This document shows positions 1 to 64,000 of a DNA stretch of 64,000 nt, piece after piece. The stretch's first letter is position 1, and the number at the start of each line of letters is the position of its first letter. Both the position numbers and the translations under genes were made by a program. The DNA is taken from positions 1,752 to 65,751 of IMG/VR virus record IMGVR_UViG_3300028284_000005, one strand, 5' to 3'. The notes beneath the pieces were generated by a model. It ran no database searches. It was given only the letters and a program-made list of their open reading frames with translations, and was not told the origin of the DNA. The stretch is from a virus. Taxonomy: Duplodnaviria; Caudoviricetes.

Positions 1-929
1 CTTTACAAAATAATATAAACAGTTCAGTTGGAGATGTTCTTATGGTAATAAGCACTAATAGCGGATCTTCTTTTACATATCCAGCTGCAAATTTTAGTGA
101 TGGTACAAATTCTGTTTCTATTACATTTAACCCATCTAATTATAATGTTTTTCCAATAAATTATTTAGGAAGTGTTGCACAATACAAGACACTTAGATCA
201 GAAGAAATAGTTACAATATTAAATTCTGAATTTACTTCTAATAATCTTAATCTAATAGCATCTACTATTAATGCCCCTAATGGTTCTCAAAACCCAGGTT
301 TTTATAAAGGTCTTAAAATAGAAACTACAAATCCAAGTGCTAGTATTATAATAACAAATAATAACCCTGATGCATTTGGAAGTGCAGTTGCAGGGGGAGC
401 GTCGGCAACTGCTATTGAATTAAATACAGTTGGAGGAACAGACGCTTTCTTAAAACTAACTAGACCAGACGGTGGAGATATATTAATTACAGGTTCTCCA
501 ACTACAGGTGGATATATTAATACAAATAGACTTACATCATCATCGGCCGGAAGTGCTGCTGTTTTATTAATGATTGAAGGAAGTTCTGATGCAACTGCAA
601 GTGAAGTTGGCGTTAATGTTGCTGAAGACCATGACATGTCACCACAAACTACAACAGGTGATGGTGTTGCAACGGGACTTACTATAACACATACTCCCTT
701 CTTAGGTTCTAAAGTTGAAGTTAGAGTTAATGGACTTGATGCTAATTTAGGAGATTCAACGAACTATCAAACAAAGAGTTGTTACTTTAGTAATGGATTT
801 GTAGTTAGAGATTTTGAAGATATAGTCGCAGGAGATGAATTATACTGGAACGGCACGCTGGTAGGATTTAATTTAGATGCAACAGATGACATAGATTTTG
901 TTTATCAAACCTCTAGCGATAACGTTTAA
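1..929 (+). CDS. Virion fibre/structural protein, C-terminal part (5'-partial)
   Basis: Frame is open from nt 3, before the ATG at 42. S/T/G/N-rich beta-type sequence ending in a VxVNG...DDIDFVY module typical of large-myovirus fibre/appendage proteins. Confidence 0.6.
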   Translation, partial: LQNNINSSVGDVLMVISTNSGSSFTYPAANFSDGTNSVSITFNPSNYNVFPINYLGSVAQYKTLRSEEIVTILNSEFTSNNLNLIASTINAPNGSQNPGFYKGLKIETTNPSASIIITNNNPDAFGSAVAGGASATAIELNTVGGTDAFLKLTRPDGGDILITGSPTTGGYINTNRLTSSSAGSAAVLLMIEGSSDATASEVGVNVAEDHDMSPQTTTGDGVATGLTITHTPFLGSKVEVRVNGLDANLGDSTNYQTKSCYFSNGFVVRDFEDIVAGDELYWNGTLVGFNLDATDDIDFVYQTSSDNV

Positions 930-1002
930 TAATCTTATATTATTTTACTATACTTTTATTGGAAAAAAAAGGCATAAAATTATCAAAAATGCCATCTTAT
1001 TT

Positions 1003-1010
1003 GATATATA
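1003..1010 (+). promoter_or_regulatory. Putative late promoter GATATATA (long-leader copy)
   Basis: Same octamer recurs upstream of structural genes at 5121, 6906, 8706, 16494, 22104, 29190, 30451, 43956, 55289 and 60822. Resembles T4 late TATAAATA. Confidence 0.55.
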
Positions 1011-1104
1011 CTTTATCAAAAATGAAATTAATACTTATTAAAAATTTAATATAATAGTTGTATCTACGTAAAGTATTTATGGCTATTACTATGTTTAAAA
1101 GCAA

Positions 1105-1138
1105 TGTCACATAACGTGACACATCCACATAACGTGGA
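1105..1138 (+). repeat. Two tandem hairpins/palindromes sharing the core CAC-ATAAC-GTG
   Basis: TGTCAC-ATAAC-GTGACA (1105-1121) and TCCAC-ATAAC-GTGGA (1124-1138). Confidence 0.75.
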
Positions 1139-1269
1139 AAAAATATAAATGATTTATAATTTTAATATTTAGAGTAGGGACTAATTTTTAAAAACAATAA
1201 TTAATATTAGGGAATTAATTATTATATAAATTTTAATTTATATTTTAATTTAAAAATAAAAAAAAAAAT

Positions 1270-4200
1270 ATGAATTTAATACCCGCAAAAATGCTTAAAT
1301 CATACAGAAACGGTGACTCTGATGTTGCTGTATCTGCTGATTGGGCAAATTTATCTGCGTCTAAAGTTATTGACGCAAATACTATCGGTTTAAAGTTTAA
1401 ACATGTAGAAGATGCATTATCTGTTGAAACTTCTAATAGAGCTGCTGCTGACGTTACACTACAAGGTAACATCGACGCTGAAGCTGCTACTAGATTAGCA
1501 AATGATAACACATTACAAGGTAACATTGATGCTGAAACTGCAAGAATTGATGCAATTTTATCTGCATCCAATGCTGATACTGATACATTCGCTGAAGTAG
1601 TATCTTTAGTTAATGCTGTAGATCTTGAAAACGATAATGCTTTTGCTGCACACGTTCTTTCTATGAACGGTGTTGTTTCACAAGAAATCGTTGATAGAGC
1701 TGCTGCTGATGTTGTATTACAAGGTAACATTGATGCTGAAGAAACTGCAAGAATTGCAGGTGACGACGCATTATCTGTTGCATTAAGTACTGAAGCTTCT
1801 GATAGAGCTGCTGCTGACGTTGCTGAAGCTTCTAATAGAGCTGCTGCTGACGTTGTATTACAAGGTAACATTGATGCTGAAGAAGCTGCAAGAATTGCAG
1901 GTGACGATGCATTATCTGTTGCATTAAGCACTGAAGCATCTGATAGAGCTGCTGCTGACGTTGTATTACAAGGTAACATTGATGCTGAAGAAACTGCAAG
2001 AATTGCAGGTGACGACGCATTATCTGTTGCATTAAGCACTGAAGCATCTGATAGAGCTGCTGCTGACGTTGCTGAAGCTTCTAATAGAACTGCTGCTGAT
2101 ACATTATTACAGTCTAACCTTGACGCTGAAGAAGCTGCAAGAATAGCTGCTGATGGTGTTTTATCAACTGCAATTTCTACTGAAACTTCTAATAGAATCG
2201 CTGGTGACGCTAGTATGTCAAACGCTGTTTCTACTGAAGCTTCTACTAGATTATCTGCTGATACATTATTACAGTCTAACCTTGACGCTGAAGAAGCTGC
2301 AAGAATAGCTGCTGATGGTGTTTTATCAACTAACTTAAGTACTGAAGCTTCTGATAGAGCTGCTGCTGACGTTGTATTACAAGGTAACATCGATGCTGAA
2401 GAAACTGCAAGAATTGCAGGTGACGATGCATTATCTGTTGCATTAAGCACTGAAGCTTCTGATAGAGCTGCTGCTGACGTTACACTACAAGGTAACATCG
2501 ACACTGAAGCTGCTACTAGATTAGCTAATGATAACACGTTACAAGGTAACATCGATGCTGAAACTGCAAGAATCGACGCAATTTTATCTGCATCTGATGC
2601 TGATACTGACACGTTCGCTGAAGTAGTATCTTTAGTTAATGCTGTAGATCTTGAAAACGATAATGCTTTTGCTGCACACGTTCTTTCTATGAATGGTGTT
2701 GTTTCACAAGAAATCGTTGATAGAGGAGCAGGTGACGATGCATTATCTGTTGCATTAAGCACTGAAGCATCTGATAGAGCTGCTGCTGACGTTGTATTAC
2801 AAGGTAACATTGATACTGAAGAAGCTGCAAGAATTGCTGCTGTTTCAACTGAAGCATCTACTAGATTATCTGCTGATAATTTATTACAGTCTAACCTTGA
2901 CGCTGAAGAAGCTGCAAGAATAGCTGCTGATGGTGTTTTATCAACTGCGATCGATACTGAAGCAACTGCAAGAGCAACTGCTGATACATCTTTATCAACT
3001 GCATTATCTACTGAAGCATCTAATAGAGCTGCTGCTGACGCTGCATTATCTACTGATTTAAGTAGTGAAGCATCTGTTAGAGCATCTGAAGATTTAGCAT
3101 TAAGTAATGCGATTTTAGCTGAAGCTTCTATTAGAGAAGCAGAGGATATAGTTTTATCTACTGCAATTTCTAATGAGTCTTCTTTATTACAAGATAATAT
3201 AGACGCTGAAGAATCTTCAAGAATATCTACAGACGCTGTTTTATCAACTGCAATTTCTCAAGAAGCAACTGATAGAGCTAATGCTGATGATATTTTATCA
3301 ACTGCACTTTCTACAGAAGTTTCTAATAGAGTAGCTGCTGATACATTATTACAGTCTAATCTTGATGCTGAAGAAGCTGCAAGAATTGCTGCTGATGGTG
3401 TTTTATCTACTGCAATTTCTACAGAAGTATCTGCAAGAATTTCAGGAGATGAAGTTTTATCTACACAGATAAGTACTGAAGAAGCAAGAATTGATGCAAT
3501 TTTATCTGCATCCAATGCTGATACTGATACATTCGCTGAAGTAGTATCTTTAGTTAATGCTGTAGATCTTGAAAACGATAATGCTTTTGCTGCACACGTT
3601 CTTTCTATGAATGGTGTTGTTTCACAAGAAATCGTTGATAGAGCTGCTGCTGACACTGTGTTACAAGGTAACATTGATGCTGAAGCTTCTACTAGATTAT
3701 CTGCTGATACTTTATTACAGTCTAACCTTGATGCTGAAGAAGCTGCAAGAATAGCTGCTGATGGTGTATTATCTGCTGATGTTGTTTCAATTGATACTGC
3801 TATTGCTGCTGAAGCATCTGATAGATTAGCTGGTGATGTTTCACTAGGTGTTCTTCTTTCTACTGAAATCTCAGAGATGGAAGATTTAATCGATGATGAA
3901 GAAGCTAGAGCTACTGCAGCTGAAGCTTCAATCCAAGGTAATGTAGCTGCTGAAGCATCTACTAGATTAGTTAACGATAATACGTTACAATCTAACATTG
4001 ATGCTGAAGAAGCTGCAAGAATTGCTGCTATTTCTGTTGAGGCTTCTACAAGATCTGTTAACGATATAGCGTTACAGTCTAATATAGATGCTGAAGAAAC
4101 TGCAAGAATTGCTGATATAGTTTCTGTTGACGCTTCTATGAGTACTGAAACTGCTGCAAGAATCGCTGGTGATGCTACATTATCTCAATCAATTGCTGAT

Positions 4201-4476
4201 TTAGATGGTGATTTTGTATCTGATTCTGATTTTGTTTCTGCAATTGGAGGATTCACATCTGGATCTATATTTAGTAATGATTTAAGTTCTTACGTTGGAA
4301 CTGCATCTTTTTCATTAACGCTTCCTGCGAATGATGTATTAGTTGCTGGTACAATGATGGTGTTTATTAACGGTATTGAAATATACAATGCTGAAAGTAA
4401 ATATTCAACTGGAATTACTTTACCATTTAATATAGAATCCGATGATTCTATTAGTGTTAAATACATTAAAGAGTAA
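1270..4476 (+). CDS. Long coiled-coil fibre-like protein with internal repeats (1068 aa)
   Basis: Many ExxxRxAAD 11/18-residue coiled-coil repeats. Three near-identical ARIDAILSASNADTDTFAEVVSLVNAVDLENDNAF blocks. C-terminal VFING...DDSISVKY module. Confidence 0.7.
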   Translation: MNLIPAKMLKSYRNGDSDVAVSADWANLSASKVIDANTIGLKFKHVEDALSVETSNRAAADVTLQGNIDAEAATRLANDNTLQGNIDAETARIDAILSASNADTDTFAEVVSLVNAVDLENDNAFAAHVLSMNGVVSQEIVDRAAADVVLQGNIDAEETARIAGDDALSVALSTEASDRAAADVAEASNRAAADVVLQGNIDAEEAARIAGDDALSVALSTEASDRAAADVVLQGNIDAEETARIAGDDALSVALSTEASDRAAADVAEASNRTAADTLLQSNLDAEEAARIAADGVLSTAISTETSNRIAGDASMSNAVSTEASTRLSADTLLQSNLDAEEAARIAADGVLSTNLSTEASDRAAADVVLQGNIDAEETARIAGDDALSVALSTEASDRAAADVTLQGNIDTEAATRLANDNTLQGNIDAETARIDAILSASDADTDTFAEVVSLVNAVDLENDNAFAAHVLSMNGVVSQEIVDRGAGDDALSVALSTEASDRAAADVVLQGNIDTEEAARIAAVSTEASTRLSADNLLQSNLDAEEAARIAADGVLSTAIDTEATARATADTSLSTALSTEASNRAAADAALSTDLSSEASVRASEDLALSNAILAEASIREAEDIVLSTAISNESSLLQDNIDAEESSRISTDAVLSTAISQEATDRANADDILSTALSTEVSNRVAADTLLQSNLDAEEAARIAADGVLSTAISTEVSARISGDEVLSTQISTEEARIDAILSASNADTDTFAEVVSLVNAVDLENDNAFAAHVLSMNGVVSQEIVDRAAADTVLQGNIDAEASTRLSADTLLQSNLDAEEAARIAADGVLSADVVSIDTAIAAEASDRLAGDVSLGVLLSTEISEMEDLIDDEEARATAAEASIQGNVAAEASTRLVNDNTLQSNIDAEEAARIAAISVEASTRSVNDIALQSNIDAEETARIADIVSVDASMSTETAARIAGDATLSQSIADLDGDFVSDSDFVSAIGGFTSGSIFSNDLSSYVGTASFSLTLPANDVLVAGTMMVFINGIEIYNAESKYSTGITLPFNIESDDSISVKYIKE

Positions 4477-4499
4477 TCATATATTTTATATATGAAATT

Positions 4500-4522
4500 A
4501 GGGGACTTCGGTCCCCTTTTTT
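4500..4522 (+). terminator. Rho-independent terminator with cUUCGg tetraloop
   Basis: AGGGGAC-TTCG-GTCCCCT followed by a T-run, between convergent genes. Confidence 0.9.
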
Positions 4523-5102
4523 ATTCACTTAAATTAGGGCTTTCATTATCACCCATTACGCCCACAAACTTTTTTATAAAAACTGACTTTTCCTCATCTG
4601 TTTTTAAAATATATTTATAATACCATGCACTTGTTGCTTGAATCTCACCTAGTCTTTCTTCTATGGTTACACATGCTTCTTCTATTTCTTTAAAGTCTTC
4701 TTCAAATTCACTAACATCTATGTCTAGTTTTACAGCATTAGATATTAATGTAGGTTGATCTCCTTTATCCCATGCTTCAATAGTAGAATCATATATTTCT
4801 TTAAGTTTTAGTTTTTCAGTGTCAGATAGGTCATCTATTTGTTTATCTGGATGGGTTTGAACTACTATTTTTCTAAATAGTTTTTTATATTCTTTTGACA
4901 TTTCCACCTTTTCAGGAGTTTCTTCTTCTTCTGGCTCACTAATAACAGGTTCAGGTTCTTCTCCTCCATTCTTTTCCATCATTACTTCTCTCATGAATTC
5001 TCTACTAGCTTCGTCATGCATTTCATTTACATCTTCTAATTCTTTAATTAAAAAATCATATTTCCGGAGTATTCTACTAAATCTAATATTATTTGTCGCC
5101 AT
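4521..5102 (-). CDS. J-domain-containing protein (atypical, internal J-like domain)
   Basis: YKKLFRKIVVQTHPDK contains the HPD motif. Only convincing minus-strand gene. AATATATA-N4-ATG upstream. Confidence 0.65.
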   Translation of the reverse strand: MATNNIRFSRILRKYDFLIKELEDVNEMHDEASREFMREVMMEKNGGEEPEPVISEPEEEETPEKVEMSKEYKKLFRKIVVQTHPDKQIDDLSDTEKLKLKEIYDSTIEAWDKGDQPTLISNAVKLDIDVSEFEEDFKEIEEACVTIEERLGEIQATSAWYYKYILKTDEEKSVFIKKFVGVMGDNESPNLSE

Positions 5103-5163
5103 CTGTTATATATTTATTAAGATATATACATTAATAGAATAAAGTAATTACTTATAAAAAATA

Positions 5164-5886
5164 ATGAGTTGGATTAAGAAAAAACAAGTCCTTGGCTTAG
5201 ACCATGATTTAGGATCTTTACAATTTAGCTCGATTCTCTTAAAAAGAACAACGTCTTTTAGTGGGAATCCTGGTGAAAGTGAAGCCACTCTAGACAATCA
5301 AACTGCCACTAATGTAACTACAGTTAAAGTTAATGTAAAAGACTCATTAATAGGTAATTCTTATTCTCAATTAGAAGATATTACAAATTTAAACGATTTA
5401 ATAATAAGAAATCAAGAAACTGGAGATGTAGCAATATACTCCATTCAATCAATAACTAGTGAAGTTAACTCTTCTTTCGAAGGTTACTTTATTCTAACAG
5501 TCCAACATTCTTTCGGATATGATAATACATTCACTTCTGGTGAATTAGTTTATTATTTTAGAGGAGTTACTTCATCTAGTATTATTGATTTAATCGATGA
5601 CCAGTCAGCCACAATGGCAGCTAATAACGCTAATATAGCTGGTCAACTTATTACAATGCAGCAGAATATAGATTCAAGTATATTTAAAAAATATGCAGAA
5701 AATATAGATTTTAATGTGCTTGCAAAAACAGTTTATCATAATTTAAACAGTAGTGACGTTATAATACATTTAGTCGATAGCAGTGGTAGAATGTATACTA
5801 ATATTAGTGTAGATAATTACAATTCAAATAATGTTAGAATCACAGTTAATGATTTAGACGTTTATCGAGTTATAATAATGAGCTAA
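5164..5886 (+). CDS. Putative virion fibre-associated protein
   Basis: HNLNSSDVIIHLVD motif as in phage fibre modules. GATATATA at 5121. Confidence 0.5.
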   Translation: MSWIKKKQVLGLDHDLGSLQFSSILLKRTTSFSGNPGESEATLDNQTATNVTTVKVNVKDSLIGNSYSQLEDITNLNDLIIRNQETGDVAIYSIQSITSEVNSSFEGYFILTVQHSFGYDNTFTSGELVYYFRGVTSSSIIDLIDDQSATMAANNANIAGQLITMQQNIDSSIFKKYAENIDFNVLAKTVYHNLNSSDVIIHLVDSSGRMYTNISVDNYNSNNVRITVNDLDVYRVIIMS

Positions 5887-6914
5887 TGAATGTATTAATT
5901 TATACAGGCTATCAAAAAGAACCATACAACTCAAACACTTTAAAGGAAAAAGGATTAGGAGGCACTGAACAGTGTTGTGTCTATCTTGCAAAATATCTTA
6001 AAAATTTTGGTTGGAATGTAACCGTAGGAGGTATGGTTATCGAGGATACTGTTGATGGTATCCAATGGCTTACAACTCAAACAATTCATAAAACAATGTT
6101 TAATAAATTTGATGTTATCATTGGAGTTAGTTATATTCATTTTTTAAAAGAGTTTGAAAAGTATAATTGTAAGAAAATATTTTGGGCGCATAATACTGAT
6201 TATTTTACATGGTGGAATGGAGAGGAATTAAATAATCATAAAGAACTTTTACATAGTCAAGATTTAAATAAAATAGTTTGCCTTACAAATTGGCATAAAA
6301 ATCAATGGGCAAACAAATATAATATAAGCCATGATAAAATAAAAGTTATTGGTAATGGAATAGAAACTGATAATTTTAAAAAACATATTAAAAAACAAAA
6401 TGGTAAATTTATATGGAGCAGTGCACCTGAGAGAGGCTTATATGAATTATTAAATAATTGGAAACATATAAAGGGTTTACTAGAACATGCTGAATTACAC
6501 GTGTTCACACCCTCGTATTCAATAGAAGAGTTTAATAATATAAATCTAGATTTAAAAGGTGTACATTTTAGAGGTAATGTAAATCCAACTGAATTACATA
6601 ATGAAATGTTAAGTGCAGAGTATTGGTTATATTTAACAGACTATGAAGAGACATATTGTATTACAGCTTTAGAAATGCAAATGGCAGGTGTTTTTCCAAT
6701 AACTACAAATGTTGCAGCACTAAATGAAACCGTAAATAGTGGTGTTATATTAAATAAAGAAAACAAGTGGGATAATTTTTATAAAATAATAAACAATTTA
6801 AATAAGCCTCTCAAAGAAAAGGCAATTAATCAATGTAAAGATTTTGCTAAAAAACAAACATGGTTAATGAAATCATTTGATTGGAAAGAATTAATAAATA
6901 ATTTAGATATATAA
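5886..6914 (+). CDS. Glycosyltransferase family 4 (GT-B)
   Basis: GLGGTE, WSSAPERGL and EETYCITALEMQMAG (EX7E) motifs. TAATG overlap with the upstream gene. Confidence 0.85.
   Translation: MNVLIYTGYQKEPYNSNTLKEKGLGGTEQCCVYLAKYLKNFGWNVTVGGMVIEDTVDGIQWLTTQTIHKTMFNKFDVIIGVSYIHFLKEFEKYNCKKIFWAHNTDYFTWWNGEELNNHKELLHSQDLNKIVCLTNWHKNQWANKYNISHDKIKVIGNGIETDNFKKHIKKQNGKFIWSSAPERGLYELLNNWKHIKGLLEHAELHVFTPSYSIEEFNNINLDLKGVHFRGNVNPTELHNEMLSAEYWLYLTDYEETYCITALEMQMAGVFPITTNVAALNETVNSGVILNKENKWDNFYKIINNLNKPLKEKAINQCKDFAKKQTWLMKSFDWKELINNLDI
6906..6913 (+). promoter_or_regulatory. Late promoter GATATATA, 4 nt before ATG
   Basis: GATATATA-ACTT-ATG (6918). Confidence 0.65.
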
Positions 6915-6917
6915 CTT

Positions 6918-7946
6918 ATGCTTAAAACGTTTGAACAATTTATAGTTGAAAAATCTAATAAAGACTATTTTAAAAAGGTTAATTTTTTATTAGCTGGAGA
7001 AAAGATTGAAGGTCTTACTGGTACCAATAATAAAAGAATCTATGGTGAAATAAATGACATTTGTTTAAATGAACTATTCAATACATATTACGCAAAGGGA
7101 GATTATGGAAAAGAATTAAACGTAGATCCAAAACTTCCAATTATATATTATGGAGGTAATAAAAAACAATCTTTAGAATTTTTAGAAAAGTATAAAATCT
7201 CAGAAGATACAATGTATAATTTACCTAAACAAATGAAAGTTAGTGGTAGTAAATCTAAATTTTATAAAGAATTTGAAGATTGTGATTTTATATGTAAGAC
7301 TGTTTATAAAAGAGAAGACGCAAAGGACTTACAATTTCCAGTAATTGCAAAGCCAGATGGAGAACACTCTGGACTAGGTATAGAAATATTTGATAAATAT
7401 GAAGATTTAGAAAAAAGTAAAGGTGAATTTGCAAATTATTCAGAAGCAAAAGATCTTGATAAAGAATTCAGAGTACTATTAATGAATGATAAAATAGTTC
7501 TAGTCCATGAGAGAGTTTCAGCAGGTGAAAATGAAATTAGAGACAAAGAATCAAATGAACAAACTGAATTTACATATGTTGACCAGGACATGTCTAAACT
7601 AGATTTTTTAGAAAAAGTAAATGGAATTTGTAAAACTATTAGAGAAAAGATGAGGTTAGGCCTTTGGTCAATTGATTTAATGATTGATAAAGAAGGTAAA
7701 TGTTGGGTTGCTGAAATAAATTCAGCTTCTGGCATGGCAGCTGATAAAATGGCCAGAGTTTATGTTATGATATATGAAGACTTTTATGGTGAAAAATTAC
7801 CACAAGAATTTAAAAATTATTTAAACGAAGAATATATTAAGCCTATTTATAAAATTAATCTTAAAGAAAATGTAGCTCAAATTAAGAAATCTAAATGCTG
7901 CGTTAATTATCAAAACATCATAGACGGTAAAGAAACAATACTTTAA
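6918..7946 (+). CDS. ATP-grasp (RimK-like) ligase with capsid-targeting-like N-terminus
   Basis: FPVIAKPDGEHSGLGI, EFRVLL, SIDLMID and WVAEINSASG motifs. Starts MLKTFEQFIVE. Confidence 0.8.
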   Translation: MLKTFEQFIVEKSNKDYFKKVNFLLAGEKIEGLTGTNNKRIYGEINDICLNELFNTYYAKGDYGKELNVDPKLPIIYYGGNKKQSLEFLEKYKISEDTMYNLPKQMKVSGSKSKFYKEFEDCDFICKTVYKREDAKDLQFPVIAKPDGEHSGLGIEIFDKYEDLEKSKGEFANYSEAKDLDKEFRVLLMNDKIVLVHERVSAGENEIRDKESNEQTEFTYVDQDMSKLDFLEKVNGICKTIREKMRLGLWSIDLMIDKEGKCWVAEINSASGMAADKMARVYVMIYEDFYGEKLPQEFKNYLNEEYIKPIYKINLKENVAQIKKSKCCVNYQNIIDGKETIL

Positions 7947-7959
7947 TATTGCATATAAT
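7933..7959 (+). promoter_or_regulatory. Putative middle promoter AAAC-N17-TATAAT
   Basis: Exact spacing repeated at 13183, 15270, 17245, 19774 and 56420. Confidence 0.65.
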
Positions 7960-7964
7960 ATTAT

Positions 7965-8702
7965 ATGTATAGTATATCAGAACTTAAGAAGACTCTCGTT
8001 TTAGATATTGAAACGACTAGTCATTATGAAAATTACGAAGATTTTTGTGCTAACCACCCAGGTGAAATGAAATTCTGGGCTAGAAAGGCAGCAGTATGTA
8101 GAAAAGATTTTGCTGAATTAGCAGATAAATCAGATGGTGAAATCTATAAGCAATATGCAGCAGTATATCCTGAATTTGGTAGAATAGTTTGTATCTCAAT
8201 AGGTCAAGTTAAATTTGACGATGATGACAATCCAACATTTTTAAAGAAATCATTCTATGGTTCTGATGAAAGAAAGAATGTTGAGGATTTTATAGAATTT
8301 ATGAGAGCTGTGTTTAATAAAATACCAGATGTTAAAATTCTAGGTCATGATATTAAAAGGTTTGATATGCCTTACATTCTTAAAAAATGTATGATAATGG
8401 GCATTAAAGTTCCAAGTAAATTTCATTTACATGATATGAAGCCATGGGAAAACTGTCTATTAGATACTATTGAAATTTGGAAATGTGGTAGTTGGGGTGC
8501 AGGAGTTTCACTAGAGCATTTAACATTTATGTTAGGAATTTCAAATCCTAAAGAAGCTGATGTATCTTCTAATGAAGATTATGGTGGAATTGCTAGAGCC
8601 TATTGGAATGGAATGATGGAAGAGTTAAAAGATTATTGTGAAGAGGATATTAGAGCCACTATGAACGTTTTATTGAAATTTAGCCATCAACAAACTATTT
8701 AG
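7965..8702 (+). CDS. 3'-5' exonuclease (DnaQ/PolB-exo-like, DEDD)
   Basis: LVLDIET, PEFGRIVCIS, GHDIKRFDMPYI and YCEEDI motifs. Confidence 0.85.
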   Translation: MYSISELKKTLVLDIETTSHYENYEDFCANHPGEMKFWARKAAVCRKDFAELADKSDGEIYKQYAAVYPEFGRIVCISIGQVKFDDDDNPTFLKKSFYGSDERKNVEDFIEFMRAVFNKIPDVKILGHDIKRFDMPYILKKCMIMGIKVPSKFHLHDMKPWENCLLDTIEIWKCGSWGAGVSLEHLTFMLGISNPKEADVSSNEDYGGIARAYWNGMMEELKDYCEEDIRATMNVLLKFSHQQTI

Positions 8703-8717
8703 TTTGATATATAAAAT

Positions 8718-9158
8718 ATGTTAACATTTAAAGAATATAATTTATTAGAATCATTAGACGATTCTAAACAACATGTTTATGTAATTAAAAAAAATGGAAA
8801 AGTAGCATATATCGGCATTGGTACAAAGGCTAGAACACATACTTCATTATCTCAATTTAAAAAGAAAAACGGAGGAGATTGTAAAATCTCAATAGAAAGT
8901 TCTTATTCCACAAAAGAAGCTGCCCTTAAAAAAGAAGCTGAATTAATTAAAAAATATGGTATTAAAGCAGAAGGTGGGAAATTAGATAATGAAAAGTTTG
9001 GAAACACCCCTTCAGATTTTTTAAAGAAAAAACACAGCGATGGTCTTAAAGGTTCTAAGCAATCTAATAATCATAAACAAAATATTAGTAAATCTCTTAA
9101 AGGTACTCCAAAAACTACAGCACATGCTAAGGCAATTAGTGATGCGATGAAAGGTTGA
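8718..9158 (+). CDS. GIY-YIG endonuclease with NUMOD3-like repeats
   Basis: HVYVI...YIGIG..R...EAELI...LDN core. Repeats HKQNISKSLKG and HAKAISDAMKG. Starts MLTFKEYNLLES after GATATATA-N4. Confidence 0.7.
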   Translation: MLTFKEYNLLESLDDSKQHVYVIKKNGKVAYIGIGTKARTHTSLSQFKKKNGGDCKISIESSYSTKEAALKKEAELIKKYGIKAEGGKLDNEKFGNTPSDFLKKKHSDGLKGSKQSNNHKQNISKSLKGTPKTTAHAKAISDAMKG

Positions 9159-9184
9159 CAACGACCTACTTACCTTAAATATGA

Positions 9185-9483
9185 CAAATTCTGTCCTTCT
9201 ATTTTCACATTTATGACAATATTACTAACACTGAAGAAATTACTAACTTAGAATTAGCCTTACCTGGTTTTTCTAAAAAAGATTTAAATATTGAGGTTGA
9301 AGGTAGAACTTTAACAATTTCTGCTGAGGTTAGTGAAGAAGATACTACTAAATATTATAAAACATTTAAAAAGTCTTATCTCTTACCAACTAATGCAGAT
9401 ACTGATAATATCTCAGCAAAGATGGTGAATGGACTATTGATTTTGGCAATAAAGCTGAATCTAAATCTATTACAATTAAGTAA
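9185..9483 (+). pseudogene. Small heat-shock protein (Hsp20/alpha-crystallin), frameshifted; not in ORF track
   Basis: Frame from 9248 reads LELALPGFSKKDLNIEVEGRTLTISAE...FKKSYLLP...ISAKMVNGLL. No in-frame start (TGA at 9182). The C-terminus DFGNKAESKSITIK* lies in another frame after about 9439. Confidence 0.8.
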
Positions 9484-9500
9484 ATTGTTAATAACTTTTG

Positions 9501-9539
9501 AAAAAAAGCGGCCTAGGATTTTCACGGGTCGCTTTTTTT
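9501..9539. terminator. Bidirectional terminator-like hairpin
   Basis: A7-GCGGCCT...GGGTCGC-T7. Confidence 0.6.
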
Positions 9540-9550
9540 GTTTATATTAG
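9513..9550 (+). promoter_or_regulatory. Putative early promoter CTAGGATTTT-N5-GTC-N11-TTATATT
   Basis: Same motif and spacing at 14193-14228. Both copies precede runs of small orphan ORFs. Confidence 0.6.
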
Positions 9551-9574
9551 TATTATAATTAAAACTTAAAAAAA

Positions 9575-9745
9575 ATGGACACAGCTAGATATACAGTAAA
9601 ATTATTTAAAGATGGTGAAATTATAGACTATCTAAATACAGACGACGAAGACTTAGCTCATACCACTTCATTCGAATTAATAGAAAAATATGGTAATGGT
9701 AATGTTTGGATATGTAATGTATTTGTTGAATGGATGGTAGGATAA
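9575..9745 (+). CDS. Hypothetical protein (56 aa; not in ORF track)
   Basis: MDTARYTVKLFKDGEIIDYLNTDDEDLAH...WMVG*, with an A-rich leader downstream of the putative early promoter. Confidence 0.65.
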   Translation: MDTARYTVKLFKDGEIIDYLNTDDEDLAHTTSFELIEKYGNGNVWICNVFVEWMVG

Positions 9746-9755
9746 TAAATAAAAT

Positions 9756-9989
9756 ATGAGAATAGATTATAAAATATTAAAAAAGATAGAAAAAGAATAT
9801 GGGTCTGATGATTTTCAAGTAGGCCCATCGGATGAAGGAATGTTTGGGAGCATTATACTTAGATTTGGATATTGGGGAAGAGTTCCATTAGATTCTTTAC
9901 AAAAAACAGTAGGAGACAGGTATACTGTTGAAGAAAGAGAGTATGAAGACGAAGACACAGGGTGGCTATACCACTATATTTTAAAATAA
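9756..9989 (+). CDS. Hypothetical protein
   Basis: Tightly packed ORF with A-rich leader. Confidence 0.65.
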   Translation: MRIDYKILKKIEKEYGSDDFQVGPSDEGMFGSIILRFGYWGRVPLDSLQKTVGDRYTVEEREYEDEDTGWLYHYILK

Positions 9990-10008
9990 AAAGGATAAAT
10001 ATAATATT

Positions 10009-10362
10009 ATGAAAGATTATTTTGACAACGAGGATTATGATGATTTGTTTGATGATGAAAACAATAACCATAGAGGTAGTGAATCATTTGATAGCTTAGA
10101 TGATTTTAATGAAGATGGCTTTAAGGATTTAATTGAAAAATTAAAAAGAGTTAGAGAAGAACAACTAATTATGGAAAACTATAACAACATTGTAAAAAAG
10201 GGAGTAGACGTTGAAGGTATTGCTGAATATGGTGAAGATAATTTAAATAGACTAAAACAAACTCTTGATATTATGATTGAGTTTTTTGAAGATAGAGAAG
10301 ATTATGAAAAATGCCATGATGTTAAATTATTTTCAGATCAAATAAATACTATTGAATTTTGA
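10009..10362 (+). CDS. Acidic protein with C-terminal UVR-like motif
   Basis: FFEDREDYEKCHDVK. GATAAATA at 9994. Confidence 0.6.
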   Translation: MKDYFDNEDYDDLFDDENNNHRGSESFDSLDDFNEDGFKDLIEKLKRVREEQLIMENYNNIVKKGVDVEGIAEYGEDNLNRLKQTLDIMIEFFEDREDYEKCHDVKLFSDQINTIEF

Positions 10363-10643
10363 AATACGTAAAAACATATAAAGTATTTGAACATCAAGGG
10401 ACTGGTGATGCAACAGGTGAAGATTCTAATTTATATAATATTAGAAACTTTAGAGGCACTATAAAAGACTTTGATAATTATTTTAAATCTAAAATAGGTG
10501 AAACAAATCCATATAAAGATAATATAAAGGTAGATGGGCCACAAATAGATAGTCCACGTGAAGGAGAAAAGGATAATAGTTTGCCTTACCAGGATTTTCA
10601 AAACGGAAAGTCAGACCTAGTAAAAAACAAATATGGAAAATAA
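10359..10643 (+). CDS. Hypothetical protein, possible head-internal protein
   Basis: TTG start overlapping the upstream stop. N-terminus MKYVKTYKVFE. Confidence 0.55.
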   Translation: MKYVKTYKVFEHQGTGDATGEDSNLYNIRNFRGTIKDFDNYFKSKIGETNPYKDNIKVDGPQIDSPREGEKDNSLPYQDFQNGKSDLVKNKYGK

Positions 10644-10854
10644 TAAACTTACACAAGATCTTTTAAAACAATTAAAGAGAATTGCAGATGCTCTTGAAAA
10701 AGGGAATGTATTAACTGAAGCACAAAATAAAAAATATGAAAAGTTTAATAAGGTGCAAGAAAAGAAGGCAACTCTAGAATTAAAAGATATTCAAGAAAAA
10801 AGAAAAGTAGGCCAAGTTACTGAGATTATTAATAAGAAACTTGATCAATCATAG
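10633..10854 (+). CDS. Hypothetical coiled-coil protein
   Basis: Operon-coupled ORF, LKRIADALEK. Confidence 0.6.
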   Translation: MENNKLTQDLLKQLKRIADALEKGNVLTEAQNKKYEKFNKVQEKKATLELKDIQEKRKVGQVTEIINKKLDQS

Positions 10855-10857
10855 GAG

Positions 10858-11673
10858 ATGAACTACTACAACGTATTAGGCGTAGATAAAGGGGCATCTG
10901 ATTCTGAAATAAAGAAAGCATACCGTAAAAAAGCAAAGGAGTATCATCCTGATAAAAACGGCGATCCAGAAAAGTTTAAGGAAGTTAGTGAAGCTTATGA
11001 TGTTTTAGGAGATAAAACTAAGAAGCAAAACTATGATCAATTTGGAGATCCTAAGGGAAGTCCATTTGGTGGAAGGAATCCTTTTGGAGGCAATGGTGGA
11101 AATCCCTTTGGTGGCAGTGGAGACTTTGCAGATATGTTTAATGACATATTTGGAAATAGAAGACAGGCTAAGGGTCAAGACTTTAGGGTTAATATGACTT
11201 TTAATTTTAACGAAGCATTCCACGGTTGTCGTAAAGAATTTTCAGTAAATGGACAAAGACTTGCTATGAATTTTAAACCTGGTTTATTTACTGGGCAAAC
11301 ATTTAGAATTAACGGTAAAGGAGGTGCTAACCCCTATAATCCTGATGGACCTAGAGGGGATGTTATTATAAATGTAACAGTTATACAAGATTCTAGATTT
11401 GTGTTACAAGGGAGTGATATATGGACTGAATTAAATCTTGACTGGTGGGACATAATGATAGGTTGTAAAAGAGAAGTTGAAACACCTGATGGCAAAGTTT
11501 TACTTAAAATTCCAGAAAACACATATCCTGGCAGGGTACTGAGGATAGTTGACAAAGGTTTCCCGATATATAATACAACAAACAGAGGAAGTTTGCTTTG
11601 TAGGATTAATGGTAAATGGCCAAAACTTACAGAGGAACAACTTGAATATGTTAAAAAAATAAAAGTAAAATGA
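10858..11673 (+). CDS. dnaJ: DnaJ class B (CbpA-like) co-chaperone
   Basis: N-terminal J domain (YYNVLGV...YHPDKN), G/F-rich linker, C-terminal substrate-binding domains, no zinc finger. Confidence 0.92.
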   Translation: MNYYNVLGVDKGASDSEIKKAYRKKAKEYHPDKNGDPEKFKEVSEAYDVLGDKTKKQNYDQFGDPKGSPFGGRNPFGGNGGNPFGGSGDFADMFNDIFGNRRQAKGQDFRVNMTFNFNEAFHGCRKEFSVNGQRLAMNFKPGLFTGQTFRINGKGGANPYNPDGPRGDVIINVTVIQDSRFVLQGSDIWTELNLDWWDIMIGCKREVETPDGKVLLKIPENTYPGRVLRIVDKGFPIYNTTNRGSLLCRINGKWPKLTEEQLEYVKKIKVK

Positions 11674-11933
11674 TAGGCGAAAGTCCACTTGGTGAATTTA
11701 ATGATTTTGAAATGTTTCTAAATATGTTAGTAACTAAACCAATTAATCCTGGTCACGTCTATGAAATGATTTATGATGCTTTAATAAAAGATACTTCATA
11801 TGCAATATATGGAGGTTATCCAAAGGATTTAAAATTAAAAGCCTTAGATTCTTTAATTAATTGGTTTGAATTAACTGAAGAATTTGAAAAATGTAAAGAA
11901 GTAAAAACTATAAAAGACAAGATATGCTCATAG
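11670..11933 (+). CDS. Small protein with C-terminal UVR-like motif
   Basis: WFELTEEFEKCKEVKTIKD. Confidence 0.6.
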   Translation: MIGESPLGEFNDFEMFLNMLVTKPINPGHVYEMIYDALIKDTSYAIYGGYPKDLKLKALDSLINWFELTEEFEKCKEVKTIKDKICS

Positions 11934-12115
11934 TAAATGTAAAGAAAGATATAGAAAAGGCGTTAAAGCAATATAAGCGTAAAGTTATTAAGACTAAGCA
12001 ATCTAGAAAACTTAATGCAAAACGATACCACACCAAAAAATCAGTACTCCGTAGAGAGGAAGTCAAAAATGCCCAATATATTGAGAGAATGTATGGCAAC
12101 AAAAATAATGACTAA
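11924..12115 (+). CDS. rpsU: Ribosomal protein bS21 (phage-encoded)
   Basis: MLIVNVKKDIEKALKQYKRKV...YHTKKSVLRREEVKNAQY matches the Flavobacteriia-type bS21 pattern. Confidence 0.9.
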   Translation: MLIVNVKKDIEKALKQYKRKVIKTKQSRKLNAKRYHTKKSVLRREEVKNAQYIERMYGNKNND

Positions 12116-12191
12116 TAATATAATCTATTTTTTTTATTAAACAAGGCCGCTGAGGAAAGGTAGTTGGAATATATAAATAAAAGTAAGTAAA

Positions 12192-12458
12192 ATGGCAATG
12201 GAAGGATATTTATCCAGTGAGGATCACGACAAATTAATGGAAGAATCATACGAACTGTTAAGTAAAAATCACACTAAATCAGTTAATAGATTCATTGTAT
12301 ATAAAGAAGGAAGCCAAAGTGTTGAGGTACCTCATGGTATTGGTCAACGTTCTAAATATATCGACTTGCTTATTAAGCACTTTGAAGAAAAAGAAGAATA
12401 TGAAAAATGTACAAATCTTCAAGAGCTTAAAGAACTTGTTATAATGGCAGGTGACTAA
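12192..12458 (+). CDS. Small protein with C-terminal UVR-like motif
   Basis: HFEEKEEYEKCTNLQELKE. AATATATA at 12168. Confidence 0.6.
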   Translation: MAMEGYLSSEDHDKLMEESYELLSKNHTKSVNRFIVYKEGSQSVEVPHGIGQRSKYIDLLIKHFEEKEEYEKCTNLQELKELVIMAGD

Positions 12459-12472
12459 AAATAATACAATAA

Positions 12473-13174
12473 ATGAGTAAAGGCCAAAAATCTAAAAGTG
12501 GAATTAACATTAGTACACTTCTTAAAGATTGTGTAAAAAGAGTTCAACTTAGGCAATCACAGCAACAATATGTAAGAACTGTAGATGAAAATAAAATAAT
12601 ATTTTGCCATGGCCCTGCCGGAACCTCAAAAACCTTTACAGCATGTTATATCGGACTTAAGATGCTTAGTGAAAAGCAAATTAAGAGAATTGTACTTTGT
12701 AGACCAATGGTTGAAAGTAGCGAAAAACTTGGATTTTTACCAGGTGTATTAGAAGAAAAGATCTCACCATATTTAAAATCATATAAATCTAATATTGAAA
12801 AAATAATAGGTAAAGAAGCAACAAGTGAATTGTTTGAAAAAAATATTATTACATTTGAGCCACTTGCATATATGAGAGGTGATACTTATGATGACGCATT
12901 AATGATTCTCGATGAGGCACAAAATGCTGAAATGAAAAGTTTAATGTTATTTGTAACAAGAATGGGTAAATCAAGTAAATCAATTGTTGCAGGTGATATT
13001 AATCAATATGACATTCAAAGAAACAAAGTCAGTATGCCTAAGTTTTATGAAATAATTAAAACAACTAAAGGAGTGGGCCAACATATATTTACAGAAAAAG
13101 ATATTGTAAGAGCCAAGATACTTATTGAAATCGTTAAAAAGTATGATGCTTGGAAAGATAACGAAGGTAGGTAG
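12473..13174 (+). CDS. phoH: PhoH-like ATPase
   Basis: GPAGTSKT, LGFLPG, PLAYMRG, ILDEAQN, TRMG and GDINQ motifs. Confidence 0.93.
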   Translation: MSKGQKSKSGINISTLLKDCVKRVQLRQSQQQYVRTVDENKIIFCHGPAGTSKTFTACYIGLKMLSEKQIKRIVLCRPMVESSEKLGFLPGVLEEKISPYLKSYKSNIEKIIGKEATSELFEKNIITFEPLAYMRGDTYDDALMILDEAQNAEMKSLMLFVTRMGKSSKSIVAGDINQYDIQRNKVSMPKFYEIIKTTKGVGQHIFTEKDIVRAKILIEIVKKYDAWKDNEGR

Positions 13175-13182
13175 CTCATAAT

Positions 13183-13209
13183 AAACCTTTTTCATTTTTT
13201 TTATATAAT
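13183..13209 (+). promoter_or_regulatory. Putative middle promoter AAAC-N17-TATAAT
   Basis: AAAC 13183, TATAAT 13204, ATG 6 nt later. Confidence 0.65.
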
Positions 13210-13215
13210 TAATAT

Positions 13216-13848
13216 ATGAAAAAAGCAAAACACATTATTTTAAAATCTTACATGAACGAAAACCTCATTGAGGTAGGATTAGATGAAGCAGGAAGAGGAG
13301 CATTGGCTGGACCAGTCGTGGTTGCAGGTGTTATAATGCCAAAAGGATTTACACATCCTTTAATTAAAGATTCTAAATTATTAAATGAAGGTGAAAGAAG
13401 AGAAGCAAGAGCATTGGTGTTAGATAATGCAATTTCATATTCAATTAAAGCCATTGATGTAGATTATATTGAAAAAACAAATATTTTAAAGGCTACATTA
13501 TTTGGAATGAAAGAATGTTTAGATGGAATTAAAATGAAAGGAGATCAATTTGATTTTATTCTTGTAGATGGAGATCAATTCCATGGTTGGAATGGACTTC
13601 CATTTGAAACAGTAGTTGGAGGTGATAATAAATACACATCTATTGCTGCAGCTTCTATACTTGCAAAAACAAGTAGAGATTTAATTATGAAAAAATTAAA
13701 CGAAGGCCATGAACAATATGGTTGGAATTCCAATAAAGGTTATGGAACTAGTGCACATCGAAATGCAATTAAACAGGATGGAGCAACTGAACATCACAGA
13801 ATGAGTTTCATAAATCACATGTTAACCTCAACTGTGAGTTTATTTTGA
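13216..13848 (+). CDS. rnhB: Ribonuclease HII
   Basis: GLDEAGRGALAGPV, DSK, SIAAASILAK, NKGYGT and HRMSF motifs. Confidence 0.95.
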   Translation: MKKAKHIILKSYMNENLIEVGLDEAGRGALAGPVVVAGVIMPKGFTHPLIKDSKLLNEGERREARALVLDNAISYSIKAIDVDYIEKTNILKATLFGMKECLDGIKMKGDQFDFILVDGDQFHGWNGLPFETVVGGDNKYTSIAAASILAKTSRDLIMKKLNEGHEQYGWNSNKGYGTSAHRNAIKQDGATEHHRMSFINHMLTSTVSLF

Positions 13849-14192
13849 AAAACCTGCTAATAGGCATAGGGCTTTACACAGTATCTCAAACACTGGTTTG
13901 GTTTCAATCAAATGGTCAATTTCTATGGCCTTTCTTTAAAAAAAATACATGGCTTATTGCACTACTAGGAAGTGGTGTAGGTTATATGTTTATTGTAGGA
14001 ACTAAATATATTGCTGAACACTATGATGGTCAAATTTGGCCTGGTAGATTTATAGGATTTTCTATTGGGATGGTAACATATTCTATATTTACGTATTTTC
14101 TTATGGGAGAAGGCATGAATCTTAAAACTACTATTTGTTTAATGCTATCCTTTTGCATAATATTAATTCAACTTTTTTGGAAAATAAGTTAA
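13845..14192 (+). CDS. Small multi-pass membrane protein (SMR/EamA-like)
   Basis: Four hydrophobic segments in 115 aa. Confidence 0.55.
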   Translation: MKNLLIGIGLYTVSQTLVWFQSNGQFLWPFFKKNTWLIALLGSGVGYMFIVGTKYIAEHYDGQIWPGRFIGFSIGMVTYSIFTYFLMGEGMNLKTTICLMLSFCIILIQLFWKIS

Positions 14193-14230
14193 CTAGGATT
14201 TTTTTATGTCATTGGAAATAGTTATATTTA
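14193..14230 (+). promoter_or_regulatory. Putative early promoter, second copy
   Basis: CTAGGATTTT-tttat-GTC-N11-TTATATTTA. Confidence 0.6.
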
Positions 14231-14236
14231 TATAAA

Positions 14237-14353
14237 ATGAAAGAATATAAAAAAAGAAGTAGTAAGAAATCAAGAAACGCAATGCGACTTTCAGTAATCA
14301 ATTCAATAGCTATTGTATTATTATTTGTTGCATTTTTAATACTAAGACAATGA
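14237..14353 (+). CDS. Small single-TM protein (38 aa; not in ORF track)
   Basis: MKEYKKRSSKKSRNAMRLSVINSIAIVLLFVAFLILRQ*. ATGA overlap with the next gene. Confidence 0.6.
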   Translation: MKEYKKRSSKKSRNAMRLSVINSIAIVLLFVAFLILRQ

Positions 14354-14532
14354 AAAAAGAGAAATGTTATTTAATACAAAAGACTATTTTAGAAAAGGGA
14401 ATTACAGTTTATATTAATGATAGCCTAGGTGAAACTGTGGAATTTACACAACATAGTGAGGCAATAAAGTTTTGTAAAATATTAAACTCAAATTCTGATA
14501 ATAATTGTAAATATGAAATAGAAGAAATATGA
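14350..14532 (+). CDS. Hypothetical protein
   Basis: ATGA-coupled ORF. Confidence 0.6.
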   Translation: MKKEKCYLIQKTILEKGITVYINDSLGETVEFTQHSEAIKFCKILNSNSDNNCKYEIEEI

Positions 14533-14759
14533 TAAATGAAAAACCTGAAGTTATAGTCGTTTGGAGAAAAAACGAAAGAGCAACAAAAAGATATATGACA
14601 GTTTTTAAAGACATTAAAGTAGATGATGTTTTAGAAGAAAAAAGAAAACCATTGTTGGATAATAGTTATACAATGGATGAAGTCGGAATTGGCTCTTCAT
14701 TTATAGATACTTGGCAACATAAATATAAAATTAATAAATATAACATAGTAAAAAAATAA
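14529..14759 (+). CDS. Hypothetical protein
   Basis: ATGA-coupled ORF. Confidence 0.6.
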   Translation: MINEKPEVIVVWRKNERATKRYMTVFKDIKVDDVLEEKRKPLLDNSYTMDEVGIGSSFIDTWQHKYKINKYNIVKK

Positions 14760-14765
14760 AAGAGT

Positions 14766-15086
14766 ATGCACCCAATAGACCTTAATTATATTAGTCACGA
14801 AACAAGACATCTTAATGAAATGGAAGTCAGAGTAAGCGACTTAAAAGAAAATAAAATAAAATATGTAAAAGAGCTTGAAAAAAGATTCAGGAGAAACTGT
14901 AATTTAGAAGAAGCTCAACGTAGATTAAAGGATCATCTTGATAGAAATCCTAAAGGAGAAGAAATGAAAAAGCTAAAAGCAATGGATTCTACATTGCGAC
15001 ATGTTATTAAGCAAATGAATATTAGAAAAGAAAAACTAGAAAAATTCCACAATGAAAAAAAGGGAGAAGGAAGTTCAGATTCTTAA
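14766..15086 (+). CDS. Hypothetical coiled-coil protein
   Basis: Operon packing. Confidence 0.6.
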   Translation: MHPIDLNYISHETRHLNEMEVRVSDLKENKIKYVKELEKRFRRNCNLEEAQRRLKDHLDRNPKGEEMKKLKAMDSTLRHVIKQMNIRKEKLEKFHNEKKGEGSSDS

Positions 15087-15285
15087 TGACCTCTTAAATG
15101 AATTACAGTTTATAAAAAAGGTAATTCAAAGTTGCAAAACAGGTCAACAATTAGAAATATCAATTGATTGGATGAATCGATGGAAGCACAATCGCAAGAA
15201 ATGGATCGAATCTAAAGGAATGCCATATTTATTAAAAGAGTTTGAAAGTATTGAATTCTTTAAAGAATTAAACAATTTACAATAA
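15052..15285 (+). CDS. Hypothetical protein
   Basis: Operon packing. Confidence 0.55.
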   Translation: MKKREKEVQILNDLLNELQFIKKVIQSCKTGQQLEISIDWMNRWKHNRKKWIESKGMPYLLKEFESIEFFKELNNLQ

Positions 15286-15296
15286 TTTTATATAAT
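15270..15296 (+). promoter_or_regulatory. Putative middle promoter AAAC-N17-TATAAT
   Basis: AAAC 15270, TATAAT 15291, ATG 5 nt later. Confidence 0.65.
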
Positions 15297-15301
15297 ATTA
15301 G

Positions 15302-15526
15302 ATGTTACAAGCAATTTCAATATACCTGCTAATCGGAATCTTAATTAATGTATTAGTTGATTTAATGTACGACTGGATGGGTAATAATAAAATAGACTAT
15401 AATTTAGTAGACACTAACATGTCCAATGAAAAATGGAATAATTTTACAAAGATCGTCGTTACTCTATTATGGCCAATATGCATTGTTTACGTGGCAATAC
15501 AAATTTTTAACGAATATACAAAATGA
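15302..15526 (+). CDS. Two-TM membrane protein
   Basis: YLLIG...LLWP hydrophobic pattern. Confidence 0.6.
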   Translation: MLQAISIYLLIGILINVLVDLMYDWMGNNKIDYNLVDTNMSNEKWNNFTKIVVTLLWPICIVYVAIQIFNEYTK

Positions 15527-16473
15527 CAAATTACGGATACTGTTGTATTAACAAAACACTTGCCGAACAAGGTATTAAAGTCGGTAGAAAAATGATTAAA
15601 AAAACCTTTACTGAAAGAGGTATTGAATATGCAGGTCAACTTGCACTCTTAAATGTAAATGACATGTGTAAAATTATTAAATGGAATAATGAAAATGGCA
15701 TTAAACTTTATCGCATGTCTTCAAGTATGTTTCCATGGTCTACTGAATATGCACTAAAGGATCTTCCTACATATAATAGAATTAAAGTATTATTACAAGG
15801 CGCTGGTAGTCTAGCAATGGAAGGTGGTCAAAGACTTACATTCCATCCTGGTCATTTTTGCGTATTGGCTAGCATGACTCCTAAGGTAGTATCTTCTGCG
15901 ATACATGAATTAAATCAACATGGCGAAATCATGGACCTCATGGGTCTCCCAAGAAATCCTAACGCACCTATCAATATACATGTCAATACAACAATGGGTG
16001 GCAAGAAAGAAAGTATGGAAAGGTTCTGTAAAATATTTAAAACACTAGATGAAAGTGTAAGATGTAGACTTGTTGTAGAAAATGATGACAAGAAAGCACA
16101 ATACAGTGTAAAAGATTTGAAAGAAGGAATTTCAGATGTGATTGGCTGTCCAGTTATGTTTGATTATCACCATCATTGGTGTTATGCAGATCCAATGCCA
16201 GTCAAAGAAGCATTTGAACTTGCAAGATCAACATGGCCAAAAGGAACTAAACAATGTACACACTATAGTTCATGTAAACAAATACATGAAGATAGTTCAG
16301 TTATGAATAGAGCACATGCTGATTATATTTATGAAACTATTCCAACATTTGGTTATGATGTAGACGTGGAATTGGAAGCTAAGGCTAAAGAACTTGCATT
16401 AATTAAATACTTAGAAGATCTAGCCCATAAAAAATTTTATAAGACTCAAACTGGTCAAACATTAGTTGTTTAA
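15523..16473 (+). CDS. uvsE: UV damage endonuclease UvsE
   Basis: GYCCIN, YRMSS, FHPGHFCVL, VENDD, FDYHHH, HYS, AHAD and EAKAKE motifs. Confidence 0.93.
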   Translation: MTNYGYCCINKTLAEQGIKVGRKMIKKTFTERGIEYAGQLALLNVNDMCKIIKWNNENGIKLYRMSSSMFPWSTEYALKDLPTYNRIKVLLQGAGSLAMEGGQRLTFHPGHFCVLASMTPKVVSSAIHELNQHGEIMDLMGLPRNPNAPINIHVNTTMGGKKESMERFCKIFKTLDESVRCRLVVENDDKKAQYSVKDLKEGISDVIGCPVMFDYHHHWCYADPMPVKEAFELARSTWPKGTKQCTHYSSCKQIHEDSSVMNRAHADYIYETIPTFGYDVDVELEAKAKELALIKYLEDLAHKKFYKTQTGQTLVV

Positions 16474-16528
16474 AATAATTAATATATTATAATGATATAT
16501 AATTAATAACAAAAAAAACTATTTTAAA

Positions 16529-17035
16529 ATGAATACTGACCAAATTTTATCATTCGAAGAGTTTTCAACAAAAGGTACTGATACTGTAACTGCTGAAGCT
16601 CCAACTGTTGATACTGATGTCACGGACACTGAAACAACAAATCCAGAAGCGGAAGCTACAGAAGAATCTAAAGAAGTAGATACTGAACCTATGACAGTTG
16701 CTGAAATGTACAAGAATATTAAAGAAGCTTGTAAGAATGAAGCAATGGCTTATGAAGCTGATGATTATAAAGAACATACAAAAGACACATACATGACTGA
16801 AATGGCTACACTTGCTGCTGAAACTGCATGTAATGTTATTCAAGAAATGTATGAAAAAGAAGATTGTACAAAGGAACAATATGAAGCTGCATGTAATTCT
16901 ATAAAAGAAGCTTATGCTAAAAAATGTAACGAAGCTTGTGAAGCATATGGTACTTCTGAAAATGAAAGACCTGAATCTGAGAACGAACCAGTTCAAGGAC
17001 CAGAAAATTCAATAATTTCTAAAGAAGAAAAATAA
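16529..17035 (+). CDS. Acidic late protein, possible head-internal protein
   Basis: GATATATA at 16494. N-terminal ILSFEEF. Highly E/T-rich. Confidence 0.6.
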   Translation: MNTDQILSFEEFSTKGTDTVTAEAPTVDTDVTDTETTNPEAEATEESKEVDTEPMTVAEMYKNIKEACKNEAMAYEADDYKEHTKDTYMTEMATLAAETACNVIQEMYEKEDCTKEQYEAACNSIKEAYAKKCNEACEAYGTSENERPESENEPVQGPENSIISKEEK

Positions 17036-17041
17036 ACTATA

Positions 17042-17224
17042 ATGAATAAGATAAAGGAAATCGTAAATGCGTCTTGGTTTAAAGCCGCAATTGCAGGAGG
17101 AATAGCAACCCTATTACTATTCCAAGGAGATAAATTCTACGCTGGCATTGCTTATGGTATTGCCATTAGAGAATTCTTATTAGGACTTAAAGTTGAAGGC
17201 GGGACTCAACAACTTAATTCTTAA
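17042..17224 (+). CDS. Small two-TM membrane protein
   Basis: Two Gly/Ala-rich hydrophobic segments. Confidence 0.55.
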   Translation: MNKIKEIVNASWFKAAIAGGIATLLLFQGDKFYAGIAYGIAIREFLLGLKVEGGTQQLNS

Positions 17225-17244
17225 TAAATTTATTAACAATTTAA

Positions 17245-17271
17245 AAACTTTAATCAAGCCATCTATATAAT
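17245..17271 (+). promoter_or_regulatory. Putative middle promoter AAAC-N17-TATAAT
   Basis: AAAC 17245. TATAAT 17266 lies in the loop of a terminator hairpin. Confidence 0.6.
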
Positions 17272-17289
17272 AATAAAGATGGCTTTTTT
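17256..17289 (+). terminator. Rho-independent terminator
   Basis: AAGCCATCT-(12 nt)-AGATGGCTT followed by TTTT. Confidence 0.7.
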
Positions 17290-17307
17290 AATACAAACTA
17301 AACAGAC

Positions 17308-17742
17308 ATGCCAAAGACACCAATAGAATATACATATATGCAAGTTGCTTATCAATTTGCTAAATTAAGCTATGCTGAAAGAAGGCAAGTTGGATGTATT
17401 CTCGTTAAGAATGAACAAGTAATAAGTTTTGGCTATAATGGAACGCCAAGAGGATTTGATAACACTTGTGAATTAGATAACACTACTAAACCTGAAGTGT
17501 TACATGCAGAATCTAATGCTATTACTAAAGTTGCCCAATCTACGATGGGAAGCGGCGGGGCGGAACTCTACACTACAACAGCCCCCTGTTTTAGTTGTTC
17601 AAAAATAATTATTCAATCTGGTATATCAAGAGTATATTATTCAGAAACATATAGGGATATGTCAGGTATAGAACTATTAGAACAAGCCAATATAGAAGTA
17701 ATAAGAATAGAACCAATACACATGAATGGATCAAGTAAATAA
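17308..17742 (+). CDS. dCMP deaminase
   Basis: GYNGTP, HAESNAI and PCFSC zinc motifs. Confidence 0.92.
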   Translation: MPKTPIEYTYMQVAYQFAKLSYAERRQVGCILVKNEQVISFGYNGTPRGFDNTCELDNTTKPEVLHAESNAITKVAQSTMGSGGAELYTTTAPCFSCSKIIIQSGISRVYYSETYRDMSGIELLEQANIEVIRIEPIHMNGSSK

Positions 17743-19546
17743 GATAATAGAACAAGCACTACAGGAAAAAACTTTTGGTAAAGACTTTAAGTTTAGACAA
17801 TATCAACGTGAAACAATCACAGCAATCGTTAATCAATATATAGAAGACCCTGAGTCTACAATAGTTATAGATGCTCCAACAGGTACTGGTAAATCAATTA
17901 TTGCAATGTGGTCCTCATACATCCTCAAAGAACTTGGCAATCAAGGCTACATAGTAACATCGGATAAAACACTACAAGAACAATACGAATATGACTTCTC
18001 ACAGTATAATACAGGATGGCCCTCAATTCAAGGCATTGACAACTACAACTGTGAAGTGAATGGCCTGCCGTTTAGCCTAGGTGAATGTAAGATGAGAGGC
18101 TACTCTTATGGCCAAGCCGAAAGACTACAATGTGCCAGAATGTGCGACTATTTAAACACTCGTAAAAAGGCGATCGATGCACCAGTTACCCTTGTAAATT
18201 ATAGTTTCTGGTTAATACAACAAAATTATGTTAATTATAGAATGGCTGTAAGACAAATGGAGAAAGAAGGACATAATACCCTTATTAATGATGTGTCCTC
18301 GGAACGATATGATGAAATACTAGAGTCATATGATAATTTTTTTCCTTTTAAAAAACGGGACTTTGTTTTCTTTGATGAAGCACATAAGATAGATGAAATT
18401 GTTCAACAACATTTTTCTCCTTCTTTGAAAAAATTTTCCCTTTTTAAAACAGGCGCTTTGATTGACTTCATGATGGCTGAAGGAGTTAGAGTCCCAGCAG
18501 TTTCTAAAAGTTTTATAGGAGATCTAATGGATGAAATTCTAATAGAAGAAAATAAGGAAAAACTTCTCATTAAACTAGCGAAAGTAAAAGGATTTTTATG
18601 GAGCATTTTAAAAGGTAGAGCAGAATTAAATCAGCGAGCAAAACAAAAGTTTGGAATTGATGTAAATTCAAGTCTTCCAAAGAAATGGCAATGGGCATTT
18701 TCACAGCTTGACGGACTTAAAGATACTCATTGTAAAATTGAAGACTATTTAGAAATTATAGAAACTACAGGCATTGAGTCTATGGTTTTTAATCAAAACC
18801 TACATGATGGTGAAATTAAATTAATGTGTTTGAGTGAGGCACATCTAATTAAAAAGCATTTACACAAAAGAGCAGGCTTTAAAGTATTTATGTCAGCAAC
18901 TATCGGAGAACCTAAAACTTATATGAAAGTAATGGGAATAGACAATGCTAAATTTATCAGACTATCTAATGGATTTACATATGAAAAATCTCCAATTGTA
19001 TTTGTTGATAGATGGAAGATGTCAATGCAACATAAACATAAAAGTTTACCTGAAGCTATTAAGATGTTAGATCAAATTTTAGAGAAACATAAAGGGCACA
19101 GAGGACTTATTCACACGGGAAGTTATGAATTTAGTCAATATATTAAAGGACACACCTCAAACATTAGAAGGATTATTGAGTATAATAAGAGTAGTGAAAA
19201 GAAAGAAGCATTGGTTAAATTTAAGAATACAATGAATGGAGTTATTATGGGTCCATCAATTCTTGAAGGTTTAGATTTTAAAGATGACACTTGTAGGTTT
19301 CAAATATTTTTTAAAGTACCCTATCCTTCATTAGGAGATCCATTAACAAGTGCTAAAATAAAGAAATCACCAGGTTGGTATGATTGGAAAACTGGAATAA
19401 CAATCCAACAAGGCGCAGGTAGAAGTATTAGAAACAAAGAAGATTGGGCAGTTACATATATATTAGATGCCTGCTTTGGAAATCTGATAAATAAACTAGA
19501 ATACTTTCCAGATAATTTTAAACAAAGAATTAAGACAATAAAATGA
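17726..19546 (+). CDS. DinG/XPD-family SF2 helicase
   Basis: APTGTGKS, four Cys of an Fe-S region, DEAH, MSAT, EGLDF, KVPYP and QGAGRSIR motifs. Confidence 0.88.
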   Translation: MDQVNKIIEQALQEKTFGKDFKFRQYQRETITAIVNQYIEDPESTIVIDAPTGTGKSIIAMWSSYILKELGNQGYIVTSDKTLQEQYEYDFSQYNTGWPSIQGIDNYNCEVNGLPFSLGECKMRGYSYGQAERLQCARMCDYLNTRKKAIDAPVTLVNYSFWLIQQNYVNYRMAVRQMEKEGHNTLINDVSSERYDEILESYDNFFPFKKRDFVFFDEAHKIDEIVQQHFSPSLKKFSLFKTGALIDFMMAEGVRVPAVSKSFIGDLMDEILIEENKEKLLIKLAKVKGFLWSILKGRAELNQRAKQKFGIDVNSSLPKKWQWAFSQLDGLKDTHCKIEDYLEIIETTGIESMVFNQNLHDGEIKLMCLSEAHLIKKHLHKRAGFKVFMSATIGEPKTYMKVMGIDNAKFIRLSNGFTYEKSPIVFVDRWKMSMQHKHKSLPEAIKMLDQILEKHKGHRGLIHTGSYEFSQYIKGHTSNIRRIIEYNKSSEKKEALVKFKNTMNGVIMGPSILEGLDFKDDTCRFQIFFKVPYPSLGDPLTSAKIKKSPGWYDWKTGITIQQGAGRSIRNKEDWAVTYILDACFGNLINKLEYFPDNFKQRIKTIK

Positions 19547-19731
19547 CGTATATAAGAACAATCCTACCAGAACCAGATGTATTAAGAAAAATGATAGCAG
19601 AACAAGGAGAAGTTACTATTTTTAAAAGATATAAAAAATATGACACTCTACAGGGTTCAGCGGAAAGTACTAAAATCATTAATGAAATACTATACAAACA
19701 TTATAATAAAAAGAAACCTATAAAACAGTAG
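19543..19731 (+). CDS. Hypothetical protein
   Basis: ATGA-coupled ORF. Confidence 0.55.
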   Translation: MTYIRTILPEPDVLRKMIAEQGEVTIFKRYKKYDTLQGSAESTKIINEILYKHYNKKKPIKQ

Positions 19732-19773
19732 GTAGGTTGCTATTAAACTTAAACTTCTATGTCACTTTTTCGT

Positions 19774-19800
19774 AAACTTTTTAGGAAAGGTAAATATAAT
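19774..19800 (+). promoter_or_regulatory. Putative middle promoter AAAC-N17-TATAAT
   Basis: AAAC 19774, TATAAT 19795. Implies the next gene starts at 19816. Confidence 0.6.
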
Positions 19801-19815
19801 ATTAAAAATAAAATT

Positions 19816-20373
19816 ATGTCAGAAGAAAAGACTGCCAATATTTATGTATGGCAAAAATCTGAAAGAATAGGTAAAATAGTAGTTGAAAAAGAAACTAAAG
19901 ACGGTTGGTTATACTTTACAGATGGAAGTAGAATTAACCCTAAATTAGCGGGTGAATATCTAAGTCAAGCAGTATCAATGGAAGATGCTGAAGGTATTGC
20001 AAAAATATTAAGCCCAGTTGCTGGAGTTTCTCAAGCGGGTACAGAAAAAGGACCAGGTGTTATGATGCATGAAACTGAACCTAAAAAACCAACTGAAATA
20101 ATTACAGAGACTAAAGGCTTGGATACTAATGTTGAAAATGATATTGTAGTTGGTATTTTAGAAAAGCTCAGTAAAAAAAATAAAACTAATTTTGATATTA
20201 GCATAGGTGTTAATATACCAGGAAAGACTATTTTTAAAGCTTTACAAATGGATATGGAAGAAGAAGAATTAAAAGAAGGTCTAGTGAAGCTTGTAAAAAA
20301 ACAGATAAATAATTTAGAACAAAAATTAAACAAAGAAGTAGAAACTTTTATTCAAACACAATACTATGAATAG
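19816..20373 (+). CDS. Hypothetical protein (start revised from 19759)
   Basis: A promoter motif lies inside the first 19 codons of the track ORF. A-rich leader before ATG 19816 (MSEEKT). Confidence 0.6.
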   Translation: MSEEKTANIYVWQKSERIGKIVVEKETKDGWLYFTDGSRINPKLAGEYLSQAVSMEDAEGIAKILSPVAGVSQAGTEKGPGVMMHETEPKKPTEIITETKGLDTNVENDIVVGILEKLSKKNKTNFDISIGVNIPGKTIFKALQMDMEEEELKEGLVKLVKKQINNLEQKLNKEVETFIQTQYYE

Positions 20374-20734
20374 ACAAGAAAGAAGAAGAGCATACAAATC
20401 TATGGGAATTCTTAAAAACAAGAGTTCAAGATCTTATTTAGACCCTGTAAGAATCGCAATTTCTAAACAACTTAGCGGAGAAGGAAAGGCAAAACACAGG
20501 TCAATGATTGAAGAAATTGAAAGAAAACATTCAGAAAATTTAGAACACAAATATGCTGAATATAAAAAACAACTATGGGCAGATGGATGGAGAGGAAAGG
20601 AAATAACACTTTTACTTGAAGTATGGTCTATTAAAGCGGTAAAAGATAAAAAAAATTATCAAGAGGATAAAAGGAAATGTAAAAACCTTAATAAGAAGGC
20701 TAAAAATATTAGAGTAAAGCGTCTTAAAAAATAA
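20366..20734 (+). CDS. Basic hypothetical protein
   Basis: MNRQERRR start, coupled ORF. Confidence 0.6.
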   Translation: MNRQERRRAYKSMGILKNKSSRSYLDPVRIAISKQLSGEGKAKHRSMIEEIERKHSENLEHKYAEYKKQLWADGWRGKEITLLLEVWSIKAVKDKKNYQEDKRKCKNLNKKAKNIRVKRLKK

Positions 20735-20736
20735 AA

Positions 20737-21075
20737 ATGGTTACAGTACTTATTGACATAGCTGATAATGGCGTAGTTAAAATACTTCAAGATGATAATT
20801 ATAATGGAGGAGGTGAATTATACTCTAATAAAGTTGTATATGTATTTGATGAAGATCCTGATTATGAAAATAGAATTAATTTCTTAAAAGATCTTTGTTT
20901 AGACATTGGTTTATCTTGTGGAAATATAGAAGATAATAAAAGGCTTAATATTAACCTCTATAAAAAACCAAAGGAAATGTCGCTTATGACAAAGAAGGAG
21001 TTAGAAACTCAGATAATGGCAGCAGCTAGACTTGTGGAGAAGTATAAAAAAGAACTTAAAAAATATGAATCTTAA
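20737..21075 (+). CDS. Hypothetical protein
   Basis: Operon packing. Confidence 0.6.
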   Translation: MVTVLIDIADNGVVKILQDDNYNGGGELYSNKVVYVFDEDPDYENRINFLKDLCLDIGLSCGNIEDNKRLNINLYKKPKEMSLMTKKELETQIMAAARLVEKYKKELKKYES

Positions 21076-21514
21076 GGTAGAATGTATATGGTGTAAAACT
21101 AAAACTGATTTTAATAGATTTGCAAGAGAAACTAAAAAATCAGAAGAATATGACAAGTTTAAAAATCAAATAATTTCTTATAATGAAATTGGTGATAGAC
21201 TTTCTAAGAGTGATCCTTATGGAAATACTCCATCTGAAACTTTAGTTGCTTTACATATACAAAAATTAATACGGAATCTTGTTAATAAAAACAGGAGAGT
21301 AGAAGAAGAGGTTGAAGAAGATCAAACTGCAAAAGTTACATATCTTCTTAAAAACTTAAATCAAGAAAATGTACTAAATTTTAAAAACTTTATTAATGAA
21401 ATAGCAGACGGTGTAGAGTTTGAATTAGTAGTTATTAATAGAGAAGATAAATTAGATCCTAAAGTATTGAGTAAATTCGATAGCGTTAGAATTGTAGATA
21501 ATGATAAGACATAA
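21065..21514 (+). CDS. Hypothetical protein (start revised to ATG 21065)
   Basis: ATG 21065 gives a short overlap with the upstream gene, unlike the 21032 start. Confidence 0.55.
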   Translation: MNLKVECIWCKTKTDFNRFARETKKSEEYDKFKNQIISYNEIGDRLSKSDPYGNTPSETLVALHIQKLIRNLVNKNRRVEEEVEEDQTAKVTYLLKNLNQENVLNFKNFINEIADGVEFELVVINREDKLDPKVLSKFDSVRIVDNDKT

Positions 21515-22094
21515 GATATTTTCAAAAGGTGAAAGAATCCATGCTCTAATACATTCAACAACAAATCCAAATATTTTATTTCCAGTTAGAGGCACGATTT
21601 ATGATACTAAATTTGATGAGTACAATCCTCAATATCAAATTAAAGTAGATAAAATGTATGATGATATTGCATTCTTAAAGCGATATTTATTTAAAGGCCG
21701 AACTATCCGAAACTTTGATGGTAAAGATAGCAGATGGAAATTTACAAGAACAAGTTATAAAACAACAGATGAGTTTGTACAAAAAGTTTTTAATGGTGAT
21801 AATTGGGAAGGCTACTTAATTGTAGTTGATAGTGTTTATTGCTGTAGAACAAGAAAAGAACAAATTGACTTCTTTAATAAGATACAAACATTTATGATAC
21901 AAAAGAATCTGAGAGAGCTATTCGAGATGACTAGAAGGAAAGAATACAGATATGGCAGATTTTATTATCATACTAAAGATATGTTCAAGAGAGCACTTAA
22001 AAAGTTCTTTGGTGAACGATCACCTCAATCAGATAAATGGTGGAATGATTTTCTTGCATCCACTGACATTAGAGATTTGGACAAACACGTCTAA
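21501..22094 (+). CDS. Hypothetical protein
   Basis: 197-aa ORF, operon packing. Confidence 0.6.
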   Translation: MIRHKIFSKGERIHALIHSTTNPNILFPVRGTIYDTKFDEYNPQYQIKVDKMYDDIAFLKRYLFKGRTIRNFDGKDSRWKFTRTSYKTTDEFVQKVFNGDNWEGYLIVVDSVYCCRTRKEQIDFFNKIQTFMIQKNLRELFEMTRRKEYRYGRFYYHTKDMFKRALKKFFGERSPQSDKWWNDFLASTDIRDLDKHV

Positions 22095-22132
22095 ACTTTA
22101 AGTGATATATAAATAAAAATACACAATACTAC

Positions 22133-23830
22133 ATGGGTTTAAAGGCAGCAATTAATGCTACTACGGAGGGTGCCAAATATGTTTATAAGAAAACTACAGG
22201 ATTTGGAGAATTCATTTATGATAATATAGAAGCAGGGATTGAAGAGACTAGGGATAAACCTATATCAGGTGCAAAGAACAATCCTAAAACCCCAGCTCCT
22301 CCTACTACAAATAGACCTGGTGTAATTGAAACTGAATTAACTCAACAGTCGGGTGGAGCATATACTAAAGAAGCTCAATCTGCTAAATATAAATTAGATA
22401 GAGGTAAAACTGCAACTGAAGGAAAAGCTCCTAGAAGTAGTGTTAATAACTGGAGTTTATTAAAATATAAAGGCGCTCCTCTTGATGGGGGATATGATTT
22501 TAAATCATATAAAGAATTAAAAAGAAATGCAACTATTGGAGCTGCTCTTAATCCAACTGCAAAAACTATTATAGAAGAATGTAGTAAAGTACAAAAGGCA
22601 GACGGATATCAATATAAAATGGCAGACTTTATTTTTTGTGAACATTATGGTAAAATACCAAATAATCATTTACTTACCTTAAGAAGATTTGCATTTCCAG
22701 TAGAAGATAATATTATTTCTCCAAAGGCTTTTGACGCAGATGGAAAAGCCTATGAGTCTACTCAGCCTGCACTTGCAACTGCAGTAACATGGATGAGTCC
22801 TACTATTGGTAATACATTAAATGAAATATTAAAATTTAGCGTAGGTTATAATTGGAAAGAGGCAAAGGCTGAATTACAAGAAATTAATAGTAAAAGTAGA
22901 GATAAAGGCATGTTAGGTAGTGCATTAGATAGTTTTCCAATGAGTCAAAATATTCAAGGTGGTTTAAAAGGGGAAAGCGCAAGTTCAACTTATAGGAGAA
23001 AACAACAAGGTGAAAACTGGGATCCTATTAAACAAACATATCCTAACCATTCTTTAGTACCATTAAATATAATAGACTCTGTACAAATTAGAGAAAAAGG
23101 CTTAAAATGGTCTCAAGAATTTAGTTTAACTTTTAAGTTTGATATGAAAGGTATTCCTAATACTAGTCCTAAAGTTGCAATGTTAGATGTATTAGCTAAT
23201 ATGCTAGTATTAACTTCTAATCAAGCTCCTTTTTGGGGAGGTGCAGTTAGATATACAGGAGGTGGTAAAAAAGGAAAGCCACTTGGAGATCTTAAAAAAT
23301 TACAATCAGGAGATTTAAAAGGATTTTTTGGTAGTATTGTAAAAGATTTAAGTAAAAGTATAACAGGCGGCATTAAAGATCTTTTAAAAGGTGGTGATAG
23401 TAGTATATTAAATAATGTTATTGGAGGTGGGGCTATGAAATTATTAGGTGGCCCACAAGGTGCTCAAATTGCATCTGCGCTTTTAACTGGTGAAGCAACT
23501 GGACAATGGCATTTAACAATTGGAAATCCACTTAACCCTATTGCGGTTATTGGTAATTTAGCAATGACAGATGCTGACTTTGAATTAATGGGTCCTCTAG
23601 GTTATGAAGACTTTCCTACTAAATTAAAGGTTACAATTAAACTTCAACCTGGCAGACCAAGAGGTAAGGATGATATTGAATCAATGTTTAATGCAGGTAA
23701 AGGTAGATTATATGTTGCAGAAGAAGGATTAATCGATGTAAATAAATCATATGACGTTGATGCTTATGGTAAACAAAATGGTAAGCCAAACATGCTTAAT
23801 AAAAAGATTGGAAAATTTGCTAACGGATAA
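22133..23830 (+). CDS. Putative baseplate/tail structural protein
   Basis: GATATATA at 22104. First gene of the baseplate cluster. Confidence 0.5.
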   Translation: MGLKAAINATTEGAKYVYKKTTGFGEFIYDNIEAGIEETRDKPISGAKNNPKTPAPPTTNRPGVIETELTQQSGGAYTKEAQSAKYKLDRGKTATEGKAPRSSVNNWSLLKYKGAPLDGGYDFKSYKELKRNATIGAALNPTAKTIIEECSKVQKADGYQYKMADFIFCEHYGKIPNNHLLTLRRFAFPVEDNIISPKAFDADGKAYESTQPALATAVTWMSPTIGNTLNEILKFSVGYNWKEAKAELQEINSKSRDKGMLGSALDSFPMSQNIQGGLKGESASSTYRRKQQGENWDPIKQTYPNHSLVPLNIIDSVQIREKGLKWSQEFSLTFKFDMKGIPNTSPKVAMLDVLANMLVLTSNQAPFWGGAVRYTGGGKKGKPLGDLKKLQSGDLKGFFGSIVKDLSKSITGGIKDLLKGGDSSILNNVIGGGAMKLLGGPQGAQIASALLTGEATGQWHLTIGNPLNPIAVIGNLAMTDADFELMGPLGYEDFPTKLKVTIKLQPGRPRGKDDIESMFNAGKGRLYVAEEGLIDVNKSYDVDAYGKQNGKPNMLNKKIGKFANG

Positions 23831-24858
23831 TGGAATTTAAAAGTTTAATAGATAAAATAGTTGAAGGAGGTAGGTTGCTGTTAACTCAACCGACAATGTT
23901 GTTTAGAAATAGAGAAGATATTGGCCTTATTACCACACATGAAGTAAAGAGAGATGAGGAGGGTAGAATAGATCTTATTGCTTCTGACTATTATGGAGAT
24001 ACTTCTAAAGTCGATTATATTTTAAAATTTAATGGAATATCAGATCCTTTTTCAATAGTAGAAGGAGACTTAATAAAAATACCAGTAGATGGTGTAAAGA
24101 CATTTAATTTAGAAAGGCCAGGTAAAACTACTTCTAATATAGTTAGACAAGAATTTATAGACTCAAAGAGACTTACTAAAAAGGATAAAAAGAGAATTGA
24201 CTTTTTGAAAAAGAAATATAAAATTAAAGAAGTTCTTCCTCCAAATGTTTTAAAAACAGGATTTGCTCCTTCAGAATTTAAAGAAGATGGATCAACTGTA
24301 ATGGGTATGGGTTCACAAACTCCTGAAACTACATTTAAGCCAGGTAAAACTGGTAAAACTTCTGAAGAATCATTTAAAGCTGCTTCTAAAAAAGCAAAAG
24401 ATGCTCAATTAGCAAGTAAGGCTGAAAAATTAAAATCAAACGTAGTACTAAAATCAATTTCAGGTAGAGATCCAAAGGAATTAACAGATAGAGAAATTGC
24501 CGTGTTAGCAAGACAAGGAATTAGTGTTGCTGATTTAATTGAATTACAAAAAGGAGGAGATGCTACTGGTATTGAAAGAACATTTGATGTAGACACCAAA
24601 TCTGATAAATCATATAAAACTGAAGTAGTCGGAGGTGGTAAAATGTCAACACAAAAGTCTGAGGTTTATGATAGAAATAAAAAGACTACAACTACTACTA
24701 AAACAATTGTTAGACCTGATGGCTCTTCAGAAACTACACAAACTGTTACTTTTTCAAAATCTAATGACGAAAGCAACTCCATCAATTTAGATCAATCTAC
24801 CCCTAACCCTTCTGGAAATTCATCTTTAAGATCTTCTGATGCTGGAGAGAGTAACTAA
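23830..24858 (+). CDS. Baseplate wedge protein, T4 gp53/LysM-like, with low-complexity tail
   Basis: RIDLIASDYYGD...ILKFNGISDPFSIVEGDLIKIP. Confidence 0.7.
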   Translation: MEFKSLIDKIVEGGRLLLTQPTMLFRNREDIGLITTHEVKRDEEGRIDLIASDYYGDTSKVDYILKFNGISDPFSIVEGDLIKIPVDGVKTFNLERPGKTTSNIVRQEFIDSKRLTKKDKKRIDFLKKKYKIKEVLPPNVLKTGFAPSEFKEDGSTVMGMGSQTPETTFKPGKTGKTSEESFKAASKKAKDAQLASKAEKLKSNVVLKSISGRDPKELTDREIAVLARQGISVADLIELQKGGDATGIERTFDVDTKSDKSYKTEVVGGGKMSTQKSEVYDRNKKTTTTTKTIVRPDGSSETTQTVTFSKSNDESNSINLDQSTPNPSGNSSLRSSDAGESN

Positions 24859-24880
24859 ATTAATTTAGATACATACTATA

Positions 24881-26398
24881 ATGGATTTAGACAATAATAT
24901 ATTACAGGTCGTTGAACCTAGTATTAGAGCCACTGAGGTTAAATTCGGAACAGCCGATGAAGATAAAGGTGCTGATAAAAGAACAAAATCAGTTGGTGTT
25001 AATCAGCCTTATGTTATAATAAACGGTTATGAATTTAAAGGTTCTGATATTTTATATTGTAAATTAAGCGTAAATGGTTTTTATCCTAAATTAACATTAT
25101 CCCTATCAGACTCTAGAATGGCATTTGACGTTGGTACATATCCTAGAGATGGAGACAATATTACATTATTAATTAATTCAAAAAATCAAGATACTTTTAA
25201 AAGTATTCATATGGATTTTGATATTACATCAGTTAGTTCTCCATCAACTCCTAGTGGATTTGCAGGAGATACTGCTAGAGATTATAATTTTCAAGGAGTT
25301 TGTAAAATACCCGGTTTATTTGCAGAAGATTGTAAATCTTATGGTGAAGGTACAAGTTTAGAACATATTGAAAAGGTGGCAACTGAATTAAAATTAGGTT
25401 TAGCAACTAATATTGACGTCACTGATGATTTACAAAATAGAATTCAGCCATATAGTACTAAATTTGATTTTATTAAAGATGTTGTAAATTATTCATATGT
25501 TGGTGAAGAGTGTTTTCAAACTTTCTACATAGATCAATATTATAATTTAAATTTTGTTGAGTTAAATAAAGTTTTTAATTCTAAAAGATTAAGCGGAGAT
25601 GATATGCAAAATAGTATTACGTCTTATGCTAATTCAATTGAAGTAGATAGAACTTCAGAAAATTCAGATAATATTGAAACTAAAGTAATGTTAACAAATC
25701 ATTTAGCAGCTGATAAAACTGGAAATAAAATATGGGCATATAATCTTAAAAATAATTCAAGTAGAATTTCATTATCAAATGGCTATAAAAGAATTTTACA
25801 AATGTGGGATAATTTAGAAGAAGCAAGTAGCCCTGAATATGGGGATAGTAGACTTATTGAATTTGACATTGAGGCGTTTAGTACAAAGAAGGAAAACCTA
25901 CTTGACATGGAAGAGCCTTTAAAGGGTAGAAAAGATGAAGATTTTTATGAGTCACAAACTAAACATAAATGGGTTGGTAGAATGCAAGACTATTCTTTAG
26001 ATGGCAATGTACATTTAAATCATAAATACTCAGTCTTAAATAATTACCAAAATATAAAGGAATTAGAAAAGATGGTATTAGTCGTAGACTTAGAAACATT
26101 TAATCCAGGCTTATATAGAAATCAAATGGTGCCAGTTATTATATACAATGTAGAAGATAATAAAGTGCAAATGTCAAGAGATAATGATGCATTGTTAAAA
26201 GAAAAAGGAGTTAAGCCTGAAAATAAGTCATTTGATTTTGAAGATGATGGTGAAAGTGATATGACATTAGACGATTTTACGTCTGGTCATTATGTGATTG
26301 GAGGAATAGAATATATATATGAAACAGGAAATCCTACAATTAGACAAAGATTAACTTTGTTAAGGAGAGAATGGCCTGTTAGAGCAAACTCTTTATAA
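24881..26398 (+). CDS. Putative baseplate hub (gp27/GpD-like)
   Basis: Lies between gp53-like and gp5-like genes. C-terminal SGHYVIGGIEY...QRLTLLRR is typical of hub proteins. Confidence 0.6.
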   Translation: MDLDNNILQVVEPSIRATEVKFGTADEDKGADKRTKSVGVNQPYVIINGYEFKGSDILYCKLSVNGFYPKLTLSLSDSRMAFDVGTYPRDGDNITLLINSKNQDTFKSIHMDFDITSVSSPSTPSGFAGDTARDYNFQGVCKIPGLFAEDCKSYGEGTSLEHIEKVATELKLGLATNIDVTDDLQNRIQPYSTKFDFIKDVVNYSYVGEECFQTFYIDQYYNLNFVELNKVFNSKRLSGDDMQNSITSYANSIEVDRTSENSDNIETKVMLTNHLAADKTGNKIWAYNLKNNSSRISLSNGYKRILQMWDNLEEASSPEYGDSRLIEFDIEAFSTKKENLLDMEEPLKGRKDEDFYESQTKHKWVGRMQDYSLDGNVHLNHKYSVLNNYQNIKELEKMVLVVDLETFNPGLYRNQMVPVIIYNVEDNKVQMSRDNDALLKEKGVKPENKSFDFEDDGESDMTLDDFTSGHYVIGGIEYIYETGNPTIRQRLTLLRREWPVRANSL

Positions 26399-26399
26399 T

Positions 26400-27752
26400 A
26401 TGAAAAATAGCAACGGATACTCTTCAACTGAATTTAAAAAAGGTACATATAGGCAATACCCATACAGTGACCCTACCTATCTTAGTTTTCTTTTATTATT
26501 TTCATGGGATGATAAAAAGTCACCACTATTTAATGGAGAAGCGGTTGCATTTTTAAGAGATGTATATAAAGATGAGATTAGAGCTCAAAAATTAGAAAAG
26601 TTTACAAAGTACTTTAAGAAGATTAATACAGAAATGCCATGGATGTGGCAAAGTCTTGCAGGTTTAGAATCTGCATTTGCATATAATAACTTAGAAGACC
26701 CATATTGGGGAGGAGATGATAGTGCATTTGAAATAGGATGTTTAGAAACTATTGATTTATCTATAGGTGGAATTATGAGTTTATATAGAGATGTTGCATA
26801 TGATTTTAATAGATGGGTTGAAGTTTTACCACATAACTTAAGAGAATTTACAATGTATGTAACGGTTAGCGAAATTAGAAATATTAGGCGAACTGTTCCT
26901 GATAGTAGTAAAAAACCATGGAGTGATGCTAAGAGTGAGGAGAGAGAATACATTCCTGTAAATCAAGATATAACGGCTGATTCTAAACCACATTTTATGT
27001 TTAAATTTACAAGCTGTTATTTTGATCTAAGTAGTGGAACTGGTATATTTGGAGAATATAGTAATACTGAATATGCTGAGGCTAAAAATAAAATTAAAAT
27101 TAAGTGGAAATCTGTTAAAGAATATAATAGTCATTTTTTAAATGGATTTGACAATAATGCAAGTAATAATAATAATTTAGGAGGTATTAATGTTGGTGAA
27201 CTAGGAAGTGGAACATCTAGATTAGATAAAGTTAAAGCATTTGGTGAAAACCTAAAAGATGCATTTCAACAAACAAAGGATGGCACTTTAAAGGATAATA
27301 TTAAAGAAAATGTTTCAGCTAAATTAGATGGAATAAAGCCAAGTGTAGATGGCATTAAATCATTTGCTAGCCAAGCTGCTGGGAATTTTCTAGAAGATGC
27401 ATTAGCAGATGCAGAGGCATCTGCACAAGGAAAATTACAAGATACATTAGCAGATGCTATTTTAGGAAATGTATATGGAGTAAATACTCTATCAAATGTA
27501 CAAGATGCTTTAAATGCAGGTAGCTTGAATGGAGTTAGAAATTTAATTAATAAAGAAACATTATCAAATGATAGTGGAGAAGAAGCTCCATTAGCTCCAA
27601 GTAATTTATATCCTGAAAGTTCACCTGAAAAGGCATTATCTTCAGATAGCGTATATCCTGAAGGTTCTACTGAAACCCCATTATCTTCAGAAAATGTTTT
27701 TCCAAATATTGATCCTGAAAAAGACGCTAACTTAGGTAATATTAATAATTAA
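26400..27752 (+). CDS. Putative tail tube initiator/tube-fold structural protein
   Basis: Baseplate context. Tube-like beta pattern. Three ~15-aa C-terminal repeats (LxxxNxYPExxxE). Confidence 0.45.
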   Translation: MKNSNGYSSTEFKKGTYRQYPYSDPTYLSFLLLFSWDDKKSPLFNGEAVAFLRDVYKDEIRAQKLEKFTKYFKKINTEMPWMWQSLAGLESAFAYNNLEDPYWGGDDSAFEIGCLETIDLSIGGIMSLYRDVAYDFNRWVEVLPHNLREFTMYVTVSEIRNIRRTVPDSSKKPWSDAKSEEREYIPVNQDITADSKPHFMFKFTSCYFDLSSGTGIFGEYSNTEYAEAKNKIKIKWKSVKEYNSHFLNGFDNNASNNNNLGGINVGELGSGTSRLDKVKAFGENLKDAFQQTKDGTLKDNIKENVSAKLDGIKPSVDGIKSFASQAAGNFLEDALADAEASAQGKLQDTLADAILGNVYGVNTLSNVQDALNAGSLNGVRNLINKETLSNDSGEEAPLAPSNLYPESSPEKALSSDSVYPEGSTETPLSSENVFPNIDPEKDANLGNINN

Positions 27753-27898
27753 TGGACGCAGAAACTAGACTTAAAATAATAAACTTTGCTAGAAGAATTG
27801 TATGTGGTGAAGTAATGACATCTCCGGAAGATTTACAATTTTATTTAAATTATAGGGTAGAAATAGAAGAAGTACTCAAAACATGGTCAGAAGATTAA
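27752..27898 (+). CDS. Hypothetical protein (48 aa; not in ORF track)
   Basis: TAATG-coupled. MDAETRLKIINFARRIVCGEVMTSPEDLQFYLNYRVEIEEVLKTWSED*. Confidence 0.6.
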   Translation: MDAETRLKIINFARRIVCGEVMTSPEDLQFYLNYRVEIEEVLKTWSED

Positions 27899-27913
27899 AG
27901 TAATATATAATAT

Positions 27914-28633
27914 ATGAAAGCGGAAGAACTTTTTGCAGATAATTTGAGAGATACTCATTGGCTTGGAAAGGTGGTAGATAATGTTGATCCTAATTTAGAA
28001 GGTAGGTTACGTATAATGGTATATGGAAAGTTTGACAAGGTTCCAACTGAAGATATTCCATGGGCTACTAGAGGGAATCAATATATCACAGGTGCATATT
28101 CAACACCACGAATTGGAGATATTGTTTCTGTTAGATTTGACAATGGAGATATTTACCATCCTGAATATTTTTTTACAATAGACAGTGAACATAAAGACAA
28201 ATATAAAGAAGAAGTTCTAGAAGGCTTAGGAGAATCGGAGGCAATTAAATCACATTCATTATTGTTTGATACTAACAATAAGGTTAGAGTTTATTATCAT
28301 CCTGAAAATGGATTAGTAATAACATTAGGTGACGGTGTACAAGCTAAACCTTTTATGCAAATAAAAAATGATGGTGAAATTAATTTAATAACAGAGGCTA
28401 ATAACATTTTAGTAGAAACTGATCAAATCGTAGAAATTAAATGTGATAGAGCCTATGTCAATAGTCCTAATATTGAATTAGGAGAAACTGCACTTGAACA
28501 AGTAATTAAAGGAAATACTTTTCAAGCATTATTTAATACACATACACACACTGGAAATTTAGGACTACCTACAACTCCTCCTTTAGTTCCACTAACAGGA
28601 ACCGAATTAAGTCAAGTAACTAAAACACAATAA
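27914..28633 (+). CDS. Baseplate central spike (gp5 N-terminal OB fold/gpV-like)
   Basis: GKVVDNVDPNLEGRLRI...IPWA...PRIGDIVSVRFDNGDIYHPEY. C-terminal HTH metal-binding tip (FNTHTHTG). Confidence 0.85.
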   Translation: MKAEELFADNLRDTHWLGKVVDNVDPNLEGRLRIMVYGKFDKVPTEDIPWATRGNQYITGAYSTPRIGDIVSVRFDNGDIYHPEYFFTIDSEHKDKYKEEVLEGLGESEAIKSHSLLFDTNNKVRVYYHPENGLVITLGDGVQAKPFMQIKNDGEINLITEANNILVETDQIVEIKCDRAYVNSPNIELGETALEQVIKGNTFQALFNTHTHTGNLGLPTTPPLVPLTGTELSQVTKTQ

Positions 28634-28634
28634 A

Positions 28635-29174
28635 ATGGCATTATCAGATTTAGATTTAGAAATAAAATTAAGGGCTTTAATTAAATTAAAGGAGAAGGAT
28701 TTACAAGACAGACTTGAAGGCGGAGACTTAGCAAATGTAAGAAGAGACGACTTTACAACAACTGATTATAAAGATGAAGAGCTTGTTACACCACCTGGTG
28801 GAATTTATAATGCCCAAAAGAATTTAGAGGAATGGATGAAAGCAAACAGGCCGGCCCCTGGAGAAGATGTAGATAAAATTAAAAAGAAAATGTGGAGACA
28901 ATTTTCTAAAGAAATGGCTAGTGAAATTTCTAAAAATATGGTAGATTGGTTAAATAAAGATATTGTGCCTGGGCTAGCAAGTGAAATTAATAATCAAATA
29001 AAAACATTAGATATTAAGTTGACTGTTCCTCCTGGAATGATATATTGTGGACCGTATCCTAATGCTGCTCCAATTATATTACAAGGTGGAGCCGGAATTC
29101 CAGATCCTCCTCCTGAAGATGTAGATCCACCTGTTATAGATACTACATTAACGGTAGATTTTAAAATAACATGA
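28635..29174 (+). CDS. Hypothetical protein, baseplate-associated
   Basis: Immediately follows the spike gene. Pro/Gly-rich C-terminus. Confidence 0.55.
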   Translation: MALSDLDLEIKLRALIKLKEKDLQDRLEGGDLANVRRDDFTTTDYKDEELVTPPGGIYNAQKNLEEWMKANRPAPGEDVDKIKKKMWRQFSKEMASEISKNMVDWLNKDIVPGLASEINNQIKTLDIKLTVPPGMIYCGPYPNAAPIILQGGAGIPDPPPEDVDPPVIDTTLTVDFKIT

Positions 29175-29230
29175 TAAAATAATTTAACAGATATATAAAT
29201 CATAAGTTTTAACCTTTAAAAAATAAAAAA

Positions 29231-30430
29231 ATGATAGAAAAACAGAATGCTGACTTTTTTGATAAAGATGGCAATTTCGACTGGGATGGATATGAGTCAA
29301 CATGTCCAAAAGTTTTAAGAACCCCAAACCCACACATAAAAGTAGTAAACGATAAGCATAAAGTATATAGTAGAGAGCCATACGCTCAGGAAATGTATAA
29401 TAAGCTTATAGGTCACATTGAAGAAAATGACACAATTACACATATAAAATATGGAAATGCATATGATGGTAAAGTCTTTGGAATTTCCGATATGACTGCA
29501 AGTGTTGACATTGGATATAGACAATTAGTTTATGTTAATTTAGAAAAAGAAGATGATGAATTCAAAGGCATGCAACCTGGTGATGAGGTTAGTGTTATTA
29601 TTACATCATTAATGGAAAATGATAGCCAACCTATAATGGGAAGTGTTAGTGAAGGCACTAAGCAAGCTACTTTCCAAGAAATGCTAAATGCTATCGAAGA
29701 ACAAGATACTGCATGGGTTGGTAAAGTTAATAGAATGTTATCTTCAGCTGGATATATGATTAATGTTAAAGGCATTGATTGTTTTATGCCAGGCAGCCTT
29801 GCAGGTATTAATAAATTACATGATTTTGAAAGCATAGTTGGTCAAGAAATTTATGTAGTACCGGTTAGTTTTTCTAAAGAAAGAAAAATAATGGTAGTTT
29901 CTCATAGAGCGTATCTTAAGACATTAATTCCTGATGCTATTGAAACCTTAAAAGAAACTGCAGGCGAATATATTACGGGAAGTGTTACAGGTTCTGCTAA
30001 ATATGGGGTTTTCTGTGAATTCTCACAATGTTTAACTGGTATGATTCATGTTAATGATTTAGATGGTGACACATTGACTAGACACAAAAATAGGGAAATT
30101 GAACCAGGTGAAGAGATTAAGTTTAAAGTAAAGGATATTGTATCTGACACTAAAATAACACTGACTCAAAGAGATGATGTTGAATTAAATCCATGGTTAG
30201 AAATTAATAAGAAATACAAAGTACCTTCTACTGTTAAAGCTACTATAAAAACTTGTAAAGAATACGGCTTATTCGTAGAATTAGAAGAAGGTGTAGTTGG
30301 ATTAGTACATGTTAGTGAAATCGGTAAAGATAGCATTAATAAATATAGTCCAAAACAAGAAATAAGTGTCTTAATTACTAAAATAGAAGAAGATACTAAG
30401 AAGATATTCTTAAAATTGCCTAAGGAATAA
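29231..30430 (+). CDS. rpsA: Ribosomal protein bS1 homolog (four S1 domains)
   Basis: N-terminal FDWDGYE as in Bacteroidota bS1. CFMPGS, VVSHRAYL, YGVFCEF...GMIHVNDL and YGLFVELEEGVVGLVHVSEI S1 motifs. Confidence 0.82.
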   Translation: MIEKQNADFFDKDGNFDWDGYESTCPKVLRTPNPHIKVVNDKHKVYSREPYAQEMYNKLIGHIEENDTITHIKYGNAYDGKVFGISDMTASVDIGYRQLVYVNLEKEDDEFKGMQPGDEVSVIITSLMENDSQPIMGSVSEGTKQATFQEMLNAIEEQDTAWVGKVNRMLSSAGYMINVKGIDCFMPGSLAGINKLHDFESIVGQEIYVVPVSFSKERKIMVVSHRAYLKTLIPDAIETLKETAGEYITGSVTGSAKYGVFCEFSQCLTGMIHVNDLDGDTLTRHKNREIEPGEEIKFKVKDIVSDTKITLTQRDDVELNPWLEINKKYKVPSTVKATIKTCKEYGLFVELEEGVVGLVHVSEIGKDSINKYSPKQEISVLITKIEEDTKKIFLKLPKE

Positions 30431-30479
30431 TTTAGGTAATAAATAAATGTGATATATAAATAAATTTATTTTATATTGC

Positions 30480-31793
30480 ATGCTAACATATCAAATTACA
30501 AAACATAAAAGTAAAGAAGATATTTTACAAGATTCTCTTGTCGGAATAGAGTTTGAATTTTATTCCGATAAGAGTCTTGAAGATACTCAAAAGGAGCTTG
30601 CTCAATTATTAGGTAAAAAGATTAGGCTAGAGGATAAAGCACATAGTGACTTTGTGCCAACTGATAAAGAATTTAAAATTGAGCCTGACATGAGTGGTGG
30701 TAAAGGTTTGATGGAGCTTGTTACTGGTCCAACACCCTACTCAGTTGCAAGAAATATAATAATTAAAACACTAGGCTGGATTCAAGAAAATGGATATACT
30801 ACTGAAAAAAGTTCAATTCACCTAAATTTAAGCTTTGATCCTAAAAAAACTGGTAAAAGTAACCTTATTTCTAAAATGGATTCTCTTAAATTTATTCTAG
30901 GATTTAATGAAAATGAAGTTTATAAATTATTTCCAAATAGAAAAGATAGCGTATATGCAAAGTCTGTAAAATGGATAACTCCTAAAATTGATTATAATTA
31001 TTTTGAAGGACAAAACATTAATTCACATGTGTTTCATTTTGCAACTGAAAAATATTATGGAGTTAACTTTGAAAAACTACAACAAGGTTATTTAGAATTT
31101 AGATATATTGGTGGTAAAGACTATGAAAAGAAAACTACTAATATTTTATACTTATTAGATCGTTTCCTATTACAACTTTGGTCAATTGCTCATCAAGCTA
31201 AGTATACTGATTTAAATTATATTGAACTTAAAAAAATTCTTAATAAAAACCATAAGTTTACTGAAATATTAAAAGATTGGAGAAGGTTAAAAGACTATTA
31301 TCCTGAAATTAATCTCTATGTTGATTTAAAAAATAATGAAAAAATAATAGATATGTATTGGCCGAAAATATTAATGGAGGTTGTTCGGTTAATTAGTCAT
31401 GGTGGATTAAAAGAAGGAGATATTAATTATGATAGTGATATTAGTAGAGTACAGTTAAATGGTGGTAAATTGCCATTTTGTTTTGGTTTAAGTAATTATG
31501 ATTTTATTGACTGTGAGATTGCAGGTTCTATAAGTTTTTGTGATATTTTTAGAAGTCAAGTTAGTAATGCAAATATGATAAGATGTAACTTATATCAAGG
31601 TACATCGGTTGAAGGTAGTAAAGTAGAATCATGTTATGTTAACCAAACATGTGAAGTTAAAAATAGTTATGTGTTTCAGTGGGATTCTGTATTTAAAGGT
31701 AAAATGATTGGTGGAATATTTAGACATGGTCAAATAGGTAGAGAGGCAGAGTTCGATGGCACTGAAATAATAACAAGTAAAAAAATTAATTAA
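30480..31793 (+). CDS. Putative amidoligase (COOH-NH2 ligase type 2) with C-terminal beta-helix-like repeats
   Basis: GIEFEF, ELVTGP, SSIHLNLS, KYYGVNF and YLEFRYIGG motifs. GATATATA at 30451. Confidence 0.75.
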   Translation: MLTYQITKHKSKEDILQDSLVGIEFEFYSDKSLEDTQKELAQLLGKKIRLEDKAHSDFVPTDKEFKIEPDMSGGKGLMELVTGPTPYSVARNIIIKTLGWIQENGYTTEKSSIHLNLSFDPKKTGKSNLISKMDSLKFILGFNENEVYKLFPNRKDSVYAKSVKWITPKIDYNYFEGQNINSHVFHFATEKYYGVNFEKLQQGYLEFRYIGGKDYEKKTTNILYLLDRFLLQLWSIAHQAKYTDLNYIELKKILNKNHKFTEILKDWRRLKDYYPEINLYVDLKNNEKIIDMYWPKILMEVVRLISHGGLKEGDINYDSDISRVQLNGGKLPFCFGLSNYDFIDCEIAGSISFCDIFRSQVSNANMIRCNLYQGTSVEGSKVESCYVNQTCEVKNSYVFQWDSVFKGKMIGGIFRHGQIGREAEFDGTEIITSKKIN

Positions 31794-31794
31794 A

Positions 31795-32640
31795 ATGAGC
31801 GATATTAGAAGCGGCGATAATATAGATTTAAGTCAAGGTAGAGACTATGGCACTGATTGTTTAACTGAATTCTTAAATGAAATTGGTTCGGAAATAACAG
31901 GAGCATGTATGGTACCTCTTAATTTGCCACAAGCTGAAATAATAAACATTATAAAAAGAGCAGTAAAATGGTTCAGAAAAAATTATGAATATAGTCTTAG
32001 AGAAAACTATTTCCATGTACCTAATGGAGTTTTTGATAGTCAAAGTTTTAAGACTACAAGAACTTTAAACTTTCCTAAAGAAGATGCAACATCAGGGGCA
32101 GGCGAAGTATTTTCAATATATGGAGTATATGACCTTGCATCTGGTTGGAACACTGGTGGTGGTGGTTTAGATTTAAGATTTAGTAGTGGTGCAGATTTTA
32201 ATATTGAAAAAATGTTTTTTAGCAATTCGTTTGCTGGAACAGGAGCTGCTGAATCCGCAGAAGAACTTCAATATTATGTAATTAATCAAAGTTATTTTGA
32301 TATGGCTCGTCAAATCTTAGAGAACCCTTTAAGTTTTCACTATTCACAATTAACCGGTCAACTTAAATTTATGGGTGATACTCCTAAGGGAGATGTGATA
32401 ATTGAATGTTATGAAAGTATAGAAAACTGTGCGCTATACAATGATGAGGTATTTTTTAGATATGTTTCTGCTAAGGTAAAGCAGGCGGTTGGTGCTAAAT
32501 TAGGAGTCTTTAAATTCTCTTTACCAGGCGGGGTTGAAATAGACTATGACGGTATTAAAGGTATGGGTGATGAGGAAATGGAAAGAGTACTTGAAGAAAT
32601 TAAAGGAGACGAAGGTGTCGATTGGATGTTTCACTCATAA
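31795..32640 (+). CDS. Neck/head-completion protein (T4 gp13-like)
   Basis: C-terminal RYVSAKVKQAVGAKLGVFKFSLPGGVEIDYD is typical of gp13. Confidence 0.75.
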   Translation: MSDIRSGDNIDLSQGRDYGTDCLTEFLNEIGSEITGACMVPLNLPQAEIINIIKRAVKWFRKNYEYSLRENYFHVPNGVFDSQSFKTTRTLNFPKEDATSGAGEVFSIYGVYDLASGWNTGGGGLDLRFSSGADFNIEKMFFSNSFAGTGAAESAEELQYYVINQSYFDMARQILENPLSFHYSQLTGQLKFMGDTPKGDVIIECYESIENCALYNDEVFFRYVSAKVKQAVGAKLGVFKFSLPGGVEIDYDGIKGMGDEEMERVLEEIKGDEGVDWMFHS

Positions 32641-32659
32641 AAAAATGGATAAATAATAA

Positions 32660-33013
32660 ATGGAACTGTATATTAAGACACCTGAAGATCCAAACTTTGA
32701 CCTAAAGGGAGTAGACATTGATAGTGAGTTAGGACAATTACTTACTCAAATTGAGACTATTCTTTTTACGAATAAAGGTGAAGTTTTAAATGATCGTAAT
32801 TTTGGTGCAAGTTTAGAAACTTTAATATATGACTTTCATTTTAACGAATTTGAAATAAAAAGAACAGTTAATGAACAACTTGAAATATATTGTCCATTAG
32901 CTGAAAAATACAACGTTGAAGTAGATGTTACTTTTACCAGAGGAGAAGTAAGAGATATTGCTCAAATAAACGTTATTGTCGATACACAATATATGGTCGG
33001 CGTAAGGATATAA
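32660..33013 (+). CDS. Baseplate wedge subunit (gp25-like)
   Basis: ILFTNKGEVLNDRNFGASL. Confidence 0.85.
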   Translation: MELYIKTPEDPNFDLKGVDIDSELGQLLTQIETILFTNKGEVLNDRNFGASLETLIYDFHFNEFEIKRTVNEQLEIYCPLAEKYNVEVDVTFTRGEVRDIAQINVIVDTQYMVGVRI

Positions 33014-33028
33014 TATTAGAAAAAAGAA

Positions 33029-34882
33029 ATGGCAGACTTAAATTTTTTAGATAAAGCAAGGATAACAGCTACTGAAATAGTTCAAGATACAAGAACATAC
33101 TTGACTAGAACTTATAAAAATGCCGGTAATTATTTTACAAATTCATCACCATTTTCACAGATATTAAATGTAATGGCTGAAATGAATGAGATGCTCATGT
33201 TCTATATAGAGGATGCAACTGTCGAACAAAATATTTATACAGCTCAGCAACCTGAATCTATTAGAGGTTTAGCAAGACTCACAGGGCATGATGCTACAAG
33301 AGGTTTTGCAGCAACCGGTGAAATACGTTTTAGATGGAAAGCAGGTGCAGGTGATGATGTTGCTGGTAGTAATTTAATTATTAGTCCAAATACTAAAATA
33401 CAATATGATAACAATGGTTTAACTTATTTTTTAAGAACAGATAAAGATGAGTTTTTATTACCAAAAAGTAGCAGTAATTGGGTTAGGGCAAGCATTATTC
33501 AAGGAGAGGTTGAAAATCAAACTCAAACAGGTACTGGTGAAAGTATGCAAAGTTTTAATATTCAAACAAATGGAGCAACTGATCATAGTTTAGTTAAAAT
33601 ATCAGTAAATGGTGAACAATGGACTAAATTTAATTCATTATATGAAATGCTAGCAACTGATAAAGGTTATTTAGTAAAAACTGGAATTAGTGGTGGTATT
33701 GATGTTTATTTTGGAACAGGTAATTTTGGCATTGTGCCTCCTAGCGGATCTACTATTGAAATAGAGTATGTTAAATGTCAAGGAGCTGAAGGTAATTTAA
33801 ATCAGGCAGGTGACCTTACATTTAAATGGGTTGATGAGGGTAAAGATAGTACGGGTGAAACACATGATTTAAACGAACTATTAGATGTTGAAACAAGTAC
33901 TACACCTTTTATGGGAGCAGATTCTGAAAATACTGAATTTACAAAGTTAATGGCTCCATTGGCAAGTAAAAGTTTTGTACTTGCAAATCCAGACGCTTAT
34001 GAATATTTTTTAAGTAGATATGCACAATTTAGTTATTTAGATGCATACAATACTACCAACGATGGATATTTAGACGATGATAACGTTATTTATATTTTTG
34101 CAATTCCTGATTTAGAAAAGAGATTGTTAAAAGGTACAGATTATTTTTCAGTTGATGAAAGCGAGTTTTTCTTTGGTAAAGATGAAACAGATAGAATGCT
34201 TGGCGTAATTGAAGACAGTGGTCAACAAATGGTTACAAGTGAAGCAATCTTTGTACAACCCGAAGCTGTTAAATATAGAATGGACGTTTCAATTAGATGG
34301 TTTGAAGGATTTAAGCAACAAGATATTTTTAATGACATTAGAGCGGCTATCTCAAATTATCTAATAAAAATTGTACGTAGAGACAAACTGCCTAAGAGTG
34401 ATATTATTGCAATTATAGAAGGTATTGAAGGTGTAGATGCAGTAAATGTACAATTTGTATCAAGTATTGAAGAGCAAGCAAGAAAAGATGGATATTATAC
34501 TTATAATCAAGTTACTGTAACGCCGTCAACTCCAGAATTAGAAGGAGCAGATGGAGATCAAAAGAGACTAGTATTTTTTAAGAGAACTGAAGAAACTAAG
34601 AAAGTAATATTAGACAACCCTGAATTATTAGTACCAGTAACTGGCGAACAGGCAATAAAAGATTGGTATAATAAAATAGGACTTGATAAATATGGAGATA
34701 TTATTTTAGATAAGCAAGAGGTTGCAATATTTAGAGGCGGATGGGAAGATAGAGATGGAGAACTAGTAAAAGATGAGCCAACAATTGGAGAAATGGCTTC
34801 ATTATCAGTTTACTTCGATAACCCTCCAGTGCCAAGAACAATTTATACAAGAGTTCAGGCAGGAAATAGAAGATCTAACTAA
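33029..34882 (+). CDS. Baseplate wedge subunit (gp6/baseplate J-like)
   Basis: EQNIYTAQQPESIRGLARLTG, VYFGTGNFGIVPPSGSTIEIEY...GAEGN. Confidence 0.85.
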   Translation: MADLNFLDKARITATEIVQDTRTYLTRTYKNAGNYFTNSSPFSQILNVMAEMNEMLMFYIEDATVEQNIYTAQQPESIRGLARLTGHDATRGFAATGEIRFRWKAGAGDDVAGSNLIISPNTKIQYDNNGLTYFLRTDKDEFLLPKSSSNWVRASIIQGEVENQTQTGTGESMQSFNIQTNGATDHSLVKISVNGEQWTKFNSLYEMLATDKGYLVKTGISGGIDVYFGTGNFGIVPPSGSTIEIEYVKCQGAEGNLNQAGDLTFKWVDEGKDSTGETHDLNELLDVETSTTPFMGADSENTEFTKLMAPLASKSFVLANPDAYEYFLSRYAQFSYLDAYNTTNDGYLDDDNVIYIFAIPDLEKRLLKGTDYFSVDESEFFFGKDETDRMLGVIEDSGQQMVTSEAIFVQPEAVKYRMDVSIRWFEGFKQQDIFNDIRAAISNYLIKIVRRDKLPKSDIIAIIEGIEGVDAVNVQFVSSIEEQARKDGYYTYNQVTVTPSTPELEGADGDQKRLVFFKRTEETKKVILDNPELLVPVTGEQAIKDWYNKIGLDKYGDIILDKQEVAIFRGGWEDRDGELVKDEPTIGEMASLSVYFDNPPVPRTIYTRVQAGNRRSN

Positions 34883-35151
34883 TGGGACTATACGATGATT
34901 TATATAAATATAAGAGAGTAAAGCTTTATGATGTTAGAAAAAACATTAAAAATAAAAAGAAGCACCTAGGTTATAATTATGAAAACTCCTTAATTTTTAA
35001 TTTTATTTCTAGACATGTTTGGAGAAATGACAGAGTATATGATTTTTTAGGTTTTTGTACAGATTATTATTATAACACTATTAAACAAATACGTGTAATG
35101 AAAAATTGGAAAAATTTCACTGCAAAAAAAGACGATAAAACAATACGATGA
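34882..35151 (+). CDS. Small baseplate-associated protein
   Basis: Translationally coupled on both sides. Confidence 0.55.
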   Translation: MGLYDDLYKYKRVKLYDVRKNIKNKKKHLGYNYENSLIFNFISRHVWRNDRVYDFLGFCTDYYYNTIKQIRVMKNWKNFTAKKDDKTIR

Positions 35152-37895
35152 GTAAATATTCTGGTTTAAGATTTTTTAATGGAGTTGAGAATGAATTAAA
35201 TCTCAAATATGATAGTATTACTGAGAAATGGGACGGTACGGTTTATCTATCAGAGGTGTCAACTGGTCTCTATGAAACATTTAATTTGTTTATGGTTGAG
35301 GAATTGGTAGATAGTAATGGTCTAGTAGTGTATGGCACTCCAATATCGAATGACTCAAATGGTAGTAATTTTAAATTTAGCTGGAAGGATGATGTTTATT
35401 CAAGTCAAGATCTATTTATATATGGTACAAGATTAGAAGACAATACTATTAAAGTGCAAACCTTAGATAGTCTAACAATTCAAGTATTAGATCACACCAA
35501 TGTAGTTTCTGTTATTAATGGGATTAAAACAGTTTCTACATATACTAATAATGCATTACAAACAAACATTGCCCTATCTTCTGAAAGCGAAAGTAGACAT
35601 GAAAGAGTTTTAATTATAACAGATGATTTTGATGGACATATTGTTGCTGAAATTAAAGTATATGGAGAAACCGTTGGAGAAGATGAGAGATTAAAGGACT
35701 TATTACAAAATATGGGTGCTACCCTTGATGATGGTGATTTTATAATTTTTAAAGAGCATGATATTAATGAGATGGGAATCGACTGGAGGCTCATGAATCA
35801 AAAAAGAAGAGAGCTACTTTTAGAATTACATAATATTAAACCATTCATTGGAACTTATAAAGCTGTATTAAATGCAATTGATTTTTTTGGCTACAATAAT
35901 ATTACACTTAAAGAATATTGGCTAAATATAAATCAAGATAGTGATAGCTTTGGAAAACTAAAGGCGGTGTCAGTTCCAGATAAAAATGCAGGATTTAGTT
36001 ATAAGAAAAGAAAGCAATTTAATTTGCCTTCTACTACAATGAAGAAAACAAGTCGTTTTTCTTTAGTCTATAAATTAAATGAACCCAATGGATCATTTGA
36101 TTATTGGGATATTCCTACAGTTGATGAGGTATTTGATTTTACTCCGGAAGAAATTTTAATAAAATTATACGGTCTTAAGAATAAACTACAAAAAGAATAC
36201 CTTCCACTTCAAGCAAAAATTGTAGATATTGTAGGTGAAGGAAGTTATTTTGATCAAAAGAATTTAAACGTTTGGAATAATCAACAACCGATTGTTTCAT
36301 TCAATGAAGGTAAAGATGTTGAATTTAAGGTTTATCCAGAAGGTAAACAACTTTATATTGAAGACTATGCACTTGTATCTAATAATGATATTTTAATAGA
36401 CAATGTAAATTTTGAACCTATTTCACTAGATGGCTTCGGAAATCTTAACGAAACTGAATATGAAACTTTATTATCAGATTTTGAAACATTTTACAATAAC
36501 TATTATATAAATAAAAAGGAAACTTTTAACAATGACACGGATGGAGAGCACTCAATTCCTGTAGGCTGTCCAATAATCTTAGAATGTACTTCACTTCCAC
36601 AAGAATGGGAATTTGCAAACTTTACATGGTTTGATGCATTAGATTCAACAGTTACTTGGGATAACTGGTGGAAGCAACATGTTTATGAGTTAGAATGGGT
36701 AGTTACTGGACCTAAAGGATATTCACAAAGTTTTAGAGGTAGTATTGGTTACTATGAGACAGATGGTACATTCCATCCTGGATATTTAAGGTTTCCGATG
36801 ATTGTACCCTTTGAAGGAGACTATAGCGTAGAGCTAAGAATGTATGACCTTCAAGGAATTATGAGTTTTAGAAAAGAGTCAGACTTCTTTAACGTTAAGG
36901 TAAAGCCACTTGAAATATATGGAATTTACCAATGGAAAGAAGATAACAGATGGAAAGATTGGAAAACTGATTGGAATAAAACAGGAGGTTATTGGAACCT
37001 ACCTACTGAAAATTTACAAAAAGTTGAAGATAGTTTTCAATCTTTATATTTAACAATGGATAGAGCTAATTATGTACATGATGAAAGTCAAGGTAAAATA
37101 TTTAGTACTGTTAAAAGATATGTAGATAGAGATCCTGTTAATTTAACAGGTTATGGTGAAACTACCGGACCTTATGTTTGGAATGAAATGGATCCAGTTA
37201 GATGGGTGGATGGAAAATATAATTGGTGGGATGCCACTAGAATCGGTGCTGATTTGACGGCAAGTTTTAAAATAAACGCAATTCAACAAGGTAGCGTTTT
37301 AACTATTACACATAAAAACCCTACTACGAATTTAATTGAAACAGGAACTCACACTTTAATTGCAACAACTCCTACTAATAACTCAGATCTTTTAGGTTGG
37401 CAAGCAGTGGCTAATGAATTGAATACATCTACTGATTCTATTATTAGTAAGTTTAATTATAACCCAGTATTTGAAGATACTAATGACGATGGTACTAATG
37501 ATATATTTAAATTTTTAATATGTGTAGGAAAAGATTATTCTTATAAATATGATTTTGAAGATGTGACAATAACTAATGGAACTGTTTATGGCAAAATAAA
37601 CTATGTTAGATATAACCCAACATTCGATACTGTAAGAATTATTAACGGGAGTGCAGAGGTAGAAAGATCAACACATGTTACATTTGCATTAGATAAAACA
37701 CAAATGCCAGGTATTAAAAACCCAGTTTGGAAAATATATAAAAATAGTAGCCAAGAAGAACATGATATATATTATGATAATATGTGGTTAACATATATCT
37801 TTAAAGAGCCCGGTTCGTATAGAATTTCGGCTGAAATAAAAGATACAAATGGTAACAGGAATGAAACCATTAGAAACATGATAATTGTAAAATAA
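35148..37895 (+). CDS. Baseplate wedge protein (gp7-like) with Ig/PKD-like domains
   Basis: FIGTYKAVLNAIDFFGY..ITLKEYW. C-terminal YIFKEPGSYRISAEIKDTNGN. Confidence 0.65.
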   Translation: MSKYSGLRFFNGVENELNLKYDSITEKWDGTVYLSEVSTGLYETFNLFMVEELVDSNGLVVYGTPISNDSNGSNFKFSWKDDVYSSQDLFIYGTRLEDNTIKVQTLDSLTIQVLDHTNVVSVINGIKTVSTYTNNALQTNIALSSESESRHERVLIITDDFDGHIVAEIKVYGETVGEDERLKDLLQNMGATLDDGDFIIFKEHDINEMGIDWRLMNQKRRELLLELHNIKPFIGTYKAVLNAIDFFGYNNITLKEYWLNINQDSDSFGKLKAVSVPDKNAGFSYKKRKQFNLPSTTMKKTSRFSLVYKLNEPNGSFDYWDIPTVDEVFDFTPEEILIKLYGLKNKLQKEYLPLQAKIVDIVGEGSYFDQKNLNVWNNQQPIVSFNEGKDVEFKVYPEGKQLYIEDYALVSNNDILIDNVNFEPISLDGFGNLNETEYETLLSDFETFYNNYYINKKETFNNDTDGEHSIPVGCPIILECTSLPQEWEFANFTWFDALDSTVTWDNWWKQHVYELEWVVTGPKGYSQSFRGSIGYYETDGTFHPGYLRFPMIVPFEGDYSVELRMYDLQGIMSFRKESDFFNVKVKPLEIYGIYQWKEDNRWKDWKTDWNKTGGYWNLPTENLQKVEDSFQSLYLTMDRANYVHDESQGKIFSTVKRYVDRDPVNLTGYGETTGPYVWNEMDPVRWVDGKYNWWDATRIGADLTASFKINAIQQGSVLTITHKNPTTNLIETGTHTLIATTPTNNSDLLGWQAVANELNTSTDSIISKFNYNPVFEDTNDDGTNDIFKFLICVGKDYSYKYDFEDVTITNGTVYGKINYVRYNPTFDTVRIINGSAEVERSTHVTFALDKTQMPGIKNPVWKIYKNSSQEEHDIYYDNMWLTYIFKEPGSYRISAEIKDTNGNRNETIRNMIIVK

Positions 37896-37910
37896 AAAAA
37901 TAAAATAAAA

Positions 37911-38459
37911 ATGGCGGTTACAGAAATTTTAGGAACAGATTCGCTTTCATCATCAAGAATTACACTTAATGATAACTTTACTCTAATTGAAGACGAAATA
38001 ACAAGTTTAAAGGGGTATTTAGATCCAACAGCTTTAACTCTATCAGGGGTTACAATATCAACTAGTCAAATTACAGTAGATGGAGGAACAGCAATAAATG
38101 CTAGTTCAGCTACATTTGGAGTTGCAACTACTCTTAGTAATGAAGTTAATATTAGTGCAGGTATCACAAAGGATGGAATTAATGGAACATCTTCAGCAGG
38201 ACTTACATCACTTCCTGTTAACCTTTTTAGTTCTACTTATTTTGTAGATACAGCAAGTGGAGCGACTCCGCTAGTTTTATCAGCAAGTACAGTAGTTGGA
38301 AAAGAAATTACATTAATTGCAACAACTGCAGGTGATATTGAAGCTACTAACGTTGCAGGTGCAACTAGTATTGCGATAATACAAAACGGAACACTTACTC
38401 TAAGATCAGATGGTACATCATGGTATATCATTGGTTCTTATGGAACAACAATTGCGTAA
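37911..38459 (+). CDS. Short virion structural/fibre protein
   Basis: N-terminal DSLSSSRITLNDNF anchor-like motif. C-terminal LRSDGTSWYII. Confidence 0.6.
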   Translation: MAVTEILGTDSLSSSRITLNDNFTLIEDEITSLKGYLDPTALTLSGVTISTSQITVDGGTAINASSATFGVATTLSNEVNISAGITKDGINGTSSAGLTSLPVNLFSSTYFVDTASGATPLVLSASTVVGKEITLIATTAGDIEATNVAGATSIAIIQNGTLTLRSDGTSWYIIGSYGTTIA

Positions 38460-38476
38460 AAAAATTATAAGAATAA

Positions 38477-40405
38477 ATGGCTACACCATTAGTTAGAATA
38501 CCTCAAATTCAAGGAGGAACAATATACGCTTTTGCAAGTGGGACTAGAGATTTGACAAGAGCTTTCAATAACCCAGATATTAAATTTGAGTTTAGTAAAT
38601 ATGCTCTTTTAGATATTCCTAATTTTGAAACAGCAGTTGCTGGTAAAAATACAATGGACTTTACAAATATGTTAGATTATTCTGGTCTACCATATACCTT
38701 AAAGGGAGATGCTGGCCATGATTTTGCTAACACTTTTCAAAACTATGCACTTAACTTAGAAGAAGAGCTTTTACAAGACGATGATTTTGATAGCACGTTA
38801 TATGGTTCAGATGCAGAAAAAATATTTTTTAAATGGCTAGAAGCTGCAGGTGCAGTTAGATTTAAAACTGCAGATTCTAATGACGCCATTGGTGGTGGGT
38901 TTTCAATAGAAGAATCAAACGCTTCTGGTACTGGAACGGACTATGATAGAGTTGTTAAGTATTTAGGAAGTATTGATGTAAATAATGATATTCAATATAA
39001 AGGTAATGCATACCACGAGGTGTATATTAATGTTCCCTCGGGTGTTGGATATACTCCAACAGTATTATTTAACAATTCTCTTTATAATGCCTCTGGTAAT
39101 AAGGTTTATACAGAAGCAGAAATTAGCGGCAGAGGTGGTCAAACACACCCTGATCCTAATATGGATCTAGAAACTTTAGTAGATATTGCTGGAATAACAC
39201 CTTATTATGATATAGATGCTAATACTGCTTCTAATTTTGGAATTGATTGGAGCGTTACAAATTATAGTGCAATTGCAAATAATTCAGATCTTAATACTTT
39301 ACAAGATTATGCTAAACAAGGCGGAGACTTTAGGTTTAATGCAGTTCTTGTTTATTATGATCTATATAGTGAGTCGATATCTTCTAATAGAGAAACTAAT
39401 TTATACGGTATATTAATATTAGATAATCCTCAAGATAATCCTAGTGCAGCGAACAGTTCTTACATTCCTGAACTTATTAAATATAAGCCAAATGAAATTA
39501 CTGGATTAAATGGAAATGCATTCGGCCTTAAGTTAAATATTAAATTTAATTCATCTCTTGATAATGTTGGTGTTGAAGTTAATATTAATGACTTTACTAC
39601 ATTCTCAATGGATTTATTTATGGATACGACGAGTGCGTTAGAGAATGCTGCTAAATTATTATCAGATGCAAACTCAAGATATACAAGGATTGCAAATAGA
39701 GTAGATGAATTAGAAAACTTAGTAATGTCAATGGATTCAAGTACTGAAATGCTAAGCAGAATAAGTTCATTAGAAACAGATTTTCAAAATGCAAGCGCAA
39801 ACCTTGCAGATAGTGATAGTTTATTAGATTTAATTACAAGTGCGAATAGCAGAATTAATCAACTTATTGATGGTACTATTCCATCTGAGGTGCAATATAA
39901 TGTTGATGTTTTATTTAATGGGCCTGGGATTATTGTTGACAAAACAGTTCCAAACAAGATTAAAATTAAAAACGATTTAAAAAAGTATGTATTTGGGAAG
40001 CCGTTTTTATGGAATGAAAGTACGTTAACCGTTTATAATGAAATCACAGATGCAAATCAATATGATCCTGCGAATGCAACTAGTTATGGTATATGGACAA
40101 GACTTAAAGAATTTTCAAATCAACTTAGACTTGTAGATAAGACTACTGCCCAGAAGGCTGATAATAATATTAATATATACATAGATGACAAACTTATAAA
40201 TTGGAAAGATGGCCAAAGTTATAAGATTGTTTTTGAAAACTTAAATTTAAACGGTAACAACATTAACGTTTATACTAATTGGAAAGCTGGATATGATAAA
40301 CTAATTGGAAGTATATCAAATGTACAGGTTGGAAACAATCCATATTTCGAAATAGTTTGTATAAATGCTGCAATGTTTGAATTTGAAATAGATGTTATAA
40401 GATAA
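38477..40405 (+). CDS. Putative baseplate structural protein
   Basis: Structural cluster. FNAVLVYYDLY...NLYGILILD region and a central coiled coil. Confidence 0.55.
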   Translation: MATPLVRIPQIQGGTIYAFASGTRDLTRAFNNPDIKFEFSKYALLDIPNFETAVAGKNTMDFTNMLDYSGLPYTLKGDAGHDFANTFQNYALNLEEELLQDDDFDSTLYGSDAEKIFFKWLEAAGAVRFKTADSNDAIGGGFSIEESNASGTGTDYDRVVKYLGSIDVNNDIQYKGNAYHEVYINVPSGVGYTPTVLFNNSLYNASGNKVYTEAEISGRGGQTHPDPNMDLETLVDIAGITPYYDIDANTASNFGIDWSVTNYSAIANNSDLNTLQDYAKQGGDFRFNAVLVYYDLYSESISSNRETNLYGILILDNPQDNPSAANSSYIPELIKYKPNEITGLNGNAFGLKLNIKFNSSLDNVGVEVNINDFTTFSMDLFMDTTSALENAAKLLSDANSRYTRIANRVDELENLVMSMDSSTEMLSRISSLETDFQNASANLADSDSLLDLITSANSRINQLIDGTIPSEVQYNVDVLFNGPGIIVDKTVPNKIKIKNDLKKYVFGKPFLWNESTLTVYNEITDANQYDPANATSYGIWTRLKEFSNQLRLVDKTTAQKADNNINIYIDDKLINWKDGQSYKIVFENLNLNGNNINVYTNWKAGYDKLIGSISNVQVGNNPYFEIVCINAAMFEFEIDVIR

Positions 40406-40408
40406 TAG

Positions 40409-43400
40409 ATGGATACACAAAACTCATTTTCAGGAATAATTAAGCAGTTCACACAAATGAATGCCAATGCGTTAGAAACTTTTGAACGTATTAACGAGGC
40501 AATGACTAGTGAAAAGGATGCTATTACGGTTTCAGTAGACTTATTCGGTACGCCGGATGATGATGGTGTAACTACAATTAAAACCTATCAAATACCTTCA
40601 TTTGGATTTATTGATAGAGAAATAAAAAGATTAGAAAATAATATTAAGGCACTTAGTGGAGTTGGTACAGCAGATGCAACTGTTCAAATGCCAGACGGCA
40701 GCTTTAAAAAAATTATTGCAAGAAAACTTAAAACTCCAGCAAATGATTTAACTTCAATTGCATTACCTACACAGTTCGTAACTACAGATAATGACTTTTT
40801 TGAAGATTATTTAAATCCATTATTAACTGTTAAATTTGATGTTAGTAATCAAATTGCAGTAGATACTGAAAGAGTTTTAGTAAAAAGATATATTTTTCAA
40901 GCAAATGATGAATTTGCTGCAGTCTATTTTGATGACACTTATAATAATGTAGATGAAATTAATTATCAAACATTTGTAGAAGACTTAATAAGTAGTGGGG
41001 CAAATGCAACAATTGATGAACAGGTTAGAGACCTTCCTTTTAAATCAACTCAATATTATGGTGATTTTGATATGTTAGCGGTTGAAAATGCAGAAAGAGA
41101 ATTCGTCGTTGATGGAACCCCTGTTATAAAAACAGTTAAACTATATGCGTTAAATAAATTAACATATACTGATGGAGATAAATCTTTAAATGATACTGAA
41201 TTTTTATCAGTTGGTGATGAGCTACTTGTAAATAGCGGCAACAACAATACGAGGTATAGAATTGAAAATGTATATAACGGTACTAGTCAACTTGAACTAA
41301 GATTAATTGAAGGTTTTGACAGTATTAAAATTGGAACTAGTCAACTTAGAATTTATAAATCTTTAGAAAACAAAGTAGATCTAAGCATTAATGTAGGATT
41401 TGATGAGAGACAAGTTGTATTCTTTAAAGCAATTGATCCTGATTCTAAAATCATTGCAGAAAACTGGTCACCTGGTGTTGGTTTTTATTCTAATGATTTA
41501 ACAATTGAGAACGAAGCTGGAGGAACTCAAACATTATCTGCTTTCTATAGAGATAGTGTTTCTGACTTTGGTCAATTTATTAAAGCACTAAAAGAAGATT
41601 TTATTCCACCTGCAAACGTTGGTATTATACCAGATCCAGTTGAATTAAATGTAGATAATTTTCAAGTCGTACAGGTTAATACTCATTTAACTGAGAACGA
41701 TGCATTAGATAATATTAAAAAATTAAACACTGACAAAATAACGGTTAGTGAAAATTTAAAAAAATTAGACGATACTATTTCTAGTAAGAGAAGTGAAATT
41801 GCCACTAAGAAATATAGTTCACAAATACAAAAAAGTAAAGATAAAAATACTCTTAATTCTCTTATTGAAAAAAGAAGTAGCGAGGCTAAGTTATATTCTT
41901 CAGTTGTTAATCAAATCCAAAGTATTAGTACAGATCAGAATGTAAAAGATATTAAGCCTAAATTTAGAGTTAGAGGATTTTGGAAAGTGCCAATGGCAAA
42001 GACAAATGCTGACACTCTTCCACAAGAAATAGTTAAATTTAAAATTCAATATAGATATGTTTCTGCAAGTGGCAAAACAAGCAACATTGAACAGATACCA
42101 TTTACACAAGATAATAAAACATCAACTGCAAGTTTTTCAAATTGGAATCAATTAGACACTCCAACTAGAAAGAGACAAAGAGATGTAATTACTGGTAAAT
42201 ACGCTTGGATAACTGAAAACGTTGAAGATGGGCAAGAGGTTAATTTTAATCAATTAGATCTTTCCATTAACCTTGGTGAAAATGTTGAAATTAGAATGAA
42301 AGCAATTTCAGAAGCTGGTTACCCTGCTAATCCAATAGAATCTGACTGGAGTGAACCTATATTAATTGAATTCCCTGAAGGATTATTAGATACATCTGAT
42401 GTAATTAATCTCGTTGAGGAAAATAGTAAAGAAACAACTTATGTAAAACTGGTTGAGGAATTAGATTCTAAAGGAGTCTATACACACATTGCTGATAGTT
42501 TTATTGCAAATGAAAAATATTTTACACACGGTGCAGGTAATATAGCCTCTGGTTTTTTATCTTCTGAACAGGCTCCAATTAGTTTATTAGATAAATTAAT
42601 AGATTTACAAAAAGAAATAGACGGCCTTAAAGAACAATTAGAAAACGCAGAAGGTGAGTTATTGGCAACTATAGTAGATGAGGAAGGTAGAACAACTCAG
42701 GTTGAGGCAAACACTACTACTAAATTATTTGCAGGATATTATGTAGATGAGGTAGCTGACTTAAATATTAAGAAAGGAACAATTGTAACTAAGACTTTTA
42801 AATTGTTATTAGAAAATAGTAAAGCAACTGACTTAGAATTAGCTGCAAGAATAATAGGAAATAGAAATGATGCAGTTTATCCATCTTCTTCCTCGGGAGA
42901 CGAGGTTACTTTTGAAATGGGTACACATGACTATAGCGCAGGTGCACCTACTCTTGCTTCAAGAATTGAAAACGATACATACTATACAGTTGAAGGAAAA
43001 TATGATTTAGTTCCTATACAGTATCAAAATATGAACGCAATAGAAGCCGCTGCTGAAATATTTAATACAAGGGCACCTAATCAATCTGCACAGCGTAAAG
43101 GTCAATTTATATATAGTAGGTATATGGATGTAACTGGAGAAAACCCACTATACTCTATACTACCCTTAGATTATTTAACGGGCGAAGACACTAGCTTAAC
43201 TAATACTATTCAAAGATTTGAGTATTTTGGTAAGGCAGCTACTGGAACTGATGGAACTTCTAATTTTGATTTTATATGGAAAGGAGTTGATGATGAGGTT
43301 ATTGAACTGGCAACGTTGACAAGTGGAGACTATGATGATAGTCTATATGTACATGTTGATCATCCTATTGTATTTACAGGTACAACATATCAAGCGGGTT

Positions 43401-43951
43401 GGAATAACATTGCAAAGTTTGCAACTATTTCAACTGATGATAATTATTCTAATTTGCAAACCCCTTATAGATACGAAAGTAGCGTTGATAGAGGTTTAAA
43501 AATGTCATTTAGTGACAATGATCAATTTCTTTTAGGAGGTAGATCTTGTGGGGCATATTTATTCATGTCTCCTGCTAGAATAGGAAGCTTAGAGGTAGAC
43601 GGAGACAATAAATTTGGTAAAAGAACAATTGGGAAAGTAGATGCAAAACAGGTTAATTCTAACGTTGCAAAATCTCCAAACATTACAATTGATGTGGTTT
43701 TTCAATATAGAATGACTGATTATTTTGGGGTTACACAAACTGGAGGTGTTGATACGTCAACTGGTAGAATAGGTGGTAAAAATACTAATCCTATTTCTAA
43801 TTTAACATATTCAAAAACAATAGGTTTAGATATATTTGACTCTAATGAAAATCAATTTTCTTTTGATTTAGAAGTTTTTGCAAAATATAAGCCACAGGGA
43901 TATAATCTAAATAACACTAAGACGGTTACTCTTACTAAAGCAGTAAACTAA
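40409..43951 (+). CDS. Large putative baseplate/tail structural protein
   Basis: 1180 aa in the structural cluster, with coiled-coil and FnIII-like segments. Confidence 0.55.
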   Translation: MDTQNSFSGIIKQFTQMNANALETFERINEAMTSEKDAITVSVDLFGTPDDDGVTTIKTYQIPSFGFIDREIKRLENNIKALSGVGTADATVQMPDGSFKKIIARKLKTPANDLTSIALPTQFVTTDNDFFEDYLNPLLTVKFDVSNQIAVDTERVLVKRYIFQANDEFAAVYFDDTYNNVDEINYQTFVEDLISSGANATIDEQVRDLPFKSTQYYGDFDMLAVENAEREFVVDGTPVIKTVKLYALNKLTYTDGDKSLNDTEFLSVGDELLVNSGNNNTRYRIENVYNGTSQLELRLIEGFDSIKIGTSQLRIYKSLENKVDLSINVGFDERQVVFFKAIDPDSKIIAENWSPGVGFYSNDLTIENEAGGTQTLSAFYRDSVSDFGQFIKALKEDFIPPANVGIIPDPVELNVDNFQVVQVNTHLTENDALDNIKKLNTDKITVSENLKKLDDTISSKRSEIATKKYSSQIQKSKDKNTLNSLIEKRSSEAKLYSSVVNQIQSISTDQNVKDIKPKFRVRGFWKVPMAKTNADTLPQEIVKFKIQYRYVSASGKTSNIEQIPFTQDNKTSTASFSNWNQLDTPTRKRQRDVITGKYAWITENVEDGQEVNFNQLDLSINLGENVEIRMKAISEAGYPANPIESDWSEPILIEFPEGLLDTSDVINLVEENSKETTYVKLVEELDSKGVYTHIADSFIANEKYFTHGAGNIASGFLSSEQAPISLLDKLIDLQKEIDGLKEQLENAEGELLATIVDEEGRTTQVEANTTTKLFAGYYVDEVADLNIKKGTIVTKTFKLLLENSKATDLELAARIIGNRNDAVYPSSSSGDEVTFEMGTHDYSAGAPTLASRIENDTYYTVEGKYDLVPIQYQNMNAIEAAAEIFNTRAPNQSAQRKGQFIYSRYMDVTGENPLYSILPLDYLTGEDTSLTNTIQRFEYFGKAATGTDGTSNFDFIWKGVDDEVIELATLTSGDYDDSLYVHVDHPIVFTGTTYQAGWNNIAKFATISTDDNYSNLQTPYRYESSVDRGLKMSFSDNDQFLLGGRSCGAYLFMSPARIGSLEVDGDNKFGKRTIGKVDAKQVNSNVAKSPNITIDVVFQYRMTDYFGVTQTGGVDTSTGRIGGKNTNPISNLTYSKTIGLDIFDSNENQFSFDLEVFAKYKPQGYNLNNTKTVTLTKAVN

Positions 43952-43994
43952 TAGAGATATATAATCTTAAGTAATATAAAAATAAGATACACAT

Positions 43995-46900
43995 ATGTTT
44001 GCAGGTGGCAATGATTCTCAAGATCCAGTAGGTGGTAATGATTCTCAAGATCCAGTAGGTGGTAATGACGGTGGTAATGGCGGTAAGCCTATTGATACTG
44101 ATAAGGACGGGATAGATAATTCAGTTGATACAGATGACGACAACGACGGGGTTGATGATGTTAATGATGCGTTTCCTTTAGATTCTAATGAAACCACTGA
44201 CACTGATGGAGACGGAACCGGAGACAATACTGACTTAGATGATGATAATGATAGAGTTGTCGATACAAACGATGCGTTTCCTTTAGATCCTACTGAAACT
44301 ATAGATACTGATGGAGACGGAACTGGAGACAATGCTGACTTAGATGATGATAATGATGGGGTTGATGATGTTAACGATGCGTTTCCTTTAGATCCTACTG
44401 AAACCACTGACACTGATGGAGACGGAACTGGAGACAATACTGACTTAGATGATGATAATGATGGGGTTGATGATGTTAATGATGCATTCCCTTTAGATCC
44501 TACGGAAACCACTGACACTGATGGAGACGGAACTGGAGACAATACTGACTTAGATGATGACAACGACGGGGTTGATGATGCTAATGATGTGTTTCCTTTA
44601 GATCCTACTGAAACTATAGATACTGATGGAGACGGAACTGGAGACAATACTGACTTAGATGATGACAACGATGGGGTTGATGATGCTAATGATGCATTCC
44701 CTTTAGATCCTACTGAAACACTGGATAGTGATGGCGATGGGGTTGGTGATAATTTAGACTCTGATTCAGATAATGATGGGGTTGATGATGCTAATGATGC
44801 GTTTCCTTTAGATCCTACTGAAACTATTGACACTGATGGAGACAAAACTGGTGACAATGCAGACTTAGATGATGATAATGATGGGGTTGATGATGTAAAT
44901 GATGCATTTCCTTTAGACCATACTGAAACTACAGACACTGATGGAGATGGTATCGGTGACAATGCAGATCCTGACACAGACGGTGATGGATTTATAGATA
45001 AAGTATTAAGAACTTTAAATTCAAATCCATATGAAGGATTAATTCCTTTTAAAATTAGAACTAATATTGAAAGCAATTCACGTGATAATGTGGCTAAGCC
45101 CTTACTTAGAACAAATCCTAAAGTATCAACTAATATAAAATTAATAGTAGATGGCTCTAAAATGTATTTAGAAAGTTTTAATGCCACAGATCAACTGGCT
45201 GCCTCTAATTATAAAAAACATCTAGTTAAAGAAACTGGATCCTATGCATATGATGTTGCTAAATTTTGGAATAAAAATTCCACACCTAATGAGTTAATTT
45301 ATAAGGTTAAAAGAGAATATTCTGATTTTTCTGTTCTAGATAGTTATGATAAACAATTTGAAGAAACTTATAATTATGGAACTACTATAAATTATAATAA
45401 GCTATATGATAATCAATTTAATATGCTTGCGCCAATTTGGCTTGACAGGAACCTACCTACTAAGTTTGTAATTTATAGAGTAAAAGATCCTATAAACACA
45501 GAGTCTTATTCTAATTCCGAAAATTTAAATAGAATTAACGAAATGTTAAAAAATTCTACTTTAATTAAAACATTTGATTTATCTGAAAACTCTTCAGTTG
45601 GAAAATATATTAGAAACTATGTAAATGATAGCAGCTTTCCAGATTCTCCATTAACTGTTTCATTTAATAAAGATGAACAAACTTTTTATAATGGTATAGA
45701 TTTAGAAAAAGGTGGATTTACAAGTAAAGGTGAATTTCAATATAAAGACATTGTTAAGACTGACAAGCCTATAATAGAATATAATAGTTTAATAACTGAT
45801 GGGTTTGCTAGAAATAATATAGCTTGCGCAAATTTAATTAATCTTGAATTTTTATTCGATGATGATGAAGCCAGTGAATTTTCTATAAATAGATATTTTG
45901 GTATTTATGTGGACGAACATCCTCTAGGAAGTGGAATAGTAGAATCTATAAAAAAAGATGTTTTTAAGTTAAACATTGACACAGTTTCTAGTGAGTTAGA
46001 TACTGAGGGAGAAGGGTTAATTGAAAATTATAAAATTCCATATTATAGATTTTATAAAGATATGCCAATGATAGGTTGGGTAAAGAGCTTTTCTAATTAT
46101 CATAATATTAAAAATGGGGTTTATTGGAATATTAAAAATAATGAAATAAAGGTTGATACTAATAATGAGGATTCTGCATCTTTTTTAGGTATTAAAAAAA
46201 CAGATAATAATATAACTGCTTTTGAAAATTTAGAAGGTGATGGAGACTATATAAAATTAAAAATAATATCTAATCCTATAAGTGGAGATAGTTTTAAGTT
46301 ATTAAATCTAAAAAAACAAAAATTTTCTATTGAAGTTATAGATAATCAACCTGGTACTATTACAATACAGGATAATTTAGGTAATAATTATACTAGAAAT
46401 GCAGGACCTACTATTTATGATACTTTATTAGAGTTATTAAGTAATTGGCCAACCACTGGAACTAATACTTTTAAAAAATATGAGCCTACTCTAATTAAAG
46501 TAAGAAATGTTTGGAAAATAGAATTAATTGAAAAGGAATATAATTTTGAAGAAAATCACAGTTTTACAAGTCTTAATAATAATTCTATTTTAAATATAAA
46601 AACGACGTACACTCCTATTAGTGTAGTTAAAAATACATTTTTAGCAAGTAATCAAATTAGTAAAGGTAGATTTGAAGATAACTATTTTTCAAATCAAGGA
46701 ACATTAAACAATGTAGCAAACTCTATCAGTAATTTAATTAATAATAATAATTTATTTAATTCGATTGTTTTTGAAAATGAAATTTTAATATCTTCTAAAT
46801 TAAAAGGGTATAATAAATATTTAAGTGTATTTATAAAAGAACTATCTTCCTCTAATTTTATAGAAATTAATAATGATGCGTCTACTCAAAACATTTCTTC

Positions 46901-49847
46901 TAATTTTTTATTAGGGCATGAAATTTTTTACCTAACAGGTGGAAGTAATCCTAATTTTTCAATCTATATTAATGAAGATGATTTTGATAATATAGATATT
47001 GGGGATTATTTATTAGATAGTACTAATAATTTTAATAAAATATTGGATATTGTAGATGATTCTAGAGAATTAGATTCTGAATTTAAAAGAATAATACTTA
47101 AAAATAAAAATACTGGATTAGAAGGAGTTTTAAATGTTTATAGAGATTTTAAAATTGAATGGGGAATGTTTAGTGCATACGATATTCATGACATGGATTT
47201 TGATTTTTATGATGAAGATAATTCTAATTTAAAGGAATTAGAATTAGAGGATGAAATAATATATCCATTTTCAAAAGCAAGTTCTGAACCAATTGGACCA
47301 GGAGGAGAACCGCCTTTGGATGCTTATTCCGATGTAACTAAATTAACAGAAATATCTGCTACTTATTTTTCTAATTTAATAAACATATTAGAAGATGAAA
47401 ATAGCTTACCTGAAGGAAGCACTATGACTAAAATATATAGTGAATTTGAAAGACTACAAGAAAATAACACTACTGATTTTGCTACAATATCAAGAATAGT
47501 TCCCTATATTAATAAATGGGCATTAAAGAACACGGTAAACGTCAGAGAAAATCCTTATTACTTAAATGTTAATGAATCCTTTGGTGAAACTAATTTTTCA
47601 CCAAATTTAGAAAGTGAAGATAGAGATGAAACTAAAATGACACATGAATGGTTTTATATTGATGAATACCCAACATATGTTACATATTCTGACGTTGACA
47701 ATGTATTTAGTTATATTAAGCCTTCTCCCAATATTGAATTTAATTTAGATCATTTTAAAGATGTTAACTTTGATTATTTTAAAACATATTTTACAGGGAC
47801 TGGTGCAATGGTAGGTTCTCAAAATACTGCTGCTAAAACTTCATTTGGAAAATCTAGAACTTTTAAAAAGTATACTATAATTGAAGATGGAAATACATCA
47901 GCGTTTGCATCAACTATATTTAAAGGTCTTAGATTCATACCTAAAACTAGAAAAAAAATAGAAAATTCTATTACTAAAGAATTTGTTAAAAATTCACAAT
48001 TCAATGGATATAAATTTTCAACTGTTTTAAAAACCACGTTTAACACTGGAATATCTAATAAGTTAAATGTTAAAGTTATTGAAAATAAAAGGTTTAAGTT
48101 TATAGTTTTAATTTTAGATTTAAATCTATCGGATGATAATTTTTCATTTTTAAATAGAAAACTATTATATGAATTAGATCATAAACTAGAAGATATTTAC
48201 AACTATTCTGATAGCAAGATATCGGGAGCATTAGATTTAAGTTCTGTTAATTTATCAAGCGGGCAAAGTACAATTATAAATGGGGTAAACCACAGTGATG
48301 GAAGTTCACCTGCCTTTACTTCTCAAATACTAAAAGATCCAGTTACTAGTGCATATGGTATTTTAGAATTAAACATAGGTGGAATTACATATGAATTAAG
48401 AGTTAATAATGTAATAAATGATTTTAAAATTTCAGTTACAGGGGAAATGACAGTAAATGGAGTTCCTCAGCCTACTCAGTTTTACACATTAAATCAATAT
48501 AAAGGTGCTGAATATACTTATAAAGGTGGAGGTATATTTGCACATGATGAAACATTAAAACTATTATCTGCTAATAATATAGTTAATTTACTAAATAAAA
48601 CCAATTCAGCAGAATATTTGACCATAAATGAAGATGGAAGTTCTATTGAAAATACATTTTCGTTAGAAGTACAAGACGGCGTTGAAATAGTTAAAACATC
48701 TAACCTATACCCGGAAGTGGATTTTAATAAACCTAAAGCATTTGGTCTAACAAATGAGTCTATAGGTTATAATATAGAATCTAGAAATGAATATTTTGCA
48801 TTTTTAACTAGACATAATGGTAAATATACAATAAATACAAATCCTATTGTTACATTTAGTGAACCCTTTTCTATGCATAAAATTGAACCTGATGAAGGAT
48901 ATACATGGGCAGATGCCTATAATACGCCAGTAGGAACTGTTTATAACTATGATTTAACAAACTCTAATGAAAATAAATTAGCAATTGCACTTTATAGAAA
49001 GTTAAATGGATTAGGTGTATTATTTAATGTAGGTGAAGTTAAAAGCATTAATCATGATTTACAGTGGGGAGTTATTAAAAACATGTTTTTTCATAAGGTA
49101 AATGATATTGATACTAACGGTGTAATTAAACTTTCAGAATCAGACGATCTTTTACCTAAATACAATTTAATAAACGAAATAGCGATTGATAAAAAAGATA
49201 AAAACATGTTCATGTCAAGATGGGAAGACAATTACTATATTAGATCAACCAGTGGAGGTGGAATACAATATATCCCTGGAACTAAAAACATAGTTGAAGA
49301 AAAAAGCTTTATGAGTTCGAGTGCAATTAAATTAAGTAAAACATATGATATTTATAACTTTACTGTAAATAAATATGAAAATTTAGAAATATTAAATGAA
49401 ATTAAATTATTAGGAACTTCTAAACATGATATAAACTATACTGAAAATGACAAAGAGGTTATAATTGATTTTTACATGAGGGAAAGCGTAGTAAAAGAAC
49501 TTGGAAATTTAGGTTTAAACTATACTATGAATAGATTAGTAAACGTTGAAGATAGTTTTGGTAGAATAGACACCTTAGAAGATGATATTAGTGGATATAT
49601 TGTTGAAAATATAATTCCAATATTTTCAATAGGAACTATTAGATTAGGGGTTTACGAATCTAAAAAAATAACTACAGAAATTGAAACAATAAGTATTTTA
49701 TCTGATTTGACTTCAAATGATTATGTTATTGATAATAATTTTACTTATAAATTAGACCCTGTAAATCCTCTTAATTTTAGATTAATATATAATAAAAGAA
49801 TAGGTTACTCTTATAAGATTAGACCTTTAATAAAAATAAAGTCATAA
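43995..49847 (+). CDS. Very large structural protein with N-terminal thrombospondin type-3-like Ca-binding repeats
   Basis: Eight DAFPLDPTETxDTDGDGTGDNxDLDDDNDGVDDxN units followed by a ~1600-aa N/I-rich body. GATATATA at 43956. Confidence 0.7.
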   Translation: MFAGGNDSQDPVGGNDSQDPVGGNDGGNGGKPIDTDKDGIDNSVDTDDDNDGVDDVNDAFPLDSNETTDTDGDGTGDNTDLDDDNDRVVDTNDAFPLDPTETIDTDGDGTGDNADLDDDNDGVDDVNDAFPLDPTETTDTDGDGTGDNTDLDDDNDGVDDVNDAFPLDPTETTDTDGDGTGDNTDLDDDNDGVDDANDVFPLDPTETIDTDGDGTGDNTDLDDDNDGVDDANDAFPLDPTETLDSDGDGVGDNLDSDSDNDGVDDANDAFPLDPTETIDTDGDKTGDNADLDDDNDGVDDVNDAFPLDHTETTDTDGDGIGDNADPDTDGDGFIDKVLRTLNSNPYEGLIPFKIRTNIESNSRDNVAKPLLRTNPKVSTNIKLIVDGSKMYLESFNATDQLAASNYKKHLVKETGSYAYDVAKFWNKNSTPNELIYKVKREYSDFSVLDSYDKQFEETYNYGTTINYNKLYDNQFNMLAPIWLDRNLPTKFVIYRVKDPINTESYSNSENLNRINEMLKNSTLIKTFDLSENSSVGKYIRNYVNDSSFPDSPLTVSFNKDEQTFYNGIDLEKGGFTSKGEFQYKDIVKTDKPIIEYNSLITDGFARNNIACANLINLEFLFDDDEASEFSINRYFGIYVDEHPLGSGIVESIKKDVFKLNIDTVSSELDTEGEGLIENYKIPYYRFYKDMPMIGWVKSFSNYHNIKNGVYWNIKNNEIKVDTNNEDSASFLGIKKTDNNITAFENLEGDGDYIKLKIISNPISGDSFKLLNLKKQKFSIEVIDNQPGTITIQDNLGNNYTRNAGPTIYDTLLELLSNWPTTGTNTFKKYEPTLIKVRNVWKIELIEKEYNFEENHSFTSLNNNSILNIKTTYTPISVVKNTFLASNQISKGRFEDNYFSNQGTLNNVANSISNLINNNNLFNSIVFENEILISSKLKGYNKYLSVFIKELSSSNFIEINNDASTQNISSNFLLGHEIFYLTGGSNPNFSIYINEDDFDNIDIGDYLLDSTNNFNKILDIVDDSRELDSEFKRIILKNKNTGLEGVLNVYRDFKIEWGMFSAYDIHDMDFDFYDEDNSNLKELELEDEIIYPFSKASSEPIGPGGEPPLDAYSDVTKLTEISATYFSNLINILEDENSLPEGSTMTKIYSEFERLQENNTTDFATISRIVPYINKWALKNTVNVRENPYYLNVNESFGETNFSPNLESEDRDETKMTHEWFYIDEYPTYVTYSDVDNVFSYIKPSPNIEFNLDHFKDVNFDYFKTYFTGTGAMVGSQNTAAKTSFGKSRTFKKYTIIEDGNTSAFASTIFKGLRFIPKTRKKIENSITKEFVKNSQFNGYKFSTVLKTTFNTGISNKLNVKVIENKRFKFIVLILDLNLSDDNFSFLNRKLLYELDHKLEDIYNYSDSKISGALDLSSVNLSSGQSTIINGVNHSDGSSPAFTSQILKDPVTSAYGILELNIGGITYELRVNNVINDFKISVTGEMTVNGVPQPTQFYTLNQYKGAEYTYKGGGIFAHDETLKLLSANNIVNLLNKTNSAEYLTINEDGSSIENTFSLEVQDGVEIVKTSNLYPEVDFNKPKAFGLTNESIGYNIESRNEYFAFLTRHNGKYTINTNPIVTFSEPFSMHKIEPDEGYTWADAYNTPVGTVYNYDLTNSNENKLAIALYRKLNGLGVLFNVGEVKSINHDLQWGVIKNMFFHKVNDIDTNGVIKLSESDDLLPKYNLINEIAIDKKDKNMFMSRWEDNYYIRSTSGGGIQYIPGTKNIVEEKSFMSSSAIKLSKTYDIYNFTVNKYENLEILNEIKLLGTSKHDINYTENDKEVIIDFYMRESVVKELGNLGLNYTMNRLVNVEDSFGRIDTLEDDISGYIVENIIPIFSIGTIRLGVYESKKITTEIETISILSDLTSNDYVIDNNFTYKLDPVNPLNFRLIYNKRIGYSYKIRPLIKIKS
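44166..44990 (+). repeat. 105-bp tandem repeat (8 units, TSP3-like)
   Basis: Units start at 44166, 44271, 44376, 44481, 44586, 44691, 44796 and 44901. Preceded by a 27-bp direct repeat (GGNDSQDPV x2). Confidence 0.9.
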
Positions 49848-49848
49848 C

Positions 49849-51906
49849 ATGGCAATAAATATAAAAGAATTATTCAACGCTGACTCAGATAACATCAAGG
49901 TTGAAAAGACAAATTACAACTTTGATCAAGTTTTAGCAAATGGTGGAGGGCCAATTGGTCCTAAAGGAGTTCAAGGAACTACTGGTAATACAGGCCAAAA
50001 AGGAGATATAGGTGATAAAGGTGATATAGGTGATAAAGGAAGTAAAGGAGAACAAGGTGCTTCTTTAAATATATGGGATAAAGATACTACGGCTATAGGT
50101 TCTCTTCCTATAGAATTATTAAGACCTTTTAATAATCCTGGACCTAATGAACTTGCTTCTAGGATTATTTTAGGAGATGATACTGTTAATTCAGCTACTC
50201 CTTCATTTACACCTAGTGCTTTATTAAGTTTATTCTTAAGAGCAGATGATGCACCTAATCAATTAGAATTTAAACTAGAAGATGTTAATGCTGCATTATA
50301 TAATATGAGAAGTGATTATGTAAGTGGAATTGGAACTACTTTAAAAATAGTAGGTAGTGCCGCCGCTGTTCAAGGGGAAACTGTTAATATGACAATAAAT
50401 CCTGGAAATAATATTACACTATTAGGTTCTACCTTAGATTTAAATGCAAGTGGAGCTATTCAAATATCTTCTAGTGGATCAAATATTATATTAGAAGGAA
50501 ATAATGGAGTGACGATCGATGGCCAGGATGGAGACGTATTAATTGACAACACTACAGGAGATGGTGACATTACTATATCTTCTAATGAGGATTTTAATTT
50601 AAACTCTTCTGCGATTAACATGACAGCAAATGGAGGTGGAGACAATATAGATATTGCTATTACAGCAAATGATGGAGAAGTTAATATTAAGGCTTTAAAT
50701 AGTAATGATGTTTTAATTGGAAATGCAGCTGGTACGGATTCTATTTATTTGGCAGCGAATAGCTTAATAAGATTAAATACTAATACAGAGGTTGAGATTA
50801 ATACTCCATTAATTGACATGAACGCTACTGACAACGTTACCATAAACGCTAACACTGGCTCCACAACTATTAGTTCATTTAATGAAAATAATATTAATAC
50901 CACTAATACTGGATCAAGTAATATTTTAAATGCTCCACTTATTGGAGGGTCTAATGATTTAAGAATTGCAAATAGTAGTAAATTTAAAACTGAATCTTCT
51001 TTAAATACTTCAGATAATACTGTATTTTTTAGTGATTTAAATGGAGATCATATAGGAGGTGATAATTTTATATTAGATCCTAATGATGTTACATCAGGTG
51101 ATGGTATAAGATTTAAAGAAGGGGGAATAAGAACATATCCTCAAAACCCACAAGTAGGAGATGGTGGAACGCTGGCTGCCCCTAACAATGGTTCAGATGA
51201 TGAATATAGAACATTAAGTGATTATTTTTATAAAAATAGTATTAGTTTAGATAACAGCGGTGTTTATCAAAGGTTTGATACTACAGGTACTAGTATTGAT
51301 GATTGGTTATATACTAATGCTACATATACTACACTAGATTCATCTACTTCTCAAACAGGTGGCTCTTCAAAAAGTCAATTTGGATATGTAAAAAATGGTC
51401 ATTTAATAAATGCGTTTGGATCTATACAGGTTACTCGTGGAGGAGTTCAGTCTTGGTCATTTGACAGTGATTCTAGTAGGTATACAATTGCAATAGACCT
51501 AGACTCAGGTGATGAGTTTCCTTATATAAATGATCTTAATAGACCTATACATGTTAATGTTACTACGTTTGGATATAATTATAGTATCTCAGGAGTTGGA
51601 AGTGGTCATGGTACTTTTTTTAATGGATCGGGAAGTGCTACAACTAATCTTAATGGACCTGCTCACTATACAAACGGTGGTGATTTAGTTTTATTTAAAG
51701 GAGTAATTAGGCCAGGTGAAAATAAAATACTATTATTAACAGAGATACAAAACCAAGGAGACGCTACTTCTAGTAATGGAAATCATAACGATGTATATAC
51801 TACTGGACTACCTCCTACTTTTTTTGCAACTCTTCCTGCGATGTTTTTATTTAATTTTTCAATGCCAGTTAGATGGAATAGTTATAATCAATTAAATAAA
51901 GTATAG
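49849..51906 (+). CDS. Tail fibre/receptor-binding protein with collagen-like segment
   Basis: About 12 Gly-X-Y triplets near the N-terminus, then beta-helix-like IxIxA repeats. Confidence 0.7.
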   Translation: MAINIKELFNADSDNIKVEKTNYNFDQVLANGGGPIGPKGVQGTTGNTGQKGDIGDKGDIGDKGSKGEQGASLNIWDKDTTAIGSLPIELLRPFNNPGPNELASRIILGDDTVNSATPSFTPSALLSLFLRADDAPNQLEFKLEDVNAALYNMRSDYVSGIGTTLKIVGSAAAVQGETVNMTINPGNNITLLGSTLDLNASGAIQISSSGSNIILEGNNGVTIDGQDGDVLIDNTTGDGDITISSNEDFNLNSSAINMTANGGGDNIDIAITANDGEVNIKALNSNDVLIGNAAGTDSIYLAANSLIRLNTNTEVEINTPLIDMNATDNVTINANTGSTTISSFNENNINTTNTGSSNILNAPLIGGSNDLRIANSSKFKTESSLNTSDNTVFFSDLNGDHIGGDNFILDPNDVTSGDGIRFKEGGIRTYPQNPQVGDGGTLAAPNNGSDDEYRTLSDYFYKNSISLDNSGVYQRFDTTGTSIDDWLYTNATYTTLDSSTSQTGGSSKSQFGYVKNGHLINAFGSIQVTRGGVQSWSFDSDSSRYTIAIDLDSGDEFPYINDLNRPIHVNVTTFGYNYSISGVGSGHGTFFNGSGSATTNLNGPAHYTNGGDLVLFKGVIRPGENKILLLTEIQNQGDATSSNGNHNDVYTTGLPPTFFATLPAMFLFNFSMPVRWNSYNQLNKV

Positions 51907-51943
51907 GTACAGGCGGTTAATTATAAATTATAAAAAATATTAA

Positions 51944-52741
51944 ATGTTTAAAAGTTTAGAAATAAAGCCAATTCATTTTATAGTAACTATTTTATTGCTT
52001 ATTATTTTATTAATGCATCAATGTAATAGGACTTCTAAGATAAAGGCTATTAATAAAGGCTTAGAGGTTAAAGTAGAAAGAGCGGGACAAAATATAATTG
52101 CAAGTCAAGATAGTATAAAATATTATAAAAATGAAAATGACTTCTTAGTTAGTGAAATTACAGCATATGTGTTTACTGCAGAAGAATTAACAAATGATGC
52201 TAATGACTTATATGCAAAATACGAAGATGCACTAGGAGATATTAAAAAACTTAAAAAGGTAAATCAATTGCTAAGTGCAGAAATTAACATTAAAGAAGTT
52301 GATACAGTTTACGCTTTTATAGAAAGTGATTCAGTTTTATATTTTAATGATTCTACTGATTATGGAGATGGCAATTGGAGAAAATGGAATAGTAAGATTA
52401 GTCTGTTCGAAAAGGATAATAAATTAACAGGAGCATTGAATAGTTTTAGTTATGAACAAGTAATTAAATTATACTCAAGCATCGAGGAAGTTGAAGGAAT
52501 TAAAAAAATTAATATTGCTACAAAATACCCTGGCTTAACATTTAATAGCATTGAAGGAATTAGTCTCATTGAAGATGAGATAAATAAAGCAAAGGAAGAA
52601 TATAAAAGTAGAGTTAAATTAGGTTTAGGCGTTGGCTATGGTTTAACCTTTACAAAAGACAATAGAGTTTATCATGGACCTCAACTTGGTTTATTTTTAA
52701 CATATACTCCAAAGTTGTTCAATTTTAAAAGAGATAAATAA
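51944..52741 (+). CDS. Membrane-anchored coiled-coil protein, possible spanin-like
   Basis: N-terminal TM ending near Cys, coiled coil, C-terminal amphipathic beta hairpin GLGVGYG...QLGLFLTY. Confidence 0.5.
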   Translation: MFKSLEIKPIHFIVTILLLIILLMHQCNRTSKIKAINKGLEVKVERAGQNIIASQDSIKYYKNENDFLVSEITAYVFTAEELTNDANDLYAKYEDALGDIKKLKKVNQLLSAEINIKEVDTVYAFIESDSVLYFNDSTDYGDGNWRKWNSKISLFEKDNKLTGALNSFSYEQVIKLYSSIEEVEGIKKINIATKYPGLTFNSIEGISLIEDEINKAKEEYKSRVKLGLGVGYGLTFTKDNRVYHGPQLGLFLTYTPKLFNFKRDK

Positions 52742-52744
52742 ATT

Positions 52745-54736
52745 ATGGCAGAAAGTTCAAGATATTACAAAATAGATAATGATATACTTTTAGAGTTTAT
52801 CTATCACGATCAAGGTGACACTACACCCTATGAGGTAGATGTTGATGACAATGGTAGTGAGATAAAAGTATTAGACACTGTCCAAGGAGATTCAACTCAA
52901 ACTAGACATTTAATAAATGAACTAGGTAGTGACGTTGTGAATTTCGATGTCACTGAAGACGGTGCATATATTGCAATTGAAAATTTTGCAGCAAGAACCT
53001 TATTATTAGAAATTGGTAAAACATATAAGTTTGATCTTAGCACCCTATCAGTTCCTGGTGATTTTGCAATTACTGGAACTAACAATGGACCTGGGCTAGT
53101 AGGAACTATTTTTGAATATATCCCTGCAAATACTGGAAATTATACATACTCTCTAACTAATTTCATTGGTGGAAAGGTTACAATTGGCAATACTGCAAAT
53201 CCACTGTTTGCCACGCCTGATGAGGAAACAGGGAATAGTATCGTAACAGGTTCTGGCAGCATTGGCAGATACATGGGCGTAAATGTAAATGAAAACAAAT
53301 ATGCTTTATTAGATAATAATAATATTTTTATAAATAGCATTGAGTGGAATGGATCTAATTCTGCAGATTTATTAGCAAGTCAAACAGCTGCGACTGCTGC
53401 TATTACTAAAGTAAAATATGATAAAGTTAGACTACATTTAAGAAGTGGCTTTAGTTTTGCTGCAAGAGGATATGAAGGTTTCTTATTTGAAATAACAACT
53501 GATAGAACTTCTGAAGTAAAAAACTTTTTAACACAGATCGTTTACTTAAATACATCTAGTTTTGAAATAAAAAATCCTAGACCTTTTATTTTAAGTGAAA
53601 CATTATATAGTAGTTTTATTGAAGTTAAATTACCTACGCTAATTAATCAATTTAGTGATTTTGAAAATTTCTTCTATGATAATGGTTCAGGGATTAGTGA
53701 TTTAGATCCTACTTCTAATTTTAGTGCATCGTTAAAGTTAATTGATAGAGTTGAAGATACTGCTGGAATTGATTATTTCTATACAGGTGAAGAGACAAAC
53801 TTTTTAATATCTAGGGAAGATGAATTTCAAGATTTTACAGTAGTTGTTGAGGAAGCAAATGATGGGGATTATTTTTCAATATATGGTGAAAAGGATGGAA
53901 GTGCTGCTGATTTTGAAAGTTATATTATAAATAGAATCGCAACGAGTTCAGATGACATTAGTGTTATTTATGATATTACAGTAAATGAATTAATAGGAAC
54001 TAGTTTCATAGAAACATATGCTACAACTTTAACACAAACTCAGGATTTTGAAGAGCACACTGAATTTAGACCTATTATTAAAAATGCAAATACTGCAATC
54101 AGTTTTTTAATAGATGTCACTATGAGAATTTATAATCAAACTGATAATACTCAAATTGTAAAAAGAGCTAGTTTAATCTATAATAATCCTGCTAAATATG
54201 GTAAAAGATTATTAAAGGTAAATATAGCTTCTACTGCTAATTTAACTAGAGTTTATAATACTCTTCCAAATTTACAAGCTACTAGAAATGTTGCACAAGT
54301 TATTAATTCAAGTTTGCCTAAAGCTCAGGTTAAATATGCGCCCGCATTTATTGAAAGATTAAATATTATAGTAAATGTCGGTAACGTTACAATAGATGAT
54401 GGCCAAATTAGTTCTATTAATAATGACAATGGTTTAGAAATATCTCCATTTGATATGTATGTTAAATTTAATATTTCTAAAATTGAAGGTGGAGAAAGAA
54501 AAACAATTTCATTTACTAATTTAAAAAATGTTAGATTAAATTTTAGCAATGGAATTTATTTTAATAACATTACATCTTTTAAAGAGGTTGATATGTCAAA
54601 TGGTGAAGTTCTTTTTAAAATAGATAAAGCTAACTCAGTTAAATTACAAGGTTTAAGTAATAAAACATACTATATTTCAATAGATAGTGGTAGTAATGAA
54701 ACTATGGTATTTAAAGGAGATTATAACGCTATATGA
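52745..54736 (+). CDS. Putative virion structural protein
   Basis: GATAAATA-N4-ATG, structural context. Confidence 0.55.
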   Translation: MAESSRYYKIDNDILLEFIYHDQGDTTPYEVDVDDNGSEIKVLDTVQGDSTQTRHLINELGSDVVNFDVTEDGAYIAIENFAARTLLLEIGKTYKFDLSTLSVPGDFAITGTNNGPGLVGTIFEYIPANTGNYTYSLTNFIGGKVTIGNTANPLFATPDEETGNSIVTGSGSIGRYMGVNVNENKYALLDNNNIFINSIEWNGSNSADLLASQTAATAAITKVKYDKVRLHLRSGFSFAARGYEGFLFEITTDRTSEVKNFLTQIVYLNTSSFEIKNPRPFILSETLYSSFIEVKLPTLINQFSDFENFFYDNGSGISDLDPTSNFSASLKLIDRVEDTAGIDYFYTGEETNFLISREDEFQDFTVVVEEANDGDYFSIYGEKDGSAADFESYIINRIATSSDDISVIYDITVNELIGTSFIETYATTLTQTQDFEEHTEFRPIIKNANTAISFLIDVTMRIYNQTDNTQIVKRASLIYNNPAKYGKRLLKVNIASTANLTRVYNTLPNLQATRNVAQVINSSLPKAQVKYAPAFIERLNIIVNVGNVTIDDGQISSINNDNGLEISPFDMYVKFNISKIEGGERKTISFTNLKNVRLNFSNGIYFNNITSFKEVDMSNGEVLFKIDKANSVKLQGLSNKTYYISIDSGSNETMVFKGDYNAI

Positions 54737-55284
54737 TTTTAAATAGTAAAAATAATTCATTTGATTTTAGGTTTCCTAAGCATTTTGTTCCAGAAGAAGT
54801 TGCAAAAAAATATAAGGCTTATCTAAATAAAATACCAGGGACTCTTTTTGAGGAGCCTATAGATTTTATTAATTATGGTATTCAGGCTATTAATTTACCA
54901 GGTATAACCTATGATCCAATAACTCAGCAAGATAACGATGGAACCGTTCGTTATTTTAGAGGAAAGGTGCCTATTCAAAATACAATCACTAGACAGTTTA
55001 ATGTAACTATGCAATTAATGGATGGTTATATTAATTATTGGATGATGACAGATATTTTATTATATTATTATGCATCTACAACTAAGCAAAAATATTTAGA
55101 AGATCTAAAAATTAGAATATTAGATCAGGAAGGTTTAGGGGTTGCAAGTATTACTTTTGAAAAACCAATAATGCATCAAATTAGTGAGTTAAATTTAAAT
55201 ATGGCAGAAAATGTTGCTGAATTTAATACATTTGAATTAAACTTCTCATATAACAAATTTAATATTAAAATAGACGTAGATTAA
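54733..55284 (+). CDS. Tail completion/tube-terminator protein (T4 gp3-like)
   Basis: IQAINLPGI...FNVTMQLMDGYINYW...FNTFELNFSY. Confidence 0.6.
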   Translation: MILNSKNNSFDFRFPKHFVPEEVAKKYKAYLNKIPGTLFEEPIDFINYGIQAINLPGITYDPITQQDNDGTVRYFRGKVPIQNTITRQFNVTMQLMDGYINYWMMTDILLYYYASTTKQKYLEDLKIRILDQEGLGVASITFEKPIMHQISELNLNMAENVAEFNTFELNFSYNKFNIKIDVD

Positions 55285-55300
55285 AATTGATATATAATTT

Positions 55301-55669
55301 ATGAAAACATTTATAGAATATTTAGAGGAAAGTAAAGTTACTTCCGATGAAATGAATCTTTTAACAGAGGGTCTTCAACAAGAATGGACTCCTGAATTAG
55401 AAGAAAAGGTAGATCAAGCAGTTGATTCTTTTTTAAACGAATACAGAGATGAAGATGGAAATCTAGATATTAATAGGTTTAATAACGAAATGACAAGTGA
55501 AGGTCTTTTAGGTTCCATTGTAGGTGGTCTTGCTGGATTTGCTTTAGGAAAATCTATTGGAAAAATGGTAGCTAAAGTATTAGGTGTTCAAAAAGGTATT
55601 TTATATGATTTATTAACTTCAAGACTTGTTGGAACTGCAATCGGAGCTTCAATTGGTAAAAGGTTTTAA
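55301..55669 (+). CDS. Putative head-internal protein with C-terminal glycine zipper
   Basis: Starts MKTFIEYLEES. Ends GLLGSIVGGLAGFALG...VGTAIGASIG. Confidence 0.6.
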   Translation: MKTFIEYLEESKVTSDEMNLLTEGLQQEWTPELEEKVDQAVDSFLNEYRDEDGNLDINRFNNEMTSEGLLGSIVGGLAGFALGKSIGKMVAKVLGVQKGILYDLLTSRLVGTAIGASIGKRF

Positions 55670-55670
55670 T

Positions 55671-56327
55671 ATGAATTTTATCACAATTGATTTTTCTTTA
55701 AACTCTCCTGGTATTTGTTTATTTAATGACAATACTAATCAATATCATTTTATTTCTTATTTAAAAAGATCAGGTACAAAAAAGGCTATTAAGACACAGG
55801 AAGACTTAGCTCTAATGGAGGGTGTTACTCTTGTTTTTCAACCGGATTGGGAAACACATGTTGATTATTCTAGTATTGAACTTGCTAAGATTAAACGTTA
55901 TGATATTATGTCAAATGATATTATCGAACTAATTACAAAACATATAGATAAAGAAGACTCTTTTAAGATAGCTTTTGAAGGAGTATCTTACGGTAGTTCT
56001 GCTGGGACTAATAATATTATTGATATGGCAGCTGCGGCATCTATTCTTAAGATTAAACTTCTCAAATACTTTAAGCCTGAAGATATTTTAACAATAGCTC
56101 CTTCAACAATTAAAAAACATGCAGGTAAAGGTAACATGAATAAGCTTGCTTTATGGGATGTCTTTATAAATAATTCTACTGGTGAAAAATTTCTCGAGGA
56201 GACAAAATTCTGGAAGTTCGCTAAAACCGTTGAATTCGGTAAATCTATCCCAAAGCCCTTTGATGACCTTGTAGACGCTTTCTACTTAAACTCCTTAATG
56301 AGAACCTTAGAACCTAATCTTCCCTGA
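55671..56327 (+). CDS. RuvC-like Holliday junction resolvase (start revised to ATG 55671)
   Basis: ITIDFSLNSPG, IAFEGVSYG, APSTIKKHAGKGN and DDLVDAF RNase H-fold acidic residues. Confidence 0.8.
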   Translation: MNFITIDFSLNSPGICLFNDNTNQYHFISYLKRSGTKKAIKTQEDLALMEGVTLVFQPDWETHVDYSSIELAKIKRYDIMSNDIIELITKHIDKEDSFKIAFEGVSYGSSAGTNNIIDMAAAASILKIKLLKYFKPEDILTIAPSTIKKHAGKGNMNKLALWDVFINNSTGEKFLEETKFWKFAKTVEFGKSIPKPFDDLVDAFYLNSLMRTLEPNLP

Positions 56328-56419
56328 GGCTTAAATACTTAAGTTATATAGCCCGTTCTCTCTTTTGTTTCAGAAAATATAAAAAAAAATGAAAAAAAGT
56401 TTTTTAGCCTATTTAGTTG

Positions 56420-56446
56420 AAACTATTTCAATTAAAGATATATAAT
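56420..56446 (+). promoter_or_regulatory. Putative middle promoter AAAC-N17-TATAAT overlapping a late GATATATA
   Basis: AAAC 56420, TATAAT 56441, GATATATA 56437. A second near-copy is AAAC-N17-TATATT at 56574. Confidence 0.6.
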
Positions 56447-56619
56447 ATTGTATATGGAAAACGATAAACTAAGTTCATATTTGAACACTAATTATCGGAC
56501 CCTGTCTGAAGCAAACATAGGTGCAATAGCACAAACTAAGTCGGTTAGACGCGCAAACAAGGTTCATATTATGAAACTATTTTAAAGTTGTCTATATATT
56601 ATTATAAGTTTAAAGTATA

Positions 56620-56669
56620 AACGGTAAATTAAATTAAAGTAAATTAAAGATTAAAAGTAAATTAAAGTT
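56620..56669 (+). promoter_or_regulatory. Putative gp32 autogenous translational operator (A/U-rich repeats)
   Basis: AAATTAAAG at 56631, 56641 and 56659, directly before the gp32 ATG. Confidence 0.55.
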
Positions 56670-57587
56670 ATGGAAGATTTTAACATTTTTAGTATTGGTG
56701 TCGAAGACATCAACACACATGAACAAGAGGCAAGTACAACTGGAAACATAATGTATAAGCCTTCTGCCGATGACGGCAAAGACGGAACGTATAAAGCATT
56801 AATTAGATTCGTTCCTAATATTGAAAACCCAAGAAATTCATTAATTAAAAAATATGTAAACTGGTTAACAGGACCAAACGGCGAGTCTAAGTTAGTTGAT
56901 TCTCCAAGTACAATAGGAGAAAGCTGTCCAGTTTCTGATGCATTTTTTAGATTAAGAAAATCAGAAAGCGCAGTTGATAGAAAAGCGTCTGATAAATTAA
57001 AAAGAAGAGAATCTTATGTTGCTCTTGTAAAGGTAATAAAAGATCCTCAACAACCAGATTTAGAAGGTACTTATAAAGTATTTAAATTCGGTTACAAAAT
57101 CAAAGAAAAAATTGATGCGGAATTAAAGCCTAATTTTGGTGAGCCAACTCAAGTATTTGATTTATTTGAAGGTAAAAACTTTGAGTTAGTAATTACAAGA
57201 CAAAATGATTATAATAATTACGATACTTCTAAATTCTCATCTTCAACGTCTGCTGTTACAATTAATGGTAAAGCAGCAGAAAGAACTAAAGAAGATATGG
57301 ATGCTATTAAAACTGAATTAGAAAACGCTCCATCATTAAAAGCTTTTGAATATAAAGCATGGGATGAAGAAACAAGAAATTTCGTAAATAGTGTAATTAA
57401 AATGTATTTAAATCCTGGAAACGCAATGGATTCAATTACAAATGCATTTGAAACTAAAACTACACCAGCTACTGTTGCTACAGAAACGGCTACTAAGGAT
57501 CCAGTTAAATTAACTGAAGATAAAAAAGAAGCTACTCCAGCAGGCGGTGATGATTTAGAATCTTTTTTGAATGATCTCGAACTCTAA
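56670..57587 (+). CDS. gp32: Single-stranded DNA-binding protein (T4 gp32-like)
   Basis: ALIRFVP, PSTIGESCPV, VIKDPQQPDLEGTYKVFKFGYKI, FDLFEGKNF, NNYDTSKF and acidic tail DDLESFLNDLEL. Confidence 0.9.
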   Translation: MEDFNIFSIGVEDINTHEQEASTTGNIMYKPSADDGKDGTYKALIRFVPNIENPRNSLIKKYVNWLTGPNGESKLVDSPSTIGESCPVSDAFFRLRKSESAVDRKASDKLKRRESYVALVKVIKDPQQPDLEGTYKVFKFGYKIKEKIDAELKPNFGEPTQVFDLFEGKNFELVITRQNDYNNYDTSKFSSSTSAVTINGKAAERTKEDMDAIKTELENAPSLKAFEYKAWDEETRNFVNSVIKMYLNPGNAMDSITNAFETKTTPATVATETATKDPVKLTEDKKEATPAGGDDLESFLNDLEL

Positions 57588-58653
57588 TACAGAATTAACA
57601 TTAGAATTAAAGGAAAAGATTAAAGTACTAGTAAAAGAAGTAGTAGTCAAATCTCATTCTAGCCACTCTAAACACATGATAAAGGATATGTCAGATAGAT
57701 TAAATCTGGCATGTCCCTATTGTGGTGATTCAAGCAGAGATGATTCTGCAAAAAGAGGTAATTTATTCTGGAGCACATTACAGTATCATTGTTTTAATTG
57801 TGAATATCACACAAACGTCTATTATTTTTTAAAAGATTTCGGTATTCAAATGCCAGATAAAATGGATGCTATAACGTTGATTGACTATGTTAAAAGTAGA
57901 AAAAATACAATAGACACCTCTGAAAAGTTTACACCATTTGTATATGAAAAAATATTAGAACTATCAATAAGCGTAGAAGACTTTTCAAAAGCAACCGGTG
58001 CAAAGCCAATTCAAATTGGAGATTGGATATGGTTTAAATTAAAAGAAAGACTCCTACATAAAAAATTAGATAGCTTTTTATTTAATCCTAAAGATAAAAG
58101 GCTTTGGATATTAAACAAATCAATTGACGATAAAATAATAGGTGCACAATGTAGAAGAATGCAAGGAAAAGGTTCAAGATATTTAACTTATGATTTGAGT
58201 AAAATACATGAAGCCTTATTAAATAAGCCATTTGAAATGGATGAAGAAACTCGCCAACAATTTAATAACGTATCTACATTGTTTGGAGCATTACGTGTAA
58301 ATTTCCAAAACCCAGTTACAATATTCGAAGGTCCATTAGATGCAATGTTTATGAGAAACTCAATTGCACTATGTACAGTTGGAAGAGACACTACTAAATT
58401 AGACTATATTGATAGTAGTCGATATATGTTAGATAATGATGAAGCCGGCCTTAAAAAATCCATTGAAAAACTTAAATCAGGTAAAAAGGTATTTATGTGG
58501 ACTAAATATCTAAAGGATAAAAAAATGGATAAATATACTATAAAAGATTTAAACGACCTTGTAAAGGTTTGTTATAATGAAAAAATAAAAATATCTCTGT
58601 CAGAGTTAGATGATTATTTTACTAACGATAAACTTGATATGAGATATGTTTGA
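57571..58653 (+). CDS. gp61: DNA primase (T4 gp61-like)
   Basis: CPYCGDS...HCFNC zinc finger. IFEGPLDAMF, LDNDEAG and KDLND TOPRIM motifs. Confidence 0.9.
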   Translation: MISNSNTELTLELKEKIKVLVKEVVVKSHSSHSKHMIKDMSDRLNLACPYCGDSSRDDSAKRGNLFWSTLQYHCFNCEYHTNVYYFLKDFGIQMPDKMDAITLIDYVKSRKNTIDTSEKFTPFVYEKILELSISVEDFSKATGAKPIQIGDWIWFKLKERLLHKKLDSFLFNPKDKRLWILNKSIDDKIIGAQCRRMQGKGSRYLTYDLSKIHEALLNKPFEMDEETRQQFNNVSTLFGALRVNFQNPVTIFEGPLDAMFMRNSIALCTVGRDTTKLDYIDSSRYMLDNDEAGLKKSIEKLKSGKKVFMWTKYLKDKKMDKYTIKDLNDLVKVCYNEKIKISLSELDDYFTNDKLDMRYV

Positions 58654-58852
58654 TATAGATATGGATGAGGAATTAGACAAGTTTTATAGAGATAAAAACA
58701 GGTTTAAAAATTTAAAGAAAATGTTAGATTTTAAATTTAACAAAGAAGATTTTGAAGGTAAAGGTATTAAGATGAGTCAGCCTAAATTTAAAAAGAAATT
58801 GACTACATCGACGTTTATAAAAAGTAAAAGTAATAAGAAAGGACTATTTTAA
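58646..58852 (+). CDS. Hypothetical protein
   Basis: Coupled between primase and the UvsY-like gene. Confidence 0.55.
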   Translation: MFDIDMDEELDKFYRDKNRFKNLKKMLDFKFNKEDFEGKGIKMSQPKFKKKLTTSTFIKSKSNKKGLF

Positions 58853-59295
58853 TGGAACAACAAAAAGACACAAAGGCAAGTAAGATATTAAAGTTAGATG
58901 AAAAACTAGGAGTACAGAGAGATAGATGGACTAAAAAGATAACTGCACTTGCACATGGTATTAAGACATTAAGTGGAATGGAAATTGTTATCGGTGATAT
59001 TTTACATACAAGACAATTAATGGTAGAACAGTTAATGTATGTACAGCTTAAAACAAAAGAGCAGAAAAAACAAGTTGACATTAAATGGAAAGAAACTTGG
59101 ATAAGATATTACAACTATGATTATAAATTAACTGATAAAATAAAAGCACAATTTTTAGAAGCTGAATTAGCAGATGATAAAATGATTTTATCTCAGTTAG
59201 AAAATCAAGTTGAATTTTATAGAGAATCAATAAAGACTCTCGATAATATGGGATTTGCAGTACGTAATAGACTTGCAATTAAAGATCTCGTTTAA
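58852..59295 (+). CDS. uvsY: Recombination mediator UvsY-like
   Basis: Helical. W..YY...FLEAEL...IKTLDNMGFAVRN. Adjacent to UvsW. Confidence 0.7.
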   Translation: MEQQKDTKASKILKLDEKLGVQRDRWTKKITALAHGIKTLSGMEIVIGDILHTRQLMVEQLMYVQLKTKEQKKQVDIKWKETWIRYYNYDYKLTDKIKAQFLEAELADDKMILSQLENQVEFYRESIKTLDNMGFAVRNRLAIKDLV

Positions 59296-59311
59296 AAATT
59301 ATGTTGAATGA

Positions 59312-60811
59312 ATGGAGCTTACTCTCACAGAGAATAAACAATATTTAAGAGTTGATGAAGCATCTGAGCTTGAACTTGAACAACTAAACATATCACTAAC
59401 TAAAAGAATCGACAGCTGGAGATTTAATCCTCTAGTAAAAAAAGGAATATGGGATGGGTACATTTCATATTTTAAAGATAATAAGTGGATTCCGGCAGGT
59501 TTATGGAGATATGTTTATAATGTTTGTAAAGAATATAGATTTGAACTTAATATCAATGGCGTTAAAGAGCTGTTTGATAAGAATGTTACAGCATCTTATT
59601 TTGAGAAGTGGGCTTTGGCCTTCTTTGAAGGTTCAGAGATAACTCCTAGGGACTATCAAATAGAAGCTGCGTATAATATCCTTAAGTTTAGAAAGTGTCT
59701 TAGTGAACTTGCTACGTCTGCAGGAAAGACATTAATTAGTTTCCTTACGGTTGCTTATTTATTAGAACAAGAAAAGGCAAAGAAGATTTTATTCATTGTA
59801 CCTAACGTTTCATTGGTTGTTCAAGCAACTGAGGATTTTTCAGACTATAATTATGCAAATAGAGTCAACATAAAAATTCAACAAATATTTAGTGGTAAAA
59901 AGATTAGAGATGGTAGGAATGTAGTGATAGGTACATATCAATCTCTCGTTAAAAAGAAGCAAGAATATTTTGATCAGTTCGATGCTGTTATAATTGATGA
60001 GTGTCATAAAATGAAAAGCCAATCTATTAAAACGATCTTACAGAAATGTGTAAATGCAGAATATAGATATGGTCTTTCAGGTACAATTCCTAAAGAAGGC
60101 ACATTAGATCGTTTAACATTAATGGCATATACAGGTCCACTAATTAGTGAGGTGAGTGCTAGTTTCTTACAACAAGAGGGGTATATAGCAAATTGTAAGG
60201 TTAAAGTAATTGAAATGGATTATGCACCTGAAAGTACTAAGAATGCCTTTACAGAAATGGCCCAAAACAGATATGAAAACAAGGACTTATTTCAATTAGA
60301 ACAAAACTACATAATTAATTCAGAGCCAAGATTAAATTTTATATGTAAGGTTATTGGTAAAATACCAAGAAACAGTCTTGTACTTTTTCATAGGATTGAA
60401 CATGGAAAAAAGGTTTATGAAAAACTTAGACAAGAAAGTAATAAAGCAGTCTATTATGTAGATGGCGGCACAGATAAAGATATTAGAGAAGAGTATAAAA
60501 AGAAAATGGAAGCAGGTGATGAGGTTGCAATTGTTGCAAGTTATGGTACATTCTCTACAGGTATATCAATTAAAAAAATTCACAACATTTTCTTTACAGA
60601 AAGCTTTAAGTCTGAGGTTATAATTAGACAGTCAATTGGTAGAGGATTAAGACAACATCACTCTAAAAGCAGCGTTCTTATTATAGACTTTGTAGATGAT
60701 CTGGCCACTACAGAATGGAGTAATTATTTAATGAAACACTCTAAAGCAAGACAATCAATATACAAAGAACAACAGTTTGAGTACAGCGTAAAGAAATTTC
60801 AATTTGAGTGA
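59312..60811 (+). CDS. uvsW: UvsW-like SF2 helicase
   Basis: PRDYQ, ATSAGKT, DECH, GLSGT, SYGTFSTGISIK and QSIGRGLR motifs. Confidence 0.92.
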   Translation: MELTLTENKQYLRVDEASELELEQLNISLTKRIDSWRFNPLVKKGIWDGYISYFKDNKWIPAGLWRYVYNVCKEYRFELNINGVKELFDKNVTASYFEKWALAFFEGSEITPRDYQIEAAYNILKFRKCLSELATSAGKTLISFLTVAYLLEQEKAKKILFIVPNVSLVVQATEDFSDYNYANRVNIKIQQIFSGKKIRDGRNVVIGTYQSLVKKKQEYFDQFDAVIIDECHKMKSQSIKTILQKCVNAEYRYGLSGTIPKEGTLDRLTLMAYTGPLISEVSASFLQQEGYIANCKVKVIEMDYAPESTKNAFTEMAQNRYENKDLFQLEQNYIINSEPRLNFICKVIGKIPRNSLVLFHRIEHGKKVYEKLRQESNKAVYYVDGGTDKDIREEYKKKMEAGDEVAIVASYGTFSTGISIKKIHNIFFTESFKSEVIIRQSIGRGLRQHHSKSSVLIIDFVDDLATTEWSNYLMKHSKARQSIYKEQQFEYSVKKFQFE

Positions 60812-60862
60812 TATTTAAGGTGATATATAATTATAATATAGTAATAAAAAAACATAATAAAA

Positions 60863-61366
60863 ATGGAAACAAAAATTCAATCATTTGCTACGTTTTCTGA
60901 AACTAGAAAAGCAGCAATAGACACTAAGATAAAAGAAGAAGCATCTACAAAGAGAACAACTGAGTCTCAGAGATTTACTGATCTATTAGCTGAATATGAA
61001 GTAACTACTGTTGCTGAAATAGCTGAAGAACAAAGAACTGAGTTTTTTGCTAAATTAGTTGGTGAAATTAAAAACCTTGAAACTGAAGGTAATGCATTCG
61101 GCGCAGCTGTTAAAAAAGCAAAAGAAGAAGGTGAAAAAGAATTCAAAGTAGATGGAGAAACTTATAAAGTTGAAGAATCTAAAGTTGAAGAAGCTGAAGT
61201 TAAATCTGATGAAGATTTTATGGAAATGGTTATGACAATGTATAAAGAAGCATTCGGTGATGATTTTGATGAAACTAAAGCAACAGAAGCAGGAGAAGGA
61301 ATGTTAAAGAAAGCTGACGGGGATTATGGCGCTGCTGTAGGAATGTTACAATCATCTTTAGGATAA
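60863..61366 (+). CDS. Acidic putative head-internal protein
   Basis: GATATATA at 60822. KIQSFATFSE start. EGNAFGAAVKKAKEEGEKEFKVDGETYKVEE motif. Confidence 0.6.
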   Translation: METKIQSFATFSETRKAAIDTKIKEEASTKRTTESQRFTDLLAEYEVTTVAEIAEEQRTEFFAKLVGEIKNLETEGNAFGAAVKKAKEEGEKEFKVDGETYKVEESKVEEAEVKSDEDFMEMVMTMYKEAFGDDFDETKATEAGEGMLKKADGDYGAAVGMLQSSLG

Positions 61367-61381
61367 AAATAAAACATAGAC

Positions 61382-62647
61382 ATGTTATTAACTTACGAAC
61401 AATTTCTAGTCGAAAAGGCTCAGATAGTAGAGGGTAATTTGATTTTAGAAGGAGGAGCTGCAGGCCACATGCCTCACCCCTTTGATTATAATGATTTAAC
61501 TTTCCAAGATTTTAAAACTATTGTTACAAATTCATTACAAGGTGAAATACATTTTGAAGAAGGTCCTACTGAAAAAACAGATGGTCAAAACTTCTTTGTT
61601 ACAGTAAAGGATGGTCAAGTTCTTTTCTCAAGAAATAAAGGGCAACTAATGGCACCTGTATCTTTAGATGGGGTTATTAAAATGTTTACGGGCCATGCAT
61701 CAAAGTTAGTTGAAGATACTTTTATCTATGCTGCAACAGATTTAGAAGCTGCATTATTAAGTTTAAGCGATCATCATGAATTTAAGAATGGTCAAAACTT
61801 TCTTAATATGGAGTTAATTTATTCTAAGAACCCTAACGTGATTAATTATGACAGAGATGTTATTCAATTTCACGGAATGGCAGAAACTGATGGCAAAGGT
61901 AATATAGTTAATATGTCACAACAGACAGGTGCAAAACTTGCAAGACTTCTTAAAGGTATAGAGGCAGATGTACAAAAGACATTTACAATTATTCCTCCAC
62001 AAATATTAAAACTTCAAAAAAACTTAGATTTTGAAAAAAGACAAAGTTATTATCATAGTAAATTAAATGACTTAAGAGATGAGTTTAATTTATCAGACGG
62101 TGACGAAGTTAAAATGTATCATGAAGCATGGTGGAGAAGAGAAATTGAAAAAGATTTTGCAGATATTTCAAGTGATTTAAAGGAAGGTTTATTTTTAAGA
62201 TGGGCATACAATGACAAGCAAACTATGAATATGGTTGCTATGAAAAAGATTGCTACTCCTGAACAAATGAAAAAAATCAAAGAGTTTGACAAGATAAAAG
62301 GTAAAAAGTATAAGCAAAATATTTTACCATTTGAAAACTTATTTTTAGAGTTAGGAAAAGATGTATTATTAAATGCAAGTAATTTTGTTGCTGCAAATCC
62401 TGATTTAGAAAAGAAAAATCTACACAATAAGATTAGAAAAGCAGCTGCTAACGTTAAACTTAATGGTGATTTAAAACAAGTCGCTAAGATAGAAGCAGAA
62501 TTAGAAAGATTAGAAAGTATTGGAGGTATTGAAGGTATTGTACCAACTGAGGGAATAGTGTTTAAATACAAAGGTAAGATTATGAAACTTACAGGCACAT
62601 TTGCTGCAATCAATCAGCTTATGGGTATAATAAAATATGGAAGATAA
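61382..62647 (+). CDS. Ligase-fold nucleotidyltransferase (DUF6267-like) with capsid-targeting-like N-terminus
   Basis: MLLTYEQFLVE start, EGGAAGHMPHPFD, motif I TEKTDG, SRNK, MELI, motif IV EGIVFK and KLTG. Confidence 0.7.
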   Translation: MLLTYEQFLVEKAQIVEGNLILEGGAAGHMPHPFDYNDLTFQDFKTIVTNSLQGEIHFEEGPTEKTDGQNFFVTVKDGQVLFSRNKGQLMAPVSLDGVIKMFTGHASKLVEDTFIYAATDLEAALLSLSDHHEFKNGQNFLNMELIYSKNPNVINYDRDVIQFHGMAETDGKGNIVNMSQQTGAKLARLLKGIEADVQKTFTIIPPQILKLQKNLDFEKRQSYYHSKLNDLRDEFNLSDGDEVKMYHEAWWRREIEKDFADISSDLKEGLFLRWAYNDKQTMNMVAMKKIATPEQMKKIKEFDKIKGKKYKQNILPFENLFLELGKDVLLNASNFVAANPDLEKKNLHNKIRKAAANVKLNGDLKQVAKIEAELERLESIGGIEGIVPTEGIVFKYKGKIMKLTGTFAAINQLMGIIKYGR

Positions 62648-62654
62648 ATATATT

Positions 62655-63107
62655 ATGAAAAAGATAAAACTATTTGAAGAATTCTTAAACGAGGCAACGA
62701 TGGACAATTTCAAACCGGAGGTATTGTCTAATAAAGATAAAGTAGATATGAAGCTTTTTAAAAGTTTAATGCCTAGAACTGCTAAAACAGTTAAAGACGC
62801 TGAACGTAGAATTCAAACATGGAAAGGTAACAAAATGTTTGTACACTACCAAGCATTTACAGTTCAGTCAAATGGTAATAAACCAGACTTGCCAACATAT
62901 AGATTTGGTAATTCACAATATTGGTTAAACGATACTCAATTAGGTTGGGCAGGTAGAGCAGGTGAAAAAGTAAACATTACTTTATTAACAATAACTGATG
63001 TAACCGATCCTGATAATGAAAAGATGCTAGGAGAACTTTACGTTAATACCGATACATATTTACAAGAGCACAATATAGTATTTACAGAATTAGATAACGT
63101 ATCATAA
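62655..63107 (+). CDS. Putative head-internal protein (start revised to 62655)
   Basis: GATAAATA-TATT-ATG. Starts MKKIKLFEEFLNEA. Confidence 0.65.
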   Translation: MKKIKLFEEFLNEATMDNFKPEVLSNKDKVDMKLFKSLMPRTAKTVKDAERRIQTWKGNKMFVHYQAFTVQSNGNKPDLPTYRFGNSQYWLNDTQLGWAGRAGEKVNITLLTITDVTDPDNEKMLGELYVNTDTYLQEHNIVFTELDNVS

Positions 63108-63118
63108 AATTATAAAAA

Positions 63119-64000
63119 ATGGCATTACAAGATTTAAGAACATATTATGAGTCAGTTGAAAAAGAGGATTTTAATAATCTTTTAACACAAAAATGTTTAG
63201 TTACTGAAAAGATTCAAGCAAGTAGTCTTCATGTAAGAAGAGAAGATAGGCTTTTAGAATTTTATAAATCAGGCAATAAGCAACCTCTTAATAAAATTGA
63301 TAGAACAATTGTTTCTTATTATGAAAAAGGCATAGCCCATTTCGATGCACTCTTAAGTGAGACTATTCAACAAATGCCAAGTGATTGGAAATTTGGATTT
63401 GATTATATGGTTAGTGAAAAGACAGTAGACATTGAATATGATACACTTCCAAAAAATAGTCTTATATTAACACATATTCAAGTATTAAATGAAGACAGAA
63501 CTCAGATTAAAAAAGTAATTAGAGATCCTAAGATTTTAGAAAAATGGGCTAATCTTTTAGAAGTTCAATCTCCTGAGGTTGTTTATGAAGGTATCCTTTC
63601 CGATCACCAAAAAGAAAAGTTAGTTAATATACTAAGTTTACAAGGAGAGCAAGCAAAAATAGAATTACAAGATTTTGGTTTTTCTTATAGAGCATTTACA
63701 ACATTTAACGAGTCAATTCATAAGTCAATGTTAAACAATGATATTCATAAAGACATTGATGGATTAGTTGTAAGTTTTGTAGAGGGCAAATCATTAAAAA
63801 ACTTTAAACTACAGAGTCCATTAAAAGAAATTAAAGAACAAGAAGAGAGAAAGAGTTCGGATGCGTATCAAATTACTGTAGTAAAACTTATTGAATATTT
63901 TAATGCGTTTGATTTTAGTGAAATACAACTTGAAAGTAAAGAAGTTGATGAGAGATATTTAGAATTAATGACAGCAGGTTTTAATTCATTTATAAAAGAC
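63119..64000 (+). CDS. Divergent RNA-ligase-fold protein (3'-partial; not in ORF track)
   Basis: Frame appears open to the window end. MALQDLRTYYES...VTEKIQAS (motif I-like)...PEVVYEG...DIDGLVVSF...FK (motifs IV/V-like). Confidence 0.65.
   Translation, partial: MALQDLRTYYESVEKEDFNNLLTQKCLVTEKIQASSLHVRREDRLLEFYKSGNKQPLNKIDRTIVSYYEKGIAHFDALLSETIQQMPSDWKFGFDYMVSEKTVDIEYDTLPKNSLILTHIQVLNEDRTQIKKVIRDPKILEKWANLLEVQSPEVVYEGILSDHQKEKLVNILSLQGEQAKIELQDFGFSYRAFTTFNESIHKSMLNNDIHKDIDGLVVSFVEGKSLKNFKLQSPLKEIKEQEERKSSDAYQITVVKLIEYFNAFDFSEIQLESKEVDERYLELMTAGFNSFIKD

What the first reader, a model, noticed from the sequence alone, without database searches (positions are those of the whole stretch)
5102..62657. 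Late promoter octamer sits exactly 4 nt before ATG at eight genes: a leaderless-mRNA programme in a phage encoding both bS1 and bS21
Seen: RATAWATA-N4-ATG at 6906/6918, 8706/8718, 27902/27914, 32648/32660, 52733/52745, 55289/55301, 62643/62655 and on the minus strand 5114-5107/5102. GATACATA-N5-ATG occurs at 24868. The same octamer precedes other late genes at longer distances (1003, 5121, 16494, 22104, 29190, 30451, 43956, 60822), so it behaves like a promoter rather than a ribosome-binding site. Middle-type TATAAT boxes are also only 5-6 nt from ATG (7965, 13216, 15302). Established: T4 late promoters are a single TATAAATA -10 element with initiation a few nt downstream; leaderless mRNAs are initiated by 70S ribosomes and are favoured when S1/S21 function is altered. 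Inference: many transcripts start at or next to the AUG, and the phage's shortened bS1 (29231) plus bS21 (11924) may remodel the 30S platform to favour them over host mRNAs.
Basis: partly seen in the sequence, partly recalled or inferred. Interest (0 to 1): 0.88.

Follow-up and report, generated by a model that had tools for sequence, protein, structure and literature searches.

The report
Phage late promoters abutting start codons
A family of large marine phages places a T4-style late promoter box exactly four bases before the start codon of some genes, so those messages probably begin at the AUG, but no evidence ties this to the phage's ribosomal protein genes.

Summary
RATAWATA-N4-ATG occurs 9 times in the window, against 1.23 expected. 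Among 69 gene starts, 8 have the octamer at exactly 4 nt and none at 0-3, 5 or 6 nt. Three null models give 0.2-0.7.

The core GATATATA is strand-specific (14 forward, 0 reverse) and has no -35 partner. It lies either 4 nt or about 14-48 nt from the start codon. In 13 related records (1.53 Mb) GATATATA-N4-ATG occurs 46 times, N3 once and N5 twice.

The contig is only 26% complete. Ten of the 13 relatives encode a gp55-like late sigma. In two divergent family members an intrinsic terminator sits directly before a box at 4-5 nt.

Best reading (about 0.6): these are T4-type late promoters placed so that transcription starts at or next to the AUG. No 5' ends could be mapped.

The bS1 and bS21 homologues are real. 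Their proposed role in favouring leaderless mRNAs is untested, and published work points the other way. This scan has noted similar promoter-at-ATG layouts in other phages.

The parts
6906..6920 (+). GATATATAA-N3-ATG in front of a RimK-like ATP-grasp gene (6918-7946). The last three bases of the nonamer are the stop codon of the upstream gene.
   Evidence: kept in 3 close relatives
8706..8720 (+). GATATATAA-N3-ATG in front of a 146-aa nuclease-like gene (8718-9158), inside a 15-nt intergenic gap
55289..55303 (+). GATATATAA-N3-ATG in front of a 122-aa gene (55301-55669). This is the best conserved site at 4 nt.
   Evidence: In orthologues, 28 of 32 distinct upstream sequences keep the box at 4 nt, 2 have it at 22-24 nt and 2 lack it.
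27902..27916 (+). AATATATAA-N3-ATG in front of a baseplate-like gene (27914-28633)
   Evidence: Box variants (AATATATA, GATATATA, GATAAATA) stay at 4 nt in relatives down to about 52% protein identity, with 5 or 6 nt in two relatives.
32648..32662 (+). GATAAATAA-N3-ATG in front of a gene with weak gp25-like similarity (32660-33013)
   Evidence: Conserved at 4 nt in relatives while the box varies (GATAAATA, AATAGATA, GATAGATA, AATATATA).
52733..52747 (+). GATAAATAA-N3-ATG in front of a 663-aa gene. This is a weaker site, and its TAA is the stop codon of the upstream gene.
   Evidence: Of 22 distinct orthologous upstream sequences, 2 have the box at 4 nt, 3 at other distances and 17 have none.
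9744..9758 (+). AATAAATAA-N3-ATG in front of a 77-aa ORF.
   Evidence: seen only in near-identical relatives
62643..62657 (+). GATAAATAT-N3-ATG at an internal in-frame ATG (62655) of ORF 62637-63107. An alternative start at 62637 has TATAAT 5 nt upstream.
5100..5114 (-). AATATATAA-N3-ATG in front of the only minus-strand gene (4521-5102), in a 61-nt divergent intergenic region. A bidirectional terminator lies at 4500-4517.
1003..1010 (+). GATATATA box about 260 nt upstream of the 1068-aa gene
5121..5128 (+). GATATATA box 35 nt before ATG 5164
16494..16501 (+). GATATATA box 27 nt before ATG 16529
22104..22111 (+). GATATATA box 21 nt before ATG 22133; conserved in relatives
29190..29197 (+). GATATATA box 33 nt before the bS1-like gene; conserved in relatives
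30451..30458 (+). GATATATA box 21 nt before ATG 30480; conserved in relatives
43956..43963 (+). GATATATA box 31 nt before the 1950-aa gene
56437..56444 (+). GATATATA box in the 342-nt gap before the SSB gene, followed by a small ORF of about 43-45 aa
60822..60829 (+). GATATATA box 33 nt before ATG 60863
24868..24883 (+). GATACATA-N5-ATG, a degenerate box. Relatives have GATAAATA at 4 or 5 nt here.
7933..7967 (+). AAAC-N17-TATAAT with 5 nt to ATG 7965 (exonuclease gene). This belongs to a second, two-part promoter-like class.
13183..13218 (+). AAAC-N17-TATAAT with 6 nt to ATG 13216 (RNase HII gene)
15270..15304 (+). AAAC-N17-TATAAT with 5 nt to ATG 15302
11924..12115 (+). bS21 homologue, 63 aa
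   Evidence: Pfam PF01165: 33.9 bits against a cut-off of 27. TIGR00030: 25.9 bits, below its cut-off of 28.95.
29231..30430 (+). bS1 homologue, 399 aa. It aligns in order with E. coli bS1 residues 18-343, which I recall as domains 1-4.
   Evidence: full-length relatives at 51 viral loci

Best explanation
GATATATA(A), more loosely RATAWATA, is the -10-only late promoter of a family of large marine phages. The hosts are probably Bacteroidota. The box is read by host RNA polymerase carrying a phage gp55-like sigma factor. This sigma gene is seen in relatives; the window's contig is only about a quarter of the genome.

The promoter is used in two layouts. In one it lies about 14-48 nt before the ATG and gives a short A-rich leader without a Shine-Dalgarno sequence. 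In the other it lies exactly 4 nt before the ATG. There the box occupies positions -12 to -5 relative to the A of the start codon, so transcription should begin at or within one base of the AUG, giving a leaderless mRNA. In the window this second layout serves 8-9 of 69 genes: baseplate parts and several proteins that share a similar short N-terminal leader.

Shown here: the motif, its strand bias, the exact spacing, its conservation, and sigma genes in relatives. Inferred: that it is a promoter, which sigma reads it, and where transcription starts.
For: 1. Spacing spike. 8 of 69 genes have the box at 4 nt, against 0.2-0.7 expected. Across 13 related records (1.53 Mb), N4 gives 46 matches, N3 gives 1 and N5 gives 2; the reversed-pattern controls give 1, 2 and 2.

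2. Promoter-like behaviour. GATATATA is 14 forward and 0 reverse in the contig, 43 to 5 in G001 and 411 to 15 over all loci. 12 of the 14 are intergenic. There is no conserved -35 element.

3. Bimodal distance. Among non-redundant family sites, 18 lie at 4 nt, 1 lies at 5-13 nt, and the rest spread over 14-48 nt. This is the pattern expected for 5' UTR lengths of zero or at least 10 nt.

4. Start-site signal. In 83 non-redundant long-leader sites the base 12 nt after the G is a purine in 69, the next base is A in 58, and the base before it is G in only 1. In the 4-nt layout that purine position is the A of the ATG.

5. Register. The Flavobacterium sigma-A box TAnnTTTG lies at -12 to -5, and 5.5% of F. 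psychrophilum mRNAs are leaderless (PMC9723704, passages).

6. The spacing follows the ATG. Orthologues of gene 55301 whose N-terminus is three residues longer still have the box at 4 nt. Two orthologues carry it at 22-24 nt instead, so this gene keeps a promoter of its own.

7. Recurrence. 17 unrelated protein families in the sampled loci have the box at 4 nt.

8. Terminator context. In L155 and L003, two unrelated genes have an intrinsic terminator hairpin and T-tract, then 10-13 nt, then GATATATA, then 4-5 nt, then ATG. That leaves no room for any other promoter.

9. Sigma factors. A gp55-like sigma (phrog_234, E from 1e-10 to 1e-13) is present in 10 of 13 relatives, including the collinear G001. 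An ECF-like sigma is present in G001-G003. No RNA polymerase beta subunit was found in those three.

10. T4 late promoters are a -10-like element with no -35 conservation (PMC7892883). The T4 box TATAAATA matches GATAAATA at 7 of 8 positions (PMC1524935).
Against: - No transcript 5' ends are available. The two RNA-type runs are assembled contigs of relatives.
- With T4's own geometry (box at -13 to -6), +1 would fall on the T of the ATG, not the A. The one-base question is open, and reading the spike as selection for +1 = A is partly circular.
- All but one of the sites at 4 nt lie in tight junctions inside same-strand gene rows. Those genes could also be translated from read-through transcripts.
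- The degenerate octamer is not enriched overall. Some sites are weak or poorly conserved: 52745 (17 of 22 orthologous upstream sequences lack the box), 9756 and 62655.
- In G001 five further GATATATA boxes lie 6-9 nt before an ATG, read by eye; three of them were checked. They would give leaders of 2-5 nt, so the short class is not strictly leaderless.
- No sigma gene lies in the window's own contig, although that contig is only 26% complete.
- Which sigma reads which box is inferred, not shown.
Confidence: 0.6

Rival explanations
1. The box at 4 nt acts in the RNA, not the DNA. It would be an A/U-rich translation-initiation element at a fixed distance from the AUG, standing in for a ribosome-binding site in a host that ignores Shine-Dalgarno sequences, perhaps bound by host or phage S1. 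It would work on polycistronic read-through transcripts.
For: All but one of the sites at 4 nt lie in 3-19-nt junctions within rows of same-strand genes. The phage's start regions are A-rich and G-poor, with no Shine-Dalgarno signal (composition table). S1-bearing huge phages rarely have Shine-Dalgarno sequences (PMC7162821). The weaker variants (AATAAATA, GATAAATA) are not strand-exclusive.
Against: The same 9-mer occurs 14-48 nt upstream of other genes, where it cannot be a ribosome-binding site. Orthologues of gene 55301 can carry it at 22-24 nt. Genes without the box use poly-A-like leaders, not alternating AT. The spacing tolerance is essentially zero (46 to 1 to 2), tighter than I recall for known ribosome-binding elements. 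The terminator-box-ATG units need a promoter at that spot.
Confidence: 0.15
2. The boxes are late promoters, but the fixed 4-nt spacing is inherited rather than selected. A promoter-ATG-leader cassette was copied in front of cargo genes, and the transcription start need not coincide with the AUG.
For: In G001, three of six genes at 4 nt and two genes at 8 nt have the same kind of leader. T4 register would put +1 one base past the A.
Against: The number of residues between the Met and the conserved leader core differs among paralogues and orthologues, yet the box stays 4 nt from the ATG. Five window sites, and most of the 17 families, have unrelated N-termini. The spacer letters vary freely while the spacer length does not.
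Confidence: 0.15
3. The motif is an RNA processing site. An endonuclease would cut at or beside GAUAUAUAA and trim leaders, producing the leaderless or short-leader forms after transcription.
For: Strand specificity and intergenic position fit an RNA-level signal as well as a promoter.
Against: No candidate nuclease was linked to the motif. The lack of a -35 element together with a gp55-like sigma in relatives fits a promoter. Terminator-box-ATG units would leave nothing to process.
Confidence: 0.05
4. One reading: the phage's shortened bS1 and its bS21 remodel host 30S subunits so that leaderless phage mRNAs are preferred over host mRNAs.
For: Both homologues are real. The bS1 homologue sits behind its own GATATATA box. 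S1, S21 and the spike occur together in the family: S1 in 11 of 13 records, S21 in 7 of 13, the spike in 13 of 13.
Against: All 13 records are fragments of one family, so this co-occurrence is shared ancestry and not an independent association. In E. coli, ribosomes that lack bS1 and bS21 are the ones that favour leaderless mRNAs (PMC12186496). Most of the phage's own genes have leaders. A 41-kb stretch of a huge phage with an S1 homologue has the box at 4 nt in 1 of 47 genes. In G002 the S1 gene reads as three pieces, yet 7 N4 sites remain.
Confidence: 0.08

Closest known systems
Bacteriophage T4 late transcription (gp55 sigma, TATAAATA box)
   Same: A single A/T-rich octamer in the -10 position with no -35 conservation (PMC7892883). 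The variant GATAAATA matches TATAAATA at 7 of 8 positions, differing only at the first, poorly conserved one (PMC1524935). Relatives encode a protein of the 'late sigma transcription factor' family phrog_234. The box precedes baseplate and other virion-type genes.
   Different: The commonest form is GATATATA(A). A subset of boxes sits 4 nt from the ATG. As I recall, T4 late mRNAs carry Shine-Dalgarno leaders. T4's box lies at -13 to -6, one base further from +1 than the leaderless reading needs. Dependence on a sliding clamp and a gp33-like co-activator was not examined.
Leaderless transcripts of Thermus phages YS40 and Lalka27a
   Same: [quoted passage not shown]
   Different: In those phages most transcripts are leaderless and were mapped experimentally. 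Here it is about 12% of the genes in the window and is only predicted. The promoter consensus and the host phylum also differ.
Flavobacterium sigma-A promoters (TAnnTTTG at -12 to -5)
   Same: An eight-base box in the same register relative to +1. Host ribosomes do translate some leaderless mRNAs: 5.5% in F. psychrophilum (PMC9723704) and about 3.7% of B. thetaiotaomicron 5' UTRs are shorter than 10 nt (PMC7366714).
   Different: Only 3 of the 6 specified positions match (A, T, T), so the host primary sigma is unlikely to read the box unaided.
Phage-encoded bS1 and bS21 in huge phages and Bacteroidota phages
   Same: Phage copies of S1 and S21 occur in genomes that lack Shine-Dalgarno sequences and have been proposed to redirect initiation (PMC7162821; PMC9723584, abstract and passages).
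   Different: Neither paper mentions leaderless mRNAs: the word occurs 0 times in the main text of either. This genome is a member of a phage family of about 200 kb or more, in which the S1 gene lies among baseplate genes.
Other promoter-at-ATG phage layouts noted earlier in this scan
   Same: Phage-specific late promoter boxes at a fixed short distance from ATGs without a Shine-Dalgarno sequence, some with a small phage sigma (e1-3328936, e1-5926538, e1-5679344).
   Different: Those are different motifs, phage groups and hosts. They are unchecked AI notes and not independent evidence.

Membership tests
T4-type (gp55-dependent) late promoter | A single A/T-rich octamer close to TATAAATA in the -10 position | tested here: met
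   RATAWATA matches at 6-7 of 8 positions; consensus taken from PMC1524935
T4-type (gp55-dependent) late promoter | No conserved -35 element | tested here: met
   83 non-redundant sites show no information upstream of about -10 nt from the box
T4-type (gp55-dependent) late promoter | The phage encodes a gp55-family sigma | tested here: inconclusive
   phrog_234 matches in 10 of 13 related records, including the collinear G001. None in the window's contig, which is 26% complete.
T4-type (gp55-dependent) late promoter | Activation by a sliding clamp and a gp33-like co-activator | not tested
   No search was made for clamp or gp33 homologues
T4-type (gp55-dependent) late promoter | Drives genes expressed late in infection | not testable with these tools
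   No time-course data exist. Downstream genes include baseplate-like ones, but one box also lies before the SSB gene region (56437).
Leaderless mRNA | The primary 5' end of the transcript is at the A of the start codon | not testable with these tools
   Only assembled contigs of relatives were available
Leaderless mRNA | The -10 element lies at the standard distance from the start codon | tested here: inconclusive
   The box lies at -12 to -5 if the A is +1, as for the Flavobacterium sigma-A box. With T4 geometry (-13 to -6) it is one base off.
Leaderless mRNA | No other promoter or leader is available to the gene | tested here: met
   Met for two cases in relatives, where a terminator is followed directly by the box and the ATG (L155, L003). 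Not shown for the window's own sites.
Ribosomal protein bS1 | An ordered array of S1 domains that aligns with bS1, including the N-terminal ribosome-binding domains | tested here: inconclusive
   Aligns with E. coli bS1 residues 18-343 (E 5.6e-37). Every NCBIfam rpsA equivalog is far below its cut-off, the best being 156.5 bits against 524. It lacks the C-terminal domains and has about 74 extra N-terminal residues.
Ribosomal protein bS1 | Binds the 30S subunit | not testable with these tools
   No complex prediction was run
Ribosomal protein bS21 | Scores above the family cut-off | tested here: inconclusive
   Pfam PF01165: 33.9 bits, above its cut-off of 27. TIGR00030: 25.9 bits, below its cut-off of 28.95.

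The most novel reading that the evidence does not exclude
The four-domain phage bS1 binds host ribosomes through its N-terminal domains but lacks the C-terminal RNA-binding domains. It would act, perhaps together with the phage bS21, as a dominant-negative or specialising subunit late in infection. Initiation on host mRNAs that depend on S1 would be shut down. The leaderless late messages, which need no S1, would escape; these encode baseplate parts and proteins with the shared N-terminal leader. Promoter-to-ATG spacing and ribosome remodelling would then be two halves of a single host take-over mechanism in a phylum that ignores Shine-Dalgarno sequences.
Probability: 0.07. Interest if true: 0.85.

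Novelty: new variant of a known kind. Interest (0 to 1): 0.5.

Why it matters
If 5' ends confirm it, this would be a T4-type, gp55-like late promoter system that makes leaderless mRNAs for a defined subset of virion-associated genes. It would occur in a widespread family of large marine phages whose probable hosts do not use Shine-Dalgarno sequences.

It gives a sharp, testable rule: the box, then exactly 4 nt, then ATG (46 against 1 and 2 for the neighbouring spacings). The rule could improve start-codon and promoter annotation in these uncultured phages. It also offers a defined set of predicted leaderless mRNAs for studying initiation on Bacteroidota ribosomes.

Leaderless phage transcripts, T4-type promoters and phage S1/S21 genes are each already known. 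The novelty lies in the combination and in the exactness of the spacing.

Tried and rejected
RNA evidence. One search for RNA runs found two seawater runs holding 5-6% of the sampled words. Laying them gave only assembled contigs of relatives at 85-95% likeness, with no starts, ends or strand information. Nothing can be said about transcription start sites or expression from these.

Close relatives among deposited phages. blastn found none; coverage was 8% or less. Protein-level hits were to huge uncultured phages, Lak phages (host written as Prevotella) and Flavobacterium phage MaF61 at 23-38% identity. This is only indirect support for a Bacteroidota host.

Sigma factor or polymerase in the window's contig. 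Pfam, PHROGs and NCBIfam scans of about 70 proteins found none. Six-frame searches with PF04542, PF08281 and phrog_234 also found none. This is uninformative because the contig is 26% complete. The PF00940 search matched nothing in the control genomes either, so it says nothing.

Sigma-70-type two-hexamer promoters are not enriched: 115 found against 109.1 expected in window 1-20000.

Co-occurrence of the spike with S1 and S21. All 13 records are fragments of one family, so presence together is shared ancestry and absences are uninformative. I rejected this as a test of the S1/S21 idea.

The phage S21 paper (PMC9723584) has no occurrence of 'motif', 'promoter', 'UTR' or 'leaderless' in its main text. 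A search for 'Flavobacterium phage', 'Cellulophaga phage', 'late promoter', 'gp55' and 'leaderless' listed no paper (15 of 97 listed) combining a Bacteroidota phage with late promoters or leaderless mRNAs. The search with 'leaderless', 'Flavobacterium' and 'bS21' also found none in its 9 listed titles and abstracts. Subscription journals are not covered by these searches.

Chance or composition as an explanation was rejected. Bias from start calling was considered, because the box contains a TAA in frame with an ATG 4 nt downstream. It was rejected because counts made without any ORF criterion show the same spike.

Supplementary files were not opened. Supplementary Table 8 of PMC7162821, the appendices of PMC9723704 and Fig. 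S5 of the Lalka27a preprint may bear on ribosome-binding-site and start-site statements.

The distances in G001 outside the 4-nt class were read by eye from the printed matches. Eight of these sites were checked by script.

Full report
**What the window is**

The window is 64,000 of the 65,751 bases of a single linear viral contig. CheckV rates that contig 26% complete. About 69 genes can be called, and all but one (4521-5102) lie on the + strand. G+C content is about 30%. No deposited phage is close at the DNA level.

Protein-level relatives are huge uncultured phages, Lak phages and Flavobacterium phage MaF61, at 23-38% identity. Start regions are A-rich and G-poor, with no Shine-Dalgarno signal. 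Together this gives indirect support for a Bacteroidota host. The host was not determined.

IMG/VR holds many relatives: 51 loci for the S1-like protein and 162 matches for the 663-aa protein. One of them, G001, is a collinear record of 204,977 nt rated 75% complete. It carries the same S1-like protein at 92% identity and extends about 150 kb beyond the end of the window.

- RATAWATA-N4-ATG occurs 9 times, against 1.23 expected.
- Over 69 curated starts, 8 have the octamer exactly 4 nt upstream and none at 0-3, 5 or 6 nt.
- Three controls that preserve upstream composition, or composition at each position, expect 0.2-0.74. None of the 5000 shuffles reached 8.
- The degenerate octamer is not enriched in the window as a whole: 56 found, 61 expected. 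What is unusual is where it sits.
- The exact word GATATATA is different. It occurs 14 times on the + strand and never on the - strand, and 12 of the 14 are intergenic.
- Three of the 14 lie at 4 nt (6906, 8706, 55289). Seven lie 21-35 nt before an ATG. One lies about 260 nt before the 1068-aa gene, and one lies in the gap before the SSB gene.

**The signal is a property of the whole phage family**

- Across 13 large related records (1.53 Mb), GATATATA-N4-ATG occurs 46 times. N3 occurs once and N5 twice. The reversed-pattern controls give 1, 2 and 2. Three of the records are near-identical, so the 46 include some repeats.
- These counts use no gene calls. That removes a possible bias: the box contains a TAA that is in frame with an ATG 4 nt downstream.
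- Pooling all fetched loci, GATATATA is 411 on the gene strand and 15 on the other. After removing redundancy, 18 sites lie 4 nt before a gene start, one lies at 5-13 nt, and the rest spread over 14-48 nt.
- At orthologous junctions the spacing is kept while the letters change. Gene 32660 has GATAAATA, AATAGATA, GATAGATA or AATATATA, almost always at 4 nt. Gene 27914 behaves similarly.
- For gene 55301, 28 of 32 distinct upstream sequences keep the box at 4 nt, two have it at 22-24 nt and two lack it. Orthologues with an N-terminus three residues longer still have the box 4 nt from their own ATG.
- Seventeen unrelated protein families in the sampled loci show the arrangement.
- Not every site is equally solid. 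The 52745 site is absent from 17 of 22 distinct orthologous upstream sequences. The 9756 site is seen only in near-identical relatives. Site 62655 is an internal ATG.

**Why the box is most likely a promoter**

- It is strand-specific and intergenic. In 83 non-redundant long-leader sites nothing is conserved where a -35 element would lie.
- Downstream there is a weak start-site signature. Counting the G as position 0, position 8 is A or C, position 11 is almost never G (1 of 83), position 12 is a purine in 69 of 83, and position 13 is A in 58 of 83.
- T4 late promoters are exactly this kind of element: a -10-like box with no -35 conservation, read by gp55 (PMC7892883, passages; PMC1524935, passages). 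The variant GATAAATA matches the T4 box at 7 of 8 positions.
- The window's contig has no sigma gene. However, 10 of 13 related records encode a protein of about 127 aa that matches the PHROG family 'late sigma transcription factor' with E from 1e-10 to 1e-13. G001 is one of them, at a position beyond the end of this contig.
- G001-G003 also encode an ECF-like sigma with regions 2 and 4. No RNA polymerase beta subunit was found in them.
- In a 41-kb stretch of Flavobacterium phage MaF61, GATAAATA is the most frequent upstream 8-mer (7 of 45 genes). It lies 8-28 nt before the starts and never at 4 nt.

**Why the 4-nt layout probably gives leaderless mRNAs**

- With 4 nt of spacer the octamer occupies -12 to -5 relative to the A of the ATG. 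That is the position reported for the sigma-A box TAnnTTTG in Flavobacterium psychrophilum, where 5.5% of mRNAs are leaderless (PMC9723704, passages).
- The conserved purine at position 12 of the long-leader promoters coincides with the A of the ATG.
- The bimodal distance distribution translates into predicted leaders of zero or at least about 10 nt, with a gap between. That is how mapped 5' UTR lengths look, as I recall, in bacteria that use leaderless mRNAs.
- The strongest sequence-only evidence comes from two unrelated genes in two divergent family members (L155 and L003). In each, an intrinsic terminator hairpin and T-tract is followed after 10-13 nt by GATATATA, then 4 or 5 nt, then the ATG of a 228-aa ORF. 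There is no room for any other promoter.
- The window's only minus-strand gene is similar. It is closed off downstream by a bidirectional terminator. Its only box of this type lies 4 nt before its ATG, although a host-type promoter further upstream cannot be excluded.

**What argues against this reading**

- No 5' ends could be examined. The two RNA-type runs hold only contigs of relatives.
- T4's own box lies at -13 to -6. That would put +1 on the T, so the reading depends on a one-base difference that sequence alone cannot settle.
- All but one of the sites at 4 nt sit in 3-19-nt junctions within rows of genes, so read-through transcripts could also serve those genes.
- In G001 five boxes lie 6-9 nt from an ATG, which predicts leaders of 2-5 nt (by eye; three checked).
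- I put the promoter-at-AUG reading at about 0.6. The rivals are a translation element acting in the RNA (0.15), an inherited promoter-ATG-leader cassette without selection on the start site (0.15) and an RNA processing site (0.05).

**A second promoter-like class shows the same habit**

AAAC-N17-TATAAT occurs 8 times on the + strand and never on the - strand, against 2.3 expected. Its TATAAT lies 5, 6 and 5 nt before the ATGs of 7965, 13216 and 15302, and 36 nt before 17308. Its AAC-type upstream half suggests, by recall of ECF promoter features only, that the ECF-like sigma might read it. This was not tested.

**The ribosomal protein part of the finding**

- ORF 11924 matches the Pfam S21 family above its cut-off (33.9 against 27 bits). 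It falls below the TIGR00030 cut-off.
- ORF 29231 is a genuine bS1 homologue. It aligns in order with E. coli bS1 residues 18-343 (E 5.6e-37). It scores far below every rpsA equivalog cut-off and is conserved at full length at 51 viral loci.
- Phage S1 and S21 genes, and their association with genomes lacking Shine-Dalgarno sequences, are already in print (PMC7162821, passages; PMC9723584, abstract and passages).
- Nothing here links them to leaderless mRNAs. The family-wide co-occurrence (S1 in 11 of 13 records, S21 in 7 of 13, the spike in 13 of 13) is shared ancestry among fragments.
- A 41-kb stretch of a huge phage with an S1 homologue shows the box at 4 nt in 1 of 47 genes.
- In G002 the S1 gene reads as three pieces while 7 N4 sites remain.
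- In E. coli it is ribosomes lacking bS1 and bS21 that favour leaderless mRNAs (PMC12186496, passages).
- A dominant-negative version of the idea is not excluded. I put it at about 0.07.

**Comparison with what is known, and verdict**

The closest systems are T4 late transcription and the leaderless transcripts of Thermus phages YS40 and Lalka27a (bioRxiv 10.64898/2026.04.20.719267, one passage). This scan has already noted several analogous promoter-at-ATG layouts in other phages.

The finding is a new variant of a known kind: a gp55-type box fused to start codons at an unusually exact spacing, in an uncultured family of large phages that probably infect Bacteroidota. The promoter reading is well supported, the leaderless reading is plausible, and the ribosome-remodelling reading is unsupported.

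Noticed in passing
whole contig; relatives G001-G015: The contig is a fragment, rated 26% complete by CheckV, of a phage whose relatives reach at least 205-212 kb. Gene-content statements about 'this phage' that rest on the window alone are unsafe.
   Followed up: partly
L146:1423-2031 and L151:1498-1881 (both in G001): Close relatives encode two sigma-like proteins: a 202-aa ECF-like sigma (regions 2 and 4) and a 127-aa gp55-like 'late sigma' (phrog_234). Both lie beyond the end of the window's contig.
   Followed up: partly
window 29199-29230: The leader of the bS1-like gene holds a CTTTAA-containing element about 12-18 nt before the ATG. It is kept in relatives down to about 30-40% protein identity. 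It may be a translational operator, given that, as I recall, E. coli rpsA is autoregulated.
   Followed up: no
window 6918, 8718, 55301, 62655; G001 sites in L153, L154, L157, L158: Proteins behind short-distance boxes often begin with a similar short leader (K-T/L-F-x-E-F/Y...E). It may mark a promoter-ATG-leader cassette for virion cargo.
   Followed up: partly
window 9485-9574; L146:1030-1130 and 1325-1420: An element of about 90 nt (...TTTCACGGGTC...TATATTAGTATTATAAT...) precedes ORF 9575. It occurs twice in G001, including directly before the ECF-like sigma gene. It may be an early promoter or regulatory cassette.
   Followed up: partly
window 56328-56669: A 342-nt gap before the SSB gene holds a GATATATA box, a small ORF of about 43-45 aa, and a tandem array of TAAAT/TAAAG units (56624-56668).
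   Followed up: partly
G002:C1:75511-76682: In this 76%-complete relative the bS1-like gene reads as three overlapping pieces in different frames. The cause could be frameshifts, a pseudogene or assembly error.
   Followed up: no
L143 (Flavobacterium phage MaF61, record positions 53969-95225): GATAAATA (TGATAAATAT) is the most frequent upstream 8-mer, found before 7 of 45 genes at 8-28 nt. This suggests that T4-like Flavobacterium phages use a related late box without the 4-nt layout.
   Followed up: partly
window 6918-7946: An ATP-grasp protein with a weak match to the PHROG family 'ribosomal protein S6 glutaminyl transferase' (E 2.3e-9) lies behind an exact GATATATAA-N3-ATG. It is another ribosome-related candidate besides bS1 and bS21.
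   Followed up: no
window 1245-2810 (-) and 44045-45187 (-): Two long antisense ORFs (521 and 380 aa) lie inside the 1068-aa and 1950-aa genes. They are probably shadow ORFs of repetitive fibre-like genes.
   Followed up: no
window 4500-4517: A bidirectional intrinsic terminator (AGGGGAC-TTCG-GTCCCCT) lies between the convergent genes 1270-4476 and 4521-5102.
   Followed up: no
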